In this document: one piece after another, positions 1 to 64,000 of the stretch
How the letters are laid out: every line of letters starts with the position of its first letter
How positions within the stretch are numbered: position 1 is the first letter of the stretch
NCBI GenBank assembly: GCA_016193335.1
Contig: JACPSK010000001.1
Span: 111,926-175,925 of the forward strand
Direction of reading: 5' to 3'
From: Candidatus Magasanikiibacteriota bacterium
GTDB taxonomy: Bacteria > Patescibacteriota > Patescibacteriia > Magasanikbacterales > UBA922
DNA length: 64,000 nucleotides
Program-made: the position numbers and the translations under genes
Notes under the pieces: generated by a model
The model's database searches: none
Told to the model about the DNA's origin: nothing
The model's input: the letters and a program-made list of their open reading frames with translations, nothing else

Positions 1-1309
1 AAAAACGCTGGCGGGATACCGACCAATCGCGGAGTTTGTACTGCGCAGCTCTTTCTGCCATTCCCTGTTTTACCAAAAAATCTATGATTTCTTCTCTTGC
101 CTCTCCCCATTTCCTCCCCTCAAATTCTTTGGGAGAGGCCAAAACCGCTTCTGGATCATGATGATAGCAATATTCGAGATTGCGCACTTTTTCAGCTTCT
201 GTTTTATCTTCCGGAAACATTACCGGACGAAGTGGAATGTCGTATTTTTTGGCGAATTTAAAATCGCGTTCATCATGAGCGCTTGAGCCTACTACTCCGC
301 TTCCGTAATCAACGATCACAAAAGAAGCAACCCACAAAGGCAGATCGCCGGTTCCATATGGATTGTCCATATACAGCCCGGTGAATATTCCTTCTATTTC
401 CTGTTCTATTTCAAATTTATTGCCTTCTCGTTTTCTCTTTTTTATATTTTCTACAAATGCCATGACCTCTTGTTCGCGTTCTGTTCCTTTCAAAAGTCCT
501 GGCAAGGCCGCGTGTTCAGGGGCGATGACAGCAAAAGTTTGAGCAGTATAGGTTTGCGGCACAGAATCATAAACTTCAAACACCATATCAGTGCCTTTGA
601 CTCTCATCTTAAAGTGCGCCCCTTCGCTTCGTCCTATCCAATCTCGTTGGCGTTTTTTTGTTTCTTCCGGCCAATCTATTCTCTCGAGTCCTTCCAGAAG
701 ACGATCGGCGTATTCAGTAATTTTCAGATACCATTGTTCCATTTGTCTTTGGTTGATCTCAGTGCCGCAACGTTCGCAATGACCTTCCGCAACTTGGTCA
801 TTGGCCAAGACTGTTTTACAGCTATCACACCAGTTCACGTTTTGTTTTTTTCTATATGCCAAACCCCTCTTATACATCAACAAAAAAAACCACTGCGTCC
901 ATTTGTAATAATCCGGATTATGACTGCCCACTTCCCTATCCCAGTCCACGGATACACCCAAGGCTTTGATTTGCGATCGAAAGTTGTCTATCGCTTTTTC
1001 AGTACTCTCGCGCGGATGAACATTTGTTTTTATGGCGTAATTCTCGGCCGGCAAGCCGAAAGAATCCCAGCCAATAACCTGAAGAACTTTTTTGCCCGCC
1101 ATGCGCTGATAACGAGCGTAAATGTCGCAGGCAGTGTACACTTCGGCGTGTCCCACGTGCAGACCGCTCCCGGACGGGTAGGGCAGCTGGGGCAGGATGT
1201 ACATTTTGTTTTCAGGCGAGACGTCCCGAGGAGTCTCGTACAATTTTTGGTCTGCCCAATACTTCTGCCATTTCGGCTCTATGCGCTTATGGTCGTAAGA
1301 TGATTCCAT
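1..1309 (-). CDS. leuS: Leucyl-tRNA synthetase, N-terminal ~435 codons; the gene continues beyond the window start, so the 3' part is missing
   Basis: Absent from the ORF track because there is no stop in the window. Reverse-complement translation from ATG at 1309-1307 reads MESSYDHKRIEPKWQKYWADQKLYET...ILPQLPYPSGSGLHVGHAEVYTACDIYARY (class I HIGH motif), then the LeuRS Zn/editing insertion NWCDSCKTVLANDQVAEGHCERCG, and ends KLRDWSVSRQRF at position 1. The plus-strand ORF 470..1303 is its antisense frame. Confidence 0.9.
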   Translation of the reverse strand, partial: MESSYDHKRIEPKWQKYWADQKLYETPRDVSPENKMYILPQLPYPSGSGLHVGHAEVYTACDIYARYQRMAGKKVLQVIGWDSFGLPAENYAIKTNVHPRESTEKAIDNFRSQIKALGVSVDWDREVGSHNPDYYKWTQWFFLLMYKRGLAYRKKQNVNWCDSCKTVLANDQVAEGHCERCGTEINQRQMEQWYLKITEYADRLLEGLERIDWPEETKKRQRDWIGRSEGAHFKMRVKGTDMVFEVYDSVPQTYTAQTFAVIAPEHAALPGLLKGTEREQEVMAFVENIKKRKREGNKFEIEQEIEGIFTGLYMDNPYGTGDLPLWVASFVIVDYGSGVVGSSAHDERDFKFAKKYDIPLRPVMFPEDKTEAEKVRNLEYCYHHDPEAVLASPKEFEGRKWGEAREEIIDFLVKQGMAERAAQYKLRDWSVSRQRF

Positions 1310-1474
1310 ATATAAAGCTTCAACTAAGTGATTAACCCCCGTAAAACAATATCAATTCCAATCTTGAAAATCAAGTTTTGATTGACCATATCTGCGTTCA
1401 TGAGAGTTGCGTCCCAGAACTCGACCTGATACCATATCACAGGTAATCTATCCATTTATAATCTATACATAAAT

Positions 1475-2110
1475 ATGTCCGAACTCTACGAAGGACACAA
1501 CCTGACAACCCGAAAGGACACGGCAAAAAATGAGGGGTCTGACACAACCTCAAAAAACGCGCTTATCACGCGTCTTTTCGAACAAGCAAAACATAATGAT
1601 GAAAGTGCATGGAGGTTATTGCTGGAAAGCATGAAGGCGGAACTCATGCAAAGAGCCCTTATTTTCACAAAAGGTGATGAGAGTATGGCCGAGGATCTGC
1701 TTCAAAACGTATTCACAAAATTGTGGGAAAAAATAGAGGATATCGAAGTGGACAACCCCAGGGCCTATATCCATAGAATGCTGACGAATAAAGCGATCAG
1801 CGGAAAAAGAAAAAGAACAGACGTTCATCTTGCGGACGTTTTTCATGATGCCGAAGGTGAAGAAATTCCGGTGCCGGACACCGAAGGCCGTAATCCGGAG
1901 CAACTGCTGCTCGACAAGATGTCAGCCGAGCAGCTCGGAGCCGTGCTTGATTCGCTGAATCCGGACATGAAGCAAATATGTATTTTGCACTTTCTTGAGG
2001 GCAAAAAAATCAGAGAGGTAGCAGAGCAGTTGAAAATACCCGAAAACACGGTAAAAACAAAAATTTTCCGGGCGAGAAAAATAATTGCCGAAGCAATGGA
2101 ACGCAATTAA
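1475..2110 (+). CDS. RNA polymerase sigma-70 family factor, ECF-like (region 2 plus region 4 HTH)
   Basis: 211 aa. LLQNVFTKLWEKIEDIEVDNPRAYIHRMLTNKAIS resembles sigma region 2; C-terminal ICILHFLEGKKIREVAEQLKIPENTVKTKIFRARKIIAEAM is a region-4 HTH. TATAAT lies 12-17 nt upstream of the ATG. Confidence 0.7.
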   Translation: MSELYEGHNLTTRKDTAKNEGSDTTSKNALITRLFEQAKHNDESAWRLLLESMKAELMQRALIFTKGDESMAEDLLQNVFTKLWEKIEDIEVDNPRAYIHRMLTNKAISGKRKRTDVHLADVFHDAEGEEIPVPDTEGRNPEQLLLDKMSAEQLGAVLDSLNPDMKQICILHFLEGKKIREVAEQLKIPENTVKTKIFRARKIIAEAMERN

Positions 2111-2180
2111 ACAGGACGGACATTTTGTTGGCGTAATCCGCCGAAGTCCCAATTATTATCGGGACGAAGATGGATTAGGT

Positions 2181-2936
2181 TTATCCACGCATCAGTTCCA
2201 TAATGCGCTCATGAATTTTTGGATTGGCAATAACGATGTCCTGCCTCCCGCGCCGCCATTCATTCCCATCGCTGTCCGTAACTCTGGCGCCGGCTTCACG
2301 ACAGATGAGAACCGGAGCGAGAAAATCATGATCCAAACCGGCGTTTTGCAAAAAGAAATCCAATCCCCCACTCGCCACATAACACATGGGTAGCACGGTT
2401 CCATGGCTCTGTAGCCAGGTTTTGGTTTCGCGCAAGAGTCTTACTCCCAGTTCGATATAACGCTCGGCATGGGTTCCGTATACTACATCGTTTTCATAAT
2501 GCCGAGAAAAAGATCCCACACTGTGTACCAGATTCGGCTTGGCGTTTATCTTAATTGGCATTCCATTCATACTGGCTCCTTTGCCTTGTTCCGCGAAAAA
2601 AAATTCTTTGACTATGCTATTGTACACGCCGGCGTATAAAGTCTCTCCTTTGTATTCCACCGCGATGATATGGCACCAAAGCGGAATGCCATTGGCAAAA
2701 TTTCGAGTGCCGTCAATGGGATCTATCACCCACTCATAGTCTGCTCCCGGGTTGATGGGCGTCTCTCTTTCTTCGCTCGAAATCTGATGCTCCGGATATT
2801 CTCTGTGTATGGCATTCACCAAAAAATCGCTCACCGCGAGATCAGCCTCGGTCAAAAGATCGTATAAATTTGATTTTGTCTCAAAACTAACCCCTTTATC
2901 AAAATAGGTTTTTGAGAGAGACCCTGCTTCTTCCAT
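2181..2936 (-). CDS. Inositol monophosphatase family protein (IMPase/SuhB-like)
   Basis: Internal start MEEAGSLSKTYF of the 435-aa track ORF. Motifs DLLTEADLAVSDF, WVIDPIDGTRNF and a C-terminal HDFLAPVLICREAGARVTD (WD-x-AAG-like). The upstream 184 codons of the track ORF are R/P/G-rich and look non-coding. Confidence 0.75.
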   Translation of the reverse strand: MEEAGSLSKTYFDKGVSFETKSNLYDLLTEADLAVSDFLVNAIHREYPEHQISSEERETPINPGADYEWVIDPIDGTRNFANGIPLWCHIIAVEYKGETLYAGVYNSIVKEFFFAEQGKGASMNGMPIKINAKPNLVHSVGSFSRHYENDVVYGTHAERYIELGVRLLRETKTWLQSHGTVLPMCYVASGGLDFFLQNAGLDHDFLAPVLICREAGARVTDSDGNEWRRGRQDIVIANPKIHERIMELMRG

Positions 2937-3058
2937 GATTGATCTCAAAAAATCACGCACAAAAAAAAATGTTATATTGCCTGTATACTGTACAAAAAAT
3001 GCCCCAAAAATGCAATGATGTTTGTTTGCTAAAGATGAGCCGAGAGATAATCCCCTAG

Positions 3059-3086
3059 TTGACAAAAATTCCAAAAGCGATATACT
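3059..3086 (+). promoter_or_regulatory. Sigma-70 promoter TTGACA-16-TATACT
   Basis: agTTGACAaaaattccaaaagcgaTATACTc, 90 nt upstream of the small membrane-protein ATG. Confidence 0.5.
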
Positions 3087-3176
3087 CTCTTGTTCCATGT
3101 TGTAAATCGGATTTCTGTGTGTGTCTTTAGGGGCTTCCACAAAAATTCGATTTACAAACACGGAGAAAGGGAGAAC

Positions 3177-3467
3177 ATGGCAGGACCTGCGAAAAAAAAA
3201 GTAGAGGGGATGACCGGCCCTGAGTTCATCGGTTTTCTCATGACCTTGCCGGGCATGTATTATGCCTGGCGGACGGGATGGAGATTCGCCGAAGACAGAT
3301 GGCCCCTTCCCCGGCTCATGGATTGGGTCAACGATGATGCGTTGAGCCTCTCCTGGACCTGGGTTTCGCACTTTTTGTGCGCTTTTGTCTTGACGCTCGC
3401 GGCGATGTATACCATCGTCGGCATCATCAAGATGCTCTCGAAACTTTCGAGCAAAGCTTCGAGCTGA
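3177..3467 (+). CDS. Small two-TM membrane protein, hypothetical
   Basis: ATG at 3177 preceded by a strong SD GGAGAAAGGGAG and a TTGACA-16-TATACT promoter at 3059-3086. Product MAGPAKKKVEGMTGPEFIGFLMTLPGMYYAW...VLTLAAMYTIVGIIKML has two hydrophobic helices. It competes with the non-coding-looking 5' extension of the minus-strand 435-aa ORF. Confidence 0.4.
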   Translation: MAGPAKKKVEGMTGPEFIGFLMTLPGMYYAWRTGWRFAEDRWPLPRLMDWVNDDALSLSWTWVSHFLCAFVLTLAAMYTIVGIIKMLSKLSSKASS

Positions 3468-3484
3468 AAAACCCGGACCTGCCC

Positions 3485-3538
3485 GCATTCCTTATATTCA
3501 ATACTCACCACAGTAGGAATATAAGGAATGCGTTTTCT
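3485..3538 (+). terminator. Rho-independent terminator (14-bp perfect stem) between convergent genes
   Basis: GCATTCCTTATATT-(19-nt loop)-AATATAAGGAATGC followed by GTTTTCT. Abuts the gdhA stop codon. Confidence 0.6.
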
Positions 3539-4763
3539 AATATGTCATCGCTCCGGCTATGCGCTCCACTGCTTTTACAAAAGCGGCAGTTCTCATGTCT
3601 ATACCATATTTTTCTTTGGTCTCCCACACTTCGGCGAAGGAACGATTCATGATTGTCTCGAGTTTCGCAAGAACTTCTGCTTCGCTCCAGTGTTCGTTTC
3701 TTACGTTTTGCTGCCATTCAAAACAGCTTACGGTTACGCCACCCGCGTTCGCCAAAACATCCGGCACGGCCACGATCCCTTTTTCTTTGAGAATTATATC
3801 AGCTTCAGGAGTGGTAGGACCGTTTGCCAATTCCACCAAGGCTTTCGCCCCTACTTTTGAAGCGTTTTTTTCGGTGATAACATTCTCCAACGCCGCAGGT
3901 ACCAGTATATCCACATCCAATTCCAAAATTTCTTCATTGTTTATAGGCTCTGTGCCGGCCGCGCCAGAGACCTTGCCCGTATCATGCTTATGCGCAAGGA
4001 GCGCGGGCACATCCAATCCTTCCATATTTTTGACTCCGCCGCTTGAATCGCTCACTGCCACTATTTTGTAGCCGTCTTTGGCCAAAATATCGGCCATAAA
4101 ACTGCCGGCATTCCCAAAACCCTGCACAGCGACTCTGGTCTGCGCCGGATTCCAATTCATTTTTTTAACAAGTTCTCTCACACAGTACACGCCGCCCTGC
4201 GCAGTGGAAAATCCTCTGCCCTCAGAACCGCCCTCTTCTAAGGGTTTTCCGGTGATCACTCCGGGGTCGGCATGGCCGAGCAATGTCTCGTATTCATCAC
4301 GCATCCAAGCCATAATTTGAGGAGTGGTATACACATCCGGCGCGGGGATATCTTTGTCTGAGCCGATATCTCTCCATATTCTTCTTATGTAAGAACGGGA
4401 GAGACGCTCCAATTCTCCTTCAGAGAGTTCTTTCGGATTCACAATGATCCCGCCCTTTGCCCCGCCGAGCGGAATATCCACCACCGCGCACTTGATAGCC
4501 ATCCAAAAAGATAAAGCTTTTACTTCATCGAGAGAGACGTTAGGGTGGTATCTGATGCCGCCTTTGTAAGGACCCCGAGCGCTTGAATATTGGCTTCTAT
4601 ACCCGGTAAAAACCTTCACTCCCCCCTTGTCCATAGTTACCGGGACAGAAACAGTTAAAATTCTCTCAGGTTGCTTGAGCATTTCATGTATATTGGTATC
4701 AAGATGTATAATGTCGGCCGCGAGCGCTAACTGCTGCATGGCATTGTCAAAAGGACTCTGCAT
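3537..4763 (-). CDS. gdhA: NAD(P)-dependent glutamate dehydrogenase (Glu/Leu/Phe/Val dehydrogenase family)
   Basis: 408 aa. KGGIRYHP and GGAKGG motifs, QGFGNAGS Rossmann signature, full-length match to the ELFV dehydrogenase architecture. Confidence 0.9.
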   Translation of the reverse strand: MQSPFDNAMQQLALAADIIHLDTNIHEMLKQPERILTVSVPVTMDKGGVKVFTGYRSQYSSARGPYKGGIRYHPNVSLDEVKALSFWMAIKCAVVDIPLGGAKGGIIVNPKELSEGELERLSRSYIRRIWRDIGSDKDIPAPDVYTTPQIMAWMRDEYETLLGHADPGVITGKPLEEGGSEGRGFSTAQGGVYCVRELVKKMNWNPAQTRVAVQGFGNAGSFMADILAKDGYKIVAVSDSSGGVKNMEGLDVPALLAHKHDTGKVSGAAGTEPINNEEILELDVDILVPAALENVITEKNASKVGAKALVELANGPTTPEADIILKEKGIVAVPDVLANAGGVTVSCFEWQQNVRNEHWSEAEVLAKLETIMNRSFAEVWETKEKYGIDMRTAAFVKAVERIAGAMTY

Positions 4764-4876
4764 ACAAATGGATAAATGAATTATAGTTCTGAATAAGTGT
4801 ACGAAACTTCTCAGATACGGTCAAGGAAACGGGGATGTGCATAACAAGTATCTTTATACATTCCGCACTTTAATAT

Positions 4877-4905
4877 AAAACTGACCTTTGGCAGGTCAGT
4901 TTTTG
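4877..4905. terminator. Bidirectional hairpin terminator downstream of the DUF4349 gene
   Basis: AAAA-CTGACCT-ttggc-AGGTCAG-TTTTT. Confidence 0.55.
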
Positions 4906-4932
4906 AGCCAGGCTCTAGATAAAATTTCTGCT

Positions 4933-5916
4933 CTATTGTCTTCCTGCCATTTTCTTATATCGAACATAAACCTTTCTTCCCACCCAATACAACAGGGCAA
5001 AAAAACCAAGATACAAAAGCCCGACCGGCAGATACAGAAGCACCCAGATAAGGCCGTCCACATACCATTTTAAGGTATCAAGAAGAGAGCGAGCGGCTTC
5101 TTTTACGGTTCCCCAAGGTTTCCACTGGTCCTCATTATCTATAACAGGCAAGGCCGAAGGATCGGTAGACAAATACATGGTAATGGTGGAAAGGGCGGCA
5201 CTTTGCTGCAAAAATTTCATTCTGCCTTGTATAAGCTCGATCTGAGAGCGAACAGCGCTCAATTCTCTTTGAACAGCCAAAATGTCTTCTATTTTCTCAG
5301 CCTTTTTCATGATTGCCAAAAATTGTTCCTCTGTAGCTCTCAAATTTTTGAGCTGAGAAGACAAATCAACAAATTCCTCAGTTACATCCTGCCCATTAAG
5401 TGTTTGACTTTTAACTTCACCGAATCCCTTCATATCTCTGAGCCCGCTGTCAAAAAAATCCGCCGGAATTCTTACTGAAACCGAACCGGACAAGCCCGGG
5501 CCTGTTTCATACAGCTCGCTAGAAATAACAAAGCCACCCTTAGCCTCGGCATACGAACTTATCACCGCTACTGCCTGGGCGACATCCTGAACCACCATGG
5601 TAAGCGTGGCGGTTTTTATGACCAAGCGATCTGTGCCATCGTCTGTAGAACCAAAAGTTTTTTGTTTTGACTCTGATGGCGCCATGGCCCTGTTGTCTTC
5701 TGCGCTTGGCACATCATTGGCGTACTTAAAAACTCCGGTTTGTTTTATCTCATCTGCATAGCCCCCGCTCAAACCAAGGGAATACTGTTCACTGGCACCC
5801 AAATAAGAATCTTTGGATCTGCCAAGCAGAAAAGCGAATAGGCCCGCAAGCAACAAACAAATAATCAATACAAGTCCCCCTATCTTCCAAGCGAGTTTTT
5901 TGTTTTCAGGATTCAT
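4933..5916 (-). CDS. DUF4349-like membrane protein (N- and C-terminal TM helices flanking a coiled-coil)
   Basis: 327 aa. N-terminal TM LVLIICLLLAGLFAFLL, central coiled-coil KNLRATEEQFLAIMKKAEKIEDILAVQRELSAVRSQIELIQGRMKFL, C-terminal TM LIWVLLYLPVGLLYLGFFALLYWV. Family assignment is from overall architecture only. Confidence 0.5.
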   Translation of the reverse strand: MNPENKKLAWKIGGLVLIICLLLAGLFAFLLGRSKDSYLGASEQYSLGLSGGYADEIKQTGVFKYANDVPSAEDNRAMAPSESKQKTFGSTDDGTDRLVIKTATLTMVVQDVAQAVAVISSYAEAKGGFVISSELYETGPGLSGSVSVRIPADFFDSGLRDMKGFGEVKSQTLNGQDVTEEFVDLSSQLKNLRATEEQFLAIMKKAEKIEDILAVQRELSAVRSQIELIQGRMKFLQQSAALSTITMYLSTDPSALPVIDNEDQWKPWGTVKEAARSLLDTLKWYVDGLIWVLLYLPVGLLYLGFFALLYWVGRKVYVRYKKMAGRQ

Positions 5917-5927
5917 ACTAGACGGTA

Positions 5928-6079
5928 ATTTAAATTTTTACTTTTTAAACAATTTGTGATAGCACAATTTCTAATGATGTAAACAAAATACGGCTATATC
6001 AAACACACCTCGCAAACTCAATCATTAGAAATGATACATTGGAAATTGTTTAAAAATTATAAATTAAAAACTAAAAATT
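5928..6079 (+). repeat. MITE-like AT-rich intergenic repeat element, copy A
   Basis: Terminal inverted repeats tttttaaacaattt (5943-5956) / aaattgtttaaaaa (6043-6056) flank a ~85-bp core. Left leader aatttaaattttta and right tail ttataaattaaaaactaaaaatt are shared with copy B. Confidence 0.6.
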
Positions 6080-6159
6080 CTTTATTACCATGAGTATACT
6101 CAATCCACAAAAAAAAGCCAGCCCAACGCGGGCAGGCCTGAAAACAGCAAAAATATCCT

Positions 6160-6486
6160 TTAGCTCAGATGTCTTTCAAAAAATTCTTTCAGTTTTTCTT
6201 TTGGAACGCCGCCGATGAGTTTGTCAGCCACTGCGCCATTTTTGAAAACAATAAAAGTCGGAATACTAAGCACCTGATAAGTGCCCGCGATACCGGGATT
6301 ATCGTCCACATTCAATTTGGCCACTTTTGCCTTTGCCATATCATAAGAAGCCGCCAGTTCTTCCACAATAGGACCCATCATTTGACAAGGTCCGCACCAA
6401 GGAGCCCAAAAATCAACCAAGACTGGTGCCGTTGATTTGAGGACCTCTTGTTCAAAATTCTGTTCGGTGAGAGCGATTTCCGGCAT
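6160..6486 (-). CDS. trxA: Thioredoxin
   Basis: 108 aa with the WCGPC active site; typical Trx length and fold signature. Confidence 0.9.
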   Translation of the reverse strand: MPEIALTEQNFEQEVLKSTAPVLVDFWAPWCGPCQMMGPIVEELAASYDMAKAKVAKLNVDDNPGIAGTYQVLSIPTFIVFKNGAVADKLIGGVPKEKLKEFFERHLS

Positions 6487-6527
6487 ACAATATGTTTAAA
6501 GTATAAATAATATTCGAAATAAAATAC

Positions 6528-7385
6528 CTAAGCGGCTAGAGCATCTTCTCCATTTTCATCATCAGAATTGACGCTTGCGGCTTCTTCTAGGCCCGGTATG
6601 CTAGTTTTTTGTTTTCTGTATTCTTTTAGATCGGTAATCTCAGCTATTTTCTTTGATTTTTGAACATTTTCTTTTGGTCTACCGGCAGGCTCCTTGTCTT
6701 CTGACTCAGTGACCGAATCTTTGGCGTACAAAAAACGTATTTGAGTTATAACCTCTTGTCCTTTGGCGTCAGGATGCCTGTATTTTGCTATAAAACCTTC
6801 TGAACCCAGATAATTCCATGGCTCGATGTCAAATCTTGTAGAAACTGCAGTAGCCGAGTCAGCGGGCGGGTTTTCCAAAAGACCTTTCATTTCATCCGCT
6901 CTCGCCGCGGCTATCACAAATACAGGACCTTTATCAAAATCAACCCTATTGCCCATGCGACGGGTATCCAATCCTTGATCTTCAACAGCTCCTGTTTCGT
7001 TTTGCTTCTCATGAAGCATATAAATCTCAGGACCGAAAGATCTGAAAATGGAAATCAATTTTTTTACGATATCAGAATCAAGTCTGCCTTCCTCAATCTG
7101 ATCTTCTATATCATCCACTGCCGATATGTCCCCTTCTTCTATGGAACCCGCGCTCGCGTGAGCGGTTTCCATATCATGGGATTTTATCTTCAAATCCATA
7201 CCGCTGATAAGGTCCGGTTCAGATACTCTTACCAGATCCACTTGTTGGCCATTCAAAAGCCTGGTCCATAATCTGCCGCTCAGAATATCCCTATTTTCGC
7301 GCACATGAGCGTCAGCAGGTTTCAAAAATTCAGAGGGCTTCTCCATTTCAGTTTTTACGGGTCGTTCAGCCGAGTCCAAAGCCAT
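6528..7385 (-). CDS. Hypothetical acidic protein
   Basis: Start taken at the second Met, MALDSAERPVK (ATG complement 7385-7383). No recognisable motif; C-terminal third is Glu/Asp/Lys-rich. Lies immediately upstream of infB, where nusA is usually found. Confidence 0.45.
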   Translation of the reverse strand: MALDSAERPVKTEMEKPSEFLKPADAHVRENRDILSGRLWTRLLNGQQVDLVRVSEPDLISGMDLKIKSHDMETAHASAGSIEEGDISAVDDIEDQIEEGRLDSDIVKKLISIFRSFGPEIYMLHEKQNETGAVEDQGLDTRRMGNRVDFDKGPVFVIAAARADEMKGLLENPPADSATAVSTRFDIEPWNYLGSEGFIAKYRHPDAKGQEVITQIRFLYAKDSVTESEDKEPAGRPKENVQKSKKIAEITDLKEYRKQKTSIPGLEEAASVNSDDENGEDALAA

Positions 7386-7525
7386 AGTATTCCTTGATAA
7401 TATATATCTCTTGAGAAAACAAATCACTCCCGGAATTCCTCTCTGTAAGAATCAGTTCAACAAGTAATCTGTGGCAAAAGGCAATGCATTACTTGCGCGT
7501 GACGCTGTGAGAAGGTATTAAGTAC

Positions 7526-9550
7526 TCAATCCAGAAACTCAAGCTTCCTGGCTTTTGATTCTTCAGTGTAAGCCTCTAATATGTCATCTTCTTGGATTCG
7601 TTCTTTGGTTTCTATATTCATGCCGCATTCCGTACCTTCTGTTACTTCTTTCACGGCCTGCTGACCGATTTTAATTTCTTTGAGCATTCCTGCACCCATA
7701 AGCACGTCTTGACGCTTGATACGTATAGAAGCTTTTACCAGAGGCTTTCCATTCAAAACTCTGGCGCCCACTATCATGGCATTTTTATCTCTCTTAAAAA
7801 TCGCGAGTACCCGAAGACTGCCAAGCTCAGTGACTATTTTTTCAAATTCCAATAATTTCTGCAATTCTTCTTTTACCCAATCGATAAGATCATAAATGAT
7901 TTTGTAATGCCGAAAACTGATATTTTGGTCTCGTATAAGCATTTCGGCGCTCGCCGTGGGCTGGACGTTGAAACCCACCAAAATCCCCTCACCGGTTTGA
8001 GCTTTTTTTACATCATCTTCGCTTATATTGCCCAGACCTTTGCCTATAATTTTTACTCCCACTTCATCATGTTTTATTTTTGAAAGAGAAGAAAGAATGG
8101 CTTCAAGAGACCCGAGAACATCAGCTTTTACCACCAAATTGATCGTTTTCTTTTTTATTTCATCGTCTCCCTGCATGGCCGCCAAAATGCTGGCGCGCTC
8201 TGCGCCTGTTTGTTGGACACGCTTCTGTTTTAGATTGATCTCAGTGGCAGAGGCCGCCTTGCCGGTGTCCAATATATCTCCCACTTCCGGCGCAACCTTA
8301 AAACCCAAAATCTGGGCAGGCACCGACGGACCGGCCGTTTCCAAATCTACGCCACGGTGATCTTTCATAGCCCGCACTTTTCCATATATTTCCCCATTTA
8401 CCACGAGTTTATCTCCTCGTTTCAAAGTTCCGCTTTGCACCAAAACAGTGGCCACCGCCCCCATACCCTTATCTATATGTGTTTCAATAATCGTACCCAC
8501 GGCCGGCATGTCCGGGTCTGCCACTATGCCGCCTTCGTGCATATCGGCCACCAAAAGCAAAACATCGAGCAGACCGTCTATGTTTGTATTCTGTTTTGCA
8601 GAAATATCCACTACCGGAATTTTCCCGCCCCATTCTTCCGGGACAATATCGTATTTTGTGAGTTCAGAACGCACCTTCTCCGGATCTGCTCCCGGCTTAT
8701 CTATTTTATTGATAGCAACCACAAAAGGCAGTTTCGCGGCTTTTATAATGTCTATGGCTTCTTTGGTCTGAGGCTTGACTCCATCGTCTGCCGCCACAAT
8801 AAGCACGGCTATATCCGCAACCCTCGCGCCTCGGCTTCTCATCATCGTAAAAGCCTCATGTCCTGGCGTGTCTATAAAACTGATAGCGCGCTCTTCTTTT
8901 GTCTTTGGATCTTTCCAAAGCGTTTGATACGCGCCTATATGCTGCGTTATTCCTCCTGCTTCTCCTCCAGCAACATCAGTCTGCCGTATGGTATCAAGAA
9001 GCAGGGTCTTCCCATGATCCACATGGCCCATAATAACAATGACCGGCGGCCTCTTCTGAAGATTTTTGCCAGTGGCAAGAGCCTCTTCCAATGTCTTGTC
9101 TCGGTGATCTTCTTGGGTCTCCTCAGCTGCTCCGTCTTCTTTGATAACGGTAAATCCGAGTTCTTCGGCCATAATCGCGGCTGTGTCAAAATCTATATCC
9201 TGATTCTGATTCGCCAAAATGCCGTTTTTCATGAGCTCCATGATGACCTGAGGAGTGGAAAGCTCCATGCGTTCCGCGAATTCTCTAACCGTAATAAAAG
9301 AAGGCAGACGCACCGAATGTCCGGCTTCTTTTCTAAGTTCACGTTCCTTTTGTTTCCGCTCTTCCAGTTCTTTGCGCTGTTTTTCTTCCATGTCTTTTCT
9401 CATGAAACGCCACTTCTTCATGACCTGTTGAGCCACTTTGTCGTCTATTTTGATGGCCTTTTTTCCAATATCAAAACCATACTCAGGAAGAGCATCAAGT
9501 AAATCTTTGGTGTTCACTCTCAATTTTCGGGCGAGTTCCGTGACATTCAT
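7526..9550 (-). CDS. infB: Translation initiation factor IF-2
   Basis: 674 aa. G-domain GHVDHGKTLLLDTIR, DTPGHEAF, NKID; IF-2 N-terminal and C-terminal beta-barrel domains. Confidence 0.95.
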   Translation of the reverse strand: MNVTELARKLRVNTKDLLDALPEYGFDIGKKAIKIDDKVAQQVMKKWRFMRKDMEEKQRKELEERKQKERELRKEAGHSVRLPSFITVREFAERMELSTPQVIMELMKNGILANQNQDIDFDTAAIMAEELGFTVIKEDGAAEETQEDHRDKTLEEALATGKNLQKRPPVIVIMGHVDHGKTLLLDTIRQTDVAGGEAGGITQHIGAYQTLWKDPKTKEERAISFIDTPGHEAFTMMRSRGARVADIAVLIVAADDGVKPQTKEAIDIIKAAKLPFVVAINKIDKPGADPEKVRSELTKYDIVPEEWGGKIPVVDISAKQNTNIDGLLDVLLLVADMHEGGIVADPDMPAVGTIIETHIDKGMGAVATVLVQSGTLKRGDKLVVNGEIYGKVRAMKDHRGVDLETAGPSVPAQILGFKVAPEVGDILDTGKAASATEINLKQKRVQQTGAERASILAAMQGDDEIKKKTINLVVKADVLGSLEAILSSLSKIKHDEVGVKIIGKGLGNISEDDVKKAQTGEGILVGFNVQPTASAEMLIRDQNISFRHYKIIYDLIDWVKEELQKLLEFEKIVTELGSLRVLAIFKRDKNAMIVGARVLNGKPLVKASIRIKRQDVLMGAGMLKEIKIGQQAVKEVTEGTECGMNIETKERIQEDDILEAYTEESKARKLEFLD

Positions 9551-9592
9551 AACATAAAATAATCTAGCCTCTGCATTATGAAGAGGATTTGA

Positions 9593-9621
9593 GTATACAA
9601 AATACGCACAGGAAAGTCAAT
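9593..9621 (-). promoter_or_regulatory. Sigma-70 promoter TTGACT-17-TATACT for infB (minus strand)
   Basis: Minus-strand read TTGACTttcctgtgcgtattttgTATACT lies ~43 nt upstream of the infB ATG. Confidence 0.55.
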
Positions 9622-9726
9622 CAGCCAAGCTTCTATAACCAACAACTATCTTATTGAGAAACTCATATATCGCATGATCCCCCTCATATTATAGGGTATG
9701 ACACCAAAACAGGCACTTCAATTTCC

Positions 9727-9771
9727 AAAATTACAAAAAATCCCTCCCCTTTTGATAATTAAAGAGAGGGA
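9727..9771 (-). terminator. Rho-independent terminator after hppA (minus strand)
   Basis: Minus-strand ATCCCTC-(loop)-GAGGGAT followed by TTTTTTGTAATTTT. Confidence 0.5.
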
Positions 9772-9856
9772 TCGAGTTCCCGGTAACAATCCGATGAAGT
9801 CTAAACTTAGACAGACCGGACGGCTCTGATTTAGATTAAAATGAAACCTTACTTTA

Positions 9857-11845
9857 CTATTTCAAAAGACCAACAATCAACAGGGCAACAATATTGGCAA
9901 CCTTGATCATGGGATTGATAGCAGGCCCTGCCGTGTCTTTGTAAGGGTCTCCCACCGTGTCTCCGGTGACGGCCGCTTTGTGCGCGTCAGAACCTTTGCC
10001 GCCATGGTGGCCGGCTTCAATATATTTTTTCGCGTTGTCCCAGGCTCCGCCTCCGGTGGTCATGGAAATGGCAACGAATATGCCCGTAACAATGGTCCCC
10101 ACCAAAAGACCGCCCAAAGCCGCGGATCCAAGCCAAAAACCAACAGCTATCGGGACAACAACAGGGACAAGCGCCGGCAAAACCATCTGGCCTATGGCCC
10201 CTTTGGTAACAATATCAACACAGGTGGCATAATCCGGTTTGCCGCTTCCGTCCATAATGCCTTTTATCTCTTTAAATTGACGGCGTACTTCACTTACCAC
10301 GTTTCCGGCCACCTTGCCCACAGATTCCATGAGATAGGCACCAAAAAGATAAGGCAGAAGGCCACCAATAAACAAACCTGCCAATACTTTGGGGTCATCT
10401 ATTCTAAAAACAGTGTCCAATCCTCTCTCTGCCAATTTGTGCGTGTAATCCGCGAAAAGAACGAGAGCGGCCAAAGCGGCGCTTCCGATCGCGTAACCTT
10501 TGGTTACCGCTTTGGTGGTATTACCCACCGCATCAAGCGGATCGGTTACTGCCCGCACTTTTTCGTCAAGCTCGGCCATTTCCGCTATACCGCCCGCGTT
10601 GTCTGTAATCGGGCCGTATGAATCTATGGTCACAATAATGCCGGTAAGAGAAAGCATGGCCATGGCGGCGATAGCCACGCCATACAATCCACTCAATGAA
10701 AAAGCCACGAGCATACCGGCCACAATCGCAAGCACGGGAAGGGCGGTGGCTTTCATGGAAACGGCAAGACCAGCTATTACATTGGTGCCATGTCCTGTTT
10801 CGCTTGCTTTGGCAATTGCTTTCACCGGTTTAAATTTTGTTGAAGTGTAGTATTCGGTAATCAGAACCATGAGTCCGGTAAGAGCCACGCCCACAAAAGC
10901 GCTCCAAAATAAATCTGAGCTTGAAATCGCAAGCTGAGCGGAAAAACTCCGACTGAGCGCCCAAAAGCCGAGCAAGGACAGGAGAGCCGCAACAGCCAGC
11001 CCTTTGTATAGAGCATTCATGATATTTTTGCTTGTCTTGCCAAGCTTTATGAAAAAAGTGCCCAGAATGGAAGCTACGATAGAAACAGCGCCTATCATGA
11101 GCGGATACAAAACTGCCGCGTCTTTATCCGGAAGAGTCAAAAATCCGAGCACAATGGCGGCCACGGCTGTAACGGCATAGGTTTCAAACAAGTCTGCGGC
11201 CATGCCGGCGCAGTCGCCCACATTGTCTCCCACATTATCCGCAATAACCGCCGGATTCCTCGGGTCATCCTCAGGAATTCCGGCCTCCACTTTGCCAACC
11301 AAGTCTGCTCCAACATCCGCGGCTTTGGTAAATATGCCGCCTCCGATACGCGCGAATATGGAGATAAGACTGCCTCCAAAAGCCAATCCGAGAAGGGCAT
11401 TTACATCTTTAAAAATAAGATAAAAACCGGAAACTCCCAAAAGGCCCAAACCCACCACGAGGAGCCCTGTTACAGAGCCGCCTTTTACCGCCATGTCCAA
11501 GGCTTCATTCAAGCCTTTTCGCGCGGCTTCGGTGGTACGCACATTGGCCTGAACAGATATGGTCATGCCAAGATAGCCCGCGAATCCGGAGAGCAAAGCT
11601 CCCAGCAAAAATCCGATGCCCGTGTTCAGATCCAAAAAGATCCAAAGCAGGACAAATACAATAAGCGCCACAAGGCTGATGGTTTTGTACTGGCGGCCGA
11701 GATAAGCTCGGGCCCCTTCTTGGATAGCCTTTGCTATAGCCTGCATGCGATCTGTGCCCGCGGGCTGTTTTCGTATCCATTGAATTAAAAAAATACCATA
11801 TACTATCGCAAGAAGGGCCGGCGCGATGCTAAACCAGATGTTCAT
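9857..11845 (-). CDS. hppA: Membrane-bound H+-translocating (V-type) inorganic pyrophosphatase
   Basis: 662 aa polytopic protein with [19 protein letters not shown] and [21 protein letters not shown] signatures. Confidence 0.95.
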
Positions 11846-11935
11846 AGAATCCTATGTTTAGATATATAAAAACGATAAGAGTATAGCTTTAAAGATAAAA
11901 AAAGGCAAGATGTAGAAGCCGATAGAAATTTTAAA

Positions 11936-12916
11936 TTAAAAATTTTTATTGCGTCTCTCAACTTTCTTCCCCAAAATAACATAGCCCTGGCTTTCCAGCC
12001 ACCTGCCCAAAGTTATCATTTCAAAAAATGAATAGAGCTCGCAAAGCGCGGTGGAAAAGGGATGCGTGCGTTTTTTGAGATGATACAAGAGGGCGTTCGC
12101 CCATTTGAAAAGCAGAATCTTCCATGACTTGTGTTTCTGAAAAGCCGAATACAATTCGTCCGGATGGACAAAAAACTTGGCCCATACCGAAGCATAGACC
12201 CGCTCTATATCAAAGCCCGCCTGGCTCAACATGCGGAGTAACTCTGCTTTGGAAAATAATGAAATGTGAAATTCAGCGTGCGGATCTGTGTTTAGTCCTT
12301 GCTTCATAAAAAAATTTCTGAGATACGCGTGTCTGCCGAGCTTGGATTCGGCAAACATGGCCAAGACCCCATTCGGACGCAAAACGCGATTTATTTCATC
12401 GAGCCAGAACGGCACGTTTTCCACATGGCCGAGCACGTCTGATGTGTAGAGAGCGTCAAAGGTGGAAGAGCTGAAGGGAAACTGTCTGCCTTCGTAATGA
12501 AAAAATTCCGCGTGGACGCCATGTCTTTTAGCCTGCTCCTTGGCCAGATCCACTTGAAGATTTACCACATCCAAGCCTACCAATTCCGCTTCTCTGCCGA
12601 GCAGACGTTTGAGATCTATGGTCGCTCCTCCGGTGCCGCAACCGAGGTCCAGAACCCGAAAGGGTTCAGTAAGAAGATTTCTGGTTTTGGCCGCTTGTTT
12701 TTTTGCTTTATTGATATACCGGTATAAAAAAAACTTTTTAGGATACAAAAACAACATAAGCCTGTCTTTCAAGCTCAAAGAGCCGGACAAAAATAAGGGC
12801 TTGGCATCCCACATTTCCACGCCTTCTTCTGAAATGCTCCCCCAGCCGCGGCCGGCTGTTTTATGGGAGAAGTCTGATTTTCGCATATTTCTGCTTATTT
12901 TTAGGTATTGTAGCAC
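11936..12916 (-). CDS. Class I SAM-dependent methyltransferase
   Basis: VLDLGCGTGGATIDL (motif I) and LRPNGVLAMF. True start is probably an internal Met (MRKSDF or MWDAKPL). Confidence 0.7.
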   Translation of the reverse strand: MLQYLKISRNMRKSDFSHKTAGRGWGSISEEGVEMWDAKPLFLSGSLSLKDRLMLFLYPKKFFLYRYINKAKKQAAKTRNLLTEPFRVLDLGCGTGGATIDLKRLLGREAELVGLDVVNLQVDLAKEQAKRHGVHAEFFHYEGRQFPFSSSTFDALYTSDVLGHVENVPFWLDEINRVLRPNGVLAMFAESKLGRHAYLRNFFMKQGLNTDPHAEFHISLFSKAELLRMLSQAGFDIERVYASVWAKFFVHPDELYSAFQKHKSWKILLFKWANALLYHLKKRTHPFSTALCELYSFFEMITLGRWLESQGYVILGKKVERRNKNF

Positions 12917-12919
12917 TCC

Positions 12920-12948
12920 TTGACAAAAGCCTCAAAATATGCTATAGT
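12920..12948 (+). promoter_or_regulatory. Near-consensus sigma-70 promoter TTGACA-17-TATAGT
   Basis: cTTGACAaaagcctcaaaatatgcTATAGTg. Drives a ~165-nt structured leader (hairpin GAGAGAGAT...ATCTCTCTC at 13011-13043) and the high-GC ORF fragment at 13124. Confidence 0.6.
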
Positions 12949-13123
12949 GCCCCGCTGTTTTTGTGTCTGCAAAACGGCTTTCCTTGGGTAAAATTACCTT
13001 TAGAGTGTATGAGAGAGATGTTTTTAGTGAAAAAATCTCTCTCATGCCCTCAAACGATCTATTACACGCCGGCCAAGAGGGAGCAGCAGGGCCGGTGAGA
13101 CAACAAGGCACGGAGATAGAAAG

Positions 13124-13238
13124 ATGAAGACGTTCGATTTTGCGAACAAGTTGGAGGCGGTCCAGGTCCTCCTGGCGTACCTCTTCAATGACATGAGCGA
13201 CGCCCTCGAGGAGGCCGGCATCGACGTGGACAGCGACG
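13124..13238 (+). pseudogene. High-GC small ORF (MKTFDFANKLEAVQVLLAYLFNDMSDALEEAGIDVDSD...) truncated by the IS3-family element
   Basis: ATG with SD GGAGATAGAAAG. GC3-rich codons (GAG GCG GTC CAG GTC CTC CTG GCG) unlike the host. The reading frame runs into the IS left inverted repeat at 13239. Coding status and strand are uncertain. Confidence 0.25.
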
Positions 13239-13307
13239 TGACCTGTACCCTGTATAATAGACACAGCGTCTTACGAGCGCTGTGTTTTACTTTTAACGTA
13301 ATTTGTT

Positions 13308-13571
13308 ATGGCATCCCCCATACCCCAGGAGGTCAAGGCAAAGATTTTGTCGTCGATCAAGGATGATGGAGTTTCCATCGCCCAAGCCTCAACTACCTAC
13401 AATGTCACCGAAGAAACCTTACGAAAGTGGCTTAGGGCCACCATTGACAACGGCGGAACCAGTAGCAGTGAAATCCAAAGACTCAGACGAGAAAACCAAC
13501 AACTCAAAGAGATCATTGGAACCCTGCTCCTCGAAAAAGAAGCAACGAAAAAAAATATTACTCGCTCGTGA
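13308..13571 (+). CDS. IS3-family transposase OrfA (HTH plus leucine zipper)
   Basis: 87 aa: MASPIPQEVKAKILSSIKDDGVSIAQASTTYNVTEETLRKWLR (HTH), then a heptad Leu/Ile zipper LRRENQQLKEIIGTLLLEKEA. An A8 run at 13548-13555 sits near its 3' end. Confidence 0.75.
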   Translation: MASPIPQEVKAKILSSIKDDGVSIAQASTTYNVTEETLRKWLRATIDNGGTSSSEIQRLRRENQQLKEIIGTLLLEKEATKKNITRS

Positions 13572-14382
13572 GATGATCGAGCAAAACCCATGGGTTAGCC
13601 GGAAATTGGTGGCCGAGCAATTTGGAATTGCTCGATCCACGCTCTATCTCAAACAAAAACAACTATACAAAGATAAAGGATACTTGGAAGAGATCCTCTC
13701 CGCCATGAGAGAGAATCCATATTACGGACAAAGAAGATTGGCTTTGGTCTTAGGTCGAAATGTTAAGCTCGTAAGGCGCATCATGCGAAAGTATGGTCTA
13801 AAACCAAAGAAAAAAAAGAAGAAACTCAGCAAACCAGAGGATGAAAACAAGCCTCCGAGCGGAATACCCAACAGGTTAAAAACAATCTGTCCCCTACGAC
13901 CTACGGTCGTATATGCCGGAGATTTTACCCATTTTGTTTGGTACGGCACGGTGGTGTATTTAGCGACAGTCCTTGATCTGTTTACTCGAGAAATTGTGGG
14001 ATGGAGCATTGGACTCCATCACAGTGGACCTTTGATCATTGATGCTCTTGAAGACGCCAAGAAACGGCGGGGCACACCGTCGTTGTTCCATTCTGACCAA
14101 GGCAGTGAATACACGAGCCTTGCGTGCAAAGCATGGCTGTTCAAGAACAATATTCTTCCCTCTCAAAGCACCAAATCCAGTCCATGGCAAAACGGATGGC
14201 AAGAATCTTTTTACGGGAGATTCAAACAAGAGTTTGGAAATATCCACCGCTTCAAAACCATTGAAGACTTAATTGAAGCAATTCATCTTCAAATCCACTA
14301 CTACAACAAGAAAAGGATTCACTCGAAGCTTAAAATGGCTCCGGAAAAGTTCTTTTTGTTGCAATCTAAAAAGTGGATTTAA
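13549..14382 (+). CDS. IS3-family transposase OrfB (rve/DDE integrase core), expressed as OrfAB fusion by frameshifting
   Basis: YGQRRLALVLGRNVKLVRRIMRKYGL, DFTHF...LATVLDLFTREIVGW (D), HSDQGSEYTS (D), SPWQNGWQESFYGRFKQE (E). The N-terminal ~80 residues of track ORF 13303..14382 are just the alternate frame of orfA. Confidence 0.75.
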   Translation, partial: KKILLAREMIEQNPWVSRKLVAEQFGIARSTLYLKQKQLYKDKGYLEEILSAMRENPYYGQRRLALVLGRNVKLVRRIMRKYGLKPKKKKKKLSKPEDENKPPSGIPNRLKTICPLRPTVVYAGDFTHFVWYGTVVYLATVLDLFTREIVGWSIGLHHSGPLIIDALEDAKKRRGTPSLFHSDQGSEYTSLACKAWLFKNNILPSQSTKSSPWQNGWQESFYGRFKQEFGNIHRFKTIEDLIEAIHLQIHYYNKKRIHSKLKMAPEKFFLLQSKKWI

Positions 14383-14976
14383 GAACGAACTCGGCGTGTC
14401 TATTATTTGGGGTACTTGTCAGCCTGAGTTTTCTCGAAACCATAGCCGTGGTTTCTCTGCTCAGACGGATAGGAGCAGTATGGATTTGAAAAGAGACATT
14501 TCATCGGCCAAAGCAAGACAAGCCGCGGCCGATGGAACAGATACTTATCGAAGCCTATCCTTTCATAGGATATTTCAAAAAACCTGCAGAAGCCAACCCG
14601 CTTCGCTCTCGCACTCGTCCTCCGGCTTTTTAAAATATGTTATGAAGGGACAGGCTTGTACTTATCCACATGCATTCGAGATTGAACATAAATCAAACAG
14701 ATTTTCTTAGACATTTCTCCCATTTTTTCTTAAAATTGACAAAAACACTCAATTCTGATACACTGAGCACATCTTCATATATTAATGACTAAGCGAGGAA
14801 ACAAACAGATACGAAATTGAGCCATATTATGCGGAAAAAGAGTTATTTATCTTCACTTCCCCGTGTTCTCGAAGCTTCAAGACTTCATATTTTGGGAACA
14901 TACCAGACTGATCATTGGGTATAATAAGACTTCTTTAGTAGTATTCTGTTCCCCTCGTTTTTAACTGAGGTTTTTT

Positions 14977-16509
14977 ATGTCTTTAACGCTTATATACGCC
15001 CTTTTGGCCGCTTGTCTGGGCGGTCTTGTAGGGATAGGTCTTGGCTATGTGATACGCAGGCAATTGGCGCAGGCGCAGGCGAACTCTGTGGAAGCCAAAG
15101 CCGAAAAACTCATGATAGAGGCAAAGAACAAAGAAAAAGAAGTTCTTCTCAAGGCAAAGGAACAATCCATCAAAATAATAGACGAGGCAAAAAAAGAAGA
15201 AGAAAAACGCAGACAAGAACTGAGGAATATCCAGGACAGACTGGAAAAACGCGAAGAAATGTTCGACAAAAAACTCATGGAAGTGGAAGACAGCAAAACA
15301 AAGCTGGAACAAAAAGCGGAACAGATTAAACAAATAAAAGAAAAAATAGACCAATTGAAAGAAGAAGCCGGACTGAAACTCCAGCATATTTCCGGATACG
15401 ACAAAGAACAGGCTCTGGAAGAGCTTTTGGGGAGAGTGGAAGAAGAAAGCAAACTCGCTCTCCAATCGAGAGTCATGAAACTGGACAAAGAAAATAATGA
15501 TTTTTTTGAAGAAAAAGCCAGGAAAATTATTATAGATTCCATGCAACGTTGCGCCGCGAACCATGCCAATGAAAATACGGGCACGGTGGTAAATTTGCCG
15601 AGCGATGAAATGAAAGGCCGCATCATTGGAAAAGACGGCCGCAACATAAAAACCATAGAAAAACTCACCGGCTGCGAACTGATTATAGACGATTCTCCGG
15701 GTATGCTTATTATTTCCGGTTTTTCTCCCATCAGACGCCGCGTTTGCCAAATCGCTATAGAAAAACTGATCAAAGACGGCCGCATTCAGCCGGCAAAAAT
15801 TGAAGAATACATAGAAGAAGCAAAACGTGACTTGGCTCTTGATATCAAAAAAGCCGGAGAAGAAGCTCTGTATGAAATGGGCATTACCGGACTAGACCCC
15901 AAACTGGTATCTATCGTAGGCAGGCTCAAATACAGAACCAGCTATGGCCAAAATGTTTTGAATCATTGTTTGGAAGTGGGATATATCGCGGGCATGATAG
16001 CCCAAGAAGTGGGGATAGACCCTTTTCTCGCCCGAAAAGCAGGCTTCTTCCATGACATCGGAAAATCCATTGACCACGAAACTCAGGGATCTCACACGGT
16101 GATTGGAGAAAAAATACTCAAAAAATTCAATCTGCCCGATGAAATAGCCGAAGTGGCCATGACCCATCATGATACCAATCCTCCTCTGTTGTTGACCAAG
16201 CTCGTTATGGCGGCAGATGCCATATCCGCTTCCAGAATCGGCGCTCGCCGCGACACCTACGAGCAATATGTTCTGCGCCTTGAAGAGCTTGAAAAGGCTG
16301 CCAGCGATTTCCCCGGCATTGAAAAAGTATATGCTATCCAAGCAGGCCGCGAAGTCCGCGTATTCGTAAAACCCGAAGAAGTGGACGATTACGGGGCTTA
16401 TAACCTTGCCAAAGACATAGCGCGGAAAATAGAAAATGAACTGAGCTATCCCGGAGAGATAAAAGTAAACGTGATACGGGAAAACAGAACCATTGAATAC
16501 GCAAGATAA
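14977..16509 (+). CDS. rny: Ribonuclease Y
   Basis: 510 aa. N-terminal TM, long coiled-coil, KH domain GRIIGKDGRNIKTIE, HD domain FFHDIGKSIDHE. Confidence 0.95.
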   Translation: MSLTLIYALLAACLGGLVGIGLGYVIRRQLAQAQANSVEAKAEKLMIEAKNKEKEVLLKAKEQSIKIIDEAKKEEEKRRQELRNIQDRLEKREEMFDKKLMEVEDSKTKLEQKAEQIKQIKEKIDQLKEEAGLKLQHISGYDKEQALEELLGRVEEESKLALQSRVMKLDKENNDFFEEKARKIIIDSMQRCAANHANENTGTVVNLPSDEMKGRIIGKDGRNIKTIEKLTGCELIIDDSPGMLIISGFSPIRRRVCQIAIEKLIKDGRIQPAKIEEYIEEAKRDLALDIKKAGEEALYEMGITGLDPKLVSIVGRLKYRTSYGQNVLNHCLEVGYIAGMIAQEVGIDPFLARKAGFFHDIGKSIDHETQGSHTVIGEKILKKFNLPDEIAEVAMTHHDTNPPLLLTKLVMAADAISASRIGARRDTYEQYVLRLEELEKAASDFPGIEKVYAIQAGREVRVFVKPEEVDDYGAYNLAKDIARKIENELSYPGEIKVNVIRENRTIEYAR

Positions 16510-16511
16510 AA

Positions 16512-16537
16512 CAAAAACGGCCTTTCGGCCGTTTTTA
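16512..16537. terminator. Rho-independent terminator after rny
   Basis: AACGGCC-tttc-GGCCGTT hairpin followed by TTTTT and preceded by an A-run. Confidence 0.7.
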
Positions 16538-16559
16538 AAAATTCCCATTAATGGCTCTA

Positions 16560-16588
16560 TTGACGTAAATAATTAGCTGCACTACAAT
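16560..16588 (+). promoter_or_regulatory. Sigma-70 promoter TTGACG-17-TACAAT for hup
   Basis: aTTGACGtaaataattagctgcacTACAATa; ~75-nt leader before the HU start. Confidence 0.55.
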
Positions 16589-16663
16589 ACAAGTATCTAT
16601 TTATTATTATCAGCATTTCGCGGGCGGAGAGTGGCGCGGAACGGCTTTAATCTGTTTTTCTAT

Positions 16664-17005
16664 ATGGATCTAAATAAAATGGCTTTGGCTCAGGCCATAG
16701 CAGACAAGGTTGGCCTTTCAAAAAAAGAAGCAGAATCCATGCTCGAAGCTTTCGTTGATATTGTTACTTCTGCTCTCGGAAAAGGCGGAAGCGTGAATAT
16801 CGCCGGGTTTGGAGCCTTCAGCGCCAAACAGCGCGCGGGCAGAGTGGGAGTGAATCCCCAAAATCCAAGCGAAAAAATACAAATTCCTCCGGTGATCGTG
16901 CCAAAGTTCAAAGCAGGAAAAGGCTTAAAAGACACTCTTAAAGGAAAAAAACATGCGGCTCCCGAACAAGCAAGCGCTGTCAACGAAGGATCGGGTTCCA
17001 TGTGA
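16664..17005 (+). CDS. hup: HU/IHF-family nucleoid-associated DNA-binding protein
   Basis: MDLNKMALAQAIADKVGLSKKEAESMLEAFVDIVTSALGKGGSVNIAGFGAFSAKQRAGRVGVNPQNPSEKIQIPP aligns with the HU N-terminus through the DNA-binding arm. Start chosen at ATG 16664 inside the GTG-initiated track ORF. Confidence 0.85.
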   Translation: MDLNKMALAQAIADKVGLSKKEAESMLEAFVDIVTSALGKGGSVNIAGFGAFSAKQRAGRVGVNPQNPSEKIQIPPVIVPKFKAGKGLKDTLKGKKHAAPEQASAVNEGSGSM

Positions 17006-17007
17006 AA

Positions 17008-17034
17008 ATAAAAACGGCCTCTCGGCCGTTTTTA
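17008..17034. terminator. Bidirectional rho-independent terminator (hup on plus, tRNA-Met on minus)
   Basis: AACGGCC-tctc-GGCCGTT plus TTTTT. Near-identical to the rny terminator at 16512 (one loop substitution). Confidence 0.7.
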
Positions 17035-17070
17035 AAAATGATAAATTGTAAATTAAAAATTCTGATGTTG

Positions 17071-17144
17071 TGTCAGGGGGGAGAATCGAACTCCCGACCT
17101 TAGGGTTATGAATCCTACGCTCTCACCAACTGAGCTACCCTGAC
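17071..17144 (-). tRNA. tRNA with anticodon CAT (Met elongator or Ile2-lysidine type)
   Basis: Reverse complement is GTCAGGG TA GCTC AGTTGGTGA GAGC G TAGGA TTCATAA CCCTA AGGTC GGGAG TTCGATT CTCCC CCCTGAC A. Perfect 7-bp acceptor stem, canonical TTCGATT T-loop, 7-nt anticodon loop TT-CAT-AA. G1-C72 rules out the initiator. CCA is not encoded. Confidence 0.75.
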
Positions 17145-17159
17145 ATGCGTGTGCACAAC

Positions 17160-17188
17160 ATAATAACAAAATAAAAACGCAGAGTCAA
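17160..17188 (-). promoter_or_regulatory. Sigma-70 promoter TTGACT-17-TATTAT for tRNA-Met (minus strand)
   Basis: Minus-strand read TTGACTctgcgtttttattttgtTATTAT lies ~15 nt upstream of the tRNA 5' end. Confidence 0.55.
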
Positions 17189-17215
17189 CCGTTTCTACCC
17201 AAATGGACAAACATT

Positions 17216-18220
17216 TTAAAACCAGCTCTTTTTCTTGAAAAACAACAGCATGAGGGCAAGCATCCCGGCCATGCTGAGCGACACAAAAAAAGGTCCCCAA
17301 TGAGACTCCAAACCAGGCAAATATCTGAAATTCATGCCATAATAACTTGCCAAAAAAGACAAGGGCATGAAAATGGTGGTTATAATGGTTAAAATTTTCA
17401 TCACGCTATTGGTGCGGTTGCTCATCCCGGACAAGTACACATCCAAAAGCCCTGAAAGAATATCACGGTAGGTTTCGAGCATGTCTATGATGTGTATGAG
17501 ATGCTCATACACATCGCGCAAGTAAATACGCGTTGTTTTTTTGACCAAAGGAGAGTCTCCGCGTTCAAAAATGCTCACGATCTCACGCATGGGCCAGATA
17601 TACTTGCGTATATTCAGCAGTTCTCTTTTTAGGCCGTAGATTGCTCGCAATGTTTCCGGCTTGGGAGCAAAAGCGGTCTCTTTTTCCAAAATTTCAATTT
17701 TATCGCTGTAAAATTCCATTATCTCAAAATAGGTATTTACCACCGAATCAATGAGCTCATAAGCCAAATAATCGGTGCCCGCGGCGCGTATCCTCGTATC
17801 CGATTTTCGGATGAGCGCGCGCACCGGTTCAAAGGTGTCCCCTTTTTTACCTTGCTGAAAGCTGATAAGAAATTTGTGGGCTATAACCAGGCTTACCTGT
17901 TCGCTCTGTATCTTTTTGTGTCCGCCCAAAGTCAACATTTTGAAGTTTAAATAAATATAATGGTCCAAAATTTCGATTTTCGGCCGCTGGTTGACATTCA
18001 TAATGTCATCCATCACCACGGGATGTAGATCAAAACCCAAACGCAACTCGCGCAAAAAACTGATGGGCGGAGCATTGTCTATATTAAGCCAGCTAACCGT
18101 GTCCGTGTCTTTGAGGGCTACGCAATCCGCCAGCTTTGACGTGTCTTTTTCCATAAGGCCATCTTGACTATAATCCATGACATGTATGGAATTGAGGATT
18201 TTTGCTTTTCCCTTTGGCAT
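17216..18220 (-). CDS. corA: CorA-family magnesium/cobalt transporter
   Basis: 334 aa. Two C-terminal TM helices with the YGMNF signature (GMN motif). Confidence 0.9.
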   Translation of the reverse strand: MPKGKAKILNSIHVMDYSQDGLMEKDTSKLADCVALKDTDTVSWLNIDNAPPISFLRELRLGFDLHPVVMDDIMNVNQRPKIEILDHYIYLNFKMLTLGGHKKIQSEQVSLVIAHKFLISFQQGKKGDTFEPVRALIRKSDTRIRAAGTDYLAYELIDSVVNTYFEIMEFYSDKIEILEKETAFAPKPETLRAIYGLKRELLNIRKYIWPMREIVSIFERGDSPLVKKTTRIYLRDVYEHLIHIIDMLETYRDILSGLLDVYLSGMSNRTNSVMKILTIITTIFMPLSFLASYYGMNFRYLPGLESHWGPFFVSLSMAGMLALMLLFFKKKSWF

Positions 18221-18362
18221 AGTATAAACATGTATATTGTTGTTGTTTAACAGTATACTCCTCTCTCATATAAAATGAAAATGTCAAAAATTGATAAAAA
18301 CAAAAAGCGCCTGTCGGCCGCGCAGGAAAAAATGGGAAAAAATTCTGAAGATGTGAAAATCG

Positions 18363-18434
18363 TACCGCCACGGGGAATCGAACCCCGATTGCATGGATGA
18401 GAACCATGCGTCCTAACCATTAGACGATGACGGC
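18363..18434 (-). tRNA. tRNA-Glu, anticodon CTC
   Basis: Reverse complement is GCCGTCA TC GTCT AATGGTTA GGAC G CATGG TTCTCAT CCATG CAAT CGGGG TTCGATT CCCCG TGGCGGT A. Glu-type D-arm (TC-GTCT...GGAC), 4-nt variable loop, perfect anticodon stem, loop TT-CTC-AT. The acceptor stem has two G-U wobbles including G1-U72, which is unusual. Confidence 0.6.
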
Positions 18435-18584
18435 ATTGATAAACAAAACAAGAGATAGTGTATAAAAAAAATAAGAACACGTCAACTCCTATATTGCTTC
18501 ACAAGATATGGGAAGAATCGCCACGCCAAGAGATACGCGCGTCGTGATTCGCGAGCTTGCCGACGTAAAAATTGATTTGTAGGA

Positions 18585-20357
18585 TCAATCCCGCCCGGGC
18601 GGCACTTGATAATAATCCAGAATAAACGCGGCTATTTTGCCGAAAGCCGGCACGGCGGTGGTCTCCGCGTATTCTGCTTTCGGTTTTTCAAATTTCACCA
18701 ACATCACAAACTTTGGATGATCCACAGGAGCGAAACCGACAAAAGAATGATTGGTTTCTTCTGTATAACCTCCGGGACCCGGTATCTGAGCAGTGCCCGT
18801 TTTCCCGGCCACATAATATCCTTTTATCCGAGCGGCCTTGGCATGGCCATAGTCCACCGTCCTCACCAACATGCCTGAAAGCAAAGACGCGGCCCTATTG
18901 TTCAGCACCTGTTTAATTTCTTGAACTCTGGTTCTTTCGACCGTACCGTCAGAATGTCTGATTTCCTGCACAAGATATGGTTTTAATAAACGGCCACCAT
19001 TCGCGATAGCTGCGTACGCGGCCGTCATTTGCAAAGGCGTTACCGTAATGCCCTGTCCGAATGAAGCGGTAGCCGCGTAACAATCCAATTGATCTGTGCT
19101 GTGTATATATAAAGAGTCTATGTTTCCGTTCACTTCTGTGTCAAGTTCAATGCCTGTTTTCACGGAAAAACCGAACTTTTCCACATAATCAACCAGACGA
19201 TTCTTGCCCAATTTCTCGGCAATATGCACCATGCCCGTATTTATAGAATTTACCAGTACACCGGTCATATCGGTCTGCTGATATGATTTTCTGCCGGCAT
19301 TTCTGATAGGAGTCTGACAGATACCTGGCCTAGAACCTTCATCATAAAAGGGAGTATTCTGATCTACGACTTCTTCATTCAAAGCCGCGGCCATGATGAT
19401 GGGCTTATAAATGGAACCAGGCTCATAGGGTGTAAAGATGGCGCTATTGTTGTATACCTCAATATTTTCCACGGCGCTGTACGCATTTGGATCAAAATCC
19501 GGCAAAGAACATAAAGCTATCAGAGCGCCCGAATAGGGATCCATAACAATGGCCGTGGCGCTCTTGGCTCCATATTCTTTCATGGATTCTCGGAGCACTT
19601 CACAGGTTTTATATTGAATACTGCGATCGATGGTCAACAAAAATTCTGAACCATCTTGCGCGGGTTTGAACAATCTCCCTGCCAAAGAAATCCAGCCGCC
19701 CTTGGCGCTGCGCACGCCTTCGGAAAATCCTCCTCTCCCGGAGAGGGTGTCTTGCCAATAGCCTTCAATACCATAGCGACCTGCGATAGTCCCTTCAGTG
19801 TCCTGGCCCAGGAAACCGGCTACATGAGCGGCGAGTTTTCCTTCTGGATAAAAACGTTTGTCCTGCCTCACAAAATGAAGGCCGGGCAACCCGAGGCTTG
19901 AGATCTGGTCCGCCAGATTTTGATCAATATCTTGTTTGAGTGGCTCGTAAGGATCACTTCGTTTATTAAGACTGAGAGATATATTCAACTTCTTTTCATC
20001 GTCAAAATTGAATATCCGCGCGAGTTCATTCGCCACCCGATTTGCTTCGTCGTCGCTTCTTATTTCTCTGGTATCGGCATACAACAAAAAAACATCTTTA
20101 TTGATGGCCAAAGGAAATTCCTCTTTGCTCCTTGTGTCCTGGATAAAAATGTCACCGCGCCGAGGCACCAACTTTTCATACATTTCATGAGAATCTGCCG
20201 CGAGAGCCGCGTAAAAACTATGCTGTATAACCATCAAAATAAAAAGGCGTACGATAATAATAAACGATATTAAAATAAAAAAAACAGAAACCGCTCTGAT
20301 CCGAGAGTCGCGTTCAACGTTTTGCATCCGATGAATTTTGCCGGAATTCAAAATCAT
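18585..20357 (-). CDS. Peptidoglycan D,D-transpeptidase, class B penicillin-binding protein (FtsI/PBP2-like)
   Basis: N-terminal TM, dimerisation domain, transpeptidase motifs SIYK (SxxK), SIN (SxN) and KTGTAQ (KTG). Start moved to the internal Met MILNSGKIH (ATG complement 20357-20355), because the track ORF otherwise overlaps pilT by 86 nt. Confidence 0.85.
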   Translation of the reverse strand: MILNSGKIHRMQNVERDSRIRAVSVFFILISFIIIVRLFILMVIQHSFYAALAADSHEMYEKLVPRRGDIFIQDTRSKEEFPLAINKDVFLLYADTREIRSDDEANRVANELARIFNFDDEKKLNISLSLNKRSDPYEPLKQDIDQNLADQISSLGLPGLHFVRQDKRFYPEGKLAAHVAGFLGQDTEGTIAGRYGIEGYWQDTLSGRGGFSEGVRSAKGGWISLAGRLFKPAQDGSEFLLTIDRSIQYKTCEVLRESMKEYGAKSATAIVMDPYSGALIALCSLPDFDPNAYSAVENIEVYNNSAIFTPYEPGSIYKPIIMAAALNEEVVDQNTPFYDEGSRPGICQTPIRNAGRKSYQQTDMTGVLVNSINTGMVHIAEKLGKNRLVDYVEKFGFSVKTGIELDTEVNGNIDSLYIHSTDQLDCYAATASFGQGITVTPLQMTAAYAAIANGGRLLKPYLVQEIRHSDGTVERTRVQEIKQVLNNRAASLLSGMLVRTVDYGHAKAARIKGYYVAGKTGTAQIPGPGGYTEETNHSFVGFAPVDHPKFVMLVKFEKPKAEYAETTAVPAFGKIAAFILDYYQVPPGRD

Positions 20358-20370
20358 GTTGGCATGGAAT

Positions 20371-21414
20371 TCAGGAGCTGAGCATTTTTTTGTGTCTAAA
20401 AGACCCCGCGTCCGCGCTTTCTCGCGAAATAAGGCCGGCATCAAAGAGAGCGGCAAGCGAATGCTCCATAGTAATCATGCCATCTTTGAGACCGGTTTCA
20501 ATGGCGCTATAAAGCTGTGTTATATTATTGGTCCGTATCAGATTGGCAACCGCGGGAGTATTGACGAGAATTTCTCGCACTGCCACCCGAGCGCCCTTAA
20601 GAGTGGGCAACAAGTGCTGAGCTACGACGCCCCTCAACACAGAGCTCAGCTGTATCAAAATTTGTTTTTGTTTTGATCCTTCATACGCGTCTATGATTCG
20701 TTCTATGGCCTCTGCGGCGCTTGAGGTGTGCAAGGTTGAAAAAACCAAATGCCCTGTTTCCGCGGCACTCAAAGCCGTGGAAATGGTATCCGGGTCTCTC
20801 ATCTCACCGAGCACTATGACATTGGGGTCCTGGCGCAAAACATGCTTAAGAGCCGAGGCAAAAGAAATCGTATCTGCTCCCACTTCTCGCTGTTCTATTA
20901 AACTAAGTTTATCTTTGAACAAAAATTCTATGGGATCTTCTATCGTTATTATATGGGATTTTCGCGTCTGATTGATTTGTTCAACCATGCTCGCTATGGT
21001 GGTGGATTTGCCATGTCCTGTTGGCCCGACTACCAAAACCAAACCATCTCTCAGATGAATAAATTCCTTAAGAGGCGCTTCAAAACCCAATTCCTCAGGA
21101 CTGGGAATAGTGCTTGGCACCAAACGGCAAGACATCCCTATATTTTTGTCTTGCATATGAATGTTCAGACGAAAGCGCTGGCCTTTGTACTCGTGAGCAA
21201 AATCAAGATCGCCTGTTTTTTCAAATTCACCGCGCTGAGCTTCGGAGCATAAGGACAAGAGTTCTGCCTTTAATCCCTCATTATCAAGAGGCGTTTCAGA
21301 CACTGTTTTGAGTTCCCCTTCTATTCTCACGGTAGGCAATTCTGCCCCGACGAGATGCAGGTCCGAGGCTTTTTGTGCTATACAGAGATCAAAATAGCTT
21401 TCCAAAATTTTCAT
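20371..21414 (-). CDS. pilT: Type IV pilus retraction ATPase PilT/PilU family
   Basis: 347 aa. Walker A GPTGHGKST, Asp box, His box TLHTSSAAE. Stand-alone: no other pil genes in the window. Confidence 0.9.
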   Translation of the reverse strand: MKILESYFDLCIAQKASDLHLVGAELPTVRIEGELKTVSETPLDNEGLKAELLSLCSEAQRGEFEKTGDLDFAHEYKGQRFRLNIHMQDKNIGMSCRLVPSTIPSPEELGFEAPLKEFIHLRDGLVLVVGPTGHGKSTTIASMVEQINQTRKSHIITIEDPIEFLFKDKLSLIEQREVGADTISFASALKHVLRQDPNVIVLGEMRDPDTISTALSAAETGHLVFSTLHTSSAAEAIERIIDAYEGSKQKQILIQLSSVLRGVVAQHLLPTLKGARVAVREILVNTPAVANLIRTNNITQLYSAIETGLKDGMITMEHSLAALFDAGLISRESADAGSFRHKKMLSS

Positions 21415-21432
21415 AGTTAAGACGGCTATCTG

Positions 21433-21462
21433 TAATTTACAGTTTTTAATTTATAATTTTTA
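21433..21462 (-). repeat. Partial, inverted copy of the repeat-element tail
   Basis: agtttttaatttataattttta is the exact reverse complement of 6051-6072 (22 of 22), with a similar adjacent tgtaatttac; located upstream of pilT. Confidence 0.5.
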
Positions 21463-21590
21463 TTAATCCAGCCAGGCAGCCTCTAGACTCCACATACAAG
21501 CGCCCCCTAACTCCCCTCTCTTTATCATTATACAGTGTAACACATTTTTTCCAGAGCTTAAACGGAAAGATAAACGCACTTTTTATAAAA

Positions 21591-21620
21591 ATAAAAAGCC
21601 CTCAAGGGGCACAAATTGAA
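21591..21620 (-). terminator. Probable rho-independent terminator for the YtxH-like gene (minus strand)
   Basis: GCCC-cttga-GGGC hairpin followed on the minus strand by TTTTTATTTTTAT. Confidence 0.4.
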
Positions 21621-21677
21621 AATTTATAAAAATTTCTACCTTTAAAAACTCCTGCCATTCTGAAAAGGAAACCCCTG

Positions 21678-22013
21678 CTATTTTTTATTTTTTTTCTTCG
21701 CCTTAGCATCTTTTTTAAGGCGGCTCCATTGGTTCGCCAAAATACTGAGAATAGTAGCTTTTACCTGCGCTGGCAAGGCGTGCTCGGCCGTGTAGGCATT
21801 GACGGTGTCTTTGACCATCATTACATATTTATGCTTGGTGAGCTGTTCCCATGATCCCGAATCTTGTATCTGCTTCAAAACTTTTGAATAAATAAGAGCC
21901 GCCTGGTCCAAAATTTCGTCTCTCAACAAACGGCCTTTTTTGGTGGCATTGAGCCAAACCATTCCAGCGCCAAGAAGACTGCCTAGAATAAAACCTTTTT
22001 TGAATGTTCCCAT
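21678..22013 (-). CDS. YtxH-like (DUF948) small membrane-anchored protein
   Basis: MGTFKKGFILGSLLGAGMVWLNATKKGRLLRDEILDQA matches the YtxH N-terminal pattern (GxxxG helix then KSG-x-LRDE). Lys-rich C-terminus. Confidence 0.5.
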   Translation of the reverse strand: MGTFKKGFILGSLLGAGMVWLNATKKGRLLRDEILDQAALIYSKVLKQIQDSGSWEQLTKHKYVMMVKDTVNAYTAEHALPAQVKATILSILANQWSRLKKDAKAKKKNKK

Positions 22014-22056
22014 AGAAAAAAATTATTTTCTCCAAATTAATTTTACTATACCACAG

Positions 22057-23256
22057 TCAAGATCGAGCCTGCAAATTCTGATACACATTTTCCAGCCTCT
22101 TTGCTATAAGCGGCCATGCGTATTTTTCTTCTGCCGTTAAACGGACCTGTTTTTCCCACATTTCCTCGTTTTCTTGATCCAAGAAATAACCGAACAAAGC
22201 TTCGGCAAGATCTTGATGATCTCCTGCCCTAAAAGTCACTCCCCCTTCTTCTGCAAGTGAACGAACGCCGGGCAAATCACTGGCGAGAACCGGCACCCCG
22301 CTCGCCATGGCTTCGAGAAGGACCATCCCAAAAGCCTCAGAACTATTAATCGAAGGCAAAACAAAAAGATCGGCCATATTGTAATAATAAGGCAATTCCA
22401 GATCAGAAACAGCGCCGACAAAACGGATGTGTTCATGTATCCCATATAAAACGGCTTGTTCTTCATAAGAGCGTCGTAAAGAACCTTCACCCACCAAGAC
22501 TGCCTGAAAATGCAGTCCCCGCGTGTGTTTGAGCGAAGTGAGAGCTTTCAAAAAAACAGGGATGCCTTTAAAATAATGCGCTTCATCCATACCGCCCACG
22601 AACAAGACAAGAGGAGTTGAAATTTCCAGTCCCAAATGCTCAAACAATGCCCGTGGTTTGGGACGGGGTTGAAATATCTCAGTATCAACTCCAAAAGGAA
22701 TTTCTGTCCATTTTTCAGGGTGATGTTTAAAATGCGGCAAAGCATGGCTATGCTGAATATAATCCAAGGAACTGCTGACAAGACTATCGGCGCTATCCAA
22801 AATTTTTGGCATCCACCATTCAGCATAGAGCTTGAAAAACAAACCTTTCCAGCCTTGGGATCGGGGATCCATATGATACGTAATAACCAAGGGTTTGTGT
22901 GGATTGCGTTTTTTCCATTTTCTAACGAGATTGGCAGTGCCAAAAAACGGATAATGCAAATGAACAATATCCGCGTCTTGAAGTTCTGATTCTATATCGC
23001 CAAGACGAGCGGCATTCCCGTAGTGCAAACTCGGTTTCAAGCGTTTCGCAAAGTCAATCCGCTCTTTCAGCTCGTCTGAATGCTCTTCGACCGAAAGGGC
23101 ATTGGCAGGACGCAATTCCCGTTCTTCATAGTATTCCGGAGTCAATACCAAGACTTCATGGCCCAACTTGGAAAGCTCCGCCGCGCTCTTGAAAACGACA
23201 TTACCCATGCCGCTGTAGTAAGGAGGATAACGACAGACGATGTGAACGATATTCAT
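22057..23256 (-). CDS. Glycosyltransferase family 4 (GT-B, retaining)
   Basis: Start at MNIVHIVCRYPPYYSGMGNV. C-terminal EAFGMVLLEAMASGVPVLASDLPG is the GT4 signature. Confidence 0.8.
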   Translation of the reverse strand: MNIVHIVCRYPPYYSGMGNVVFKSAAELSKLGHEVLVLTPEYYEERELRPANALSVEEHSDELKERIDFAKRLKPSLHYGNAARLGDIESELQDADIVHLHYPFFGTANLVRKWKKRNPHKPLVITYHMDPRSQGWKGLFFKLYAEWWMPKILDSADSLVSSSLDYIQHSHALPHFKHHPEKWTEIPFGVDTEIFQPRPKPRALFEHLGLEISTPLVLFVGGMDEAHYFKGIPVFLKALTSLKHTRGLHFQAVLVGEGSLRRSYEEQAVLYGIHEHIRFVGAVSDLELPYYYNMADLFVLPSINSSEAFGMVLLEAMASGVPVLASDLPGVRSLAEEGGVTFRAGDHQDLAEALFGYFLDQENEEMWEKQVRLTAEEKYAWPLIAKRLENVYQNLQARS

Positions 23257-23266
23257 AATACGATCT

Positions 23267-23593
23267 TCATTTTTTTTCCAGGCTTTCTTTTCTAACGATC
23301 TTCGTAAGATCACGATTCATTGATTCTATTTTTATATGCAGACGCAATAAAATATAAAACATAAAAGCAAGCGAAACATAAACCACGAGATCGGCTCCTC
23401 TGCCAATCCCAAAATACTCGGCCACAAATTCCGTACTGTTCGGCCAAAATACTACGACAATCGCTAAAAACCAAAACAGAATCCAAAAGATAAGGGCTCT
23501 GAGACTCAAAAGTCCTTCTGACCTTCGTTTTATCACGGCGCTGATCACGAAAACGGCGAAAGAAACAAAAAAGATTTGAAATACATTCAACAT
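23267..23593 (-). CDS. DUF2304-like small membrane protein
   Basis: 108 aa, three TM segments. Lies directly upstream of a Dpm1-like GT2; proteins of this kind often accompany such GT2 genes. Confidence 0.5.
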   Translation of the reverse strand: MLNVFQIFFVSFAVFVISAVIKRRSEGLLSLRALIFWILFWFLAIVVVFWPNSTEFVAEYFGIGRGADLVVYVSLAFMFYILLRLHIKIESMNRDLTKIVRKESLEKK

Positions 23594-23624
23594 AATACGG
23601 GTATCTTATTCTTGTATATTATAG

Positions 23625-24284
23625 TCACACAAAACGGCCGAGGATCAGATCCTTAAGAATCTCGAAACCAGAACCAAATCCTTGTCCATATTCCTTATAA
23701 TGAACGTGTACCGGATATTCCACATAACTCAAATTATATCTGCGGACCAGCACTGGAATTTCTGTGGCATGAGCCATTCTATCCTGAGATATGATTATAC
23801 GGCCAAGAGCTTTCTCTGATAATATCCTAAATCCATTATGGCTGTCTGACAATGGCACGGCGCCCGACAAACGGTCAATATGTTTTGCAAGAGGCAAAAG
23901 GATGTTTCTTTTGAGCCAGGGAATCTGACAGGATGATTCTTTTAAAAAACGCGAACCAAAAAGAACATCCGCTCTCTGCTTTCGGATATATGCCAAAGCC
24001 CCCGGAATATCCGCGGGATCAAACTGACCGTCAGCATCGAAATGGAGCGCGTATTCTGCTCCTATTTTTTTGGCGTATTCGTGTCCGGTCTGCAAAGCAG
24101 CCCCTTGCCCTCTGTTTATCTTATGCCGTAAAACAAAAGCTCCTGCCCGATCCGCCTCACGCGCCGTACAGTCTTCCGAAGCATCATCAATCACTACCAC
24201 GCGATCTAAGAGCGGCAAAAGACTTTCCACCACTCCTCTCACACGATGTTCTTCATTATAAGCCGGCAAAAGGGCTACAATCAT
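23625..24284 (-). CDS. Glycosyltransferase family 2 (polyprenyl-phosphate sugar synthase-like)
   Basis: MIVALLPAYNEE, VVVIDDASEDCT, HFDADGQFDP (DxD), GSRF: the GT2 Dpm1/GtrB-like pattern. Confidence 0.8.
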   Translation of the reverse strand: MIVALLPAYNEEHRVRGVVESLLPLLDRVVVIDDASEDCTAREADRAGAFVLRHKINRGQGAALQTGHEYAKKIGAEYALHFDADGQFDPADIPGALAYIRKQRADVLFGSRFLKESSCQIPWLKRNILLPLAKHIDRLSGAVPLSDSHNGFRILSEKALGRIIISQDRMAHATEIPVLVRRYNLSYVEYPVHVHYKEYGQGFGSGFEILKDLILGRFV

Positions 24285-24357
24285 ATGATACTAAATTTCT
24301 CATTCACAGAATCAAACCATACGCCTGTCCTCATTTCATCAGAATTCAAGGGATTAT

Positions 24358-25389
24358 TTACTGGATATTATGATTCATGAGCAAGGCTTCTTTATTTGCG
24401 AGCGTATAATCTATAGTTCTCCGTAAACCATCTTCAAGGCGTATAAGAGGGATCCAGGAAAGTTCTTCTTTGGCTCTTCTCAGATCCGGAGTGCCTTTTT
24501 TACTCAAAAAAATAAGAGGCTCTTCAAAAACGATTTCAGAGGAAGAATTGGTCATGCGTATAATCTCTTTTGCCACATCAGTCATCTTGTGAACCTGGTC
24601 TGATCCTATATTTACCAAAGAAGTCTGAGGACTGGTTTCCATGAGCCGCACCAAAGCGTCTATAACATCTGAAACATAACAGAGGGAAAATTCAAGAGAA
24701 TCATCTCCGTACAAAATCAAGGGCCTGCCTTCGAGAGCGCTTAAAATAAAATCCGGTATAAGAAGTCCATCATGCAATTTCATGCGCGGGCCGTAGGTGG
24801 TAAATATACGGGCTATTTTTACGTCAAGTCCATATACTTGCTTGTAGGTTTCAACACAGGTTTCCGCGAAACGCTTGCCCTCGTCGTAACAAGCCCGAGG
24901 AGAAAGATGATCGAGCAAACCTTCATTTTCTTCAGAAAAAAAATGTTGTTTTTCCGTGGCAGGCCCATAAACCACTGAGCTTGAAGCAAAGACATATTTT
25001 GCCTTGTGGCGAACAGCCAAATCCAGGGTCGAAAGCATGGCGCTTGAATTGGCCCATAATGAATGAATTTTTAAATTTTCGAAATTGCGAGGACTGGTGG
25101 GACAGGCCAAATGATAAATTTCCTGGATGCCTTGAAACTTGAGCCTAAACTTTTCGAGCTCAGGAAAGTCTTCGAGATCAATAGCTTGATTAACATCATA
25201 CTTGATAAATTCAAAATCAGGATATTGTAAAAGATGCTCCACATTCATGATATGCGAATTGGACAAATCATCCATGCAGATGACTTTTGCCTCTTTGAGA
25301 AGCCGCTCACACAAATGCGACCCCAAAAATCCGGCCCCGCCGGTAACCAAAACATTTTTCTTATCAAAAATGGGATTATCTCCTATCAT
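24358..25389 (-). CDS. NAD-dependent epimerase/dehydratase, UDP-glucuronate decarboxylase (UXS)-like extended SDR
   Basis: Start at MIGDNPIF (ATG complement 25389-25387). VLVTGGAGFLGSHL, YDEGKR catalytic YxxxK, IARIFTTYGPRM resemble UXS/ArnA-C. Confidence 0.7.
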   Translation of the reverse strand: MIGDNPIFDKKNVLVTGGAGFLGSHLCERLLKEAKVICMDDLSNSHIMNVEHLLQYPDFEFIKYDVNQAIDLEDFPELEKFRLKFQGIQEIYHLACPTSPRNFENLKIHSLWANSSAMLSTLDLAVRHKAKYVFASSSVVYGPATEKQHFFSEENEGLLDHLSPRACYDEGKRFAETCVETYKQVYGLDVKIARIFTTYGPRMKLHDGLLIPDFILSALEGRPLILYGDDSLEFSLCYVSDVIDALVRLMETSPQTSLVNIGSDQVHKMTDVAKEIIRMTNSSSEIVFEEPLIFLSKKGTPDLRRAKEELSWIPLIRLEDGLRRTIDYTLANKEALLMNHNIQ

Positions 25390-25393
25390 ATAC

Positions 25394-27517
25394 TTAAAAT
25401 AATGGAATAATCCGGTACGGAATGAGCAAATTCTGTCCAAAAGGCCACCAGTCGGCGAGTTTTCGCGATCGTCTGTCCCAGACACGAAGAGGCTGAGACC
25501 CGTCAAGCGCGCTTACCAACACATCGTCAGATCCGTCGTTGTCGTAATCGAGAACACTGGCTTGGATTCCAGCCCTGTAAACAGGATCATAGGCAGTGAA
25601 TTTTCGTTTTAATGATCCGTCCCGGTAATAATAGCTGAGTGTCGGATCTTGATCCGGCCCTGAACCTACTATATACTCGGCCCTTCCATCACCATCTATA
25701 TCACCGGCGACCACAGTGCCACCAAGAGCATAAGCCGGAAGTTCTATACTCTGTTGAATATCATATTGTGTTTCTGAAACCCTGTATTCTTCGAGAAGGG
25801 GTACTCCCTCATACTGATATAATACCACAATATGTTTTTTCCCTTGGGCTCCGAAATCCTCATACGCATTGTCGATAAGTGATAAAGAAACACCATGATG
25901 TTTGGATATTTCTTTTTTTTCAGCAATGAGTTCTCCGGAAATTGAATAGACTGAAAATATACTCTGCTCCGAAGTGGCAGGATATAAAATAATTTCTACC
26001 TCGTCACTCCCCAGCAGGTCACCCACCGCGACTCGAAGCGGACCTTGAGAAGGAACTTCCCATCTGTACAACACATGCCAACGCTGATCATAGATAGTTA
26101 GCTCTCTGGCATCTTGATTTTTTTTACGAGCTATAACGTTTCGTCGCTCTTGATTTGAAACCTGATAAGAAACAAAATCATCACTATCCACGAGCCCCAA
26201 GCGTACAAAAGAATTTAAATTGCCCGTGGCAATATCTTGCAAAACGACTTTGCCTGTTTTGGGGTCAAAAACCATTAGATCCTTGCGAAGCGAGACGATT
26301 TTCTCCAATACTTGAGTTTTTTCAACAGGGACTGTTTCGATTTTTCCGTCTGAAAGGTCTTCTGTACCTTGGTCCAAAGCATACTGTACCGCCTTGCCAA
26401 CCTGTACCAAGCCCGATCCAAAAAGATGAGCGTATATAGCTTCATCTTGGCCGGGAGTATGGTGCACGGTCTTTAAAATGGCATCATAAATTTGATCAGG
26501 CGTCCAAGAAGGCTGAACACTTTTGATAAGAGCGGCTGTCCCGGAAATGAAAGGAGCCGCGAATGAAGTACCCTGCCAATCTGTAGAATATCGCTGATTC
26601 AGGCCATTTTTAGGAGAATAACGTATAGTGGAACCGAGAGAGACTCCCGGAGCTGTGATATCTATGCACTGCGACCCATAATTAGAAAACTGGGCGATGC
26701 GCCGCTCTTTATCTATAGCACTCACACCGAGCACCAGCTCCTCGCTTTCTGTACTGTCTGAACAAATCGGATAATAAGGCAGCGTATTCAAATCACGAGA
26801 ATCATTGCCCGCGGCCGCAATCATGAGCACTCCCTTTGCGTGAGCATAGAGAACAGCCTTTCTCAAATCCGGTTCTTCATACGTGCCAACCATGCTGACA
26901 TTTATAATATTTGCTCCATTGTCCACCGCGTAATAAATGGCCTCTGGCAGACTGAGCAAGCTTCCCACGCCGGTATTGTCTATCACTTTGATATTCATCA
27001 AACGAACATTCCAGTTTAAACCAGCGCCGTCTTTGCCATTATCTCCTCGCGCGCCTATAATGCCGGCGACTATGGTCCCATGATTGAATATGCCTTCTTT
27101 TTTTTCTTCTGAAGACAACATGGATACCGTGGGCCTTGGTTCCTTATTCCCTTTAATTTCACCAGCATCTACCAGGCCATCTCCATTAAAATCTTCCTGA
27201 ACAAAATTCCAACCCCAGACATCGTCTATATAGCCGTTTGCATCGTCGTCCACTCCATTGTCCGGAATTTCATCATCATTTTTCCATACATTATCCCGCA
27301 GATCCGGATGAAAAGTATCAAAACCATTGTCTATCACAGCCACAACCACGTCTTTGGATCCTGTGGAAATGTCCCAGGCAGAATAAACACCAGCATCTTC
27401 ATAAGCCCACTGATAAACATAAGGGTCATCGCTCATTTTCGCTTGAGCCGATTCCGCGTATCCAAAAAAGCGAGCCGCGAGTAAACAAAAAAATAAAACG
27501 AAACCCTGTTTTCTCAT
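25394..27517 (-). CDS. Secreted S8 (subtilisin-like) serine peptidase with C-terminal repeat/FG-GAP-like domain
   Basis: Signal peptide MRKQGFVLFFCLLAARFFGYAESAQA. Catalytic triad contexts VAVIDNG (D), HGTIVAG (H), GTSFAAPFISG (S). C-terminal VAGDIDGDGRAEYIV repeats. Confidence 0.85.
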   Translation of the reverse strand: MRKQGFVLFFCLLAARFFGYAESAQAKMSDDPYVYQWAYEDAGVYSAWDISTGSKDVVVAVIDNGFDTFHPDLRDNVWKNDDEIPDNGVDDDANGYIDDVWGWNFVQEDFNGDGLVDAGEIKGNKEPRPTVSMLSSEEKKEGIFNHGTIVAGIIGARGDNGKDGAGLNWNVRLMNIKVIDNTGVGSLLSLPEAIYYAVDNGANIINVSMVGTYEEPDLRKAVLYAHAKGVLMIAAAGNDSRDLNTLPYYPICSDSTESEELVLGVSAIDKERRIAQFSNYGSQCIDITAPGVSLGSTIRYSPKNGLNQRYSTDWQGTSFAAPFISGTAALIKSVQPSWTPDQIYDAILKTVHHTPGQDEAIYAHLFGSGLVQVGKAVQYALDQGTEDLSDGKIETVPVEKTQVLEKIVSLRKDLMVFDPKTGKVVLQDIATGNLNSFVRLGLVDSDDFVSYQVSNQERRNVIARKKNQDARELTIYDQRWHVLYRWEVPSQGPLRVAVGDLLGSDEVEIILYPATSEQSIFSVYSISGELIAEKKEISKHHGVSLSLIDNAYEDFGAQGKKHIVVLYQYEGVPLLEEYRVSETQYDIQQSIELPAYALGGTVVAGDIDGDGRAEYIVGSGPDQDPTLSYYYRDGSLKRKFTAYDPVYRAGIQASVLDYDNDGSDDVLVSALDGSQPLRVWDRRSRKLADWWPFGQNLLIPYRIIPLF

Positions 27518-27620
27518 AAGACTTTGATAAAGCCAGATACTTGTTTTCCCGCCAAAAATATGATATACATTAAGATAAAATCTTTACCAGTATATCATAG
27601 CATTTTACAAAGATACAACT

Positions 27621-29012
27621 ATGAAATTTCCTTACCGACTGAAACAGCTGATACTGCTCCTCGGAGACTTGTTCAGTTATTCTTTTGGATTCTGGCTCGG
27701 TCTGGCAATAAGAAATTTCTCCATCCCAAGCGCCGTGACGCTCGAGGCTCATGTGAATCTGGCACTGGGTCTTTTTGTTCTATGGATCCTCATAAATTAC
27801 ATAAACGGGCTCTACGACCTGGCCTCGACATACGAGGGGAAAGGATACAAACGCATAAGTGAGGCGGGGCTGAGCGCCTTGATAGTAAGCGTGGTGCTCC
27901 TCTACCTCTTGCCCCAAACTCGGCTCACTCCGAAAACGATTTTGGTTTTGGGTATCAGTTTTGGCTATCTTATCAGCACCTGTTGGCGTTTGGGCTTCAA
28001 CAGGCTTATTGGGAATAAAAAACTTTCCACCCGCATTTTATTTGTAGGTTACAGCGAGGATACTCAAGAGCTCATGGATATTATAGAAAGACATCCTGAG
28101 AAAGGATATGAAGTGGTGGCGATCTGTGATCCTGAAAATGGAACTCAGGCGCATAAACTCAAAACAAGAGCAGCCGTATACCGGAGTCTAAAAGCCTTGA
28201 GGCCTGCCATATCTACCCACAAAATACAGTTGATCGTGGCCGCGCCCAATCTTCGCGACACAGAAGAAACTCTGAGAGAACTCTATGAACTTTTGTTTTG
28301 GCCGGTGAGTATCATAGACTATTCAAAACTCTATGAAAATGTAACCGGACGCATATCCCCGGTCATCTTTTCTGAAAATTGGTTTTTGGCGAATCTAACC
28401 AACCATGAAAATCATATATACAACAAAAGCAGGCGGGTGGCCGATTACCTCGTTTCTTTCATCATTGGACTTTTGATGATTGTTCTGTTTCCTCTCATTG
28501 CGATGCTTATTAAACTGAATTCAAAGGGTCCTGTGTTCTTTAAACAAAAAAGAGTGGGGCAATTCGGCCGGATTTTTACCATGTATAAATTTAGGACCAT
28601 GTACGCTCTTGCTCCTGACGGCAGTGCCGAGGAATCCGGAGCTCAATTTGCCAAAAAAGGCGATAAAAGAATTACTGCCATAGGAAAAATACTCAGAAAG
28701 ATGAGGATTGACGAATTACCGCAATGCATCAATTTATTCCGAGGCGATCTTAGCCTCATCGGCCCCAGGCCCGAACGGCCTGAAATCGTGGAAAAACTGG
28801 AAGCAAAAATGCCCTATTACCCGCTCCGACATATTGTAAAACCGGGAATCACCGGCTGGGCCGCCATACACCAGCATTACACCGACACCATGGAGACCTC
28901 GCTCCAAAAACTTCAATACGATTTATTTTACATAAAAAACAGGTCCTTCCTTTTGGACCTGATCATACTGCTCAGAACCGTTAACGTGGTGATACGAATG
29001 ATGGGACAATAA
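27621..29012 (+). CDS. Undecaprenyl-phosphate hexose-1-phosphate transferase (WbaP/CpsE-type bacterial sugar transferase)
   Basis: 463 aa. Four N-terminal TMs, then the C-terminal Bac_transf domain KQKRVGQFGRIFTMYKFRTM...IDELPQCINLFRGDLSLIGPRPERPE. Confidence 0.85.
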   Translation: MKFPYRLKQLILLLGDLFSYSFGFWLGLAIRNFSIPSAVTLEAHVNLALGLFVLWILINYINGLYDLASTYEGKGYKRISEAGLSALIVSVVLLYLLPQTRLTPKTILVLGISFGYLISTCWRLGFNRLIGNKKLSTRILFVGYSEDTQELMDIIERHPEKGYEVVAICDPENGTQAHKLKTRAAVYRSLKALRPAISTHKIQLIVAAPNLRDTEETLRELYELLFWPVSIIDYSKLYENVTGRISPVIFSENWFLANLTNHENHIYNKSRRVADYLVSFIIGLLMIVLFPLIAMLIKLNSKGPVFFKQKRVGQFGRIFTMYKFRTMYALAPDGSAEESGAQFAKKGDKRITAIGKILRKMRIDELPQCINLFRGDLSLIGPRPERPEIVEKLEAKMPYYPLRHIVKPGITGWAAIHQHYTDTMETSLQKLQYDLFYIKNRSFLLDLIILLRTVNVVIRMMGQ

Positions 29013-29076
29013 AAATTTATAATTTATAATTGGCTGAGGTTCAATTTTTTTGTACAGGGATTTTTTGTTCGGATCA

Positions 29077-29997
29077 TCAAAGATCACTTAAACCCCATTC
29101 TTTCTTTAATTGGGCAATCCCCTCTGCAAGTGATATGGTAGGCTCCCAGCCAAGCAATCGCTTGGCTTTTGTATGGTCAGCTCTTGAATAACGCACATCC
29201 CCGAGCCGTTCGGGAATTTGCACGGTTTCTCCTCCAATCATCTCGGCAACCTGATTTACCGAGTATGGCTGGCCATTGCCGATATTAATAAGTTCCCCTT
29301 TCCCTACTTTATCGCTCAGCATGGCTTTGATGTTCGCTTCCACCACATCTTTGACCTGAGTATAATCACGATAGTACTCACCGTCTCCGCAAATGCTCAA
29401 GGCCTCGCCTCTTGATCTCTGCAACAAAAATTTACCTACCACCAAAGCGTAAGCGCCCTCAGGGTCCATATGCGGTCCGTAAACATTAAAATAACACAGG
29501 GAGACTGTTTCCAATCCGTACAGACTGGAAAATAAGCGGCAGTATTCAGTGCCCGTAAGTTTTTGCAAGGCATAAGGACTCTGCGGATCTTTTGGCATGT
29601 CTTCAGTTAAGGCGATCTCGCCCTTATTGCCTCCGTATATGGAAGAAGAGGTGCTAAAGACCACGCGAAGCGATCCGGCCTCACGAGCCGCGGTCAACAC
29701 ATTCAAAGTGCCATTTATATTGCTGTCATTCGTTTCCAAAGGATGCTCTACAGAATAAGGAACTCGGGGAACCGCCGCAAGATGAAAAACACCATCAGTT
29801 CCTGAAACCGCTTTTTTTACATCTTCCAAATTGCGAATATCCGCCTCTCGATATTCTGCTTTGTCATAAAAACGTTCTTGTTTTTTGCCTCCGCTGTAAT
29901 TGTCTATAACCCGAACATAGTGGCCATCGTTCAAGAGACGCTTTACAAGATTTGAGCCTATGAATCCGGCCCCGCCGCTTACCAGATAAAATGACAT
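29077..29997 (-). CDS. NAD-dependent epimerase/dehydratase (UDP-sugar 4-epimerase-like)
   Basis: MSFYLVSGGAGFIGSNLV, YALQK (YxxxK). Start taken at ATG 29997 three codons inside the TTG-initiated track ORF. Confidence 0.8.
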   Translation of the reverse strand: MSFYLVSGGAGFIGSNLVKRLLNDGHYVRVIDNYSGGKKQERFYDKAEYREADIRNLEDVKKAVSGTDGVFHLAAVPRVPYSVEHPLETNDSNINGTLNVLTAAREAGSLRVVFSTSSSIYGGNKGEIALTEDMPKDPQSPYALQKLTGTEYCRLFSSLYGLETVSLCYFNVYGPHMDPEGAYALVVGKFLLQRSRGEALSICGDGEYYRDYTQVKDVVEANIKAMLSDKVGKGELINIGNGQPYSVNQVAEMIGGETVQIPERLGDVRYSRADHTKAKRLLGWEPTISLAEGIAQLKKEWGLSDL

Positions 29998-30007
29998 ACT
30001 TTGCAAA

Positions 30008-30160
30008 TTTTTAATTTATGATTTTAATTTTTAAACAATTTTTAATGATACAATATAATCATGACCTTAGATGGTGCTGATCTCTGAAATGTGTGTGGGA
30101 CGCTTGGCAAATTGGAAATTAATAATTTCAAATTGTTTATAAATTAAAAACTAAAAATTT
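30008..30160 (+). repeat. MITE-like AT-rich intergenic repeat element, copy B
   Basis: tttttaaacaattt (30028-30041) / aaattgtttataaa (30130-30143) and tail ttaaaaactaaaaattt. Same length and ends as copy A, with a diverged core sharing attggaaatt and taatgat blocks. Confidence 0.6.
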
Positions 30161-30164
30161 TGTA

Positions 30165-31550
30165 TCAATGTTTTGCCTTGATAAATGGAGACCCCACAGC
30201 TACGATATCAAAGCCCGCCTCTTGCAATTCTTTATAGCGATGCTGGAGCATCCTGCGGCCATCCATGATAAGAGGTCTTTTCTCAAGACCAGAAACCACG
30301 TCTGCCAAGCCCCTGAATTGAGGCCAGTCTGTGGCAATAATAATGAGGTCCGCGTCTTTTATAGCTTCATACTCATGCTGTACATAAACCACCTGCTCTG
30401 AAGCCGGAAACTCTACACTAAACATAGGCAAAGCGGCCGGATCATATACTTGAACGGTTTTGATATTTCTTTCCAGCACAAAATTCATAATTTCTATGCT
30501 TGGAGAATTGCGTATATCATTGGTGTCCCTTTTGAAAGCCGCGCCAACCAAAGCAATAGTCTTATCTGCCCAATTGAACTGAGCCTCTCGTTCGGCTCTT
30601 CCCATAAAACGCTCAAGTTGGCGCTTATTGGCAAGATAAGTTTCATTGACCAACTCTGCGTTCGCTCCGGCCGTCTGCAGCTGATGCGCCAAGGATCGAG
30701 CATCTTTTATAAAACAACTCCCGCCCGCGTACAAACTGTCGTAAAATCCCCAGCTGCTGATTCGTTTGTCAGAGATCAAAATTTTTCGTATATGTTCAAA
30801 TTTGACGCCGTCAAAAGCTTCGCAGGTTCTGCCTATTACATCAAAACAGACGCTGAGCTTATTGAACAAATAAAAATTGGCGAGGAGCTTGCCCGCGGCC
30901 GCTTCTTTTGGGTTCACTTCGATATAACTCACATCCGGCGCGTCGTAAAAACGCTGATACAAAATCCGCATCGCCGCGAAATCTTTTTCATCCCAGGCTC
31001 CAACTACGATGCGGTCCGGTTTTAGAGAGCCGGCTATGGCTTTGCCTTCCACCAAAAATTCCGGGTTTGAAACAGTCCCATAATTTTTGACACCGGCTTC
31101 GTCCATTATTTTTTTTGTGTGATCAACCATTTCTACCGGCACAGTGCTTTTGTTTACCAATACCACATAGTGAGTTTGCGCTCCCCGGTTTCGTTTTGCC
31201 AAAGCTCCAGCCAACTGAAGAGCGGCTTTGTTGTAATAGGCCAAATCGCTTTCTCCGGTCTGATCTATTTCAGGAGTTGGAAGACACATAAATACTGCGT
31301 CACAATCATTGAGAAAAGACCCCACTTCGGCGTATGTTGAGGTAAAACGTATTCGGTCTTTATGACGGATCAACAGTTCTGCCAGTCCTTCTTCGAAAAG
31401 GCATTGTTCTATGAGTTCTCTGTCCCCTGAGCCGAGCTTGGAAATCTTCTGTTCGTCTATGTCAAAAACAAGGACATTGTGGCCGCTATCGGCAGACACA
31501 GCGGCTGAGCAAGAGCCCACAAAACCGGCGCCTATATAGAGGATGTTCAT
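30165..31550 (-). CDS. Nucleotide-sugar 6-dehydrogenase (UDP-glucose/UDP-GlcNAc 6-dehydrogenase, WbpA/Ugd family)
   Basis: MNILYIGAGFVGS N-terminal Rossmann fold; catalytic GGSCFIKDARSL (Cys nucleophile motif); 461 aa. Confidence 0.85.
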   Translation of the reverse strand: MNILYIGAGFVGSCSAAVSADSGHNVLVFDIDEQKISKLGSGDRELIEQCLFEEGLAELLIRHKDRIRFTSTYAEVGSFLNDCDAVFMCLPTPEIDQTGESDLAYYNKAALQLAGALAKRNRGAQTHYVVLVNKSTVPVEMVDHTKKIMDEAGVKNYGTVSNPEFLVEGKAIAGSLKPDRIVVGAWDEKDFAAMRILYQRFYDAPDVSYIEVNPKEAAAGKLLANFYLFNKLSVCFDVIGRTCEAFDGVKFEHIRKILISDKRISSWGFYDSLYAGGSCFIKDARSLAHQLQTAGANAELVNETYLANKRQLERFMGRAEREAQFNWADKTIALVGAAFKRDTNDIRNSPSIEIMNFVLERNIKTVQVYDPAALPMFSVEFPASEQVVYVQHEYEAIKDADLIIIATDWPQFRGLADVVSGLEKRPLIMDGRRMLQHRYKELQEAGFDIVAVGSPFIKAKH

Positions 31551-31646
31551 AATAAAATACCTTTTTAATTCATATCTACCTACTGTAGGGTACTACAAAC
31601 AAAAAATCAATTCAAGGCTTGAAAAGGGTAAAAACACAGAAATGAC

Positions 31647-31676
31647 ATTGACAAAATGACATTTTTTTGCTAAAAA
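31647..31676 (+). promoter_or_regulatory. Host-type sigma-70 promoter TTGACA-17-TAAAAA upstream of the high-GC ORF
   Basis: atTGACAaaatgacatttttttgcTAAAAAt with the direct repeat aatgacatt x2. SD GAGGAATGAGGAA lies 4 nt before ATG 31729. Confidence 0.45.
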
Positions 31677-31728
31677 TGGCTCTAACAGCCAAGAAAGGCT
31701 CAGACCAGAAAACGAGGAATGAGGAATC

Positions 31729-32637
31729 ATGAATCAAAGCGCTGAGTACGCCGCGGCCATGGCGCGGAGCTATCTTGTAACCGAAGGGCCGATCATCATC
31801 GGCCGCGGAGCATTGAAGAGCACTGTCATTTTGGAGAGAGGCTGGCAGCCGCATGGCATCACGATCCGTCGCACTTTGGCCGGAGAGGCCGATGTGCTCC
31901 TCATGGCTTCCTACTTCCACCCGTCGATCTTGCGTTTGCTGATCTCGCGAAGCGAGAACGGCGATTTGCTCCTGGATCCCGAGTGGATCCGCGGCGCCTA
32001 CTTTGGTGGCAAGCGGCTTCGGGTCTTTCCGGGCAAGCCCTCATTCTCAGACATGCCCCGGGCCCAGACCGCGGTGCATGTGGAGGGCGGCTTCCTCGCA
32101 AGCAGGAATGGCGAGCGGCTCTTTTGGCGCTTTCACAAGAATGCTGAAGGAAGCTGGGCGCTAGACACTGTTGTGGAGAAGGCCTTCCGGCTGCCTGGAA
32201 ACAGACGAACCGCGGTCTACTCGGCCCTGGCAACGCCCGGCTATTTCTATACAGTGGAAGCCAACAGGGCTCTCACCGAACGGTTCTGGCTGCTGCGATG
32301 CTACGAGCACCTCGAGGGTTCGAGGTTCCGCTGCGTTGCAGAACACCGGATTCCGGAGTTCGTATACGGCGTGGCTATGAGGCCAGGCGACAGTACCGGT
32401 CTCTGGCTGATTACCGACTACCGCTGCAGCGGCTGGACCCACGGCGTCTGGCGAGTGGAACTCGGCGTTCCGGGTTCTGAGCGCCTCATGGCCGACGGCT
32501 ATTGGGGCACTGGAATCGGATTCCTGAGCGACAAAACCTTGGTCCTGGCCCGCTACGGCGAATCGCACCCAGATCCGCTTGGCGGAATCCCGGGCGCCCT
32601 GGTCTTTGTGCCGGCAAACATGGTCGGCGAACCATAG
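31729..32637 (+). CDS. Hypothetical protein encoded on a ~62% GC island (probable horizontally acquired gene), function unknown
   Basis: 302 aa. Strongly GC3-biased codons (GCC GCG GCC ATG GCG CGG AGC...) against a ~43% GC background. The composition changes exactly at the ATG and decays ~190 nt after the stop. No recognisable catalytic motif; Trp/Arg-rich. Confidence 0.6.
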   Translation: MNQSAEYAAAMARSYLVTEGPIIIGRGALKSTVILERGWQPHGITIRRTLAGEADVLLMASYFHPSILRLLISRSENGDLLLDPEWIRGAYFGGKRLRVFPGKPSFSDMPRAQTAVHVEGGFLASRNGERLFWRFHKNAEGSWALDTVVEKAFRLPGNRRTAVYSALATPGYFYTVEANRALTERFWLLRCYEHLEGSRFRCVAEHRIPEFVYGVAMRPGDSTGLWLITDYRCSGWTHGVWRVELGVPGSERLMADGYWGTGIGFLSDKTLVLARYGESHPDPLGGIPGALVFVPANMVGEP

Positions 32638-32929
32638 AAATTCCTGTCCCGACTTGGTCGGGACAAACCCAGGTCTTAGTGACCTGCGGCACGACGGCCG
32701 AGGACCGTCGCTTCACCGCTACTTCGAAGACATTCGGGCTAGCGGCGAGGCAGTTAGGCTCTTTAACAAAGGAAGGCTGTGGTGGACAAGATCAAGCAGG
32801 TTCTTGGATTTGCTTTCATGGCGGCGGTCTCTAGCCTTGGTATGATAGTGGGTGGGGGCCGAATATTTTAGGTCTAGTATTTTGGGTTTCTGTATTACAA
32901 TCACATGAATGTTTAGACTGATAATCTGG

Positions 32930-34195
32930 TCATAAATGCCAATCTTTCAAAGTTTCCCTCTGCGAAAAAACTTTTCTCAAAGCCTCTATGAACAAGTCTA
33001 TATGTTCTTTTTTGACCGGGTATCGGCACATAGCGGTAAAAACCAAAGTTTCATAAAAACAACGCTCAGCGACCGGACAAAGACCTTTTACATAAGAATC
33101 TTTTTTTAGATAAGACCAATACCGATAGGTGGAGTTATCCTGGAAAAAATTAAGCAAATATACGGGCTTGGTGTAGCCTCCAGACAAAGCAAAACCTTCT
33201 GCTTTCATGGCCTGTATAAACAGATCCCGAGAAATACCTATCATTGAAGCATCATATAAAAAAGGATATACATAATATACATGCTTCGAATCCGACATTT
33301 CTTCGAAAGCTTTGATAAACGGAAATTGCCGCAAAGCCTGAGTAAGATAATGAACCAAATCTATTCTATGTTGGTTCAAAGCATCCATTTTTTTTAATTG
33401 CTCCCGAGCTATGGCGGCATGAAGCTCTGTCATCCGATAATTACTGCCGACAACAGGGATATCGTGCATATTGAGATCATCCACAACATTTTCTCCATGA
33501 TTCCTTTTCAGTCTAGCTCGAAACGCATAGTCCTCGTTATTGGTTACCAAGACTCCACCCTCGCCGCACTGAACAGTTTTGTGAACATTAAAACTGAAAA
33601 TTCCCATGTCTCCCATAGTGCCGGTGTAAGCGCCATGGTAGAGAGCGCCCGGAGCTTGGGCGTTGTCTTCTATTACTTTAAGATTATGTTCTCGAGCAAT
33701 AGATAAAATCTTTTGATAATCCGCCGGACCCCCAAAAAGATTTACCGCCATCACTGCTTTTGTTTTGGGGCTTATGGCTGCTCGGAGCAAATCTGGATCC
33801 ATGCAAAAATTATGTTCATCAATATCAACAAATACAGGCACGAGATTGTGCAGAATGATAGAAGTGACCGTGGCAGTCATGGTAAAAGGAGGCACGATAA
33901 CCTCTGAGCCAGGTTCCAATTCAAGAGCGGTCACGGCAGCCTCGAGCGCGGTGGTGGCCGAATTAAAGGAAACCGCGTAGGCGCTGCCAAATTTTTGTAT
34001 AAAGGATTCTTCAAGAGCTTTTACTTCTCTGCCGCCCAAAAAATAATCTCCCGCTCGCCCTACGAAATCAGAAAGTACGCCAGAGTCCATTACGCGAAGC
34101 ACAGCCTCCCGTTCATTCTGGTCGTAAGTATTGGCAGGAGGCAAAGACCCCTCAAACACTGGTTTTCCTCCGAGTAAAGCTAGTTTTTCTTCCAT
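32930..34195 (-). CDS. DegT/DnrJ/EryC1/StrS-family PLP-dependent sugar aminotransferase (WbpE-like)
   Basis: 421 aa. NVHKTVQCGEGG (PLP lysine context); full-length DegT architecture. Confidence 0.85.
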   Translation of the reverse strand: MEEKLALLGGKPVFEGSLPPANTYDQNEREAVLRVMDSGVLSDFVGRAGDYFLGGREVKALEESFIQKFGSAYAVSFNSATTALEAAVTALELEPGSEVIVPPFTMTATVTSIILHNLVPVFVDIDEHNFCMDPDLLRAAISPKTKAVMAVNLFGGPADYQKILSIAREHNLKVIEDNAQAPGALYHGAYTGTMGDMGIFSFNVHKTVQCGEGGVLVTNNEDYAFRARLKRNHGENVVDDLNMHDIPVVGSNYRMTELHAAIAREQLKKMDALNQHRIDLVHYLTQALRQFPFIKAFEEMSDSKHVYYVYPFLYDASMIGISRDLFIQAMKAEGFALSGGYTKPVYLLNFFQDNSTYRYWSYLKKDSYVKGLCPVAERCFYETLVFTAMCRYPVKKEHIDLFIEALRKVFSQRETLKDWHL

Positions 34196-35217
34196 AGACT
34201 GGCGTCTCCTATTCCGGAATTTAATATTATATTCTCATTTTCAAGAGGAAAAGTTACTCTATTGCCTTGTCCGGCTGAACTCCATAAGCCTGATATCATT
34301 TCCAAAGATGACAAAGCGCTTCGAACAGAAGATTTCGGTTCTATTCCTGTTTTTACGCATTTCAAAAGATCGTCAAGAGCATTACTCATATACGAGCGGG
34401 AAAAATCATCAGGTATAGGGCGTTCTTCTTTTCTTGAGACAAACGAAATGTTGAGATATTGGCTCTCTTCGGCTTTGAAATAGCGATAATCATACGCGCC
34501 AAAGGGTTTGTTGATAGTGTCAAGGCGGGCTTTTGTTCCAAATATATTGAACTCAAGCATCGGGTACTTCTTTCCATCCATGGGCACCAGATGAGCTATC
34601 ATGCCATTTTCATACTCAGCTTGCCCAAAAATTTCATTTTTTAAAGTCCGGGCAGATACTGCCTTGCAATCACCAAACCAGTAAGACAAGAGGTCGCAGA
34701 CATGTGATCCATTAGTAACTAAACCGCCGCTGTAATACACCGTAACAGCTTGGATTTCACCAAGCAGATCATTCATATGATCCTTCAGATATGTATAAAA
34801 CGGATCATATCTTCTTATAAAATTAACGAGCACCGGAATATGCTTTTTGGCAGAACGTCTTTCTATATCCCGCGCCTGGGCAAGAGACAGAGTAACGGGT
34901 TTCTCGCACCAGATGCCTTTTATAAAATCGCATGAAAGTACTTCGCACAGTATATCGTAATGGGTCTCATCAGGTGTGCAGATACTGACGATATCTGGAC
35001 TTTCTTTACGCAACAAGGCCATATACGAAGCGGCAATGGAAAAATTATGGTTTTTTTTGAGCTTGAGAAGAAGCTCCGGATCAGACTCAGAAATTCCCAC
35101 AAGTTCGAGTTCTGAATTTTGCATGTATGCTTCGAAATGGGTTGTCGGGAATCCAACTCCATAGTTCTGAAAGCCATAGCCTATATTACCAGCCCCGATA
35201 ATAAGTCCTTTGTACAT
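34180..35217 (-). CDS. Gfo/Idh/MocA-family NAD(P)-dependent oxidoreductase (WbpB-like)
   Basis: Start at MYKGLIIGAGNIGYG; Rossmann fold plus CEKP motif. Confidence 0.8.
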   Translation of the reverse strand: MYKGLIIGAGNIGYGFQNYGVGFPTTHFEAYMQNSELELVGISESDPELLLKLKKNHNFSIAASYMALLRKESPDIVSICTPDETHYDILCEVLSCDFIKGIWCEKPVTLSLAQARDIERRSAKKHIPVLVNFIRRYDPFYTYLKDHMNDLLGEIQAVTVYYSGGLVTNGSHVCDLLSYWFGDCKAVSARTLKNEIFGQAEYENGMIAHLVPMDGKKYPMLEFNIFGTKARLDTINKPFGAYDYRYFKAEESQYLNISFVSRKEERPIPDDFSRSYMSNALDDLLKCVKTGIEPKSSVRSALSSLEMISGLWSSAGQGNRVTFPLENENIILNSGIGDASLWKKN

Positions 35218-35230
35218 AAATATACTGTTT

Positions 35231-35953
35231 TCAATCAATGTAATGCTTGTATGTCTGTTTCTCCAACATATCTTTTACCTCTTTTACCAATTCATCAGGC
35301 ATGGTTTTGTAATAGTCGCCTCCCACATTTTTTATAATATGTCTTTTATAATCAGGTTCATTCAAAAGCTTCAGCCCCTTGATGAGTATCTCGGACTGAA
35401 ATTGATACGCTTTTCTGCGCACATCCCTGTACAGATCACCGCGTTTTATGGGCAGAGCGCCGGTACAGATGATATCGCCGGCGTCCACTTCTTCAGTGAT
35501 GAAATGGCAGGTGGATCCCACTCTGTCATTATGATACAAACTCCATTCTACGGCTGAACAGCCTTTGTAATCCGGAAGTATACTCGGATGTACGCCAATA
35601 GCCCCTATCTTGGGAGCTTGTATGGTTTTGTTTTTTATTATACCGGTTCCTCCCAAAATTGCTATGTCGATTTCATAACGATGAATCAAATCAACAGTGA
35701 ATTCGGAATTGTGATTTTTGGTATAATAAACCGGCACAGACAGGTCTCTTAATGATTCTCCCGCGCTCGTCCAGGTGAAAGTGTTATCCGTGCGTTCGGC
35801 TACGGTCTTCAAAGAAAGTTCTAAAATATCCGGTTGAGTGCTTAATAGGACAAAAGAAGGATAGAAAGAATGCTCAACCATGGCCTTAAGATAGGTGAGG
35901 CCAATCGGCGAGCCTTCCACCATGAGCAGACAAAATCGGAGAGTATCGGACAT
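35231..35953 (-). CDS. Formyltransferase-domain protein (sugar N-formyltransferase-like)
   Basis: AIGVHPSILPDYKGCSAVEWSLYHNDRVGSTCHFITEEVDAGDII: the HxSLLPxxRG-type motif plus catalytic Asp. Confidence 0.75.
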   Translation of the reverse strand: MSDTLRFCLLMVEGSPIGLTYLKAMVEHSFYPSFVLLSTQPDILELSLKTVAERTDNTFTWTSAGESLRDLSVPVYYTKNHNSEFTVDLIHRYEIDIAILGGTGIIKNKTIQAPKIGAIGVHPSILPDYKGCSAVEWSLYHNDRVGSTCHFITEEVDAGDIICTGALPIKRGDLYRDVRRKAYQFQSEILIKGLKLLNEPDYKRHIIKNVGGDYYKTMPDELVKEVKDMLEKQTYKHYID

Positions 35954-35974
35954 AATAAAAAACTTTTTAGAGTA

Positions 35975-36589
35975 TTATTCTGCTCCTTGTTTCTCGCGCC
36001 ATTCTGTTTCTAAAAGCGACCAGCATGCAAAGTCAAAAAAACCTTCTTCTATATGTATTGCTTCTCTTTTTTCCCCCTCTTGGGTCCACCCAAGCTTTGG
36101 CATAATCGCGTTGAAAGAGGGATTCGGAGATTCTGCCCAGATACGGTGCAGACCCAAATCATCAAAACAAACGGCAGTGGCCAAGTCTATAGCTTCACCC
36201 GCGTATCCTTTGCCCCACTCGGATTTATCTCCAATCATTATAGAACACTCAGCGCTTCTATTTTCTTCATCTATGGCATTGAGCGAAATATTGCCGATAT
36301 GTTTTTCGCTATCTTTCAGGATGATGGCCATATGAAGATCTTTGGTTTCCTCCGCATATCTCAGAAAATCCAAAAGATCCTGTTCTGATGAAGTCTTATT
36401 TCTGCGCCGCGTGTATCGTTGTACTTCTTTATCGTTCAACCATGAGAGATATTGGGGACTGAAAAAATCTTTTGAAAGTTTAAAAAGGCAAAGCCTTTTG
36501 CCCTCACGAATACATTTTCGAGAACTTTGATGTGAGGAGCAGCGCCCTGCTTGCTTTTCTTTTTTCTGTTGATCAAGAAATGTGTTCAT
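35975..36589 (-). CDS. GNAT-family N-acetyltransferase
   Basis: HIGNISLNAIDEENRSAECSIMIGDKSEWGKGYAGEAIDLATAVCFDDLGLHRIWAESPNPSFNAIMPKLGW: acetyl-CoA binding motifs A/B. Confidence 0.7.
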   Translation of the reverse strand: MNTFLDQQKKEKQAGRCSSHQSSRKCIREGKRLCLFKLSKDFFSPQYLSWLNDKEVQRYTRRRNKTSSEQDLLDFLRYAEETKDLHMAIILKDSEKHIGNISLNAIDEENRSAECSIMIGDKSEWGKGYAGEAIDLATAVCFDDLGLHRIWAESPNPSFNAIMPKLGWTQEGEKREAIHIEEGFFDFACWSLLETEWREKQGAE

Positions 36590-38106
36590 ACCTCTAAGGC
36601 TTTATGTAAACGTTTGTATACGCGCAAGGCGTTTGTTTTGTATATCTTCTCCAAAATATCTTCATCCAAGTTTGAACTCACTATTTTGCCGATAGACCAG
36701 GCCGGAGTCATAAGCGGACCATCGGCCGCATATAAAACCCGATCAGCGCCAAGCTCTTTTATCACCTTTGCCACGTCACTTTCACCGCGATGGGCATAGC
36801 TCGCGCTTATATCGACAACCAAATTTTCGATGCCTTTAAACTCGGGCATACGATCCGCCGTTATATGCGCAATAACAAACTGAACTTTTGGAAAAGCCCG
36901 AGCGGCTCCTGCCGCTCCCGTTTTGTGAGCCAAAATCGGCCAATCATGTTCTTCGGCCCAGCGCAGCATGGGGAGATATCGTTCATCATCAAGACCGGCC
37001 GGATAATAGTCTTGAATGGTTTTAATTCCCACGAAAGAAGGATTATTTTTGTATTTTTCCAATTCCTCCAAAGATTCCTCAACTCGTGTGGGGTCATAAA
37101 CAAGATAGCCAAAAATCCTTGGATCTTGTCGAGTTAATTCATTGGTGTTCGCGTTCCCCTGGCTCATATCATAATTAAGCGCCAATATGGAAGAAGATAT
37201 GACTGCTTCATAATGAAAATCGTCCAATACCTTCTTGAGCGAAGCCGCGTCAGTCTTTGGTTCGATTATATCCCAGCCTTCAGCGTGCCAATGTGTGTCT
37301 ATCTTCGGCCGTTCAATATGATCGAAGCCATATACATTTTTGTCTTCGGCAGACTCTGTTGAAGTATTCTCTGCCACTGAAAAAATACCGGCCAGTGTTC
37401 CATAAGATATCTGTTCCTTGTCTTTAACAGAAAGTTCGGCTGTATCCACCAGAAAATGGCCGCAGGACTCGTATACCACCGGCATATTGCTGGCGAGATA
37501 CAGTCTCTCGGTTCCGATTTTCTCTGCGAGATAAGCGACTCCGCCGAGTTGGACCAGATTACTGACATCAAAATAAATATGCGGCATGAGACTCGCTATG
37601 GTAATAACATCGGCCGTGTTGAGATATCCCCCTCCCCTCACCCATCTGATGAGAACCGGCGTTTTAAGCTCAGCCACCGCGTCCGCCGTCTCGGACAAAT
37701 CATCAAGGCTCGCAATAGCGATTTGTATGGGAAGTCCGGCTTTTGAAATTCGTTTCACCAATGCGCGGAATGTGTAATGCGTGCTCTTCCAAAATTGATA
37801 ATGAAGAAAAAAACTTACGCCGCGGAAACCCTGCCCAGCCAACGTTTCGATATAGTCCGATCCAATATCATAGTGCTGAGGATTGATTACTGCCATGGGC
37901 AGGCATCTGTTTGGATACAGACGAGAAAGTTCCAGTGTTTTGCGGTTGCCCTCGTACATATCAAAAAAAATGGCCTCAAGATTTGTGCTTAGACCCATAC
38001 GCGTGTTTGTCCTATCCATCATGGAAAGTACGCGTTCATTACTAAACTCAAGACCGTACTTCGGCTCCCTGCCAAAAAAAACACCGCCGTCAAAACGCTG
38101 TATCAT
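36586..38106 (-). CDS. Tandem amidohydrolase-2 (TIM-barrel metal-dependent hydrolase) domains; the N-terminal copy is degenerate
   Basis: C-terminal half: IDTHWH (HxH), VIAHIT, AADGP. N-terminal half has the same topology (ends LYLASNMPVV) but lacks HxH. Start at MIQRF gives an ATGA overlap with the upstream gene. Confidence 0.6.
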   Translation of the reverse strand: MIQRFDGGVFFGREPKYGLEFSNERVLSMMDRTNTRMGLSTNLEAIFFDMYEGNRKTLELSRLYPNRCLPMAVINPQHYDIGSDYIETLAGQGFRGVSFFLHYQFWKSTHYTFRALVKRISKAGLPIQIAIASLDDLSETADAVAELKTPVLIRWVRGGGYLNTADVITIASLMPHIYFDVSNLVQLGGVAYLAEKIGTERLYLASNMPVVYESCGHFLVDTAELSVKDKEQISYGTLAGIFSVAENTSTESAEDKNVYGFDHIERPKIDTHWHAEGWDIIEPKTDAASLKKVLDDFHYEAVISSSILALNYDMSQGNANTNELTRQDPRIFGYLVYDPTRVEESLEELEKYKNNPSFVGIKTIQDYYPAGLDDERYLPMLRWAEEHDWPILAHKTGAAGAARAFPKVQFVIAHITADRMPEFKGIENLVVDISASYAHRGESDVAKVIKELGADRVLYAADGPLMTPAWSIGKIVSSNLDEDILEKIYKTNALRVYKRLHKALEV

Positions 38107-39260
38107 AGACGTTTGTCCCAAATATTATCCTTTACCCATTGACCATATTCATTTTTCACCCATACGCGAGGATCTCTAAAACGATCACAAATTTTTTCGA
38201 ATTCTGAGCGAGGCATATCCACCATATCGAGCCAGGCTCCGATATCTCCCGGGACGACATGATCATAATTTCTAACCATTTCAATGCCCTGGTCTCGGGT
38301 GAGTATACCATTTCGTATATCGCGGCACGCGTGGTCCGTTGCTCTGCCATAACCGAATTTTATATACTTCAAATAATCGTGAACGCCGTTATCGTGAATA
38401 TCATTGAGATTGGAATCATTTCGATAGGTTCGGTCAAAAGGCTTGTCATAAAATTCAAATCCATACAAATCAACCATCAGTTTGGTATGTTCATGCTGTT
38501 TCCACCCGAAATAGTTTGAAATAAAAAGACCGCGCAACCCCACCCGTTCTATTTCTTCATCACTCGGATACTTGGCCCACAAAAGATCTTTTTCGCTCAA
38601 TCCAGTATCTTCTCCCACAAAATCGTACCAATCATAGCCTCTAAGGCTATGCTCTTTCCTGTATTTGGCGGTAAACTCCACCAAATCGTTGTATGAATGC
38701 ATGCCTCCCATGTTCATGAATCCGTGTTCTCCCCAGATGATAAGCGGAATATTGTACTTTACCGCGACGATAATGGGAGTCGTAAACATGCCGCAATGGC
38801 AATGCCAATTGGGATCACCCATTTTCATGAATCCGGCAAGATTGAGTTTTTTCAAAACACTGACGCTGGGAGTAAATTCAATGTAATCCACATCAAAAAC
38901 TTCTTTCATGCGCTGGATATTGCGCATGCCGACTGCGGTATGATTATTCTCACGATACGTAACCAAAAGCGGTTTCAGTCCGTATTCTTTGGTTATAATA
39001 TGGGTTTGATAAAAACTGTCTTTCCCGCCGCTCACCGGTATAACGCAATCATAACGGGATCCGTCTTTTGATCTCAGCTCTTGTACAAGGTCCCCAAACA
39101 ATTTTTTTCTCTTATCCCAGTCAACAGATTCTTGTTCGTCGTATGTTCTGCAGCCAGTACAGACGCCATTTGTATCAAAAGTAAGTGGAGTAGCGGCAAC
39201 ACCAGGATAGACGCATCTGGCGCAGTATTGCATTTTCGGAGGATTGATCATAGATATCAA
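38103..39260 (-). CDS. pseA: N-acetyl sugar amidotransferase (PseA/WbpG/WbuX family PP-loop ATPase)
   Basis: 385 aa. N-terminal Cys-rich Zn ribbon CARCVYPGVAATPLTFDTNGVCTGC; PP-loop SGGKDS; immediately upstream of the HisF- and HisH-like partner genes (WbuZ/WbuY arrangement). Confidence 0.8.
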   Translation of the reverse strand: MISMINPPKMQYCARCVYPGVAATPLTFDTNGVCTGCRTYDEQESVDWDKRKKLFGDLVQELRSKDGSRYDCVIPVSGGKDSFYQTHIITKEYGLKPLLVTYRENNHTAVGMRNIQRMKEVFDVDYIEFTPSVSVLKKLNLAGFMKMGDPNWHCHCGMFTTPIIVAVKYNIPLIIWGEHGFMNMGGMHSYNDLVEFTAKYRKEHSLRGYDWYDFVGEDTGLSEKDLLWAKYPSDEEIERVGLRGLFISNYFGWKQHEHTKLMVDLYGFEFYDKPFDRTYRNDSNLNDIHDNGVHDYLKYIKFGYGRATDHACRDIRNGILTRDQGIEMVRNYDHVVPGDIGAWLDMVDMPRSEFEKICDRFRDPRVWVKNEYGQWVKDNIWDKRL

Positions 39261-39347
39261 ATCAATAAAAAATGTGTCTAAAACAATGAGTATCTTAATC
39301 CAAAAACATGATGAGTGTCAACAAAAACCAAAAGTATTCCGAGGGAG

Positions 39348-40133
39348 TCAACGCACGGGCAAAGCATGTTCTTTGAGTTTCTTTTTCGCCCGAATATAAG
39401 CGTTTTCCGTAAAATTGAATATATTCCCCGCGGCCACGGCAGAAGCAGAAGTCCTGCTCATGACTTCCACAAAATCATCAAAACTCCCAGCCCCTCCGCA
39501 AGCGATAACTGGAATTGACAAGGCCGCGGAAACTTCGTTGATATAATGAATATCATAGCCTCGAGCCGTGCCGTCTCTATCTATTGAATTGAGGAAAATT
39601 TCTCCTGCTCCCAAAGATTCGACTTTTTTTGCGTATTCAATCGGATTTCCATGGACCAAGGTCCTCCCATTATCTATATACATGGAGTGCAGCCCGCCTT
39701 CTTCTAAAATATCAATGCCAACCACTATGCATTGGCTCCCGTATTTATCTGCTACCGCGCTGATAAGCCGGGGGTCCTTGTACGCGCCGCTATTTATGAT
39801 AACTTTATCAGCCCCGTTGGCAATGTACTCGTCCACTTGTGCAAGTCCATTTATTCTGCCCCCGAAGGTAAGCGGCATAAAACTTTTTTCCGCAATAGTT
39901 CTGAGAATTGCTATGACATCTGATTCACGTTTTATTTTATGGTCATCACGTTTTAAATCATGGCTTCCTTCTCGTGTAATGTCCACATAAATAAGTTCGT
40001 CCGAATTCCAATCAGTAAGCCGCTCCAATTGATTGATGGGATTGCCAAATTCCCTGAAATCAACAAAACCTTCGCTCCTTACAATCAATCCATTTTTTAA
40101 AAATAAAACAGGTATAAGTCTTTTTTTGAGCAT
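39348..40133 (-). CDS. Imidazole glycerol phosphate synthase cyclase-subunit homologue (HisF-like, WbuZ-type)
   Basis: MLKKRLIPVLFLKNGLIVRSEGF...: (beta/alpha)8 HisF pattern. No other his genes present, so this is the glycan-pathway paralogue. Confidence 0.85.
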   Translation of the reverse strand: MLKKRLIPVLFLKNGLIVRSEGFVDFREFGNPINQLERLTDWNSDELIYVDITREGSHDLKRDDHKIKRESDVIAILRTIAEKSFMPLTFGGRINGLAQVDEYIANGADKVIINSGAYKDPRLISAVADKYGSQCIVVGIDILEEGGLHSMYIDNGRTLVHGNPIEYAKKVESLGAGEIFLNSIDRDGTARGYDIHYINEVSAALSIPVIACGGAGSFDDFVEVMSRTSASAVAAGNIFNFTENAYIRAKKKLKEHALPVR

Positions 40134-40135
40134 AT

Positions 40136-40735
40136 TTAGACTGCCGAAAAACGGCGGATAATATCAAGACCAGAACGAAAAGATTTCTCCGGATGAAATT
40201 GAGTTCCGAAAATACGGCCACGACCCAAGGCAGCGGTAAATTGAATACCGTATTCACAGCTGGCTATTTCGTCGTCTTTATTATCGAGAAGCAGATGAAA
40301 ACTGTGCACAAAATAAAAATCCAGTCCGCTTTCTTCTTTGATAAGAGAATTTTCTCGAGAGATGTTGATGTTATTCCATCCGACATGAGGCACACGAAAG
40401 CCTGGCACGTCAAGACGCATCACCCGGCCGCCGACCAGATTAAGTCCGGGAGTTTCTCCCCCTTCCTCGCCGACAGAAGCCAATAATTGCATGCCAAGAC
40501 AGATGCCAAGCAGCGGATAACCTTCGGCTACTTTACCTTTTATGGCGTCTTCAAAACCGAGTTTACTGAGTTTTTCCATGCCCATCCGAAAAGCTCCGAC
40601 CCCCGGGAGAATGATGCGGTCCACCCCGTCCAGTTCTTCGGGTCGGTGAACTATGACAGAGGGAACTCCAATAAAATCACAGGCATTTTTGACTGAGGTT
40701 ATATTCCCCATGTCATAGCGGATGATCCCAATCAT
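40136..40735 (-). CDS. Glutamine amidotransferase HisH-like (WbuY-type)
   Basis: Start at MIGIIRYDMGNITSV (ATG complement 40735-40733). Catalytic GICLGMQLL (Cys), C-terminal HPE. Confidence 0.85.
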   Translation of the reverse strand: MIGIIRYDMGNITSVKNACDFIGVPSVIVHRPEELDGVDRIILPGVGAFRMGMEKLSKLGFEDAIKGKVAEGYPLLGICLGMQLLASVGEEGGETPGLNLVGGRVMRLDVPGFRVPHVGWNNINISRENSLIKEESGLDFYFVHSFHLLLDNKDDEIASCEYGIQFTAALGRGRIFGTQFHPEKSFRSGLDIIRRFSAV

Positions 40736-40772
40736 AAAAAAATAAAACAAAGGCTCCAAAAAAAAGAAAAAA

Positions 40773-41408
40773 TTATGTTTTTTCCAACAAAAACATGGAG
40801 TCCACATTTTCGCTATTCAAATAGCCGTATCTTTTTTCTTTGACTAAGCGAAGATTCGGAAAAAACTCGCGGTACAAAGCGCTGAAATCCCCTTTCCAGA
40901 GACGGTCCTGGTTGCCGCGGTATTCGATGGCTGTATGTTGAGAACTAAAATATTCAAAACCCCAAATATATTTCTTGCTGACGCGATATATTTCAGACAT
41001 AAAAGCCCGAATATCATCTGGCGAAACGTGTATCAAGACCCCTGAAGTGAAGACGAGGTCAAAAAAAACGTCTTTAAAAGGAATATCAAAGCCCGAACCC
41101 TGTATTATATTTATATGTTTGCTCAATTCCCGGGCTTTCTGCGCCGCGTATTCTTGAATTTCGATACCGTACAAAGGACCTTTTCCTTGAGACTGAAGAA
41201 GATTCAGCTGGTTTCCTATGTTGCATCCCACTTCAAGCACTGGGCCGAGCGATAAGCCGTTCAGGCACTCTGAGTTCATACTGGAGCGGCTTATTCCGTA
41301 TGTTGTTTCATAAAAAGCATCCAATTCGCTTGGAGTGCTATACGCGTTTCGATCCGAATAATCTTTGCCGAACTGGGAAGTCCAAAAATCTTCCTGAGGC
41401 GTGGTCAT
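40773..41408 (-). CDS. Class I SAM-dependent methyltransferase
   Basis: LEVGCNIGNQL (motif I). Overlaps the neighbouring genes by 4 nt. Confidence 0.65.
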   Translation of the reverse strand: MTTPQEDFWTSQFGKDYSDRNAYSTPSELDAFYETTYGISRSSMNSECLNGLSLGPVLEVGCNIGNQLNLLQSQGKGPLYGIEIQEYAAQKARELSKHINIIQGSGFDIPFKDVFFDLVFTSGVLIHVSPDDIRAFMSEIYRVSKKYIWGFEYFSSQHTAIEYRGNQDRLWKGDFSALYREFFPNLRLVKEKRYGYLNSENVDSMFLLEKT

Positions 41409-42088
41409 AGTGAACTTTTTTGTGCTTCGAGTATTTTTCGTACCGCTTCAAAATCTGCCGGTTCATCCACATCTACATTTTCTCCCTGTTCCATTGGGAG
41501 TACATCGATCTTATCCGCGACGACCTGTTTTTTCAAAATAGAAGTCTTTGTCAAAAATATGGCACCATTAAGTTTAAACAAAGGCGTCATCTCTTGCCTA
41601 TTGGTAAGAACTTTTGGGTACAAACGCTCATAACCGCCTTCCACTTTCGTCCAATACTGTCCATAGTCAAAAAAACCACTGACCACAGAATCAGAATCTC
41701 TTGAAAGAGCCATGTTAACGGCTTCCTCAATGCGCCGCGGCGAGAGCAAAGGAGAAGTTGGATACACCAACAATACATAATCCGGAATATAACGTTCTTC
41801 TCTTTCGAGATATTCGACCGCGTGTTGCAAAACCGGAAGGGTCGCCACGTGGTCTTCGGCCAATTCTTTGGGACGCAAAAAAGGCACTTCAGCGCCATAT
41901 TGCCTGGCAACAGCCGCGATGCCCTCATCCTCAGTGGACACCATAACTCTGTCAAGCAGAGATAAGGAACGAACAGTCTCTATAATATAGCCAATCATGG
42001 GCTTGCCAGCGAGTTCCTTGATATTCTTGCCAGGAATACCCTTTGAGCCGGCACGGGCCGGGATAATCGCGATAATAGTTTTTTTCAT
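41405..42088 (-). CDS. pseF: CMP-nonulosonic acid synthetase (acylneuraminate cytidylyltransferase family, PseF/NeuA-like)
   Basis: MKKTIIAIIPARAGSKGIPGKNIKELAGKPMIGYII: the CTP-transferase-3 N-terminal signature. Confidence 0.8.
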   Translation of the reverse strand: MKKTIIAIIPARAGSKGIPGKNIKELAGKPMIGYIIETVRSLSLLDRVMVSTEDEGIAAVARQYGAEVPFLRPKELAEDHVATLPVLQHAVEYLEREERYIPDYVLLVYPTSPLLSPRRIEEAVNMALSRDSDSVVSGFFDYGQYWTKVEGGYERLYPKVLTNRQEMTPLFKLNGAIFLTKTSILKKQVVADKIDVLPMEQGENVDVDEPADFEAVRKILEAQKSSL

Positions 42089-42101
42089 ACATGAAAAATT
42101 A

Positions 42102-43103
42102 TTATTCTGTCTCGTGAAATCCGTCTACAAAACGCATCAAAGTCTCTCGATCAAGCCACTGTGTATTGGTTTCACTCCCAAAATAAAAGCGTTCCGGAAG
42201 CGGCCTGCCTTCTGAGTAAGCCTCAGCATCCCACCAATCGTGCAGAGGTAAAACCACGAAATGATCATCAAATTCTTGCGTGTGTCTGGCCTCTTCCGGA
42301 GTTATCAATACTTCATGCAATTTTTCTCCGGGGCGGATGCCGATAATTTTGAGAGAGCATTCGGGCGCGAGATGAGTGATCATATCCTTAACTTTCATGC
42401 TCGGAATTTTCGGCACAAATATCTCTCCGCCGCGCATCTTCCCGAGCATACCCAATACAAAGGCCACGCCTTGATCCAGCGTCATCCAAAATCTTGTCAT
42501 CATCTCGTGAGTCAAGGTAATTTCACCGCTACCTTTTTGCTGTTTAATAAGAGAAACCAAGCTGCCGCGGCTTCCAAAAACATTGCCATAACGAACCACG
42601 CTTAAGGTAGGCCTGCCCACGGCATAAGCATTCGCGCTTATCATCAATTTTTCCGCGCACAATTTTGTGGCCCCGTACAAATTTGCGGGATTCGCGGCCT
42701 TGTCAGTGGAAATAAGCAATACCCTCTCAACCTTATTTTCCACTGAGGCCGAAACTACGTTTTGCGTGCCCAATATATTGGTCTTTATAGCTTCGAAGGG
42801 ATTGTATTCCAAAGCAGGTACTTGTTTTAAGGCGGCGGCGTGGATAATGAAATCAACGCCATTGAAAGCGGTTTTAAGACGTTCAAAATCACGCACATCC
42901 CCGATAAAAAAACGAAGACGCTTTTCAGGATCAGAAATCTGCGCTTTCATTTCCGATTGTTTGAGTTCATCTCTGCTGAAAACAATAATCCTCTTCGCTT
43001 GGCTCTGCTCCAAGAGCCTGCGTACACAGCGCTGTCCAAAAGAACCGGTGCCTCCGGTGATAAGGATAGATTTATTGTTCAAAAAATCAAAGACTGGATT
43101 CAT
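42102..43103 (-). CDS. pseB: UDP-GlcNAc 4,6-dehydratase (PseB/FlaA1/CapD family)
   Basis: KSILITGGTGSFG and STDKAANPANLYGATK are hallmark PseB motifs; 333 aa. Confidence 0.8.
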   Translation of the reverse strand: MNPVFDFLNNKSILITGGTGSFGQRCVRRLLEQSQAKRIIVFSRDELKQSEMKAQISDPEKRLRFFIGDVRDFERLKTAFNGVDFIIHAAALKQVPALEYNPFEAIKTNILGTQNVVSASVENKVERVLLISTDKAANPANLYGATKLCAEKLMISANAYAVGRPTLSVVRYGNVFGSRGSLVSLIKQQKGSGEITLTHEMMTRFWMTLDQGVAFVLGMLGKMRGGEIFVPKIPSMKVKDMITHLAPECSLKIIGIRPGEKLHEVLITPEEARHTQEFDDHFVVLPLHDWWDAEAYSEGRPLPERFYFGSETNTQWLDRETLMRFVDGFHETE

Positions 43104-43223
43104 AAACTACAGCTAAGGAAAATAAAATATATACACCGTTCCCTTTCTACAAATTTGTCAATCCACGCCAGTGTAACAAAAAAATTCTCCTCAGTCAACC
43201 ACAAAAATCTCTAGAGTAGACTC

Positions 43224-44216
43224 TCAAAATCCAGGTGTATCCAAAGCAAGCCGCAGGGCATTCTCATTCGAAACATGTATAATCTCTTCAAAGGGGAGAG
43301 AACAAGATTTTTTGGCTGAAGGGACACAACTGAGGACCGGCTTATCAGCCAGTACCGCAACCACCAAGGCCATACTTTCCATGCCCACTATTATATCTGA
43401 ACACAGAACTTCGGCAACAATATTCGGTTCATCAGAATATTCAATGGAAAACGAAGGTTTCCACAAAGAAATAAGCGAATGATAGGACTCTGGATTGTCG
43501 GCCGGATGAAGTCTCACCACGATTCGCCGCTCCCTTTTTGGTATGCTTGCAGATACGGCTCTGCAGAGTATGTCGAATACATCCGATTCTGTGTAACCCC
43601 AATGTCCGGGATCTCCAAACATACGCTCGGCTCCGAGGGATACTGGTTCTGAAATAAACAAAATGGTCTGTCTTCTATTACCTGGGCCATGTTCAGCTCT
43701 CATGTTCAGGCGGTAGCGTTTAATTTCCTCGCGCATTTCCTCAAAATATTGATTCGGAACCAAACGAAGCAACGGAAAATTATCCTTTTTTGCTTGTGCA
43801 TAGGCGTACTTGTCTCCTACCCATATCTCATCTGGCATGCGGGTCTTCCATTCGAGAGCAGGATATCCAAACCGCTCTTTATAATTAACCCAATGATCGA
43901 GATAACTTGCGGTCCGGATTCCTTTGTTACGCGCCATGATAATGGCCCGTCTTTCGAGATCCGTAGTCCAGCTTGTGCCGGTGAGGACCATATCATATGT
44001 TAGTTTCGAATCCGAAAAGCAAGCTTCGAGCGAGGTTTCTGTTGGCAGGCAGAGGTAATTCAATCCTTTTTTTTGAAAAATGTTCACGGCAGGACCGGAC
44101 ACAAAACAGGAAAATACATAATGATCCTTATTTTTTTTTACATAAGCAGAAAGGATCTCCGCGCCTCCCGCATCATGACAGACAAGCAAAACAGCCGATC
44201 CCGGTTTGATATTCAT
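43224..44216 (-). CDS. Hypothetical protein, possibly a GT-B-fold nucleotide-sugar hydrolase/2-epimerase (PseG/NeuC-like), uncertain
   Basis: Start at MNIKPGSAVLLVCHDAGGAEILSAYVKK (ATGA overlap with wzx). The N-terminus resembles the NeuC/epimerase-type start (ICVVTGTRAEYGLL pattern). Position between pseB and wzx fits the missing PseG step. Weak evidence. Confidence 0.35.
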   Translation of the reverse strand: MNIKPGSAVLLVCHDAGGAEILSAYVKKNKDHYVFSCFVSGPAVNIFQKKGLNYLCLPTETSLEACFSDSKLTYDMVLTGTSWTTDLERRAIIMARNKGIRTASYLDHWVNYKERFGYPALEWKTRMPDEIWVGDKYAYAQAKKDNFPLLRLVPNQYFEEMREEIKRYRLNMRAEHGPGNRRQTILFISEPVSLGAERMFGDPGHWGYTESDVFDILCRAVSASIPKRERRIVVRLHPADNPESYHSLISLWKPSFSIEYSDEPNIVAEVLCSDIIVGMESMALVVAVLADKPVLSCVPSAKKSCSLPFEEIIHVSNENALRLALDTPGF

Positions 44217-45736
44217 ACAGCATCCTGTTTTATTTTCAGTTCGCCATAAATCGAACGCAAAGTAAACCAAGGACCAGATCCCATTTTTTTACTGACAAAC
44301 AAAGCGACAAAAACATACCAAATCCCCAAAAAGATCGCCCAGACAAAAATCATGCTATTGCTAAAATGCGCGTGAGCATATCCGTGAACGCTCAGAGCCA
44401 GGATGAAGGTGCTCAAAGAAGCAACCCCTGTGCTCAATATGATTGGTTTGAATCTATAGACTGCGATACGCAGAATTGGTTTAGCCTGAAAAATGACAAA
44501 AAGACACAGGACGAACCAAGCCAAAGACATTGCCAGAGCGGCGCCAATGAGATCTCGCCACAAAATGCCGAAATACACAAAAATCGAAGACAAAAAAAGC
44601 TGCAGAAAACTGATTTTTACATTGGTGCCGGGACGGCCTATGGCGTTCAAAAGCGGTTTGACCATAGTAACCAAGCCTAAAAACACATTACCAGCCGCAA
44701 GTATTTTCAAAGGCAGAACCATAGAAAGCCAGCCTCTGCCCAGAAGCACAGAGACGATAGATCCTCCTTCAAACACCAAAAGTAAACTGAACGGTATGCT
44801 CACCATAAAAAAAACATCCAAGCTTTTCAAAAAGCCTTCCTGAACTTTTCCGAGTTCGTCTTGTATTTTGGCGTAAGCTGAAAAGGCGACTTTGTTCATG
44901 ATAGACAAAATCGGCCAAGAAATAGTAGTGGGCAAATCTCTGGCTCGTGAATATAACCCCAACTTGTTGGTATTGAGCAAACGACCGACGAGAATGGTGT
45001 CTACCGTGCTGACGAGATATTCGAGAATGGTATGAATGTATATCCATTTTCCATATCCAAAAAGATCTTTTAAAAGCCTGAATCTAAAATCAAGACGAGG
45101 TATATTAGGATACAGCACATAACTCATGATACCGCCCGTGATATAACGCCCTACATACCCAAAAAATAAAGCCCAGGCACTCGTGCTTATCAAGAGCGCC
45201 CAGGCAACCGCGCTTATGACATATACAATTTGGCCCACTGAATCTCTCAAGAATACTTTTTTGAAATCTAAATCTTTAAAAAAATAAATCTGTTTGTTGT
45301 TCGATAAGGACGCTATCACCACAAATAAACCGCTCAAACGGATGATGAGTTCGTGGTTCTGACTCACATGAAAAAAATCACTTATGAAACCTCCGCCAAA
45401 AAAAATAATAATCGCTATCACGAATGATTTCAACAAATCATAGGTCCAAACGACATCGAGATATTTCTCCACAGAGCCTTGTCTTTGAAGCAAAGCGGTT
45501 CCAAACCCCGGATGCGAGAAACGATCCATAAAGCTGGTGACCGTGAAAACCACGGTTATCACCCCATAATCCTCAGGCAGAAGTATACGGGCGAGTATAA
45601 GGAAAGGAATTATGTTGATTGCTTTTTGAAAAATGGTTCCCAAAATAAACCACTTGCCGCCTTGAACCGATTTGTGATAAACGCCTTGTTCTGGTTTTTG
45701 TTTTCTTTCATCCATACTAAAAATGGCTTTCTCCAA
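44213..45736 (-). CDS. wzx: Oligosaccharide flippase (Wzx, MOP/polysaccharide-biosynthesis superfamily)
   Basis: 507 aa, ~12-14 TM helices, Polysacc_synt-like N-terminal region ILGTIFQKAINIIPFLILARILLPEDYGV. Confidence 0.75.
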   Translation of the reverse strand: MEKAIFSMDERKQKPEQGVYHKSVQGGKWFILGTIFQKAINIIPFLILARILLPEDYGVITVVFTVTSFMDRFSHPGFGTALLQRQGSVEKYLDVVWTYDLLKSFVIAIIIFFGGGFISDFFHVSQNHELIIRLSGLFVVIASLSNNKQIYFFKDLDFKKVFLRDSVGQIVYVISAVAWALLISTSAWALFFGYVGRYITGGIMSYVLYPNIPRLDFRFRLLKDLFGYGKWIYIHTILEYLVSTVDTILVGRLLNTNKLGLYSRARDLPTTISWPILSIMNKVAFSAYAKIQDELGKVQEGFLKSLDVFFMVSIPFSLLLVFEGGSIVSVLLGRGWLSMVLPLKILAAGNVFLGLVTMVKPLLNAIGRPGTNVKISFLQLFLSSIFVYFGILWRDLIGAALAMSLAWFVLCLFVIFQAKPILRIAVYRFKPIILSTGVASLSTFILALSVHGYAHAHFSNSMIFVWAIFLGIWYVFVALFVSKKMGSGPWFTLRSIYGELKIKQDAV

Positions 45737-45783
45737 GTAATTGACAAACTCAAGCGTCTGGCCTATACTTTTGCTTATTCATT

Positions 45784-47295
45784 TTGCTTCTATTGTGTGA
45801 TATGCATGTGTCTTTTCTTCTTCAGCGAAATTTCGCCTATGTAGGCCACCAGTTGGTGCGTCTGCTTAAAGATACCTACGGTGTTGAAAAATTCTCCGCT
45901 TACGTTAGCCAAAGAAGAAGTTACGATTTTCTTAAATCACAAAAGGAGATAAACTACAGTATACTGCTCCTCGATGAAGATGTCCACGAACGATACAAGA
46001 CAGAAAATCTTGATCCCGCGTATCTTGATAAACTCGAAAAAGACTATGGCATTCCATTTCTATGGCATTTTCTGGCCCTCGACAGAGTGCTTATGTTCAA
46101 TCAGCTGGTTCGAGAATACCCACACCATACGCCGCGTTTTTCTCATGAAGAAATGTTGCGGATGATACAAGTCCATGCCAAGGCCATCATCGAGTTCCTT
46201 GAAAAAGAAAAGCCGGACGCGATTTGTTTTTCTCTGGTCTCTAACCTTGGCAGTTCACTGCTGTATCATATCGCGAAAAAAAAAGGAATACGAACTTTGC
46301 TTATCCATCCAACCACGATAAAGCATACCTACATCGTCAGTGATCAGTATGACTCATTTACCGGGGTTTCCGATGTTTTTGAACATCGGAAAAAACACGA
46401 AATACACGATAAACATACCGAACGAGCGCAAAGGTTTCTTCAAGAATTCAGAGACAAACCTGAACCGTATTACACCACAGCCAGCCCAAAAACTCAGCCC
46501 GTATCCCGCAAAGACCAAATGGGTTTTTTGAAACCGAGTCGGATATTAAGGAACAGCAAACTGCTGGCGAGCTATTTTTACAACCACTACAGCAAGCCGG
46601 ACCGAAAGGATTACGACTACATCAGCCCTTGGAATTATCTCCGTGACAGCGCAAAAAGAAAATTGCGCAATTTGCGCGGAATAAACGGCTTGTACGACAC
46701 CGTTGATCTCAGCGAAGACTTTGTGTTTTTTCCTTTGCAATATGAACCTGAAATTACCACCATGCTCTATGCTCCTTATTTCGCGGATCAGTTGAATCTG
46801 GCGCGACAAATTGCGAAGTCCATCCCCGTGCGCTACAAATTGTACATAAAAGAACATCCGGCCATGGTAGTGTATAGGCCGAGACGCTTTTATGAAGAAT
46901 TAAAAAAAATACCAAACGTAAAATTGGTCCAGCCCAATATCATGAGTTTTGACCTCACCAGAAAAGCCAAACTCATCACCACCATAACCAGCACCGCGGG
47001 CTGGGAAGCGAGTTTACTCAAGAAACCGGTCATTAGCTTTGGCACCGTATTCTACAATCAACTTTCTTTTGTGCGGCAATGCAAAGCTCTCGAAGAGTTG
47101 CCGAGACTTGTCAAAGAACAACTGGAAGCCTTTTCATTCGATGAGACTGAACTCTTACATTTTCTATCCGCTCTCTTTGAAGAGTCGGCTACCGTTAATC
47201 TTCAATACATCTGGGAAGAGGAACAAGACATGGAAAAGAAAAAAGAAGGCTTGACAGCTCTGGCCGCGCTGATCGCGAAAAAACTGGGGCTCTAG
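45784..47295 (+). CDS. Capsule polysaccharide biosynthesis protein of the KpsC/KpsS (Capsule_synth, beta-Kdo transferase) family
   Basis: FVFFPLQYEPEITTMLYAPYF...YKLYIKEHPAMV resembles the Capsule_synth FPLQ/HP signature. Track ORF starts at TTG 45784; first ATG is at 45802. Confidence 0.5.
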   Translation: MLLLCDMHVSFLLQRNFAYVGHQLVRLLKDTYGVEKFSAYVSQRRSYDFLKSQKEINYSILLLDEDVHERYKTENLDPAYLDKLEKDYGIPFLWHFLALDRVLMFNQLVREYPHHTPRFSHEEMLRMIQVHAKAIIEFLEKEKPDAICFSLVSNLGSSLLYHIAKKKGIRTLLIHPTTIKHTYIVSDQYDSFTGVSDVFEHRKKHEIHDKHTERAQRFLQEFRDKPEPYYTTASPKTQPVSRKDQMGFLKPSRILRNSKLLASYFYNHYSKPDRKDYDYISPWNYLRDSAKRKLRNLRGINGLYDTVDLSEDFVFFPLQYEPEITTMLYAPYFADQLNLARQIAKSIPVRYKLYIKEHPAMVVYRPRRFYEELKKIPNVKLVQPNIMSFDLTRKAKLITTITSTAGWEASLLKKPVISFGTVFYNQLSFVRQCKALEELPRLVKEQLEAFSFDETELLHFLSALFEESATVNLQYIWEEEQDMEKKKEGLTALAALIAKKLGL

Positions 47296-47332
47296 AAACA
47301 TCTATAGATTCTCTCACACTGTATTTAAAAAA

Positions 47333-47369
47333 AACCGCCCTAAATGGCGGTTTTGTTCTTTGAACACAC
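47333..47369. terminator. Bidirectional rho-independent terminator between convergent genes
   Basis: AAAAAAAA-ACCGCC-ctaaat-GGCGGT-TTTGTTCTTT. Confidence 0.65.
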
Positions 47370-47473
47370 AATCAAATTCTCTCTGGCAAACGGTCTTCAG
47401 GAAACCAGACTCGTTTATCTCTCAAGCTGCCTGTTATGAAACCAGGATAGACTATGGCGAGGATAAGCACGGC

Positions 47474-48520
47474 TTACAGAACATCATAGTTAAATAAACA
47501 TACCCCCTCTTTTTCTCGAACTTTTTTGAAACCGGCCTGAGCAAATAAACCCAGAGAAGCAATATTTTCTTTTTTTACCTGCGCACGAATATGACGAAGC
47601 GCGGGGTAATCATTCGTGTATTGTTGGATACCTATTCTTAATCCGCGTATTCCATATCCGCAAGCCCTAAAATCTTTGGCAATGCTAATGCTCAATTCAG
47701 CGCTTCCGTCTTTTTCTTCACTGAGATCAAAACGAATCTGGCCTACGGGAATACCTTCATCTTCAAACAGATATAAAGTCCGATCTTTATCTTTTAGCAC
47801 GCCGTTCAACCACGCAAGATGATCTTCCCATGTTACCGGTTCAGGCGTAAAAAAATACATATAAGTGCTCGGATCGTTTCTCCACCGAAAGAGCATTTGA
47901 GCGTCTGCTTCATTAGCCAGCCGACAACTGAGCTTATGCCCAAGACATTTGATCCCGCTTTGAGGTGAAGCAAGATGCTCTTTATATAATTTTGACTTCT
48001 TTATCTCGTCATCTAAAATTTCTCGAACTGTCTGAGAACGCCCACCCGGAACATAATCCATTTCAAAATGAGCTCCTTGATTTACTATTCTCCCCTGCCA
48101 GTTAATTTCTTGAACGCGTTTAAGAAAAGTAAGAAATGCTCTCAGCTGATGATCAGTGGAACCGACAAGTAACATTTTCTTCCAGTTAAGAGCCAGTGCC
48201 CTATCAATCACATGCAGAGCTTGATCGCGCGTATTCATGGAATGATCATCCACCATAATGGCCCCTTCCGTCACACCTTGATCTGTAAACCACCTCTTGA
48301 TTTCATCAAGTGGAACTTCTTCCTGGCCAGGCCTCTGGCCTTTCCCAACGAGTATATTGTTCCCTGAAAGCAAAATAAGAGGGGCGTAATGAGCATTGTA
48401 GAGCTCCAATACTTTTGGACAACGATCAAAACGATCCCCATGCAGCAAAACAATAACATCCGATTTCTCGGCTGTCTGAGACATTATTTTCTTTTGCAAT
48501 AGCTCTAGAAGAGCATCCAT
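47474..48520 (-). CDS. Fusion protein: N-terminal DUF218 (YdcF/SanA-like) domain plus C-terminal GNAT acetyltransferase (PseH-like)
   Basis: N-terminal VIVLLHGDRF...MVDDHSMNTRDQALHV...LLVGSTDHQLRAF (DUF218 pattern). C-terminal LANEADAQMLFRWRNDPSTYMYFF...EDHLAWLN...IPVGQIRFD (PseH-type GNAT). Confidence 0.65.
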   Translation of the reverse strand: MDALLELLQKKIMSQTAEKSDVIVLLHGDRFDRCPKVLELYNAHYAPLILLSGNNILVGKGQRPGQEEVPLDEIKRWFTDQGVTEGAIMVDDHSMNTRDQALHVIDRALALNWKKMLLVGSTDHQLRAFLTFLKRVQEINWQGRIVNQGAHFEMDYVPGGRSQTVREILDDEIKKSKLYKEHLASPQSGIKCLGHKLSCRLANEADAQMLFRWRNDPSTYMYFFTPEPVTWEDHLAWLNGVLKDKDRTLYLFEDEGIPVGQIRFDLSEEKDGSAELSISIAKDFRACGYGIRGLRIGIQQYTNDYPALRHIRAQVKKENIASLGLFAQAGFKKVREKEGVCLFNYDVL

Positions 48521-48526
48521 AGCGTA

Positions 48527-49198
48527 TCAAGCGATTTTTCGTACCAGATGAAAAGCTTCCGCGTATTTCAAACCTGATTCCAGTCCGCGAAACTGCGCAA
48601 GTATTCTAAGACCTTCTGCTGAGCGTGGATGAGGATATTCTCTCATTTCAGACTCATACATACTTAACGCTTGAATTTTCTGGTCCATCGTCGCTTCAAT
48701 ATCATGGTAAACCGTGGGCATGAATGTCTTATGGTCTTTGCTCTGCCACTCGGTGGATGAGAGCGTTTCAAAAGTCAAAATTTCTCGCGGCGCCTTATTA
48801 TTGCAAGGTCTGGAAGCGGTAAGAACCGCCTGGAATGTTAAACGATGATCCACATTCAGATCATATTCATGATGTGTGTATACGATATCAGGTCTCTCTG
48901 CGGCAATGAAACGCTCCACTTCTTTGGCGATCTCAAGGAGCGGGACTGAATCAAAAGCATTATCTCTGAAGGAAAGAAAACGCATATCCGTGAATCCGAC
49001 AATTTCCCCTGCTCGCTTCGCCTGAGCTTGCAAAGCTCCCAATTCTTTTGTGTCGGCTCCGTCTCTGGACAAAACACCCTGGCCCAAAATAAGCGCGCGA
49101 ACATTATCACCTGCTCGCACATGGTTAATAAGCGTCCCGGCAAGACCAAGAAGTTCATCATCCGGATGAGCGGCCACTACAAGAATATTTTTAGCCAT
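48527..49198 (-). CDS. PIG-L/LmbE-family N-acetyl-sugar deacetylase
   Basis: MAKNILVVAAHPDDELLGLAGTL (HPDDE metal site), later HxxH and DH motifs. Confidence 0.85.
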   Translation of the reverse strand: MAKNILVVAAHPDDELLGLAGTLINHVRAGDNVRALILGQGVLSRDGADTKELGALQAQAKRAGEIVGFTDMRFLSFRDNAFDSVPLLEIAKEVERFIAAERPDIVYTHHEYDLNVDHRLTFQAVLTASRPCNNKAPREILTFETLSSTEWQSKDHKTFMPTVYHDIEATMDQKIQALSMYESEMREYPHPRSAEGLRILAQFRGLESGLKYAEAFHLVRKIA

Positions 49199-49202
49199 AT
49201 AC

Positions 49203-49907
49203 TTATTTTTTACGAATAATTACTTGGGCGCTGACAGAATCTCCCTGATTCTTTGCAGCCTTAAATTCAAACCGAGCCGCTTTGGTTTCCAAAAAAGCCG
49301 ATGGATAACCTTCCGCGTCAAGCATGCGTATGTAATCATATATCTTCTCAAGATCCTCCAGGTTTTCCATATTCCCTTCCTCCGGTTTTCTGCGCGAAAA
49401 TTCGACCACTTCACCTTTTTGAGGCTTGGGTTCTGGCTCTTGAGAAACAATCTCAGGAATCATGTCTTGAAATACGAGATCCGAAGCGCGGCGAAAAATA
49501 TCTTCAGCAGAACCGGCAAGCGAAAGAGATTTTTTCATATATATGTCACCCGTGTCCATGCCTTCGGCAACTTTAAGAGCGGAAACCTTGGTCTCTTTTA
49601 ACCCGCGAACAATTAAATTCTGCAAAGGACTTCCTCCCCTCCCATAGGGCAAGTCAGTCATATGAAATACCACACATTCGTAGGATTCATGCAATTCTCT
49701 TCTAATAATCCAGGACCAATGTGGAAAAAAAATATAGCGCGGGTTAATCTCTCGCACGCGCTCCGCGCTCAATTCATCTTTATGATCAATAAGAAACCAA
49801 TGATTTTGTGAATCAGAAGAACAAAACTTTTTAAAATTTTCTATATTCCACGATTTGACGGTAACCACTAAATAATTCATAAAAATTATTTTTGAATCAT
49901 ATCCCAC
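49203..49907 (-). CDS. Formyltransferase-domain protein (second copy in the locus)
   Basis: VVFHMTDLPYGRGGSPLQNLIVRG...DTGDIYMK: the formyl_trans_N HxSLLPxxRG-like motif plus Asp. Confidence 0.65.
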   Translation of the reverse strand: MGYDSKIIFMNYLVVTVKSWNIENFKKFCSSDSQNHWFLIDHKDELSAERVREINPRYIFFPHWSWIIRRELHESYECVVFHMTDLPYGRGGSPLQNLIVRGLKETKVSALKVAEGMDTGDIYMKKSLSLAGSAEDIFRRASDLVFQDMIPEIVSQEPEPKPQKGEVVEFSRRKPEEGNMENLEDLEKIYDYIRMLDAEGYPSAFLETKAARFEFKAAKNQGDSVSAQVIIRKK

Positions 49908-50989
49908 ATGAGCGGGGTCCCGCGTTCAATATCCTGTGTAGCCATTTTTCCAATAATTTCTTCATAATATTTCGGTTCGAGCCCGAAACGAGGGCGTATC
50001 ACCCGCATGTTTTCTTCATTAAATGTGTCTCCCTTTTTTATTTCTCGGACCGCAAAAATAGATCTCTGGTACTTGGCGTTATCTTGCTCTGCCTTACATT
50101 TTACGCCGTATTTTACTTCGCCGAGCGCGCTTTCGGCTTTACGGATTGCATGCACCAAAGCTTTGAAATGGTCAGGTCCCAAGGAAAAATCCCCGTCTAT
50201 CACTTTGTCGTCCGTTGAAGCGACCATATGTTTTTCCAAAACTGAAGCGCCCATCATTACGGCTTGGAGAGGAATTTCAGTGCCTGTATTATTATCGGAA
50301 AAACCAACAACCGTGCCAAAACGTTCCCGCAAATCGAGCATGGTTTTCAGATTGGCGTCTTCTGGTTTTGGACTTTTCGAATATGCGGTGGTGCAATGCA
50401 AAAGAACAATATCTTTTGTTCCATATGAACGGAGCGTTTCCACGGCCAATTCTATTTCCTGGAGCGTGGAAAAGCCAACAGACATAATAACCGGCTTGCC
50501 TGTTTTTGCCACACGTTTCAAAAAGGGAATATGAGTGGTTTCGTATGAAGCGACTTTGTAGAGGGGAACTCCAAGCCCTTCGAGAAAATCAACCGCAGTC
50601 TCTTCATAAGGAGTTGAAAAAAAGACCATCCCAAGCTCTTCGGTGATTTTTTTCAAATCCGCGTGCCAGGCATAAGGCGTCTGGGCCTTTTGGTACAAAG
50701 CATACAAGGACATCCCCTTCCATGTGTCAGGGTTATCTTCCCCCCCGATCATGTCGCCTACCATGAAGTATCTTTTATCCGAATCAATAGTCATGGTATC
50801 TGGCGTATAGGTTTGTATTTTTACCGCGTCAGCCCCGCTTGCGGCAGCGGCCCGTATAATTTCCACTGCTTTATCAAAATTGCCATTATGATTCGCGGAA
50901 AGTTCTGCTATAACAAAACAAGGATAGCCCGGTCCTATCTCGCGCGCTCCCTTGGGGGTCTGAATACTGAAATGAGGTTGATGTTCCAT
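49886..50989 (-). CDS. pseI: Nonulosonic acid synthase (NeuB/PseI/LegI family, TIM barrel plus C-terminal SAF domain)
   Basis: FVIAELSANHNG, KIQTY, GFSDNNTG, C-terminal SAF/antifreeze-like RVIRPRFGLEP; 367 aa. Confidence 0.9.
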   Translation of the reverse strand: MEHQPHFSIQTPKGAREIGPGYPCFVIAELSANHNGNFDKAVEIIRAAAASGADAVKIQTYTPDTMTIDSDKRYFMVGDMIGGEDNPDTWKGMSLYALYQKAQTPYAWHADLKKITEELGMVFFSTPYEETAVDFLEGLGVPLYKVASYETTHIPFLKRVAKTGKPVIMSVGFSTLQEIELAVETLRSYGTKDIVLLHCTTAYSKSPKPEDANLKTMLDLRERFGTVVGFSDNNTGTEIPLQAVMMGASVLEKHMVASTDDKVIDGDFSLGPDHFKALVHAIRKAESALGEVKYGVKCKAEQDNAKYQRSIFAVREIKKGDTFNEENMRVIRPRFGLEPKYYEEIIGKMATQDIERGTPLMWDMIQK

Positions 50990-51004
50990 ATCTCGCCCGA
51001 TATA

Positions 51005-52171
51005 TTAGAAAGAATATAATACTTTCCTTAAGGTTTCAATCACTTCATCCTGCTCCCTCTTCGTCAAGTCCGGATATATAGGCAAACTCATGATGGATTC
51101 GTAAAAAGCTTCTGCCTTGGGAAACATGCCAACCGAAAATCCGAGGTCCTCATAAAAGGGATGCGTATGCACGGGAATATGATGTATCTGAACTCCGATC
51201 CCTGCTTCACGCAATCTTTTTGCCACTTCGTCTCTATTGGCTGCCATGTTTTTTGCAAGACGTATCACAAACAAATGCCAAGATGATTGGTGATCCACGT
51301 CATCTCGCGACGGAAGAATCACAGTATTGCAGTCCTTGAGCGCTTCATGATAATAAGAAGCTATATGCCTTCTTTTTTCTATAAACAAATCCAAACGTCT
51401 TAACTGACTCAGGCCAAGGGCGCTCTGGATATCGGTAAGCCGATAATTATAGCCAAGGTCCTGCATCTCGAAATACCAATCCCCTCTCGAAGCATGCTTA
51501 AAATTCTGTTTTGTCACTCCGTGAGTTATGAAACGCTTCATCGCGGCATAATAATCTTCGTTGTCGGTTAATATGGCTCCGCCTTCTCCGGTAGTGATAC
51601 TTTTTACTGGATGAAAACTGAAGGTGGACAAATCGTTAAGAGCACCTATCGGCTTTCCCTTGTATCGAGCCCCCAGAGCTTGACAAGCGTCTTCGATTAC
51701 CAACAATCCATGTCTCTTTGCTATTGTTTTTATCTCATCGAGATCGGCAGGTCTTCCGGTGTAATCAATGGGTACAATCGCTTTGGTTCTTTCAGTTAGA
51801 GCGGCTTCTATAAGACTGGCATCAATGTTGCCTGTATTTTCGTCTATATCCACAAAAACCGGCTTGGCACCAACAAAAATACCCGCGTTTGTCGTGGCCA
51901 CGAAGGTCATGGGCGAAGTAATAAACTCATCATCAGGACCTAAGCCTCCGGCTATGAACGCGGCATGCAAAGCTGCCGTTCCGTTTGAAACCGTAACCGC
52001 GTAAGACGCCCCGCAATAGGATGCGAGCGCCTTCTCAAACTCAATAACATGAGGCCCCTGCGTAAGCCAATCAGAACGCAGGACCCGAGTTAGCGCCTCT
52101 ATGTCTTCTTCATTAATTGATTGGCGTCCGTAGGGTATCATAGAAATAAATTCATCTTCTTTAATGTTCAA
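51005..52171 (-). CDS. pseC: DegT-family aminotransferase, PseC-type (UDP-4-keto-6-deoxy sugar 4-aminotransferase)
   Basis: MIPYGRQSINEEDIEAL is the PseC/LegC N-terminal pattern (true start probably this Met at 52141). FHPVKSITTGEGG is the PLP-Lys context. Confidence 0.85.
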   Translation of the reverse strand: MNIKEDEFISMIPYGRQSINEEDIEALTRVLRSDWLTQGPHVIEFEKALASYCGASYAVTVSNGTAALHAAFIAGGLGPDDEFITSPMTFVATTNAGIFVGAKPVFVDIDENTGNIDASLIEAALTERTKAIVPIDYTGRPADLDEIKTIAKRHGLLVIEDACQALGARYKGKPIGALNDLSTFSFHPVKSITTGEGGAILTDNEDYYAAMKRFITHGVTKQNFKHASRGDWYFEMQDLGYNYRLTDIQSALGLSQLRRLDLFIEKRRHIASYYHEALKDCNTVILPSRDDVDHQSSWHLFVIRLAKNMAANRDEVAKRLREAGIGVQIHHIPVHTHPFYEDLGFSVGMFPKAEAFYESIMSLPIYPDLTKREQDEVIETLRKVLYSF

Positions 52172-53357
52172 GAGCTAATACTGTTCTTATGGCCCCATCA
52201 AGCTTATAAATTTGTTTTTCAGGATTCATCTCGTCCTCTCCCAGCCGTTCGTAACATTTCCGAGACAGATTTTTTCTAAGTTCTGAGCTGGAGCCCAATC
52301 TTTCTATGATTCGGGCAAGAGCGTCTACATCTCGATAAGGAAAGTACAAAGCCCCGCCTTTGGCGTTCCACTCCAGGCCTCCGCCTCCCGGCAAAATGGA
52401 CGGAACTCCAAAAGCGAGAGCGTAAATAAGAGAAATCGAAGTACCGGCCGGCCACCAATCTGCTTGTATAAATATATCGGCCTTCTTATAATTTTGATAC
52501 AACTGTTCTTTTGAAACCCAACCCGGAAGTTCAACATATTTTTCCAAATTCAAATCTTTTATCATGGCCCGTACATGGGTTTCTTCAGGTCCTTTGCCGC
52601 CCAGCACAAGATGAAAGGCTTCTTTATTTTTGAGACGGGAAAAAGCTGAAAGCAAAATATCAAAACCTTTGCCCGGGGACATTCTGCTCGAATAAAACAA
52701 AATAATAGGGCCGCTGTGATCAGCGCGCTTGGAATATGAATCTTCGGCAATGCCAGCGTCTCGCATTATCTTCTTGGTATCTATAGGGTCCCCAACCACT
52801 ACATCCGTTTCAGCATGACGCAAACCAAAATCTTCATACATGGTTCTCAAGGTAGGACTTACGAATGAAAAAAGGTCTATACGATTCGCCAAAAAAACGC
52901 CGAAAACACGTTCCGTAAGCCAACGCGTTTTTGCTTTGATTTTTTTCAAAAATGAAAGCTTCAGCCGCGGAAATAAACTTGATTCGTATTGTTCCCAACA
53001 GCTCAAATATTGATTGAAAAAAGCCACCACTGGTTTCTTTCCGCCCAAAAATCTGTATAAACCGGCGCTATACATAAACATATGGGCCTCAACGTGGAAT
53101 ATATCTGCGTCGTTCTCATATCTTCGTAAAAGCAGAAACATGGCTTTCTGCAAACTAAACATACTTGGAGAGTCAAGCCGTTCTTCTATAACTCTGTATG
53201 GAAGTTCAAAAGGAATGTCATTCTCAGAAGAAAACGCAGTGATGACCGTTACTTTGTTACCGAATTTTTGTAAAGTGCGGATAATAAGATCAATTTCCTC
53301 GACCGAACCCCCGGCCGAACGAAAATTAAGCTTCGAAGTGACAATATAAATGTTCAT
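52161..53357 (-). CDS. Glycosyltransferase family 4
   Basis: 398 aa GT-B. C-terminal LVLGGKGPE...ADIFIQ...GTSISLIYALAFGVPSI. Confidence 0.75.
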   Translation of the reverse strand: MNIYIVTSKLNFRSAGGSVEEIDLIIRTLQKFGNKVTVITAFSSENDIPFELPYRVIEERLDSPSMFSLQKAMFLLLRRYENDADIFHVEAHMFMYSAGLYRFLGGKKPVVAFFNQYLSCWEQYESSLFPRLKLSFLKKIKAKTRWLTERVFGVFLANRIDLFSFVSPTLRTMYEDFGLRHAETDVVVGDPIDTKKIMRDAGIAEDSYSKRADHSGPIILFYSSRMSPGKGFDILLSAFSRLKNKEAFHLVLGGKGPEETHVRAMIKDLNLEKYVELPGWVSKEQLYQNYKKADIFIQADWWPAGTSISLIYALAFGVPSILPGGGGLEWNAKGGALYFPYRDVDALARIIERLGSSSELRKNLSRKCYERLGEDEMNPEKQIYKLDGAIRTVLALEH

Positions 53358-53944
53358 AGATCAGAATTCTTCCCATAACCCAGCTTTCGCGCATAAGACA
53401 ACATTTGGTCTTTGGGGCGTTTCTTGATAGGACGCGCGGGAGATCCTGCATAAATGGTCCAAGGTTCGGTATTTTCTTTTAATACGGACAAAGCGCCGAG
53501 CACAGAACCTTGAGCCAGCGTTAGACCAGGAAAGATGACGGCATTTGCTCCTACATTCGCAAAATCTTCCAATACTATGGGTTCGCGTTTCACGCGTGTG
53601 TACTCGGGATCAATGCCCGGCGCGCTGATGAGGCCGTCTCCGAGAAAACGGTCTGATCCGCATAAGAGTTTAGCCCCCAAAGCTATAGTGGTAAAGTCAC
53701 CCATTTTGAAATAAGCTTCGGCACCGCCGATAACGCAGACATAAGGCCCTATATGAATGTAATTGCCAATATCAGCGGCCGTGCTTATATAAAAACCCGA
53801 ATCAATCGCCACATGATTTCCTATGCTGACCAAATGAGGACGACGTATCTCTACCCGCTCACTTATAAAAACATCAATCCCCACCGACTTTAACCGGGAA
53901 CTGTCGTAACGAGGAGTAATTTCAGGCATTTTAGGCAAGCTCAT
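53354..53944 (-). CDS. Hexapeptide-repeat (left-handed beta-helix) sugar N-acetyltransferase (PglD/NeuD/WbpD-like)
   Basis: Start at MSLPKMPEITPRY (ATG complement 53944-53942). Repeats IGNHVAIDSGFYI, IGNYIHIGPYVCVIGG, ANVGANAVIFPGLTLAQGSVLGA. Confidence 0.8.
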   Translation of the reverse strand: MSLPKMPEITPRYDSSRLKSVGIDVFISERVEIRRPHLVSIGNHVAIDSGFYISTAADIGNYIHIGPYVCVIGGAEAYFKMGDFTTIALGAKLLCGSDRFLGDGLISAPGIDPEYTRVKREPIVLEDFANVGANAVIFPGLTLAQGSVLGALSVLKENTEPWTIYAGSPARPIKKRPKDQMLSYARKLGYGKNSDL

Positions 53945-53949
53945 AATGA

Positions 53950-53978
53950 TTGACACTGGGATAATTTGAATATATAGT
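53950..53978 (+). promoter_or_regulatory. Near-consensus sigma-70 promoter TTGACA-17-TATAGT for the C-methyltransferase gene
   Basis: aTTGACActgggataatttgaataTATAGTa. The -35 box overlaps the divergent acetyltransferase start codon. Confidence 0.55.
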
Positions 53979-54098
53979 ATATACCAATTTAAAGCTATGA
54001 CGCAAGCATGGTATGTTATATCCGCAGTTTCAAATTTTGTGCAAAAGCCATATTTCAACTACTAACAAATATATTCAAAAATACCAAAAAACTGTTTT

Positions 54099-55337
54099 AT
54101 GCAATCCATCGGTCCTCTAACCGAATGCCAAATCTGCGAAGATACCCGTCTCACTTCTATTTTAGATCTGGGCCATCAGGCTCCTGTTCATGCTCATCTT
54201 TCGAAAGAACAACTTCGGCTTCCTGAAAATACCTTCCCTTTGCGTCTCGTTCTCTGCCAAAATTGCGGTTTGGTCCAGCTTGATTATATTGGGGATCCTT
54301 CTGTAATCTTCCCTCCCGAATATCCATATCAGACCGGCATGACGCGCATGCTGGTAAAAAATTTTCAGGAGCTCTCTGAAACGCTCTTAAGGTCTTATCA
54401 GATACCTGCCGGGGCTTTAATCGTAGATATTGGCTCCAATGACGGAACCCTCTTAAAGCCATTCAAAGACCAAGGCCTGCGAGTACTTGGCATTGAACCG
54501 ACAAACGTGGCCCGTGTTGCCAATAAACAAGGCATACGAACCATACAAGAATATATAAATCTTGCTGTAGCGACTCAAGCGGTAGAAGATCATGGAAAAG
54601 CTTCTATCGTAACGCTTGCCAATGCTTTCGCGCACATTTTCAATCTCTTTGAGCTCATGGACTCCATCAAGATTCTGCTTGCAGATGACGGCATATTCGT
54701 GAGCGAATCTCAATACTTGGTAGACGCAATCGAAAAAACCGCTTTTGATACGATTTATCACGAACATATACGTTTTTATTCGCTCAGTTCGCTTGAAGCG
54801 CTTTTTTCACGTTGCGGTTTTTCCATAATTGACGCCGAAAGAATACCGGCGGCCGGAGGCTCTATACGGGTCGTGGCGAAAAAAGGAAAACACGAGATGA
54901 GCACACGCGCAAAAACCATTCTGAAACATGAATGCTCAATAAGGGCCACATCCTCCGACACTTTGCACCATTTCGCAAGCAGCGCGATGAAATCAAAACT
55001 TTCTCTCATGCGCCTGCTCTCTGAATTAAAAATGAAAGGCGCTCGAATCGCGGCTCTCGGCGCGCCGGCTCGAGGAAACTCTCTCTTGAGTTCTGTACAT
55101 ATCGGACCGGAGCTTGTTGATTATGCCTGTGAAAAGACAGGCTCTCCAAAAATCGGCCTCTTCACGCCGGGGACCCACATACCGATCATGGATGAAAAAA
55201 AACTTTTTGAAGAACAACCAGAATATCTCCTCGTTCTCTCTTGGCATATAGGAGAAGAGCTCATCAATAAAATGCGTGAGCTGGGCTATAGAGGTCATTT
55301 CATCATTCCCTTGCCAGAGCCTCATCTCGTTAAATAA
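54099..55337 (+). CDS. Sugar C-methyltransferase (TylC3/NovU-type: N-terminal Zn ribbon, class I MTase, C-methyltransferase C-terminal domain)
   Basis: CQICEDTRLTSILDLGHQAPV...CQNCGLVQL (Zn ribbon), LIVDIGSNDGT (motif I), C-terminal domain ARIAALGAPARGNSLL. Only plus-strand gene in this stretch. Confidence 0.7.
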   Translation: MQSIGPLTECQICEDTRLTSILDLGHQAPVHAHLSKEQLRLPENTFPLRLVLCQNCGLVQLDYIGDPSVIFPPEYPYQTGMTRMLVKNFQELSETLLRSYQIPAGALIVDIGSNDGTLLKPFKDQGLRVLGIEPTNVARVANKQGIRTIQEYINLAVATQAVEDHGKASIVTLANAFAHIFNLFELMDSIKILLADDGIFVSESQYLVDAIEKTAFDTIYHEHIRFYSLSSLEALFSRCGFSIIDAERIPAAGGSIRVVAKKGKHEMSTRAKTILKHECSIRATSSDTLHHFASSAMKSKLSLMRLLSELKMKGARIAALGAPARGNSLLSSVHIGPELVDYACEKTGSPKIGLFTPGTHIPIMDEKKLFEEQPEYLLVLSWHIGEELINKMRELGYRGHFIIPLPEPHLVK

Positions 55338-56304
55338 GTCCGCTTTTGATTTCTTCCGCCATCGTGCTGATCGAAGAATACAAGGCTTCTCTCGTTTTTT
55401 TTGAACAAATCCAGCCGAGTCTTTGTATGCGATCCGTGTTGAGTCGAACCACCGGCACATCTCCTTTCCATCCTCTTGAACCGCCTGAATATAATAATTG
55501 AGGAGGCCTGCCCTTTAGACCCAGAATCTCGATTACCAGCTCGGCTATTTCAGTAACCGTAATATAATCGCCGGTAGCGACATTATAGACCATGAAAATA
55601 TCTTGTTCCTTTCGAAAGGCAAGCAAAACCGCCGCGATAATATCGTCCACATGGATATATGATTTACTCTGGGTTCCGTCACCAAGAATATTCAAAACAG
55701 AAGGATCTTTAAGCAAACGCTTGGCGAAATCAAAACCAACGCCATGGGTCTGCCGCGGGCCGACCACATTGCCAAAACGAAAAGCTCGACCTTGGAGCCC
55801 AAACATATGGCAATAACTCGCTATCAAGGCTTCACCCGCAAGTTTGGAAGCACCGTAGGTGGAAACAGGCACGAGAGGTCCGTAATCTTCCCAAGCTTCA
55901 GTGTTTCCCAGATCACCATACACTCCGCTCCCCGAGGCGTATAGAATCATTTTAGCGGAAGTCACACGCATGGCTTCGAGTACATTTTGTGTCAAATAGG
56001 TTCCTTCCCAAAAATCTATGTCAGGCTCAGTGGCAGCGCGCGCGATATCCGGATTAGATGCCAAATGAATCACCACGTCATGCGTATCCATTGTCTGTTT
56101 AAGTGTTTCCAAATTTTTTATGTCACCCTTCACCACTTTAAAAATAGGACTATCAAGATGCCTTTTATAATGCCATTCCCTTCCTGAAGAAAAATTGTCG
56201 TAAATCGTCAGTTTAGCGGCTTCTTCTCTATCAAGAAGATAATCCACAAAATGACTGCCGATAAAGCCCGCTCCTCCCAAAATAATATAAGATTGCTTTT
56301 TCAT
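55330..56304 (-). CDS. NAD-dependent epimerase/dehydratase (extended SDR)
   Basis: YIILGGAGFIGSHFV, YGASK (YxxxK); 324 aa. Confidence 0.8.
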   Translation of the reverse strand: MKKQSYIILGGAGFIGSHFVDYLLDREEAAKLTIYDNFSSGREWHYKRHLDSPIFKVVKGDIKNLETLKQTMDTHDVVIHLASNPDIARAATEPDIDFWEGTYLTQNVLEAMRVTSAKMILYASGSGVYGDLGNTEAWEDYGPLVPVSTYGASKLAGEALIASYCHMFGLQGRAFRFGNVVGPRQTHGVGFDFAKRLLKDPSVLNILGDGTQSKSYIHVDDIIAAVLLAFRKEQDIFMVYNVATGDYITVTEIAELVIEILGLKGRPPQLLYSGGSRGWKGDVPVVRLNTDRIQRLGWICSKKTREALYSSISTMAEEIKSGLI

Positions 56305-56323
56305 ACATCAAAATGTTGAAGAA

Positions 56324-57058
56324 TCAAAAAGCCCCATGTGCAAATTTATCAGAAAGTTCTTTCAATCCTTTTGCAGACCCGACTTCGTAAAAACGTTTAA
56401 ACACTTCATAGCTTCCCAAAAATGATTTCTTGCTTAACATAGTGTAGATTTCCGCCAAATCAAAACGCTCCTTGTCAAAAAAATATGTTGAGACAAGGTC
56501 TCTCGTCAAAATGGCCAAACCCGCGTCAATATAATCCATGTTGGCTGTATCTTCAGCGAATTTATCATATAACATGATCTTATTATCTTTATAAATGATA
56601 TTGCTTTTGTCCCAGTTGCCCGCATTTCTAAGAACCGTGAGCAAAGCTGGCAACCCCTGGCTGTCAAAAGCAGTCCAGATGGCTCTGTAATCAACCGGAA
56701 GATAAGAATCTCCATACAACAAAAAAAATTTCTCCGGGAGTTTACCATGCTCTTGTATAAAACGAATAGCTCCTCCCGTTCCCCTAAGGTCAGCCCCCTC
56801 ATCAACATAGCTCACCCCGATGCCCCAGGATGCGCCATCTCCCACATAATCCCGAATCATCTCCCCCCTGTATCCAACCGACAAAATGACCTCTTGTACA
56901 CCGCTCTGCTTCAAAAGCCTTAATTGGTGATCTACAAAAGGCCTGCCATTCAAGGCAATCATTGACTTTGGTATGTCTTTGGCCAAATCAGAAATTCTGG
57001 TGCCCAATCCTCCGGCCAGTATGACACATAAGATTCGATTGTCAGCCATGGGAGTCAT
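56324..57058 (-). CDS. Sugar-1-phosphate nucleotidylyltransferase (NTP_transferase family)
   Basis: ILCVILAGGLGTRISDL (G-x-G-T-R), LLYGDSY. Confidence 0.8.
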   Translation of the reverse strand: MTPMADNRILCVILAGGLGTRISDLAKDIPKSMIALNGRPFVDHQLRLLKQSGVQEVILSVGYRGEMIRDYVGDGASWGIGVSYVDEGADLRGTGGAIRFIQEHGKLPEKFFLLYGDSYLPVDYRAIWTAFDSQGLPALLTVLRNAGNWDKSNIIYKDNKIMLYDKFAEDTANMDYIDAGLAILTRDLVSTYFFDKERFDLAEIYTMLSKKSFLGSYEVFKRFYEVGSAKGLKELSDKFAHGAF

Positions 57059-57067
57059 AAAACAACA

Positions 57068-57724
57068 TCATTTAAAACGTGAACGCAGAATTCTTTTAAG
57101 CGTCCACCAAGCGCTCTCAAAAGGACGCATGGTTGATTTTCCTTTCCTTTCAAAATAGTCGATATAGGTGACCGCGATTTTATACCCCATCTTCAAAGGA
57201 TGTAAAAGAAGTTCCACGGGCAAAGCCGCTCCTTTTGGATCAATTTCAAGTTTGTGTAAGAGATCCCGCCTGTAGGCTCTCATGCCACTATGCAAATCTC
57301 TCAGCCTTCTAAAAAATAATAATGAGGCCAAAAGGGCGAATAGGGCGTTGCCAATAAAATTGATCCAGGGCATGGCCTTGGGCTTATGCCGCAATCGTGA
57401 ACCGTCAACGATATCATACCCCTCAGTCAGTATTTTACCAGCCAAAATCGGAATCATACAGGCCGGGTAGGTGCCATCACAATCAAGAGTAACAACGGCG
57501 TCGCCTGTAGCGGATCTGAGGGCGGTCATCATGGCGTTGCCATACCCGCGAGGCGGAAATTGCCTGATAAGTTTTACGCCGAGTGATTGCGCGATCTCGG
57601 GCGTCCGGTCTGAACTTGAATCCACTATGATTATTTCAGCTCCGGGCACAGCTGTTCTGATATCCTCAACTACTTTTTTGACAGCCTTCTCTTCATTCAT
57701 GGTTATCATCACCACTGAAATCAT
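57068..57724 (-). CDS. Glycosyltransferase family 2, polyprenyl-phosphate sugar transferase (ArnC/Dpm1-like)
   Basis: Start at MISVVMITMNEEKAV (ATGA overlap with the upstream MTase). IIIVDSSSDRTP, VTLDCDGTYP (DxD), C-terminal TM. Confidence 0.8.
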   Translation of the reverse strand: MISVVMITMNEEKAVKKVVEDIRTAVPGAEIIIVDSSSDRTPEIAQSLGVKLIRQFPPRGYGNAMMTALRSATGDAVVTLDCDGTYPACMIPILAGKILTEGYDIVDGSRLRHKPKAMPWINFIGNALFALLASLLFFRRLRDLHSGMRAYRRDLLHKLEIDPKGAALPVELLLHPLKMGYKIAVTYIDYFERKGKSTMRPFESAWWTLKRILRSRFK

Positions 57725-58485
57725 ACTTTTTTTGCTACCAAAATAATACGAAACCCAAACATTGATTTCCACCAAGAAAAAATCCAATACTCCAAAGGAT
57801 ACCCGTATTTCATATACCATTTATATAAAGGGGATTGCATAATTTCCTGTGGCTCCGAGCCGTCTTTATTTACGCCTTTCACGGCAAAAAATCGCTTGAT
57901 AAGAGGCAAAAAAGCCCTTGTTACAAAAGGCGTGTAGTCCACGATCAAAACCTCGCATCCCGCGTTCTCTAGCAAGCGCTTGGCCGTTTTGAAGGTAAAA
58001 AAACGAATATGAGTTCTGTCCATGACTCCGGTGTCTGCGTACGCGAATCTTCCAAACAAAAAAGATAATCTGTAGAACCATGAGAGGGCGTTCGGCACTG
58101 ATATATATATGAGAGCTCCTGGGCGCAAAAAGCCAAGGTACTCTTTCAAAATCGAAAAAGGATCATACACGTGTTCGAGAACATCTGAAAAAACCAAAGC
58201 GTCAAATGGAAGCTCCCCAAGCTGCGCGCGCACTGATTCGGTGTCCGTTAAATCCGCTTGGATTACCCTATCGATTCTCTTTCCCGCGCTTCCCGCCGCT
58301 CCGGGATCCTGCTCTATACCCCAGACCTCGTAGCCTCTTTCTTTTATGGCGGCAGACAAAGCAGCTCTGCCGCAACCCACATCGAGGAGACGTTTTTTCT
58401 CCTGCGAAAAAAATGGGATATGTCTTAGTATTCCTTCATTTACCTCTTCTTGATAATGGTAGTGTTTTTCACGCAGACGTTCCAT
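57721..58485 (-). CDS. Class I SAM-dependent methyltransferase
   Basis: LLDVGCGRAALSAAIKERGYEVWGIE (motif I), ALVFSDVLEHV, LRPGALIYISVPN. Confidence 0.7.
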   Translation of the reverse strand: MERLREKHYHYQEEVNEGILRHIPFFSQEKKRLLDVGCGRAALSAAIKERGYEVWGIEQDPGAAGSAGKRIDRVIQADLTDTESVRAQLGELPFDALVFSDVLEHVYDPFSILKEYLGFLRPGALIYISVPNALSWFYRLSFLFGRFAYADTGVMDRTHIRFFTFKTAKRLLENAGCEVLIVDYTPFVTRAFLPLIKRFFAVKGVNKDGSEPQEIMQSPLYKWYMKYGYPLEYWIFSWWKSMFGFRIILVAKKV

Positions 58486-58488
58486 ATA

Positions 58489-59781
58489 TCAGATCGGCGT
58501 TTGATTTAAGCGCTCAGAAAGCCCGATAGCTCGGCGCAAGCATTCATCAGAATTTATATATTCAAATTCCGCGAACCGTCCGCAAAGATCCACTTCGATG
58601 CTTTTGAAATATTCTCTCATGACTCGTATATTTTTGTAGTAATCCAAGGTGTAAACCGGATAACCATACCTGCATCTGGTGATGTCTGAAACAATAATAT
58701 CTTTCTTGTTCAAAATGCCGATGCGATCGAGGTCAGCGGAGCTTCGCTCAATAATATCGCTATCAGTCAATTCATGGATCCCATCTCCCGGGTTAGTCGT
58801 TATTTCTGCTATCAGAGACGAAGTGCCCGGCCGTACCAGATGTCTGCTGAAATAGCCCATAAAACAGACCCGATGCGGCAACACGCTTTGATCCGGTATA
58901 TACACAGCGCTTTTATCAAGGAGACTCTCGTTATTAACGGCCAGCAGAACCACGTTAATGGAATTAAAACGCAAATTATTCACCGCGTCTCTTACTTCTT
59001 TCGGCACTTCTTCAAAGCAGGATATTGCCTCATGTATTGGAAACGCAATGACTATTTTATCGAATTTTTTTTCCGTTTTTCCATCAGACAGCAACCAATG
59101 CGCTCCCGCTCTCCTTATGCTACGTATTTTGTAATTCAGCGTCAGTGTCTTGTCCGGGCCTCTCGGTTCCAAGGCCTTTACAAGAGCTTCGACACCCCCC
59201 CGGGTGGGGTAACGAAAATACAACTGGTGCCGGTAGCCTTCGGTTTCAATACCCAAAGCTGATTTTACCACGTCTTCCATAGGGGGCCGAGGAATGCGAT
59301 CCACCCATTCAAGGCTCATTTCTTCTGCCGGTATATTCCAAATTTTTTCATTATAAGGAATAAAATATTTTTCCGAAATCCCTTTTCCAAAGGTGTAATA
59401 GGCCCATTCTTTAAGATTGGTTTTGGGTTTGGGATAGTCTTTCAAAAGATAGCCCATCAAACATTCGTAGGTATCCTGCTTTTCCAAAGATCCCAAATCA
59501 TTTTCAAAAGGATATTTCACATAGCGGCCATGTAACAGTATTTTATTGGCGCGCTTGCATCTATTTATATTGCCTTCAAGAAGATGATCCACTATCTCAT
59601 TGATTTCTTGATGTTTTGAAAACAAAATATGGCCGCCGATATCATAGCCAAAACCATCTTTCCAAATCGTTTTGCACAGTCCTCCGGTGCTTGACGCGGC
59701 TTCCAGTATCTCGGCCGGATGCTTCAAATAATGTAGAAGAGCCACGCCGCTAATCCCTCCGCCAAGTATGCCTATATTCAT
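58489..59781 (-). CDS. FAD-dependent oxidoreductase, UDP-galactopyranose mutase (Glf)-like
   Basis: Start at MNIGILGGGISGVAL (ATG complement 59781-59779). GXGXXG FAD fold, IGGHILFS, YTFGKGISEKYFIPYNEKIWN resemble Glf. Confidence 0.55.
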   Translation of the reverse strand: MNIGILGGGISGVALLHYLKHPAEILEAASSTGGLCKTIWKDGFGYDIGGHILFSKHQEINEIVDHLLEGNINRCKRANKILLHGRYVKYPFENDLGSLEKQDTYECLMGYLLKDYPKPKTNLKEWAYYTFGKGISEKYFIPYNEKIWNIPAEEMSLEWVDRIPRPPMEDVVKSALGIETEGYRHQLYFRYPTRGGVEALVKALEPRGPDKTLTLNYKIRSIRRAGAHWLLSDGKTEKKFDKIVIAFPIHEAISCFEEVPKEVRDAVNNLRFNSINVVLLAVNNESLLDKSAVYIPDQSVLPHRVCFMGYFSRHLVRPGTSSLIAEITTNPGDGIHELTDSDIIERSSADLDRIGILNKKDIIVSDITRCRYGYPVYTLDYYKNIRVMREYFKSIEVDLCGRFAEFEYINSDECLRRAIGLSERLNQTPI

Positions 59782-59822
59782 AGTATATCGTGGCATTATC
59801 CTAACACAGGCGTTTGATAAAC

Positions 59823-61217
59823 TCAATCCATCGATCGAGGAACTTTTTTTGCCCTTAATGATTTGCTAAAACCATAATATCCAAGCACGGCCGAAAGAAA
59901 CAAGAAAGGTTCGGCAGGCATCCTATAACGCACGTGCACGGTTGGTCCGGTTAAAAGCGCAAAGTAGGCGCATAAAGAAAAAAAGAGATACGCATGACGC
60001 CAACGGGGCTTCAGGCAAAGAGAAACAAGGCTGAAAAAAAATACCAAAGCCCACAATAGATGCTCAAATGGAAAAAATGACTGAGAAGAAAGGCGTCCCC
60101 ATACTTTGCCCAGGTCTTTCGCGTGGAATAAATCATCTATGAGAAGTGTCTTTTCAGGAAAAGGATTATATCTCCCATAGACAATCTCGAGAATATTTAC
60201 ATACATGTTTTTTGAACTGTTCCCAGCAAGAAATTGCGGAACGCGGCTCACGTGGAAAAGCGCAAAGCCTAAAGGATCTTCGAAAATATATTTTTTTATG
60301 ATCATGTTGAGCTCTCGGGCATGTTTGAATTCTTTGGCTTGATTTTCGGTTAAATTGTCTGTTTCACTGTAAAGCCTGAAGAGATTGGTCTCCACACTGT
60401 CACCATTTTTTTGACTTAAAAAAAGAGGAATATTAAAACTAAAAATATTATAGGATCCAAGTGATGAAATACCCCAGACTCCGGCCTCTGCTCTATTGCG
60501 GAGCATCCAGGGAAACAAGACTACGAAAAATCCAAACACAAACACCGTGAGATGGAGAAGCAAGGCTTTTGCCGACCTTTCTTTTCTCGTCAAAAGATAG
60601 TAAAAAAATAAAAAGGGAAGAGGCAAAAAAACGCCAATCGGCCTTATCAGAACAACATAGCCAATAAGGGATCCGGCTAGCAAAGCACGGAGCACGACTT
60701 TTTTCCCTTTGGCAAAGAAAAACAGATATACCGAAAGTACCGTAAAAAAAGTGAAAAAAATATCAGACATGACCGTAAGCGCATAAAACAAGGTAGACGC
60801 GTTGAATATATACAAAAAAGCCGCGACATAGCCCGCTCTCTGATGCATAAGACTGGAACCCATTTTGTACAACAAAATTGAAGTGCAAGCCACTGCAAGG
60901 ATCTGAACAAAGACCACCGCGTAATATGAATTAAAAAAAATCAAAATCATCGCGATCAAAAGTGGATATCCGGGGGTCCTAAAGTATTCTGGGTTGAAAG
61001 GCGCTTGAGAATCCAAGGAAAAAACTCCATGCTCTTTGATGTTCAGAGCCAAGCCGACATATTCTGAAGAATCTCCAAGTAAGACAGGAAAAGAAGGACC
61101 AATATCTTTGGGCTGAACTGAGACATAAAAAAATAATAAAACAGAAAGATACAAAACAGCGACCGCGAAAAACAAAACTGAATTCGGTTTCCACTTGAAT
61201 GCTCGAGTCAAGAACAT
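59823..61217 (-). CDS. GT-C-fold membrane glycosyltransferase (ArnT/PMT family, GT39/GT83-like)
   Basis: 464 aa, >=10 TM helices. First periplasmic loop LGDSSEYVGLALNIKEHG (DE-type motif), FRTPGYPLLIA. Confidence 0.75.
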   Translation of the reverse strand: MFLTRAFKWKPNSVLFFAVAVLYLSVLLFFYVSVQPKDIGPSFPVLLGDSSEYVGLALNIKEHGVFSLDSQAPFNPEYFRTPGYPLLIAMILIFFNSYYAVVFVQILAVACTSILLYKMGSSLMHQRAGYVAAFLYIFNASTLFYALTVMSDIFFTFFTVLSVYLFFFAKGKKVVLRALLAGSLIGYVVLIRPIGVFLPLPFLFFYYLLTRKERSAKALLLHLTVFVFGFFVVLFPWMLRNRAEAGVWGISSLGSYNIFSFNIPLFLSQKNGDSVETNLFRLYSETDNLTENQAKEFKHARELNMIIKKYIFEDPLGFALFHVSRVPQFLAGNSSKNMYVNILEIVYGRYNPFPEKTLLIDDLFHAKDLGKVWGRLSSQSFFPFEHLLWALVFFFSLVSLCLKPRWRHAYLFFSLCAYFALLTGPTVHVRYRMPAEPFLFLSAVLGYYGFSKSLRAKKVPRSMD

Positions 61218-61256
61218 AAAATTAATATCGAATATAAATGATGCACTAGGTTCTCT

Positions 61257-61298
61257 CCAGAGCCCCGGCTCAAAAATAATTTTGAGCCGGGGCTCTGG
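61257..61298. repeat. Perfect 19-bp inverted repeat with 4-nt spacer (CCAGAGCCCCGGCTCAAAA-ataa-TTTTGAGCCGGGGCTCTGG)
   Basis: All 19 positions pair; GC-rich core. Lies between the minus-strand promoter at 61352-61380 and the GT-C start codon, i.e. in the operon leader. No flanking U-tract on either strand. Confidence 0.8.
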
Positions 61299-61351
61299 TA
61301 AATCAGACGAAATTATTTCTATTGCATTGGGGATTGAAAAAAATATGTTAT

Positions 61352-61380
61352 AGTATACGTTATCACTCTGTAAGGGTCAA
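61352..61380 (-). promoter_or_regulatory. Sigma-70 promoter TTGACC-17-TATACT for the minus-strand GT-C operon
   Basis: Minus-strand read TTGACCcttacagagtgataacgTATACT; transcript would include the 19-bp palindrome in a ~135-nt leader. Confidence 0.5.
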
Positions 61381-61416
61381 TCCGTCCGCCCTTCAATCAT
61401 GCCAAGCCGGGCCTGG

Positions 61417-61446
61417 CTTGACTGAAAAGAAAGCAAGGCAGTATAC
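61417..61446 (+). promoter_or_regulatory. Sigma-70 promoter TTGACT-18-TATACT for the ArnB-like aminotransferase gene
   Basis: cTTGACTgaaaagaaagcaaggcagTATACT lies ~30 nt upstream of the start; back-to-back with the divergent promoter. Confidence 0.5.
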
Positions 61447-61476
61447 TTTTGAGACCTTTATTGTCCTTCATGGCCT

Positions 61477-62580
61477 ATGACACAAACAAAGATACCCTGG
61501 TGGCTGCCTCAAACCGGCACGCCGGAAGAGCGAAAATACATCACGCAGGCCCTCGACGACAATTACATAAATGAAGGCGCTTTGACCGAAGCTTTTGAAT
61601 CCGCCATTGCCAAGCGTGTGGAAATTCCTTACGCCGTGTCTGCCACGAGCTGTACGGCCGCTTTGTTTATGTGCCTCAAGGCTTTTGATATCGGGCATGG
61701 AGACGAAGTTATTGTGCCAGACATGACCTTTATCGCAAGCGCGAACGCGGTGGACATGGCAGGAGCCATGCCTGTCTTGGTGGATGTCCGCCGTGAAGAC
61801 ATGACGATCGATATTGAGGCTGTTAAAAAAGCTATAAGCCCGGCAACTAAAGCAATCATACCTGTGCATGTCACCGGACGAGCGGCCGACATGGAAGCCA
61901 TCATGAAACTGGCCACAGAACGGAATCTCATTGTCATCGAAGACGCTGCAGAAGCTCTGATGTCCAAACACAAAGGAAAATACCTCGGAACCTGGGGGCA
62001 TGCCGGCTCTTATTCTTTTTCTCCAAACAAAACCATAACTACGGGGCAAGGCGGCATGGCCGTGACTCGAGACAAAACCATTTTTGAGCGTCTGCGTATG
62101 CTCAAAGATCAAGGCCGTCCGGTCCGAGGATCAGGGGGCGATGACATTCATCATACACGCGGCTATAATTTTAAATTTACCAATCTCCAGGCCGCGGTGG
62201 GTTTGGGCCAATTGCATTACCTCGATCGTCGAATCACCCGTATGCGTGAAATTTATGCATGGTACGCCGAAGGATTGCGAAAGGTGAAGAACGCCAGACT
62301 CTATCCTTGCGATCTCGAAGGAGGCGCGGTTCCTCAATGGACAGACATAAAGTTGGAGCAACGAGACGAGCTCGAAGCTTATCTTCGAGGATACAACATT
62401 GATTCACGCAAATACTGGCATCCTCTGCACACTCAGGCCCCCTACAAAAAAAACGATGATGAATTTTCAAACAGTATCGCATTGTCAAAGAGCTCATTAT
62501 GGCTGCCTTCAGCATTTACGCTTAATCAAGCGGATATAGAGACGGTCTATGAGCGAATTAATATGTTTCTGAATACCTAA
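61477..62580 (+). CDS. DegT-family PLP-dependent aminotransferase (ArnB/PglE-like)
   Basis: 367 aa. SFSPNKTITTGQGG is the PLP-Lys context; full DegT architecture. Confidence 0.85.
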   Translation: MTQTKIPWWLPQTGTPEERKYITQALDDNYINEGALTEAFESAIAKRVEIPYAVSATSCTAALFMCLKAFDIGHGDEVIVPDMTFIASANAVDMAGAMPVLVDVRREDMTIDIEAVKKAISPATKAIIPVHVTGRAADMEAIMKLATERNLIVIEDAAEALMSKHKGKYLGTWGHAGSYSFSPNKTITTGQGGMAVTRDKTIFERLRMLKDQGRPVRGSGGDDIHHTRGYNFKFTNLQAAVGLGQLHYLDRRITRMREIYAWYAEGLRKVKNARLYPCDLEGGAVPQWTDIKLEQRDELEAYLRGYNIDSRKYWHPLHTQAPYKKNDDEFSNSIALSKSSLWLPSAFTLNQADIETVYERINMFLNT

Positions 62581-62707
62581 GTCTTAGCATTTGATTTGCG
62601 AAACTCAATAAACTCCTTAATAGAAAACTGCCAGAGTCCAGGCTCTGAGCGGGAATGAAAATTTTACTAAAACCATGCTCATCCCCCTGTAATCCTGTAA
62701 TCAGAAT

Positions 62708-62859
62708 TAAAAAAGAGTATAAATAAGTGGAGCCATTGCAGAAGTTCCCGCAAAAACAAACAAGGCCCCCAGCAATACAAACACCACGATGATGGGCAAG
62801 AGCCAAAATTTTTTCCTTATTTTCAAAAAACGCCACAAATTTTCTAACAACTCAATCAT
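62708..62859 (-). CDS. DUF5989-like small membrane protein (49 aa)
   Basis: ATG complement 62859-62857: MIELLENLWRFLKIRKKFWLLPIIVVFVLLGALFVFAGTSAMAPLIYTLF. Not in the ORF track (it lists the overlapping GTG frame 62558..62836). Matches the short single-TM protein usually found next to SxtJ-like and carbamoyltransferase genes. Confidence 0.55.
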
Positions 62860-62864
62860 AGTAT

Positions 62865-63275
62865 TTAAAATAAATCCTCCATAGAAGAGTTAAAAGGTTT
62901 GGCCACTCTATAGCTAAGCCCTTTTTTATCATATGTTCGTTGCATGGGATCTCTTCCCGCCAACCTCATTATAACGGCAACCGGCGTGATTATCAAATAA
63001 AACAATAAAAACAATAAAACCATGGTGCTCAGTCTACCCGCTATACTCGCAAACAGCATCCATACCGCGTATGGAAATCGCAGAAGTGAAGGTTTCAGCA
63101 AAACGATAGAAGCGCAAATCCAAGATATAAACCAAGGCCAACGCGGATAAACGCGACTCAATAAAAAAGGAAACAAGAACCCAAATAAGAGCGGAAACAC
63201 AAATGATACGGCCAAAAAGCTTTTTTTAATCTGTTCAAGTTCTATTTTTGTGTACTGTTCCCAGTCTTTTTTCAT
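62865..63275 (-). CDS. SxtJ-like small membrane protein
   Basis: 136 aa, three to four TM helices. Sandwiched between the DUF5989-like gene and the carbamoyltransferase, a conserved three-gene arrangement. Confidence 0.55.
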   Translation of the reverse strand: MKKDWEQYTKIELEQIKKSFLAVSFVFPLLFGFLFPFLLSRVYPRWPWFISWICASIVLLKPSLLRFPYAVWMLFASIAGRLSTMVLLFLLFYLIITPVAVIMRLAGRDPMQRTYDKKGLSYRVAKPFNSSMEDLF

Positions 63276-63293
63276 AGTGAAATACCTTTCTCG

Positions 63294-64000
63294 TTAATCC
63301 AGATGAAATTCTTCTTTCCACGAATCATTATAATCTTCTTTCTTTTGATCGGCTTTGCGAAGGATAAAATTGCCGAGGACCAAATAATCCATCCCTGTAC
63401 GCATAAAACACCGATAAGCATCTTCCGGCGTGCATACGATTGGCTCACCTCGCACATTAAATGAGGTGTTCACAAGCACAGGACAGCCTGTTCGCTCTTT
63501 AAATTTTTGTATCAAACGATGCATTTTCGAGTTTGTTTCTTTATGAACCGTTTGCACCCGTGCCGAATAATCCACATGAGTCACAGCCGGAATAGTGGAG
63601 CGAGGTATATTCAATTTGTCTATTCCAAAAAGCCGGTCTTGTTCCTCAGTCATGGGTATCCTTAGATTTGATTTCACGTCAGCCACCAAAAGCATGTAAG
63701 GACTCGGCCCGTTCAATTCGAAATACTCTTGTGCGTCTTCGGCCAAGACAATGGGGGCGAATGGCCGGAACGATTCACGATATTTTATCTTCACATTCAT
63801 AATGCTCTGCATCTTTTGATTGCGGGCGTCCCCTATAATGGATCTATTGCCAAGAGCACGAGGCCCAAATTCCATTCTATCTTGAAACCAACCGATAACT
63901 GCTCCGGATTCAAGAAGATAAGCCGTTTGGTCCAGCAATTCATCTTCAGTCTTTACTTCGTATGCCGCTCCGATAGAATCAAGATAATCTTTTATTTGAT
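63294..64000 (-). CDS. Carbamoyltransferase (NodU/CmcH family), C-terminal part; the N-terminus lies beyond the window end
   Basis: VIGWFQDRMEFGPRALGNRSIIGDARNQKMQ, FRPFAPIVLAEDAQEYF, VTHVDYSARVQTV, PVLVNTSFNVRGEPIVCTPEDA: the Carbam_trans_C signature. Confidence 0.85.
   Translation of the reverse strand, partial: QIKDYLDSIGAAYEVKTEDELLDQTAYLLESGAVIGWFQDRMEFGPRALGNRSIIGDARNQKMQSIMNVKIKYRESFRPFAPIVLAEDAQEYFELNGPSPYMLLVADVKSNLRIPMTEEQDRLFGIDKLNIPRSTIPAVTHVDYSARVQTVHKETNSKMHRLIQKFKERTGCPVLVNTSFNVRGEPIVCTPEDAYRCFMRTGMDYLVLGNFILRKADQKKEDYNDSWKEEFHLD

Follow-up and report, generated by a model that had tools for sequence, protein, structure and literature searches.

A probable IS3-family insertion scar in a lineage-specific gene upstream of rny in Candidatus Magasanikbacteria

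In a Candidatus Magasanikbacteria (CPR) genome, the variable slot between a SAM-methyltransferase gene and rny (positions 12918-14620 of the window, the 64-kb stretch of DNA analysed here) consists of three parts: the 5' end of a gene at 12920-13238, an insertion sequence (IS) at 13239-14421 and hairpin-rich DNA at 14422-14620 (Table 1). This arrangement is probably a scar, produced by insertion of the IS into a lineage-specific gene and a later rearrangement, with the gene now dead. An IS3-family element would have landed in codon 39 of the gene, and an IS-adjacent deletion, or a recombination between two IS copies, would then have joined the right IS end to unrelated DNA. Since the target-site duplication and about 0.6 kb of the gene are missing, we infer that a deletion or inter-IS recombination followed the insertion. 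The order of the events is also inferred, and the gene could already have been a fragment before the IS arrived. Scars of IS-adjacent deletion or inter-IS recombination are a general phenomenon. They show a single IS with non-contiguous flanks, one of them a truncated gene and the other unrelated DNA, and no target-site duplication; in the present case the lost DNA would be the rest of the gene and possibly truB.

Table 1. Features of the slot and of the adjoining rny upstream region (window positions)
Feature	Position	Strand	Basis or remark
Sigma-70-type promoter TTGACA-17-TATAGT with TG (extended -10)	12920-12948	+	promoter scoring
5' leader, ~170 nt	12955-13123	+	start predicted from the -10 box; fold z = -4.7
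Truncated gene, first 38 codons plus 1 nt	13124-13238	+	homologous to aa 6-41 of P0126
Complete IS3-family insertion sequence, 1183 bp	13239-14421	+	inverted repeats, ORFs, family models
IRL TGACCTGTACCCTGTATAATAGACAC	13239-13264	+	21/26 identical to reverse complement of IRR
Terminator-like hairpin inside IRL, 5' of orfA	13259-13287	+	11 pairs, 5 of them G-C; 7-nt loop; tail TACTTTT
orfA, 87 aa, HTH_Tnp_1	13308-13571	+	Pfam match
orfB, DDE/rve transposase domain	13573-14382	+	Pfam rve, E = 2.7e-20
IRR	14396-14421	-	terminal TTGTCA at 14416-14421, -35-like hexamer
Hairpin-rich segment, 199 bp	14422-14620		stem counts; fold z = -3.0
Native rny upstream region	14621-14976	+	right limit of the remodelled slot; alignment with sister contig L094
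rny promoter TTGACA-17-TACACT	14736-14764	+	promoter calling

Most relatives carry truB in the slot between the methyltransferase gene and rny, and in one case another gene is found there. In the window truB is absent. Both IS flanks were searched by tblastn and with a profile of 12 truB sequences, and only negative scores were obtained; truB remnants in the flanks were therefore rejected. On the right side, the blastn alignment of the sister contig L094 to the window begins at 14660 and continues with 88% identity; judged by eye, the likeness reaches the start of L094 at about 14620. The rny gene retains its own conserved promoter and is probably unaffected by the truncation. Scans of genomes and metagenomes with RNase Y gave no IS-free allele of the species, only relatives with at most 79% identity.

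To the left of the IS, an ORF starts at ATG 13124 (MKTFDF...VDSD) and runs as far as codon 39, where the IS cuts it off at 13239, exactly as initially annotated. By its sequence it is true coding DNA, the 5' end of a real gene. The GC contents of the three codon positions are 0.61, 0.24 and 0.92, and the host genes have a GC3 of about 0.45. The third position is G or C in 35 of the 38 codons, whereas none of 16,925 host-gene windows of 38 codons reaches 30. The ORF had been described as high-GC, which is correct for the third codon positions; the 59% GC of the region 13061-13238 is reached by many 150-nt windows of the same contig. The exceptional signal of the fragment is its codon phase and not its bulk GC. 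The called genes around it have to be corrected: the 80-aa 'gene' is a chimera, and the 110-aa 'gene' called in Logan contigs on the minus strand (12932-13264) is, from the codon phase, an in-phase antisense shadow of the high-GC3 frame.

Searches of Pfam, NCBIfam, PHROGs, PADLOC and PDB sequences gave no match for the fragment. With an exhaustive HMMER search of 1.84 billion representatives, one homologue was found, the protein P0126, with 78% identity over 36 aa (E = 2.6e-9). The fragment contains the shared N-terminal helix motif F-D-x-A-N-x-L-E-A-x-x-V-L-L-x-Y-L-F-N-D-M-S-x-A-L-E-E-A-G. P0126 is encoded by a gene of 71% GC on L104, a 1.5-kb contig from a sample that also holds the sister strain. 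The initial annotation had spoken of a small ORF; the intact homologue is 240 aa long. It reads on past the end of the fragment as ...VDSDDKRAMAH..., and L104 carries no IS. The AlphaFold2 (AF2) model and the motif suggest a pair of helices at the N-terminus, a disordered acidic middle part and a zinc ribbon at the C-terminus; the mean pLDDT is 59 and is highest in the zinc-ribbon region. The C-terminus has the pattern CxxC-(12 residues)-CxxC, with weak Pfam matches to DZR PF12773 and Zn_ribbon_15 PF17032 (E = 4e-4 and 1.4e-3, below the Pfam cut-offs). A second ORF on L104 opens with a related motif, ...LQALHILLTYLCNEL.

The copy in the window has aa 1-38 only of this architecture of helices, acidic disordered region and CxxC...CxxC, and roughly covers the first helix, which the AF2 model sets at aa 6-33. 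In the 64-kb window, tblastn found aa 6-41 of P0126 and no other part of it. The gene is dead in this genome and the window copy is a remnant, because the rest of the gene, about 0.6 kb, is missing.

When P0126 was searched against 5.8 billion proteins, only P0126 itself was returned. No relatives were found by tblastn in plasmids and phages or in a scan of viral contigs, and NCBIfam, PHROGs, PADLOC and PDB sequences gave no match. P0126 resembles the zinc-ribbon domain proteins (PF12773, PF17032) in its CxxC end, a part that the window copy does not have, and its N-terminal helical domain and acidic middle have no known relatives (HMMER, 5.8-billion-protein search, PHROGs, PADLOC, PDB). The idea of a DNA mimic or a non-coding RNA found no match in Rfam, PHROGs, PADLOC, Pfam or PDB. 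The fragment (9 D/E vs 2 K/R) and P0126 (55 D/E vs 22 K/R) have a strong net negative charge in common with DNA mimics such as Ocr and ArdA. However, the acidic region of P0126 is predicted to be disordered, whereas the mimics present a rigid DNA-like surface, and the likeness is one of charge alone. The grouping as P0126-like acidic zinc-ribbon proteins is provisional and comprises two sequences, with the intact homologue known from the single 1.5-kb contig.

The similarity to L104 extends upstream of the coding region. The promoter in front of the fragment agrees with the consensus at 11 of 12 positions plus the TG and is the top site within 12000-15500, confirming the initial annotation. 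A homologous promoter, TTGACA-18-TATGTT, precedes the intact gene on L104. The leader had been described as about 165 nt long with a 9-bp hairpin. The hairpin is real, and its perfect stem is longer, with 11 bp at 13009-13019/13035-13045 inside extended arms of 25 nt each that are 84% complementary (13000-13024/13030-13054). A second, GC-rich hairpin (CCGGCC/GGCCGG) follows at 13069-13095, and a GGAG is located about 9 nt 5' of the ATG. Between the window and L104 the leader hairpin and the GC-rich UTR are about 75% identical; the main stem shows one compensatory change, G-C to A-U, and two compensated pairs are found overall. Since L104 has a homologous promoter, hairpin leader, UTR and a 78%-identical N-terminus, the unit is, at the sequence level, a real, conserved and lineage-specific cassette. 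The L104 homology thus supports the earlier proposal that the IS interrupts a compositionally aberrant unit with its own strong promoter and structured leader.

Just 5' of the TTGACA, the 40 nt of the window and of L104 are unrelated (6/40 identical), and the 193 nt 5' of the L104 promoter do not contain the methyltransferase gene. The sequence comparison places the promoter at 12920 in the cassette and not in the ancestral locus. The genome's native promoters at 14736 and 31648 have the same TTGACAAAA form. The promoter probably remains active and should transcribe the leader together with the 80-aa chimeric ORF, which ends at 13366 inside the IS.

The identification of an IS3 element at 13239-14421 was borne out. 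Its ends are of the TG...CA type (TGACCTGTACCC... and ...GGGTACTTGTCA), and its 26-nt inverted repeats, which match at 21 positions, fall within the 20-40 bp typical of the family. OrfB alone scores 211 bits with the NCBIfam model transpos_IS3 (NF033516, cut-off 160). An A8 run at 13548-13555 is located near the end of orfA, at the orfA/orfB overlap. The reading frame of orfB has no stop from 13303 onward and is shifted by +1 against that of orfA; when one A is removed from the run, both are fused into a 357-aa OrfAB that scores 245 bits against the same cut-off and covers model positions 1-365 of 369. In the IS1447 group, transcriptional slippage on an A-run fuses OrfA and OrfB (PMC6211511; Baranov et al. 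2005, PMC1088944). Such slippage-type members are like the window IS in their 1.18 kb, the TG...CA repeats, the HTH OrfA followed by an rve/DDE OrfB and the A8 run at the overlap. In IS1447 the slippage adds 1 nt, whereas in the window IS either an mRNA lacking one A or a ribosome that shifts by +1 is needed for the fusion. Classical IS3 uses a -1 ribosomal frameshift, unlike the +1 arrangement here. Transcriptional slippage would fit this arrangement, and so would a disabling insertion of 1 nt.

IS3 elements move by copy-out/paste-in via a circle, in which the abutted ends form a strong junction promoter. For IS911 and IS2 the -35-like hexamer of this promoter is known to lie at the tip of the IRR and its -10 box in the IRL. 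In the window IS, TGTATAAT at 13251-13258 in the IRL, with a perfect -10, is one half of a possible promoter of this kind. When IRR and IRL are joined with a 3-bp spacer, TTGTCA-17-TATAAT is formed, and a functional circle-junction promoter is possible from these parts. The same combination of IRR tip and IRL has been described for the IS3 family (PMC3219604). The terminator-like hairpin 5' of orfA may serve to block read-through that comes from the strong promoter outside the IS.

Members of the IS3 family duplicate 3-4 bp (rarely 5 bp) of their target, whereas the flanks of the window copy, ...GCGACG and GCCTGA..., show no target-site duplication. We attribute the lack to a secondary rearrangement of this copy and do not take it for a trait of the family. 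With IS3 transposases from plasmids, the transposase shares no more than 35% identity. The IS is single-copy in the window, and all 11 contigs with this OrfB show the same locus. The flanks are not internal IS sequence: the IS is complete within its repeats, and the left flank runs on into an IS-free gene on L104.

The segment to the right of the IS had been described as moderately GC-rich and packed with hairpins. All four hairpins are present, whereas the GC content is only 48.7% compared to 44.3% for the window. We counted six perfect 6-bp stem seeds; shuffled sequences gave 1.0 +/- 1.3, with six or more in 11 of 1000, and the hairpin count is in the top 3.4% of windows in this contig. The segment has no GC3 codon periodicity, its GC3 being about 0.5 past the junction vs 0.92 before it; its similarity to L104 is not above the shuffle level, and it is not repeated within the window. 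Rfam 15, searched with 12700-15000, returned only miRNA-type noise with E > 0.07 and nothing relevant, whether at the gathering thresholds or up to E = 10; in the whole window it found only two tRNAs. The frames of the segment had no match in Pfam, NCBIfam, PHROGs, PADLOC or PDB, and no homologue was found among 77 related loci. Exact-pattern scans of viral contigs with two of the hairpins gave no match. The possible 76-aa ORF at 14481 does exist, and a Shine-Dalgarno-type GGAG precedes it by 5 nt; it matched no family and was called by none of the gene callers behind the contigs. The proposed terminator-like GGCTTTTT has no stem before it and was not called as a terminator.

From its sequence, the right flank is neither a continuation of the truncated gene nor a truB remnant. 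Its ends coincide with recurrent Logan contig ends at 14421 and 14621/14626. The segment may be native, its sister-strain counterpart having been missed because the first position of L094 falls precisely on the right-hand boundary. At 14621-14626, a 6-bp TCCGGC duplication or core was considered as an element boundary and rejected: no partner copy is found on the + strand between 11284 and 14621, and the contigs are unbroken across the inverted copy at 12782.

The initial annotation favoured a simple insertion into an acidic ORF of about 60 aa or a non-coding RNA, both halves being present and restored as a cassette when 13239-14421 is excised. The excision does yield an open 60-codon frame ending ...GLSFLETIAVVSLLRRIGAVWI, so the arithmetic was correct, and both flanks are more structured than shuffles. 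However, the right flank shows no target-site duplication, no GC3 periodicity and no similarity to L104, and the rejoined 60-aa peptide is therefore an artefact. The GC3 drops from 0.92 to about 0.5 across the junction, and the intact homologue continues for 240 aa with a sequence to which the right flank is dissimilar. By blastn, the rejoined flanks had no match in plasmids and phages, and among 5.8 billion proteins the 60-aa peptide found only itself and the window's own 80-aa gene call. We consider a simple insertion very improbable. It is also unlikely, although less strongly so, that the 199-bp segment, native or imported, functions as a small RNA or in cis as a regulatory element of the rny region and is merely a neighbour of the IS. 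Its four clean hairpins, fold score and high hairpin count, the position in a long non-coding region 5' of rny and the lack of a credible ORF would agree with such a function. Against it stand the missing Rfam family even at E = 10, the missing homologues in the 77 related loci, plasmids, phages and viral contigs, and the promoter calls before the segment, which are limited to weak IS-end sites; the structure signal is modest and comes from one sequence.

We also considered that one piece of foreign DNA, already rearranged in a donor, brought in the whole block of three parts or the IS together with one flank. The coding fragment is compositionally foreign, the slot is variable among relatives, the L104 homology begins abruptly at the -35 box, and in six runs contigs break off at its right limit, 14621/14626, about where L094 starts. 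Yet the promoter has the same TTGACAAAA form as the native ones, the IS has a host-like GC of 0.44, no collection searched contained a donor sequence, and the intact cassette is tied to the lineage by a palindrome common to L104 and L094, which come from the same run. A single foreign block is, in our estimate, distinctly unlikely. The junctions did not arise in assembly. In ten different runs, Logan contigs agree with the window at 100% identity, and in a second NCBI MAG a 686-kb contig encodes the same RNase Y and the same methyltransferase, separated by two genes. The genome is metagenome-assembled and Logan contigs often end at the junctions, as would be expected if a high-GC fragment or the IS had been misjoined in the MAG. 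But seven independent contigs from different runs (L006, L088, L091, L092, L093, L101 and L103) cross both IS junctions with 100% identity and the second MAG has the same gene order, so that we give practically no weight to a chimera. Some samples contain other alleles, as seen from the contigs that end at 13238, 14421 and 14621/14626. A further contig end, at 13075, is not a structural boundary and corresponds to a 30-nt overlap between SNP haplotypes; the odd 18 nt that open L102, considered as an alternative allele, are a Nextera adapter.

An unrelated 302-aa gene at 31729-32637 is also compositionally extreme. The GC3 of the two extreme genes ranges from 0.73 to 0.92, with about 0.45 for the genome. 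Both have a host-type TTGACAAAA promoter and, downstream, the same lineage-specific CCCGAC..GTCGGG palindrome; in the case of the truncated gene, the palindrome is known solely from L104, where it follows the intact homologue. That the two belong to an orphan set acquired from a high-GC partner organism or its mobile elements is a speculation that we hold to be improbable. If true, the orphan genes would give a clue to the host on which this CPR lineage depends, and the IS would be in the course of purging one of the genes.

Taken together, our results suggest that the locus is an ordinary IS scar in an unusual orphan gene and not a working small-peptide or RNA cassette. The event itself, a truncation by an IS3-family element plus a secondary deletion, would be of a textbook kind. 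The IS is an apparently intact, divergent IS3 member in a CPR host with an unusual +1 orfA/orfB arrangement. The scar has uncovered a strongly promoted orphan gene for an acidic zinc-ribbon protein, of 71% GC in its intact form and known from only two sequences. Of these points, only the orphan gene could open a further lead, to a case of horizontal transfer into CPR bacteria or to a highly expressed factor, and the window has no more than a dead fragment of it.

The coding fragment left of the IS was found to be the start of a real gene. The ORF described from its ATG was confirmed to run for 38 codons up to the IS end. The GC content of 59%, initially called high, is not rare on this contig; the rare part is the codon-phase pattern, with GC1/2/3 of 0.61/0.24/0.92. 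None of 16,925 host-gene windows of 38 codons reaches even 30 G/C third positions. We conclude that the 38-codon frame is real coding sequence with a composition foreign to this genome. A minus-strand ORF of 110 aa, proposed by some gene callers, reads the same triplets antisense and was rejected as a shadow ORF. The promoter ahead of the frame was present and was the best site in the region (11/12 plus TG). The leader hairpin was also found, but the stem of 9 bp assigned to it was too short, since the stem is perfect over 11 bp and its extended arms are 84% complementary. The leader folds with a z of -4.7 against shuffles.

When the 38-aa fragment was searched exhaustively with HMMER, P0126, a protein of 240 aa, was the sole homologue (78% identity, aa 3-38 against aa 6-41, E = 2.6e-9). 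The P0126 gene lies on L104, a Logan contig of 1540 bp from run SRR22387949, and is preceded there by counterparts of the window's promoter, long leader hairpin and GC-rich UTR. The same run gave L094, a contig of a sister strain with a rny region 88% identical to the window. Since L104 and L094 also have a 19-nt palindrome TCCCGACTGAGTCGGGA in common, which occurs in the sister strain as small insertions, L104 very probably belongs to the sister-strain genome. The homology between the window and L104 starts abruptly at the -35 box, and the 40 nt 5' of it are unrelated (6/40 identical). Therefore, the promoter and the leader are parts of the cassette, as the initial annotation had suggested. 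In the window, the sequence just 5' of this -35 box is the methyltransferase promoter, with a -10 motif that is kept in relatives. P0126 is acidic (55 D/E vs 22 K/R), and no known-family, phage, defence or PDB relative of it was found. A single-sequence AF2 model (mean pLDDT 59) had two helices at the N-terminus, followed by a disordered middle part and, at the C-terminus, a zinc ribbon. Directly 3' of the high-GC gene, a second ORF of ordinary GC with the related N-terminal motif LDTQKIKALSKELQALHILLTYLCNEL resembles a tandem paralogue, a hint that the family is native with only one copy GC-rich.

Coordinates and properties of the features at the locus and on the compared contigs
Feature	Position	Detail
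Methyltransferase -10 box (extended)	window 12907-12915, minus strand	TGCTACAAT; in relatives TATTGTAGCAT or TATTGTACCAT
Cassette promoter	window 12920-12948	TTGACA-17-TATAGT
Leader hairpin arms	window 13000-13024/13030-13054	
38-codon fragment, ATG	window 13124	
IS element	window 13239-14421	
Terminator-like hairpin	window 13259-13287	between IRL and orfA
A8 run	window 13548-13555	orfA/orfB overlap
rny upstream region	window 14621-14976	
rny promoter	window 14736-14764	TTGACA-17-TACACT
Recurrent Logan contig end	window 13238	one run
Recurrent Logan contig end	window 14421	one run
Recurrent Logan contig end	window 14621	three runs
Recurrent Logan contig end	window 14626	five runs
Recurrent Logan ends in host genes	window 9951-9953, 11987-11996	several runs
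Compositional outlier region	window 31648-32667	
302-aa orphan gene	window 31729-32637	GC 0.61, GC3 0.73
Palindrome (T)TGTCCCGACTSAGTCGGGATTAAT	L104 1247-1266; L094 1970-1988, 2085-2103; window 32648-32662	
L104 promoter		TTGACA-18-TATGTT
L104 leader hairpin		long; one G-C to A-U compensated pair vs window
L104 GC-rich UTR		~74% identical to window
L104 gene (P0126)		71% GC, GC3 0.92
Second L104 ORF	L104 1458-1540	
Different gene in methyltransferase-rny slot	L051 2727-4088	453 aa; one relative

The IS3-family element that interrupts this gene was confirmed as complete, with 1183 bp and TG...CA inverted repeats matching at 21/26 positions. OrfA carries HTH_Tnp_1, and OrfB carries rve and scored 211 bits with NCBIfam transpos_IS3 (cut-off 160). 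The orfB frame is +1 relative to orfA. When one A of the run was removed in silico, a 357-aa protein was obtained that covered positions 1-365 of 369 of the IS3 model at 245 bits. This arrangement fits either transcriptional slippage of -1 nt at the A-run or a disabling 1-nt insertion. Such slippage is known in some IS3 members (PMC6211511, PMC1088944). The loss of one A needed here is unlike both the classical -1 ribosomal frameshift and the slippage of IS1447, which is +1 nt. If the IS ends were joined in a circle with 3 bp between them, TTGTCA at the tip of the IRR and TGTATAAT of the IRL would form a promoter TTGTCA-17-TATAAT, an arrangement described for the IS3 family (PMC3219604). The transposase shares no more than 35% identity with its plasmid-borne relatives, and all 11 OrfB-bearing contigs show the locus of the window. 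Since the inverted repeats enclose the whole element, neither flank is part of the IS.

Excision of the IS yields an ORF of 60 aa, which had been read as a small gene rejoined across the insertion. The intact gene, however, reads DKRAMAH after VDSD and extends to 240 aa. The right flank had no similarity above shuffle level to any part of L104 and no third-position GC bias, and no target-site duplication was found (GCGACG left, GCCTGA right of the IS). The rejoined ORF is therefore an artefact. The rejoined peptide had no relative among 5.8 billion proteins. The four hairpins noted in the right flank were all present; six perfect 6-bp stems, where shuffles average 1.0, place the flank among the top 3.4% of windows and, with a fold z of -3.0, make its hairpins moderately unusual. 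These 199 bp had no Rfam, Pfam, plasmid, phage or viral match and no other copy in the window. An assembly chimera is ruled out by the Logan contigs, which were 100% identical to the window in ten runs and crossed both IS junctions in seven cases. The two flanks were either not adjacent at insertion or separated later. The standard explanation for non-contiguous flanks, a deletion next to the IS or recombination between two copies of it, probably applies here.

The window is part of contig CAYOIR010000002.1 (MAG GCA_964404105.1), and its RNase Y relatives assign it to Candidatus Magasanikbacteria of the CPR/Patescibacteria. At the locus, H+-PPase(-) and SAM-methyltransferase(-) come before the region studied here, and rny(+) and HU(+) come after it. 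Among related Magasanikbacteria (loci L012-L067), the methyltransferase-rny slot usually holds truB, is sometimes empty and once holds a different gene. No truB was found anywhere in the 64-kb window, and a profile of 12 truB sequences scored negative on both IS flanks; truB could have been lost from the genome or relocated outside the window. With truB usual, absent or replaced among relatives and missing here, the slot is evolutionarily variable. The methyltransferase (316 aa, minus strand) probably starts at ATG 12886 rather than at GTG 12916 or ATG 12814. Its -10 box lies ~20 nt ahead of the start codon here and 10-20 nt in relatives, a short distance that suggests very short or leaderless mRNAs. 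From 14660 rightwards, the window aligned with the sister strain by blastn, and likeness was seen by eye back to ~14620; judged by this, the DNA right of ~14620, including the rny promoter, is native. Some 210 nt follow this promoter in the long rny upstream region, which is also conserved in the sister strain and could act as a regulatory leader.

In a second NCBI MAG, two genes separate the genes for a methyltransferase and an RNase Y that are identical to those of the window. The sister contig L094 starts at ~14620, close to the recurrent contig ends at 14621 and 14626. The recurrent ends at the locus are branch points of the assembly graph, so other alleles of the locus are present in the samples as SNP or structural variants. 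The recurrent ends inside host genes show that several strains or haplotypes of the species co-exist in the sampled sites. Positions 1-18 of contig L102, considered as an alternative junction, are the Nextera mosaic-end adapter AGATGTGTATAAGAGACAG, a contamination in the public assembly.

A 302-aa orphan gene is a second compositional outlier in the window and had no Pfam, NCBIfam, PHROGs, PADLOC or plasmid match. It is preceded at 31648 by a host-type promoter, TTGACAAAA...TGCTAAAAAT, and followed by the palindrome CCCGACTTGGTCGGG, a single copy in the window. On L104, the palindrome (T)TGTCCCGACTSAGTCGGGATTAAT also lies 3' of the high-GC gene in its intact form, and it is inserted twice in the sister rny-HU spacer, where the window has no insertion. 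It is lineage-specific and REP- or MITE-like.

Taken together, a disrupted cassette of foreign composition with its own promoter and leader was borne out, whereas the small ORF and the right flank as its other half were not. In the window genome the cassette gene would be inactivated. Its strong promoter should still fire and produce the leader and a chimeric ORF of 80 aa ending at 13366 inside the IS. The terminator-like hairpin would be well placed to shield the transposase from this read-through, and rny, at a distance of 555 bp, has a conserved promoter of its own. The IS3-family element, a divergent one, and the pseudogene generated by the IS are both of known kinds; the sole unusual item is the orphan gene of 71% GC, of which two sequences are known.

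Follow-up and report, generated by a model that had tools for sequence, protein, structure and literature searches.

A GC-rich gene for a predicted beta-propeller protein in a glycan locus of Candidatus Magasanikbacteria, probably long-resident

The window, i.e. the whole stretch of 64,000 nucleotides that was analysed, contains a supercluster of glycan and nonulosonic-acid genes (Table 1). Its members are GT4, GT2, epimerases, an S8/FG-GAP protein, GFO, two formyltransferases, GNATs, Amidohydro_2, HisF/HisH-like proteins, a methyltransferase, CTP_transf_3, a PseB-like dehydratase, a flippase, PIG-L, NeuB and a PseC-like DegT protein, with Bac_transf on the plus strand at 27621-29012. Inside the supercluster, the gene studied here (hereafter the propeller gene) diverges from Ugd and faces a DegT-type gene, with which the upstream sugar operon on the minus strand ends. 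The placement in a glycan locus had already been proposed from the flanking UDP-sugar dehydrogenase and aminotransferase, and it is borne out by these flanks and by the NeuB, PseB-like, PseC-like and CTP_transf_3 genes in the window.

Table 1. Positions of the propeller gene, its expression signals and its neighbours in the window
Feature	Position	Strand	Evidence or remark
Glycan and nonulosonic-acid supercluster	21729..52171	-	Pfam matches
UDP-sugar 6-dehydrogenase, Ugd/WbpA-like	30165..31550	-	Pfam PF03721, PF00984, PF03720; neighbour on the divergent side, anchor of synteny
Intergenic region of 178 bp, AT-rich, flanked by the divergent Ugd (-) and propeller gene (+)	31551..31728	.	GC 0.32-0.36 over 200 nt 5' of the ATG
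Candidate sigma-70-like promoter	31648..31677	+	Consensus scan 10/12; predicted by pattern match
Tandem Shine-Dalgarno-like GAGGAA-T-GAGGAA, GAGGAATGAGGAA	31714..31726	+	Read from the sequence; ATG at 31729
Propeller gene CDS, 302 aa, 909 bp	31729..32637	+	N-terminal helix and beta-propeller read as five-bladed (predicted); no Pfam model
GC-rich (56%), strongly structured non-coding 3' tail	32638..32835	+	GC; folding
Perfect 9-bp GC-rich hairpin	32645..32665	.	Arms 32645-32653 and 32657-32665; inverted repeat I21
DegT-type aminotransferase	32930..34195	-	Pfam PF01041, E = 3.9e-86; convergent neighbour

The intergenic region presumably holds the promoters of both Ugd and the propeller gene. The candidate promoter on the plus strand consists of TTGACA at 31648-31653, a spacer of 17-18 nt and TAAAAA(T) at 31671-31677, with a TG two bases 5' of the -10 element. 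An earlier, sequence-only reading had described this promoter with the correct sequence and AT-rich, host-like character, but had placed it one base off (31647 instead of 31648). The AT-rich, host-like Shine-Dalgarno sequence and the perfect 9-bp hairpin without a U-tract that it had named were both found. The hairpin lies 8 nt past the stop codon and could be extended to 11 pairs; a T-run is absent on the plus strand and weak on the minus strand, and the terminator-like scan flagged the minus strand only.

Folding of 32630-32850 gave -92.5 kcal/mol, with z values against dinucleotide shuffles of -4.65 on the plus strand and -4.52 on the minus strand. Rfam gave no match at E up to 1 across 30000-35000, nor any over the gene region of L030, a locus with a homologue described below. 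The 3' tail showed no similarity to the propeller-family HMM in any frame. The idea that it is a remnant was rejected, as neither a second propeller copy nor the EamA gene following the homologue in L029 was significantly similar to it. A conserved 3' element is present in L029, L030 and L035; its covariance model matched that clade only and gave nothing in the window. The first 100 nt past the stop codon were GC-elevated in most related loci checked.

The GC content in 200-nt windows rose from 0.37-0.43 at 31500-31799 to 0.58-0.65 across 31700-32699, and then fell to 0.57, 0.50 and finally 0.40 by 32800-32999. In 909-nt windows, the background of the 64 kb was 0.440 ± 0.024 and the highest other window was ≤0.524, compared with 0.613 for the open reading frame (ORF). 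The ORF with ∼200 bp of its 3' flank reached 61% GC and the window 44%, an atypical composition and codon use as expected of an acquired island. The GC1, GC2 and GC3 values of the ORF were 0.61, 0.50 and 0.73, and no other frame is open at 31729-32637. This codon-position pattern and the single open frame indicate that the frame is really coding and no by-product of high GC. Its GC3 stood far above the mean of 0.44 (sd 0.043, maximum 0.536) of the 48 other window ORFs of ≥150 aa, giving z = 6.6. The product contains 28 Arg, 6 Lys and 3% Trp, and its fraction of Gly, Ala, Arg and Pro was 0.35 compared with 0.24 in host genes. The GC jump at the ATG, the GC3-rich codons and the Trp/Arg-rich protein of 302 aa, all claimed beforehand, agree with these values.

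When the protein was recoded with host codon usage, 51.8% GC was expected, compared with the observed 61.3%. G/C-ending codons were elevated in 18 of 18 amino-acid families; adaptation to tRNAs or translation was therefore rejected, and a general GC force was indicated. An effect of the replication strand was likewise rejected, the plus-strand genes in the window having merely +0.05 GC3. An overlapping antisense gene constraining the synonymous sites was also discarded, because the best antisense frame has 1-7 stops across the homologues.

The protein had been regarded as an orphan. A word-indexed search indeed returned one relative only, but a full HMMER scan found 117 clusters at 50% identity, mostly full-length relatives and 53 of them with E < 1e-30. 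The nearest relative among ∼15 billion proteins was ∼35% identical, and no close donor homologue of matching composition was present among them. Source names seen on family members were from the CPR only, namely Candidatus Magasanikbacteria and Candidatus Falkowbacteria. The conserved family motifs are QPxGI, YFxP, WIR, RNxxR, TDxR, GNGI.FLSDG, RYG and PGAL, and the near-invariant residues are kept in the window protein. AlphaFold2 with the family alignment reached a pLDDT of 94.4, superseding a model from a two-sequence alignment (pLDDT 54). This confident model predicts a beta-propeller, read as five-bladed, with an extra N-terminal helix, in line with the earlier guess of a beta-rich or repeat protein.

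Searches of the window protein against Pfam, NCBIfam, PHROGs, PADLOC and PDB sequences returned nothing usable. Pfam gave only faint NHL or propeller-repeat matches on 72 family members, and a PDB sequence-profile search gave nothing below E = 0.01. The profile match with a catalytic Asp/Glu/Asp triad that would mark GH43, a five-bladed propeller, was not found. The predicted fold is shared with the C-terminal domain of YjiK (SdiA-regulated domain, 3qqz) and with bacterial glutaminyl cyclases (3mbr, 3nok), which are small five-bladed propellers. However, the identity to these proteins was just 10-11%, their Pfam models matched 0 of 72 members, no NCBIfam match was obtained, and the N-terminal helix and conserved motifs of the family are not tied to them. 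YjiK itself is not known to have an established function. Propellers of the SMP-30/gluconolactonase/LRE-like type (Pfam PF08450) and of the NHL type (4gn7, 7plb, 3dr2, 5d9b) have six blades, in contrast to the five inferred here. The likeness to them was generic (Foldseek TM ≤ 0.50), and no member reached the Pfam threshold; with E allowed up to 1, the SGL profile matched none of the 72 members, and the window protein had no Pfam match.

Whether homologues lie in glycan loci elsewhere had been raised by the sequence-only reading, and it was found that ∼15 of 20 distinct loci with the propeller gene are nonulosonic-acid or glycan clusters. Clusters with NeuB, CTP_transf_3, formyltransferase, GNAT and HisFH-like genes hold it in L029, L030, L031, L034, L039 (= L053), L045, L054 and L057. 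CTP_transf_3 directly adjoins it in seven loci (L031, L037, L038, L047, L051, L054 and L057), so that co-location with NeuB and the CMP-sugar synthetase (CTP_transf_3) recurs across diverged genomes. Exceptions are L010 and L055, outside glycan clusters, and L052, in a cell-wall mur cluster. The product would be a cytoplasmic protein with a propeller read as five-bladed in addition to its N-terminal helix, and its family is uncharacterised. As an accessory component, the family recurs in nonulosonic-acid (sialic-acid-like sugar) loci and glycan loci. Judging from the gene neighbourhood and the conserved residues, the protein might bind or modify an acidic sugar intermediate or its CMP-activated form. 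The surface chemistry of CPR bacteria is thought to be important for host attachment and is almost unexplored. In the literature, nothing specific was found on nonulosonic acids in CPR, on the GC content of Magasanikbacteria or on maintained GC-rich genes. The family defined here comprises at least 117 clusters at 50% identity, has no Pfam model and is unstudied in sialic-acid-like sugar loci.

An arrangement of epimerase and Ugd on the minus strand beside the propeller gene on the plus strand is common to the window, L035 (= L056), L029 and L030. L035 shows the same divergent layout with an AT-rich spacer of 166 bp; in L029 and L030 the arrangement contains an inserted AbiE pair. L029 is a second Candidatus Magasanikbacteria MAG, and L030 and L035 are tied in by synteny and by Ugd proteins 64-84% identical. 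The window Ugd is 64-67% identical to the Ugd beside the propeller gene in these three loci. The GC contents of their propeller genes were 63%, 64% and 52% in L029, L030 and L035, against backgrounds of 42%, 40% and 31%. The GC3 of the gene and of its neighbours was 0.73 and 0.43-0.44 in the window, 0.85 and 0.44 in L029, 0.88 and 0.38 in L030, 0.63 and 0.23 in L035, 0.76 and 0.53 in L034, and 0.81 and 0.56 in L045. The third-position logit offset relative to neighbours was ∼1.0-2.5, and the GC3 excess reached +0.50. The contrast is missing in L031, L052, L054, L055, L036 and L051 and is thus not family-wide. In every lineage checked, the GC jump occurs exactly at the start codon, with AT-rich, host-like promoters. 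In most loci checked, the high GC continues for 100-200 nt past the stop codon, so that the GC block matches the extent of the transcript.

Between L029 and L030, Ugd had a composition-corrected four-fold identity of 0.37 [0.25-0.49] and the propeller gene one of 0.36 [0.21-0.51]. These equal values indicate that the propeller gene co-diverged with its flank and is of the same age. For deeper pairs, including L029, L030 and L035 against the window, the identity was ∼0-0.1, i.e. saturated. Neutral decay was calculated with a simple two-state model on 95-141 sites. With a per-lineage decay factor of sqrt(0.37) = 0.61, a host GC4 of 0.51 and a gene GC4 of 0.88, the ancestral GC4 of the L030 copy would have had to be 1.12, and still 1.04 at the upper confidence bound. 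Because a GC4 above 1 is impossible, neutral decay was rejected for L030; for L029 the needed value was 0.97, and the case is borderline.

Because the syntenic homologues are equally or more GC-rich despite complete synonymous turnover, the G/C content at the propeller gene would stand at a shifted equilibrium relative to its neighbours. It is probable (roughly 0.6) that the island is a long-resident, intact, single-copy propeller gene, whose GC-richness is stable and gene-specific rather than the fading mark of a transfer. As the anomaly is found in syntenic homologues with saturated synonymous sites, amelioration has not operated, and the gene is a counter-example to the usual view that a gene-sized island of GC and codon use is a recent horizontal transfer.

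Vertical descent at the deep nodes is what we infer, but the window copy itself fits it less simply. It is 32-36% identical to the copies of L029, L030 and L035, where 54-57% would be expected, since the L035 copy is 54-57% identical to those of L029 and L030 at the same ∼65% Ugd distance. In the NJ tree the window copy lies on a long branch outside the GC-rich clade. In the case of this long-branch outlier, a distant homologue rich in GC may have taken the place of the original copy at an earlier time. It is conceivable, albeit rather unlikely, that the family is native to higher-GC organisms and that each copy is a not yet ameliorated old arrival. We are equally doubtful that homologous recombination in the conserved flanking genes brought GC-rich copies to this position of low-GC sugar loci more than once, the window lineage included. 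A GC-rich source is conceivable because L051 and L054 are members native to 60% GC genomes, and composition-matched hosts at 52-61% GC include L055 and L036 as well. Besides the branching of the window copy and its excess divergence relative to the flanks, such an origin would be consistent with short recombination tracts that strain pairs show right beside the gene, at 29227-30180 for the window and L004 and in the 5' portion of Ugd for L056 and L035, with the AbiE toxin-antitoxin genes beside the propeller gene in L029, L030 and L057, and with GC-richness that reaches the non-coding 3' DNA, as in a transferred fragment. Nevertheless, the L029 and L030 copies kept a GC3 of 0.85-0.88 while co-diverging with Ugd, and these values exceed that of any copy in the composition-matched hosts (maximum 0.77). 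The GC step precisely at the start codon behind host-like, AT-rich promoters, the same position and orientation beside Ugd in four lineages, and the lack of a donor closer than ∼35% identity among ∼15 billion proteins also argue against a GC-rich pool.

The sequence-only reading had proposed a recent, unameliorated transfer of a single gene from a high-GC donor, fused to host expression signals, and had itself named homologues of the same GC in sister genomes as evidence against it. The same anomaly was found in the syntenic L029, L030 and L035 of other low-GC genomes; with saturated synonymous sites, these equally GC-rich homologues contradict a recent transfer, which we now regard as improbable. 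The strong contrast over only ∼1.1 kb, the amino acids of high-GC type (28 Arg against 6 Lys) and the fact that no close relative of the window protein is known would fit it. However, a strain 99.4% identical, from a run of the other SRA accession series, carries the gene with zero differences within the island, and donor-like sequence, a mobility gene, an adjacent tRNA and a meaningful border repeat were all not found. The flanking repeats were chance-sized matches of 9-17 nt, the tRNA genes in the window lie at 17070 and 18362 only, the nearest being 13 kb off, and the IMG/VR scan of viral contigs revealed no phage carriage. Absence of the gene from the homologous position in related lineages was not observed: it is beside Ugd in L029, L030 and L035 (= L056) at a deep distance (Ugd ∼66% identical in the closest genome). 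A scan of GTDB representatives with Ugd for a sister with an empty site returned nothing closer than 56% identity (a Gammaproteobacteria MAG). Glycan loci are known hot-spots of exchange, and acquired surface-polysaccharide genes are typically AT-richer than their host. The propeller gene resembles a classical acquired islet in that its GC and codon use depart sharply from the host genome over the length of one gene, inside a glycan locus. In contrast to such islets, it is GC-richer than the host, lacks mobility features, and shares its anomaly with syntenic, deeply diverged homologues beyond synonymous saturation.

An assembly chimera, also suggested earlier, or a structured RNA or other non-coding element that was wrongly taken for a gene, would account for the abrupt composition change and the unusually stable folding of the 3' tail, but is scarcely credible, since both junctions are identical in nine assemblies (L001-L009) from different sequencing runs of two SRA accession series and in the NCBI MAG GCA_964404105.1, the family is conserved at the protein level with a confidently predicted fold, and Rfam gave no match at E up to 1.

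A force that maintains G/C may be at work on this long-resident gene. A gene-specific fixation bias may keep the transcript 15-25 GC points above the genome, and may have done so in several low-GC genomes linked by this locus while their synonymous sites turned over completely; we give this proposal slightly less than an even chance. Just as tentatively, such a bias would track the drift of the host, the GC3 of gene and neighbours being 0.63 and 0.23 in L035 and 0.85 and 0.44 in L029. The most likely cause might be that the transcript, both coding sequence and 3' UTR, is selected for its base composition. The benefit could be an mRNA that is stable and structured, for a gene that stands alone opposite an operon. 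The propeller gene would be transcribed from its own AT-rich promoter, divergent from Ugd and convergent with the upstream sugar operon. The second choice would be GC-biased repair at a site prone to recombination; no paralogue as a source of gene conversion was found in any locus. Synonymous-codon shuffles gave no evidence of selection for a particular mRNA structure, as they failed to separate four propeller genes (z = -3.6, -4.3, -1.2 and -0.6) from control genes (-3.2, -1.6 and -0.35).

For bacterial genes, Hildebrand et al. in 2010, Raghavan, Kelkar and Ochman in 2012 and Lassalle et al. in 2015 have reportedly described selection or biased gene conversion that favours G/C. The bias proposed here is alike in that fixation at synonymous sites opposes AT-biased mutation in all codon families; the reported effects, however, are genome-wide or regional and modest, whereas one transcript with a large offset is concerned here. 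If true, a gene-specific bias would weaken the common practice of taking GC and codon anomalies as signs of recent acquisition, and would imply that the composition of mRNA or DNA has a selective role that has gone unrecognised. Were the GC-favouring force confirmed, the locus would offer a natural system for base-composition selection or biased conversion, with lineages of 31-44% GC as replicates.

The bias may be linked to the lone orientation of the propeller gene against the operon. The mean GC3 logit offset was 1.11 for opposite-strand and 0.27 for same-strand loci (Mann-Whitney p = 0.014, with kinship ignored), which points weakly to a link between GC offset and gene orientation; L045 is a same-strand exception.

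The composition of the island was compared with that of the rest of the window. In 200-nt windows, the GC content rose from 0.37–0.43 just upstream of position 31729 to 0.58–0.65 through the ORF, and was ~0.40 again by 32800–32999. The ORF had a GC content of 0.613 against a background of 0.440 ± 0.024 (maximum 0.524; 909-nt windows outside the island, whole 64 kb), which confirmed the jump at the ATG described in the sequence-only reading, and the 198-bp tail 3' of the stop had one of 0.56. Among the six frames checked, only that of the 302-aa ORF was open. Its GC1/2/3 values were 0.61/0.50/0.73, and its GC3 was 6.6 sd off that of the 48 other window ORFs of at least 150 aa (0.44 ± 0.043, maximum 0.536); such a codon-position profile is what a genuine gene derived from GC-rich DNA would show. 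The genes flanking the island, for a UDP-sugar dehydrogenase (Ugd) and a DegT aminotransferase, are both on the minus strand, in agreement with the earlier placement between a WbpA-like dehydrogenase and an aminotransferase, and the promoter, Shine-Dalgarno-like tandem and hairpin were found as described (see table). In addition, two copies of a direct repeat, AAATGACATT, straddled the -35 hexamer at a distance of 14 nt from each other, and a perfect 10-nt inverted match joined the promoter region to codons 32–35; both could be an operator, a 5' pairing or chance. A minus-strand hairpin (TGGCT gttag AGCCA, then TTTTT) between the propeller gene start and Ugd could stop antisense transcripts short of Ugd, although its 5-bp stem is weak.

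The ORF had been taken for an orphan, an impression explained by a word-indexed search of 5.8 billion proteins, in which the only hits were the protein itself, annotated as hypothetical in a Candidatus Magasanikbacteria MAG, and a single relative at 34% identity. However, an HMMER profile built from these two sequences and scanned against 1.84 billion cluster representatives detected 117 proteins at E ≤1e-3 (98 at ≤1e-10, 53 at ≤1e-30), most of them 270–320 aa long and matching end to end, so that the orphan claim was not upheld. Taxonomy was known for few members, and their names were limited to Candidatus Magasanikbacteria and Candidatus Falkowbacteria; one was labelled 'SMP-30/Gluconolactonase/LRE-like region domain-containing' in UniRef. 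Searches against the Pfam, NCBIfam, PHROGs and PADLOC models gave no match. Sixteen positions were near-invariant (Q40, P41, Y62, P65, R98, F100, R111, W143, Y192, G214, G239, G260, G262, G269, G289 and P295), all of which were kept in the window protein. The AlphaFold2 model (72-sequence alignment; pLDDT 94.4, pTM 0.92) showed 23 strands after an N-terminal helix, as the earlier guess of a beta-rich protein had anticipated; judging from the secondary-structure string, the strands would form five four-stranded blades, the last closed by an N-terminal strand. Structural neighbours were the YjiK C-terminal domain (3qqz; 17.7), bacterial glutaminyl cyclase (3mbr; 16.7), GH43 enzymes (about 14–16) and SMP30/NHL six-bladed propellers (13–14). 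Identities were 6–13% and Foldseek TM-scores ≤0.50 on query length, indicating a known fold class without a close solved relative. By our own inspection of the sequence, there was no hydrophobic signal-like stretch at the N-terminus.

The central result is that the GC anomaly is common to diverged, syntenic homologues. When the GC3 of the gene was compared with the mean of its neighbours at each locus, it was 0.73 versus 0.43 in the window, 0.85 versus 0.44 in L029 (a second Magasanikbacteria MAG), 0.88 versus 0.38 in L030, 0.63 versus 0.23 in L035 (= L056), 0.76 versus 0.53 in L034, 0.81 versus 0.56 in L045, 0.61 versus 0.42 in L039, 0.55 versus 0.42 in L042 and 0.49 versus 0.38 in L057; L031, L036, L038, L051, L052, L054 and L055 showed little or no contrast. 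The epimerase and Ugd genes on the minus strand beside the propeller gene on the plus strand were common to four lineages (window, L035, L029 and L030), with an AbiEi/AbiEii pair inserted in L029 and L030. Ugd identity was 64–67% among the four lineages and 84% for L029 versus L030, and propeller protein identity was 54–62% among L029, L030 and L035, but only 32–36% to that of the window. In a Ugd scan of GTDB species representatives, the closest match (L011, an uncultured Gammaproteobacteria MAG) was only 56% identical; in the absence of a near-identical match, the window's genome appears not to be among them. In L029 and L030 this pair, an AbiEii nucleotidyltransferase toxin gene with a small upstream partner, separates Ugd from the propeller gene; it was also seen inside another sugar locus (L057). 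In L029, an EamA-type transporter gene on the same strand 3' of the propeller gene was also GC-elevated (54% GC, GC3 0.60–0.62 versus 0.44 for the locus), so that the GC-rich block there spans two genes.

The age of the anomaly was estimated from four-fold sites of conserved residues (small samples of 45–141 sites). In all pairings of the window, L035 and L029/L030, neither Ugd nor the propeller gene was more alike than expected by chance (composition-corrected excess identity -0.05 to 0.10), indicating saturated synonymous sites. For L029 versus L030 the excess was 0.37 (0.25–0.49) for Ugd and 0.36 (0.21–0.51) for the propeller gene, which indicated that the two genes diverged together. Under a simple two-state decay model of our own, the per-lineage retention of ancestral excess would be √0.37 = 0.61. 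With host GC4 of 0.56 (L029) and 0.51 (L030) over all neighbours and propeller gene GC4 of 0.81 and 0.88, relaxation to the host value would need ancestral GC4 of 0.97 and 1.12, respectively; in this model it is impossible for L030, where the upper confidence bound still gives 1.04. At the deeper splits the modelled retention would be ~0.3 or less, and, given vertical descent, such relaxation would likewise fail to leave the GC4 excess of +0.2 to +0.35 that was observed. The pN between L029 and L030 was 0.26 for the propeller gene and 0.08 for Ugd; the propeller gene is fast-evolving yet under purifying selection.

The best fit, to which we give a probability of roughly 60%, is a resident sugar-locus accessory gene whose GC-rich composition is actively maintained. 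G/C-ending codons were raised in 18 of 18 degenerate amino-acid families (window and L029/L030), with C (0.42) above G (0.31) at third positions in the window. G+A+R+P made up 0.35 of the propeller protein and 0.24 of host genes, and the protein written in host codon usage would have 51.8% GC instead of the observed 61.3%, so that the excess is about half protein and half synonymous. In each of the lineages checked the GC-rich block began with the start codon, and in most it ran 100–200 nt past the stop, borders which match a transcript minus its 5' leader. The third-position logit offset was 1.0–2.5 in six high-contrast loci; its mean was 1.11 where the gene stood alone against the neighbours' strand and 0.27 where co-oriented (Mann-Whitney p = 0.014, kinship ignored), with L045 as a co-oriented exception. 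Selection on transcript composition would most likely be the force keeping GC high, because the block shares transcript borders, all codon families are affected along with the non-coding tail, and the bias peaks where gene and operon face each other. GC-biased repair at a recombination-prone junction may be considered second. Short tracts resembling recombination were seen next to the gene in two pairs of strains: the SRR4343435 strain differed from the window by 12 mismatches and one 13-bp insertion, all within 29227–30180 (epimerase gene and epimerase–Ugd spacer) and none in the island, and L056 and L035 showed 25 differences, every one of them in the 5' part of Ugd. As other causes, a selected mRNA fold was rejected, since synonymous-codon shuffles gave no evidence for a particular fold; a strand effect, since it amounted to only +0.05 in the window; and an antisense gene, since no antisense frame was conserved as open. 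Over the whole window, GC3 was 0.487 for plus-strand and 0.433 for minus-strand genes (8 versus 40). GC skew was negative on the plus strand throughout, so that this strand is probably lagging, which would orient the propeller gene head-on to replication.

The main rival, that the gene was replaced long ago or more than once out of a GC-rich pool, is unlikely but has points in its favour: the window copy sits on a long branch (neighbour-joining tree, 22 sequences), and members native to 60% GC genomes exist. Recent unameliorated transfer, as proposed earlier, is improbable; the composition contrast behind it stood, but its recency did not, as the anomaly is kept in diverged syntenic homologues. 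An assembly chimera or non-gene can be dismissed almost entirely, since the identical protein was encoded on 11 contigs, and all nine retrieved (a single contig of an NCBI MAG plus Logan assemblies of eight runs, namely seven SRR121133xx/121134xx and SRR4343435 from a different SRA accession series) carried the island together with host sequence on at least one side and aligned with the window at 99.4–100%, unbroken at either junction.

DNA was retrieved for ~20 distinct loci, with neighbours labelled from Pfam hits computed beforehand or from BLAST matches to genes that already had a label. About 15 of them were nonulosonic-acid or glycan clusters (NeuB, CTP_transf_3, formyltransferase, GNAT, Amidohydro_2, HisF/HisH-like amidotransferase, DegT, epimerases), and in seven (L031, L037, L038, L047, L051, L054, L057) the propeller gene adjoined the CMP-sugar synthetase gene; exceptions were L052 (Falkowbacteria mur/cell-wall cluster) and L010 and L055 (housekeeping). 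The window held a full set (PseB-like dehydratase, PseC-like DegT, NeuB, CTP_transf_3, two formyltransferases, PIG-L and flippase), which bore out the proposed glycan-locus setting. No retrieved locus had a second propeller copy. This gene neighbourhood strongly suggests, by association, a putative role in making or modifying nonulosonic acid, and the abundance of conserved arginines would fit a sugar that is acidic or nucleotide-activated. The glycan locus of both Magasanikbacteria MAGs has also kept a 707-aa subtilase (Peptidase_S8) with fused FG-GAP repeats (46% identity), which is unusual company for sugar genes. Two proteins of 350–385 aa without Pfam match were encoded in the window's nonulosonic-acid cluster; one, 'unk376', adjoined Amidohydro_2 and HisF/HisH-like genes and had a 76%-identical counterpart in L034.

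Features at the propeller gene loci
Feature	Locus	Position	Strand	Basis
Promoter-like TTGACA-17-TAAAAA(T)	window	31648-31677	+	sequence pattern
Tandem GAGGAA-T-GAGGAA	window	31714-31726	+	sequence
Perfect 9-bp hairpin	window	32645-32665	.	inverted repeat
Propeller ORF	window	31729-32637	+	
Direct repeat	window	31640-31663		
Inverted match CAAAATGACA / TGTCATTTTG (in gene)	window	31824-31833		
Hairpin with TTTTT	window	31677-31691	-	
Subtilase/FG-GAP	window	25394-27517	-	
Subtilase/FG-GAP	L029	1145-3160		
unk376	window	38103-39260	-	
Second protein without Pfam match	window	43224-44270	-	
AbiEii pair	L029	8420-9794		
AbiEii pair	L030	1489-2905		
AbiEii pair	L057	2325-3700		
EamA-type gene	L029	11105-12043		
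Differences from L035	L056	7250-7750		
~110-nt element	L030	3982-4100		
~110-nt element	L035 (= L056:8865-8983)	5412-5530		
~110-nt element	L029	10913-11020		

The region 32630–32850 folded far better than dinucleotide shuffles (z = -4.65 and -4.52, both strands). The window tail gave no Rfam match and no detectable similarity to the propeller family or EamA; it was treated as the gene's putative structured 3' UTR. Directly 3' of the propeller stop in L029, L030 and L035, a conserved ~110-nt element was observed, which had no convincing Rfam match and was not found by covariance model outside this clade, the window included. It starts with TTTCTCCTGCC 12–15 nt past the stop, ends ahead of a bidirectional intrinsic terminator, and is conserved despite saturated four-fold sites in the three loci. 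One hairpin in it showed compensatory changes (GAGGG/CCCTC, GAAGG/CCTTC, GAGAG/CTCTC), with 5 of the 16 predicted pairs covarying.

What the first reader, a model, noticed from the sequence alone, without database searches (positions are those of the whole stretch)
36586..53944. Complete pseudaminic-acid-type nonulosonic acid module with acetamidino, formyl and deacetylase decoration enzymes
Within ~17 kb on one strand lie PseB (42102-43103), PseC (51005-52171), a PseH-type GNAT (C-terminal half of 47474-48520), PseI (49886-50989) and PseF (41405-42088). Around them sit a PseA/WbpG-type amidotransferase with HisH/HisF-like partners (38103-40735, the WbuX/Y/Z triad that converts N-acetyl to N-acetimidoyl), a PIG-L deacetylase (48527-49198), a formyltransferase (49203-49907), an LbH acetyltransferase (53354-53944), a SAM methyltransferase (40773-41408) and a tandem amidohydrolase-2 protein (36586-38106). 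This combination predicts a heavily modified Pse derivative (for example 5-acyl-7-acetamidino or 7-formamido, possibly O-methylated) rather than plain Pse5Ac7Ac. The canonical PseG step is not clearly represented; the only candidate is the uncertain GT-B-like gene 43224-44216.
Basis: partly seen in the sequence, partly recalled or inferred. Interest (0 to 1): 0.6.

Follow-up and report, generated by a model that had tools for sequence, protein, structure and literature searches.

The report
Pseudaminic acid pathway lacking PseG
This is a real gene cluster for the bacterial sialic-acid-like sugar pseudaminic acid in an uncultured ultrasmall (CPR) bacterium. It lacks the usual UDP-removing enzyme PseG and carries instead an uncharacterised DUF218 domain fused to the acetyltransferase, which probably does that step.

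Summary
PseB, PseC, PseI, the WbuX amidotransferase, HisH and the Pse-associated methylase all pass curated NCBIfam cut-offs. The PseF-like and PseH-like genes score below their cut-offs, and PseG is absent.

In Polynucleobacter and Leptospira it sits beside a true PseG, at the end of a separate conserved cassette (CMP-transferase, GFO oxidoreductase, DegT, GNAT, this protein). It is therefore unlikely to replace PseG.

Its subfamily lies in 34 related loci, mostly CPR MAGs, and 31 of them carry NeuB/PseI. It is fused in different lineages to GNAT, formyltransferase, PseC-like, PseI and PseF domains. It occupies PseG's position in syntenic operons. It was never seen with PseG: 0/30 loci against 37/47 PseI-anchored controls.

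I infer that DUF218 is a non-homologous PseG substitute. This rests on gene context only, with no biochemistry. PIG-L plus the 1ZGH-type formyltransferase-like gene form an accessory pair that also occurs with true PseG. The amidotransferase triad and methylase travel with Pse genes. The module extends down to about 32930.

The parts
42102..43103 (-). PseB, UDP-GlcNAc 4,6-dehydratase (5-inverting)
   Evidence: TIGR03589 449.0 bits > cut-off 407.75; LegB model only 67 bits
51005..52171 (-). PseC, UDP-4-amino-4,6-dideoxy-beta-L-AltNAc transaminase (public gene call 51005-52141)
   Evidence: TIGR03588 494.7 > 423.5; LegC 258 < 420; gene call
47936..48520 (-). DUF218/YdcF-like domain (residues 1-195 of the 348-aa protein). 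Proposed UDP-sugar hydrolase that replaces PseG (inferred).
   Evidence: PF02698 44.5 bits. AF2 model pLDDT 92.9, best PDB match E. coli YdcF 3CA8, then HUP-class nucleotide-binding folds. Context, fusion and exclusion evidence.
47474..47935 (-). PseH-like GNAT domain (residues ~196-348 of the same protein), N4-acetyltransferase
   Evidence: PF13302 56.4 bits. TIGR03585 PseH 49.0 (below cut-off 93.1). PDB hits MJ1062 (E 9e-10) and C. jejuni PseH 4XPK (E 9.5e-5). Next-closest homologues outside the DUF218 subfamily are PseG-GNAT fusions.
49886..50989 (-). PseI, pseudaminic acid synthase
   Evidence: TIGR03586 412.9 > 340.25; NeuB model 282.9 < 399.65
41405..42088 (-). PseF-like CMP-nonulosonate synthetase
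   Evidence: PF02348 90.6 bits; TIGR03584 151.6 (below cut-off 205.7) is the best family hit
49203..49907 (-). Formyltransferase-fold protein of the 1ZGH type (Formyl_trans_C_2). Proposed N5 re-acylation partner of PIG-L.
   Evidence: PF21553 78.5 bits. Strong match (E 6e-82, 277.7 bits) over 223 residues to PDB 1ZGH. Catalytic Asn replaced by Val, His and Asp kept.
48527..49198 (-). PIG-L/LmbE-type de-N-acetylase
   Evidence: PF02585 89.8 bits. Always paired with the 1ZGH-type gene after PseI in L009, L010, L013, L014 and L020, and found in PseG-containing clusters too.
38103..39260 (-). WbuX/PseA-type N-acetyl sugar amidotransferase (gene call 38103-39233)
   Evidence: TIGR03573 339.9 > 203.2
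39348..40133 (-). HisF-like cyclase subunit (WbuZ-like)
   Evidence: TIGR03572 245.6 (below cut-off 299.7); PF00977 163 bits
40136..40807 (-). HisH-like glutaminase subunit (gene call 40136-40711)
   Evidence: TIGR01855 207.4 > 105.4
40773..41408 (-). Pse-biosynthesis-associated SAM methyltransferase
   Evidence: TIGR03587 194.1 > 112.05. Sits beside WbuX/HisH/HisF in L017 and inside Pse operons in L024 and L028.
45784..47295 (+). KpsS/KpsC-type (Capsule_synth) glycosyltransferase, candidate pseudaminyltransferase (gene call 45802-47295)
   Evidence: PF05159 41.5 bits. Weak hit to the BFO_1060 glycosyltransferase model. Homologues flank Pse genes in L009, L019, L021, L030 and L034. KpsS1 of A. 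baumannii is a characterised KpsS-like Pse transferase, GT118 (PMC12887879).
44213..45736 (-). Wzx/MOP flippase
   Evidence: PF13440 218 bits; NF007773 171.8 bits
43224..44216 (-). Last gene of the conserved GFO-DegT-GNAT cassette; function unknown, possibly an epimerase or transferase.
   Evidence: No Pfam, NCBIfam or PDB sequence hit. More than 1800 homologues. AF2 pLDDT 92.6; best folds are UDP-GlcNAc 2-epimerases (E 5e-9, TM ~0.6). Co-occurs with true PseG in L043 and L044.
36586..38121 (-). Amidohydrolase_2 protein with two matched stretches, role unknown (gene call 36586-38106)
   Evidence: PF04909 109.2 bits, 2 stretches. Conserved with its two downstream neighbours only in L010 (47% identity).
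35975..36589 (-). Second GNAT acyltransferase (GNAT2)
   Evidence: PF13302 70.4 bits. Travels with DegT2, GFO and Unk330 in L020, L024, L030, L034, L035, L043 and L044.
35231..35953 (-). Second formyltransferase-fold protein (PurN/Fmt N-domain type)
   Evidence: PF00551 66.9 bits. Distant PseJ hit (6CI2, E 6e-5). Catalytic Asn replaced by Gly, His and Asp kept.
34180..35238 (-). GFO/IDH/MocA oxidoreductase
   Evidence: PF01408 59.4 bits; weak hit to archaeal UDP-GlcNAc 3-dehydrogenase (57 bits)
32930..34195 (-). Second DegT-family sugar aminotransferase (DegT2)
   Evidence: PF01041 289.9 bits. PseC model 209 (below cut-off 423). Best PDB relatives are BtrR, perosamine synthase, ArnB and KdnA.
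52161..53357 (-). GT4 glycosyltransferase of the surrounding glycan locus
   Evidence: PF00534 81.7 bits
53354..54058 (-). Left-handed beta-helix acetyltransferase (gene call 53354-53929). No evidence linking it to Pse.
   Evidence: WcaF-family 51.7 bits, NeuD/PglB/VioB 47.1 bits, all below cut-offs

Best explanation
The region is a pseudaminic-acid (Pse) biosynthesis, tailoring and transfer module inside a large surface-glycan locus of a Patescibacteria (CPR; NCBI label Candidatus Magasanikbacteria) MAG.

Steps shown by family membership:
- PseB converts UDP-GlcNAc to the 4-keto-6-deoxy-L-sugar.
- PseC aminates C4.
- PseI condenses the free hexose with PEP.
- A PseF-like enzyme makes the CMP-sugar.

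Steps inferred:
- The 348-aa protein at 47474-48520 performs the two middle steps. Its C-terminal PseH-like GNAT N-acetylates the 4-amino group. Its N-terminal DUF218/YdcF-like Rossmannoid domain then removes UDP to release 2,4-diacetamido-2,4,6-trideoxy-L-altrose. That is the reaction normally done by the GT-B enzyme PseG, which is absent here.
- PIG-L and the 1ZGH-type formyltransferase-like protein exchange the N5 acetyl inherited from GlcNAc, leaving either a free amine or a formyl group.
- WbuX/HisH/HisF turn an N-acetyl into an acetamidino group, and the TIGR03587 methylase modifies it or a hydroxyl.
- The KpsS-like enzyme transfers the sugar, and Wzx flips the lipid-linked unit.

The GFO/DegT2/GNAT2/second formyltransferase/GT-B 'Unk330' genes form a separate conserved cassette of unknown substrate.
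For: Core enzymes: B, C and I are above the curated equivalog cut-offs, with the Leg and Neu models far below.

DUF218 as the PseG substitute:
1. Absence of PseG. There is no PseG in the 64-kb window or in any of 34 distinct DUF218-anchored loci. The HMM used does detect Polynucleobacter PseG (236 bits) and a divergent Leptospira PseG (99 bits). PseG is present in 37/47 PseI-anchored control loci of at least 9 kb, against 0/30 DUF218 loci (Fisher p=4e-13).
2. Context. 31/34 DUF218 loci contain NeuB/PseI, and in 20 it is adjacent or fused.
3. Pathway hole. Compact operons leave DUF218 as the only unassigned gene: L031 PseB-PseC-PseF-GNAT-DUF218-PseI, L026 PseB-PseC-PseF-PseI-[DUF218-GNAT]-WbuX-HisH-HisF, and L029 with a formyltransferase-like gene in place of the GNAT.
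4. Fusions. The subfamily is fused to GNAT in both orders, to Formyl_trans_N, to a DegT aminotransferase, to PseI (L027), to a PseF-like domain (L025) and to an aldo-keto reductase (P0012). The next-closest relatives of the GNAT half are PseG-GNAT fusions (P0016 scores 167 bits on TIGR03590).
5. Synteny. Leptospira has AKR-CTP/AT3-PseG-GNAT-NeuB where CPR L018 has AT3-AKR-DUF218-GNAT-NeuB.
6. Fold. The domain has a nucleotide-binding Rossmannoid fold (YdcF, then pantothenate synthetase and cytidylyltransferase).

Tailoring:
- FmtC2 plus PIG-L recur directly after PseI, with or without PseG.
- KpsS1 is a characterised KpsS-like Pse transferase.
Against: - There is no biochemical evidence. No DUF218 protein has a known catalytic activity, and the PDB title for YdcF calls it an S-adenosyl-L-methionine-utilizing enzyme.
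- I could examine only contigs, not whole genomes, so a PseG encoded elsewhere cannot be excluded.
- The DUF218 loci are mostly one clade (CPR), so the 0/30 against 37/47 contrast is inflated by shared ancestry.
- In L034 and L035 both DUF218 and the epimerase-like Unk330 are present, so either could release UDP there.
- The PseF-like and PseH-like genes score below the curated cut-offs.
- Both formyltransferase-like proteins lack the catalytic Asn.
- The order and position (N5 or N7) of the tailoring steps are guesses.
Confidence: 0.6

Rival explanations
1. The GT-B protein at 43224-44216 (Unk330) is the PseG equivalent. DUF218 then has an accessory role.
For: It has a GT-B fold, like PseG. 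Its closest structures include hydrolysing UDP-GlcNAc 2-epimerases that release the nucleotide (SiaA 6VLC, NeuC 5XVS). It lies next to PseB in the window and within nonulosonate clusters in L010, L020, L024, L030, L034 and L035.
Against: In Polynucleobacter (L043) and Leptospira (L044) it co-occurs with a true PseG in the same cluster. There it is the last gene of a separate cassette, CTP_transf_3-GFO-DegT-GNAT-Unk330. It is absent from most PseG-less Pse operons (L009, L013, L014, L026, L028, L029, L031). PseG structures are not among its top 50 fold matches.
Confidence: 0.12
2. A conventional PseG is encoded elsewhere in the genome, outside the window. The DUF218 domain does something else in the pathway, for example a tailoring, regulatory or cofactor-binding role.
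For: Only contigs were examined. YdcF is described as an S-adenosyl-L-methionine-utilizing enzyme, not a UDP-binding one (PDB title). 10 of 47 control loci also lack a nearby PseG.
Against: 0/30 DUF218 loci carry PseG against 37/47 controls. DUF218 is fused to five different Pse-pathway domains and takes PseG's position in syntenic operons. One of the PseG-less controls (L047) itself has a divergent DUF218 next to a GNAT.
Confidence: 0.2
3. Most of the 'decoration' enzymes serve a second, unrelated amino sugar of the same glycan rather than Pse. These are GFO, DegT2, GNAT2, the second formyltransferase-like gene, Unk330 and perhaps the amidotransferase triad. The sugar would be, for example, a 2,3-diamino-2,3-dideoxy hexose or hexuronate, as in the WbpB/E/D/I/G pathway.
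For: The combination of GFO, DegT, an acyltransferase and an epimerase-like GT-B protein mirrors WbpB/WbpE/WbpD/WbpI. Unk330's fold matches the UDP-2,3-diacetamido-2,3-dideoxy-glucuronate 2-epimerase 8SXW. GFO hits the archaeal UDP-GlcNAc 3-dehydrogenase weakly. WbpG-type amidotransferases act on such sugars (established knowledge).
Against: The cassette is always inside nonulosonate clusters and directly follows the CMP-transferase in L034, L035, L043 and L044. DegT2 is closer to BtrR, ArnB and KdnA than to WbpE. The local dehydrogenase is of the UDP-glucose type, not WbpA. WbuX/HisH/HisF occur in Pse operons that lack the cassette (L017, L026, L028, L029).
Confidence: 0.4

Closest known systems
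Canonical CMP-pseudaminic acid pathway PseB-PseC-PseH-PseG-PseI-PseF (Campylobacter jejuni, Helicobacter pylori)
   Same: PseB, PseC and PseI are equivalog-level members. A PseH-like GNAT and a PseF-like cytidylyltransferase are present. The overall reaction logic is the same.
   Different: No PseG (GT-B UDP-sugar hydrolase) is present. A DUF218 domain is fused to the GNAT in its place. PseH and PseF score below the curated cut-offs.
PseG-PseH (GT-B + GNAT) fusion proteins, e.g. P0016 (Saprospiraceae MAG), SpsG/RimL-type
   Same: Two-domain protein with a C-terminal GNAT that is the next-closest relative of the window's GNAT. It presumably channels steps 3 and 4.
   Different: The N-terminal partner is a ~195-residue YdcF-like Rossmannoid domain instead of the ~300-residue GT-B PseG. 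The two folds are unrelated.
E. coli YdcF (PDB 3CA8) and the DUF218 family (SanA, ElyC)
   Same: Pfam PF02698 membership and best structural match (Foldseek E 1e-6).
   Different: Only 13-14% identity. This is a distinct subfamily with its own invariant motifs (D-x-I-x-x-L-x-G, SGNN, NT-x-x-Q, Q-x-RAFLTFL, NQ). It is always embedded in nonulosonate clusters. No catalytic function is established for any member.
PseJ (Anoxybacillus N-formyltransferase making Pse5Ac7Fo) and sugar N-formyltransferases
   Same: Formyltransferase fold with His and Asp retained. Located in a Pse cluster.
   Different: Both window proteins replace the catalytic Asn (Val in 49203-49907, Gly in 35231-35953). 49203-49907 belongs to the short 1ZGH/PF21553 type and is paired with a PIG-L deacetylase, which suggests N5 exchange rather than N7 formylation.
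PseA / WbuX-WbuY-WbuZ / WbpG acetamidino-forming amidotransferases
   Same: WbuX is above the cut-off, with HisH- and HisF-like partners adjacent. The triad is linked to Pse genes in many related loci.
   Different: The target nitrogen (N5 or N7) is unknown. The HisF-like subunit scores below the WbuZ cut-off.
KpsS1 (GT118) retaining pseudaminyltransferase of Acinetobacter baumannii
   Same: Capsule_synth/KpsS-type protein encoded inside a Pse cluster.
   Different: It was not compared directly with KpsS1. It is about 500 aa long and encoded on the opposite strand. Acceptor and linkage are unknown.
Nonulosonate cluster of Ca. Kuenenia stuttgartiensis (SugarBase preprint)
   Same: A deacetylase and a formyltransferase lie within the cluster. 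Measured CMP-sugars carry one free and one formylated amine, plus a +14 Da modification.
   Different: That cluster is described as legionaminic-type. Homology of its two enzymes to the window's was not tested.

Membership tests
Pseudaminic acid pathway | PseB equivalog (TIGR03589) above trusted cut-off | tested here: met
   449.0 vs 407.75
Pseudaminic acid pathway | PseC equivalog (TIGR03588) above trusted cut-off | tested here: met
   494.7 vs 423.5
Pseudaminic acid pathway | PseI equivalog (TIGR03586) above trusted cut-off, better than NeuB | tested here: met
   412.9 vs 340.25; NeuB 282.9 < 399.65
Pseudaminic acid pathway | PseH equivalog (TIGR03585) | tested here: not met
   49.0 vs 93.1. 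It is still the only NCBIfam hit, and the domain matches the PseH structure 4XPK.
Pseudaminic acid pathway | PseG equivalog (TIGR03590), GT-B UDP-sugar hydrolase | tested here: not met
   No TIGR03590 hit among the 28 window proteins scanned with NCBIfam. No hit of a validated custom PseG HMM in the six-frame window.
Pseudaminic acid pathway | PseF equivalog (TIGR03584) | tested here: not met
   151.6 vs 205.7. It is the best hit, and the CTP_transf_3 domain is present.
Pseudaminic acid pathway | Product has L-glycero-L-manno configuration (Pse) | not testable with these tools
   Needs NMR or MS of the sugar
WbuX/WbuY/WbuZ acetamidino triad | WbuX-family amidotransferase (TIGR03573) with adjacent HisH- and HisF-like subunits | tested here: met
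   WbuX 339.9 > 203.2; HisH 207.4 > 105.4. The HisF-like subunit is adjacent but scores 245.6 < 299.7 on WbuZ.
DUF218 / YdcF-like (PF02698) | Pfam gathering score and YdcF-like fold | tested here: met
   44.5 > 27.6. Foldseek best hit 3CA8, E 1.2e-6.
Sugar N-formyltransferases (PseJ, ArnA, WlaRD) | Catalytic Asn-x-His ... Asp triad | tested here: not met
   Asn replaced by Val (49203-49907) and by Gly (35231-35953). His and Asp are conserved in alignments to Fmt and PurN.
UDP-GlcNAc 2-epimerase family (for 43224-44216) | Sequence membership (Pfam Epimerase_2) and GT-B epimerase fold | tested here: inconclusive
   No Pfam or NCBIfam hit. Fold match E 5e-9, TM ~0.6, 12-13% identity.
KpsS1-type (GT118) pseudaminyltransferase (for 45784-47295) | Capsule_synth domain; specific relatedness to KpsS1; Pse-transfer activity | tested here: inconclusive
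   PF05159 41.5 > 20. Not compared with KpsS1. Activity is not testable here.

The most novel reading that the evidence does not exclude
The DUF218/YdcF-like fold is a previously unrecognised class of nucleotide-sugar hydrolase. On this reading the UDP-release step of pseudaminic acid synthesis has been invented independently at least twice: by GT-B PseG and by Rossmannoid DUF218. A third solution is possible, from xylose-isomerase-like TIM-barrel (AP_endonuc_2) domains found fused to GNAT or NeuB in other PseG-less clusters. If so, the activity would also give a first biochemical lead for the long-unexplained envelope phenotypes of the E. coli DUF218 proteins ElyC, SanA and YdcF.
Probability: 0.3. 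Interest if true: 0.8.

Novelty: new variant of a known kind. Interest (0 to 1): 0.6.

Why it matters
Pseudaminic acid is a surface sugar needed for flagellar assembly and virulence in several pathogens. Its six-enzyme pathway is treated as settled and is used for chemoenzymatic synthesis and as a drug target.

A widespread variant that lacks PseG would matter in four ways:
- It would assign a first catalytic function to a member of DUF218, a large family of unknown function that includes E. coli ElyC, SanA and YdcF.
- It would correct genome annotation: these clusters are called incomplete, and the fusion protein is named only 'GNAT family N-acetyltransferase'.
- It would provide a compact bifunctional enzyme for Pse synthesis.
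- It would show that ultrasmall CPR bacteria, whose surface chemistry is essentially unknown and probably mediates attachment to hosts, invest in elaborately N-modified sialic-acid-like sugars.

The 1ZGH structure, deposited as 'methionyl-tRNA formyltransferase', would also be re-assigned to nonulosonate tailoring.

Tried and rejected
- Sequence search of Unk330 against the PDB gave only a chance hit.
- Literature searches for DUF218 with pseudaminic, nonulosonic or legionaminic acid, for triamino nonulosonic acids, and for Pse in Patescibacteria found nothing relevant.
- I first read GFO, DegT2 and the dehydrogenase at 30165-31550 as a WbpA/B/E pathway. The dehydrogenase is of the UDP-glucose type (AglM/TuaD) and DegT2 is not WbpE-like, so that assignment is downgraded to one of two open readings.
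- I considered PIG-L, the 1ZGH-type protein and the amidohydrolase as possible PseG substitutes. I rejected them because the first two co-occur with true PseG in many control loci and the amidohydrolase recurs only in L010.
- I considered that the recurrent unassigned ORFs in related loci might hide a divergent PseG. Representatives turned out to be aldo-keto reductase, CTP_transf_3, radical SAM, metallophosphoesterase, methyltransferase and a second DUF218. One ~220-aa family has no Pfam hit and is too short for PseG.
- I did not verify the taxonomy of the window independently. It rests on the NCBI label of the identical protein and on the CPR labels of related loci.

Full report
**Observation**

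The coordinates agree with the gene calls of the public record that contains this sequence, GCA_964404105.1 contig CAYOIR010000002.1. NCBI names the identical protein as coming from a Candidatus Magasanikbacteria MAG.

These genes exceed the curated NCBIfam cut-offs:
- PseB, 449.0 against 407.75.
- PseC, 494.7 against 423.5.
- PseI, 412.9 against 340.25.
- WbuX, 339.9 against 203.2.
- HisH, 207.4 against 105.4.
- The 'pseudaminic acid biosynthesis-associated methylase' TIGR03587, 194.1 against 112.05.

The rival legionaminic and neuraminic models score far lower (LegB 67, LegC 258, NeuB 283, all below their cut-offs).

The cytidylyltransferase (PseF model 151.6 against 205.7), the HisF-like subunit (WbuZ 245.6 against 299.7) and the GNAT (PseH 49.0 against 93.1) are best hits below threshold. 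No protein in the window hits PseG.

Pfam shows that the N-terminal half of 47474-48520 is a DUF218 domain fused to the PseH-like GNAT. The module also continues beyond the given start. It includes a second GNAT (35975-36589), a second formyltransferase-fold gene (35231-35953), a GFO/IDH/MocA oxidoreductase (34180-35238) and a second DegT aminotransferase (32930-34195).

On the plus strand, 45784-47295 is a Capsule_synth (KpsS/KpsC-type) protein. That type includes the characterised pseudaminyltransferase KpsS1, family GT118 (PMC12887879).

The whole region, about 22-62 kb, is a surface-glycan locus. It holds an initiating phosphoglycosyltransferase, Wzx, several glycosyltransferases and further sugar-nucleotide enzymes. 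The left 22 kb holds housekeeping genes: IF-2, H+-pyrophosphatase and RNase Y.

The 330-aa protein at 43224-44216 has no Pfam, NCBIfam or PDB sequence match. It has more than 1800 homologues.

Its AlphaFold model (pLDDT 92.6) is a GT-B fold. The best matches are UDP-GlcNAc 2-epimerases, both hydrolysing and non-hydrolysing, and the UDP-2,3-diacetamido-2,3-dideoxy-glucuronate 2-epimerase (E about 1e-8, TM about 0.6). 'GT-B-like' is therefore correct.

In Polynucleobacter paneuropaeus (L043) and Leptospira yasudae (L044), however, the homologue lies in the same cluster as a true PseG. It is the last gene of a conserved cassette, CTP_transf_3-GFO/IDH/MocA-DegT-GNAT-Unk330, that follows PseG-GNAT-NeuB. 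My PseG HMM scores those two PseG genes at 236 and 99 bits.

The same cassette recurs in L020, L024, L030, L034 and L035. Most PseG-less Pse operons lack Unk330. It is therefore unlikely to be the PseG substitute.

**The PseG gap: the DUF218 domain**

A database search with the fusion protein found three further fusions, ten proteins carrying the DUF218 domain without a GNAT, and, as the next relatives of the GNAT half, PseG-GNAT fusions. One of these, P0016, passes the PseG cut-off at 167 against 153.55.

Gene neighbourhoods of three relatives show the same NeuB - 1ZGH-type gene - PIG-L - DUF218/GNAT string, or a stand-alone DUF218 inside a PseB/PseC/NeuB cluster.

A scan of one genome per species with the DUF218 alignment returned 32 loci. 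Almost all are Patescibacteria MAGs. Seven are labelled uncultured Gammaproteobacteria and one Woesearchaeota. Counting also the loci retrieved by protein look-up gives 34 distinct DUF218-anchored loci. Of these, 31 contain a NeuB/PseI homologue, and in 20 DUF218 is adjacent or fused to it.

None of these loci, and no reading frame of the window, matches the PseG HMM.

As a control I anchored a metagenome scan on PseI instead. PseG is present in 37 of 47 loci of at least 9 kb, and this DUF218 subfamily in none at E<=1e-5. The contrast, 37/47 against 0/30, gives Fisher p = 4e-13. That value is inflated by shared ancestry of the CPR loci.

One PseG-less control locus, L047, turned out to carry a divergent DUF218 (Pfam 65 bits) directly followed by a GNAT.

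Compact operons leave DUF218 as the only gene without an assigned step:
- L031: PseB-PseC-PseF-GNAT-DUF218-PseI.
- L026: PseB-PseC-PseF-PseI-[DUF218-GNAT]-WbuX-HisH-HisF.
- L029: the same as L026, with a stand-alone DUF218 followed by a formyltransferase-like gene in place of the fused GNAT.

The domain is fused, in different lineages, to:
- GNAT in either order.
- Formyl_trans_N.
- A DegT aminotransferase.
- PseI (L027).
- A PseF-like domain (L025).
- An aldo-keto reductase (P0012).

A profile search of 1.84 billion representatives finds 102 clusters at E<=1e-30. About half of the 45 best hits are fusion-length proteins of roughly 350 aa.

Synteny places DUF218 exactly where PseG sits. Leptospira has AKR-CTP/aminotransferase-PseG-GNAT-NeuB. 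CPR L018 has aminotransferase-AKR-DUF218-GNAT-NeuB.

The AlphaFold model of the domain (pLDDT 92.9) matches E. coli YdcF best, then HUP-class nucleotide-binding enzymes. That is compatible with binding a nucleotide sugar, but it does not show catalysis.

I conclude that the DUF218 domain is the non-homologous replacement of PseG, with moderate confidence of about 0.6. The conclusion rests on pathway-hole, fusion, synteny and exclusion arguments, not on biochemistry.

**Tailoring enzymes**

The 234-aa protein at 49203-49907 matches PDB 1ZGH very strongly (E 6e-82, 277.7 bits over 223 residues). 1ZGH is an entry deposited as 'methionyl-tRNA formyltransferase'.

Alignments show that the catalytic Asn of the N-x-H motif is replaced by Val, while His and Asp remain. 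The second formyltransferase-like protein (35231-35953) has Gly at that position. Formyl transfer is plausible but unproven.

The 1ZGH-type gene and PIG-L always occur as a pair just after PseI. They also occur in clusters that have a normal PseG and GNAT (L064, L079, L097, L115, L117). They are therefore an accessory pair.

The N5 acetyl of Pse is inherited from UDP-GlcNAc, so a deacetylase plus re-acylating enzyme is the logical way to alter N5 (inference). A preprint reports CMP-nonulosonates with one free and one formylated amine in Ca. Kuenenia, and a cluster with a deacetylase and a formyltransferase. PseJ shows that N7 formylation exists in Pse pathways (PMC11040635).

WbuX/HisH/HisF and the TIGR03587 methylase sit within Pse operons that lack any other amino-sugar genes (L017, L026, L028, L029). 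By analogy with PtmH in Campylobacter (mentioned in PMC13317340), the methylase may N-methylate the amidine rather than a hydroxyl.

The two-stretch amidohydrolase_2 protein is conserved with GNAT2 and the second formyltransferase-like gene only in L010. I cannot assign it a role.

**The second cassette**

GFO, DegT2, GNAT2 and Unk330 travel together across Betaproteobacteria, Spirochaetes and CPR, always in nonulosonate clusters and often right after the CMP-transferase.

DegT2 is nearer to BtrR, perosamine synthase, ArnB and the Kdo8N transaminase KdnA than to WbpE or PseC. The nearby dehydrogenase is of the UDP-glucose type.

Two readings remain open. The cassette may be a separate 2,3-diamino-sugar pathway with Unk330 as its 2-epimerase. 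Alternatively, it may oxidise, aminate and acylate the CMP-nonulosonate itself. I could not discriminate between them.

**Verdict**

As a Pse cluster with amidino, deacetylase and formyltransferase-like accessories, it is a new member of a known kind.

The replacement of PseG by a DUF218 domain, conserved across many CPR lineages, does not appear in the literature I could search. That makes it a new variant of the pathway and gives a testable first function for a member of a large family of unknown function.

Noticed in passing
L111 8679-9974; L053 11044-11802; L044 13699-15960: In PseI loci that lack both PseG and DUF218, a xylose-isomerase-like TIM-barrel domain (AP_endonuc_2) is fused to a GNAT directly upstream of PseI (L111) or sits directly downstream of PseI (L053). 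Leptospira has a CBS-NeuB-SAF-AP_endonuc_2 fusion. This may be a third solution to the same pathway step.
   Followed up: partly
window 32930-36589 and 43224-44216; L043 6496-10942; L044 6472-10879; L034, L035: There is a conserved five-gene cassette, CTP_transf_3 - GFO/IDH/MocA - DegT - GNAT - uncharacterised GT-B protein (a family of more than 1800 proteins with no Pfam model). It is found in nonulosonate clusters of Betaproteobacteria, Leptospira and CPR. Its substrate is unknown, and it could aminate the CMP-nonulosonate.
   Followed up: partly
window 49203-49907: This protein matches PDB 1ZGH very strongly (E 6e-82), an entry deposited as methionyl-tRNA formyltransferase. The family lacks the catalytic Asn and sits next to PIG-L in pseudaminic acid clusters, so the PDB name is probably a misannotation.
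   Followed up: partly
L039 6682-10579; L042 6105-10276; L033 2067-5396: Some CPR loci carry two NeuB paralogues and two DUF218 paralogues, arranged DUF218-PseI-GNAT-NeuB2-DUF218. It looks as if two parallel nonulosonate pathways each have their own DUF218.
   Followed up: no
L015, L018, L022, L023 (upstream of DUF218); P0012: An aldo-keto reductase is repeatedly adjacent to DUF218, and fused to it in P0012. The same reductase family is present in the Polynucleobacter and Leptospira Pse clusters. Its role in nonulosonate synthesis is unknown.
   Followed up: no
L034 7542-8246; L035 10515-11165; L037-L040: A ~220-aa protein family without any Pfam match lies immediately downstream of DUF218 in six of the more distant loci.
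   Followed up: no
window 13303-14382 (+): An IS3-type transposase (rve integrase core domain) lies between housekeeping genes (H+-pyrophosphatase, RNase Y), upstream of the glycan locus.
   Followed up: no
window 54099-57058: A sugar C-methyltransferase (Methyltransf_13/14 domains, plus strand) lies next to an NDP-sugar epimerase/dehydratase and a nucleotidyltransferase. This suggests that a separate branched or methylated deoxysugar is made in the same locus.
   Followed up: no
window 58489-61217: An amine-oxidase-like flavoprotein is followed by a PMT_2/ArnT-like GT-C glycosyltransferase at the upstream end of the locus. An oligosaccharyl- or lipid-linked-sugar transferase in a CPR bacterium may indicate protein or cell-wall glycosylation.
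   Followed up: no
window 25394-27517: A 707-aa subtilase (Peptidase_S8) with C-terminal FG-GAP repeats is embedded among the glycan genes.
   Followed up: no
window 31729-32637 (+): A 302-aa ORF on the opposite strand, between the dehydrogenase and DegT2, has no Pfam or NCBIfam match. I did not check whether it is a real gene.
   Followed up: no
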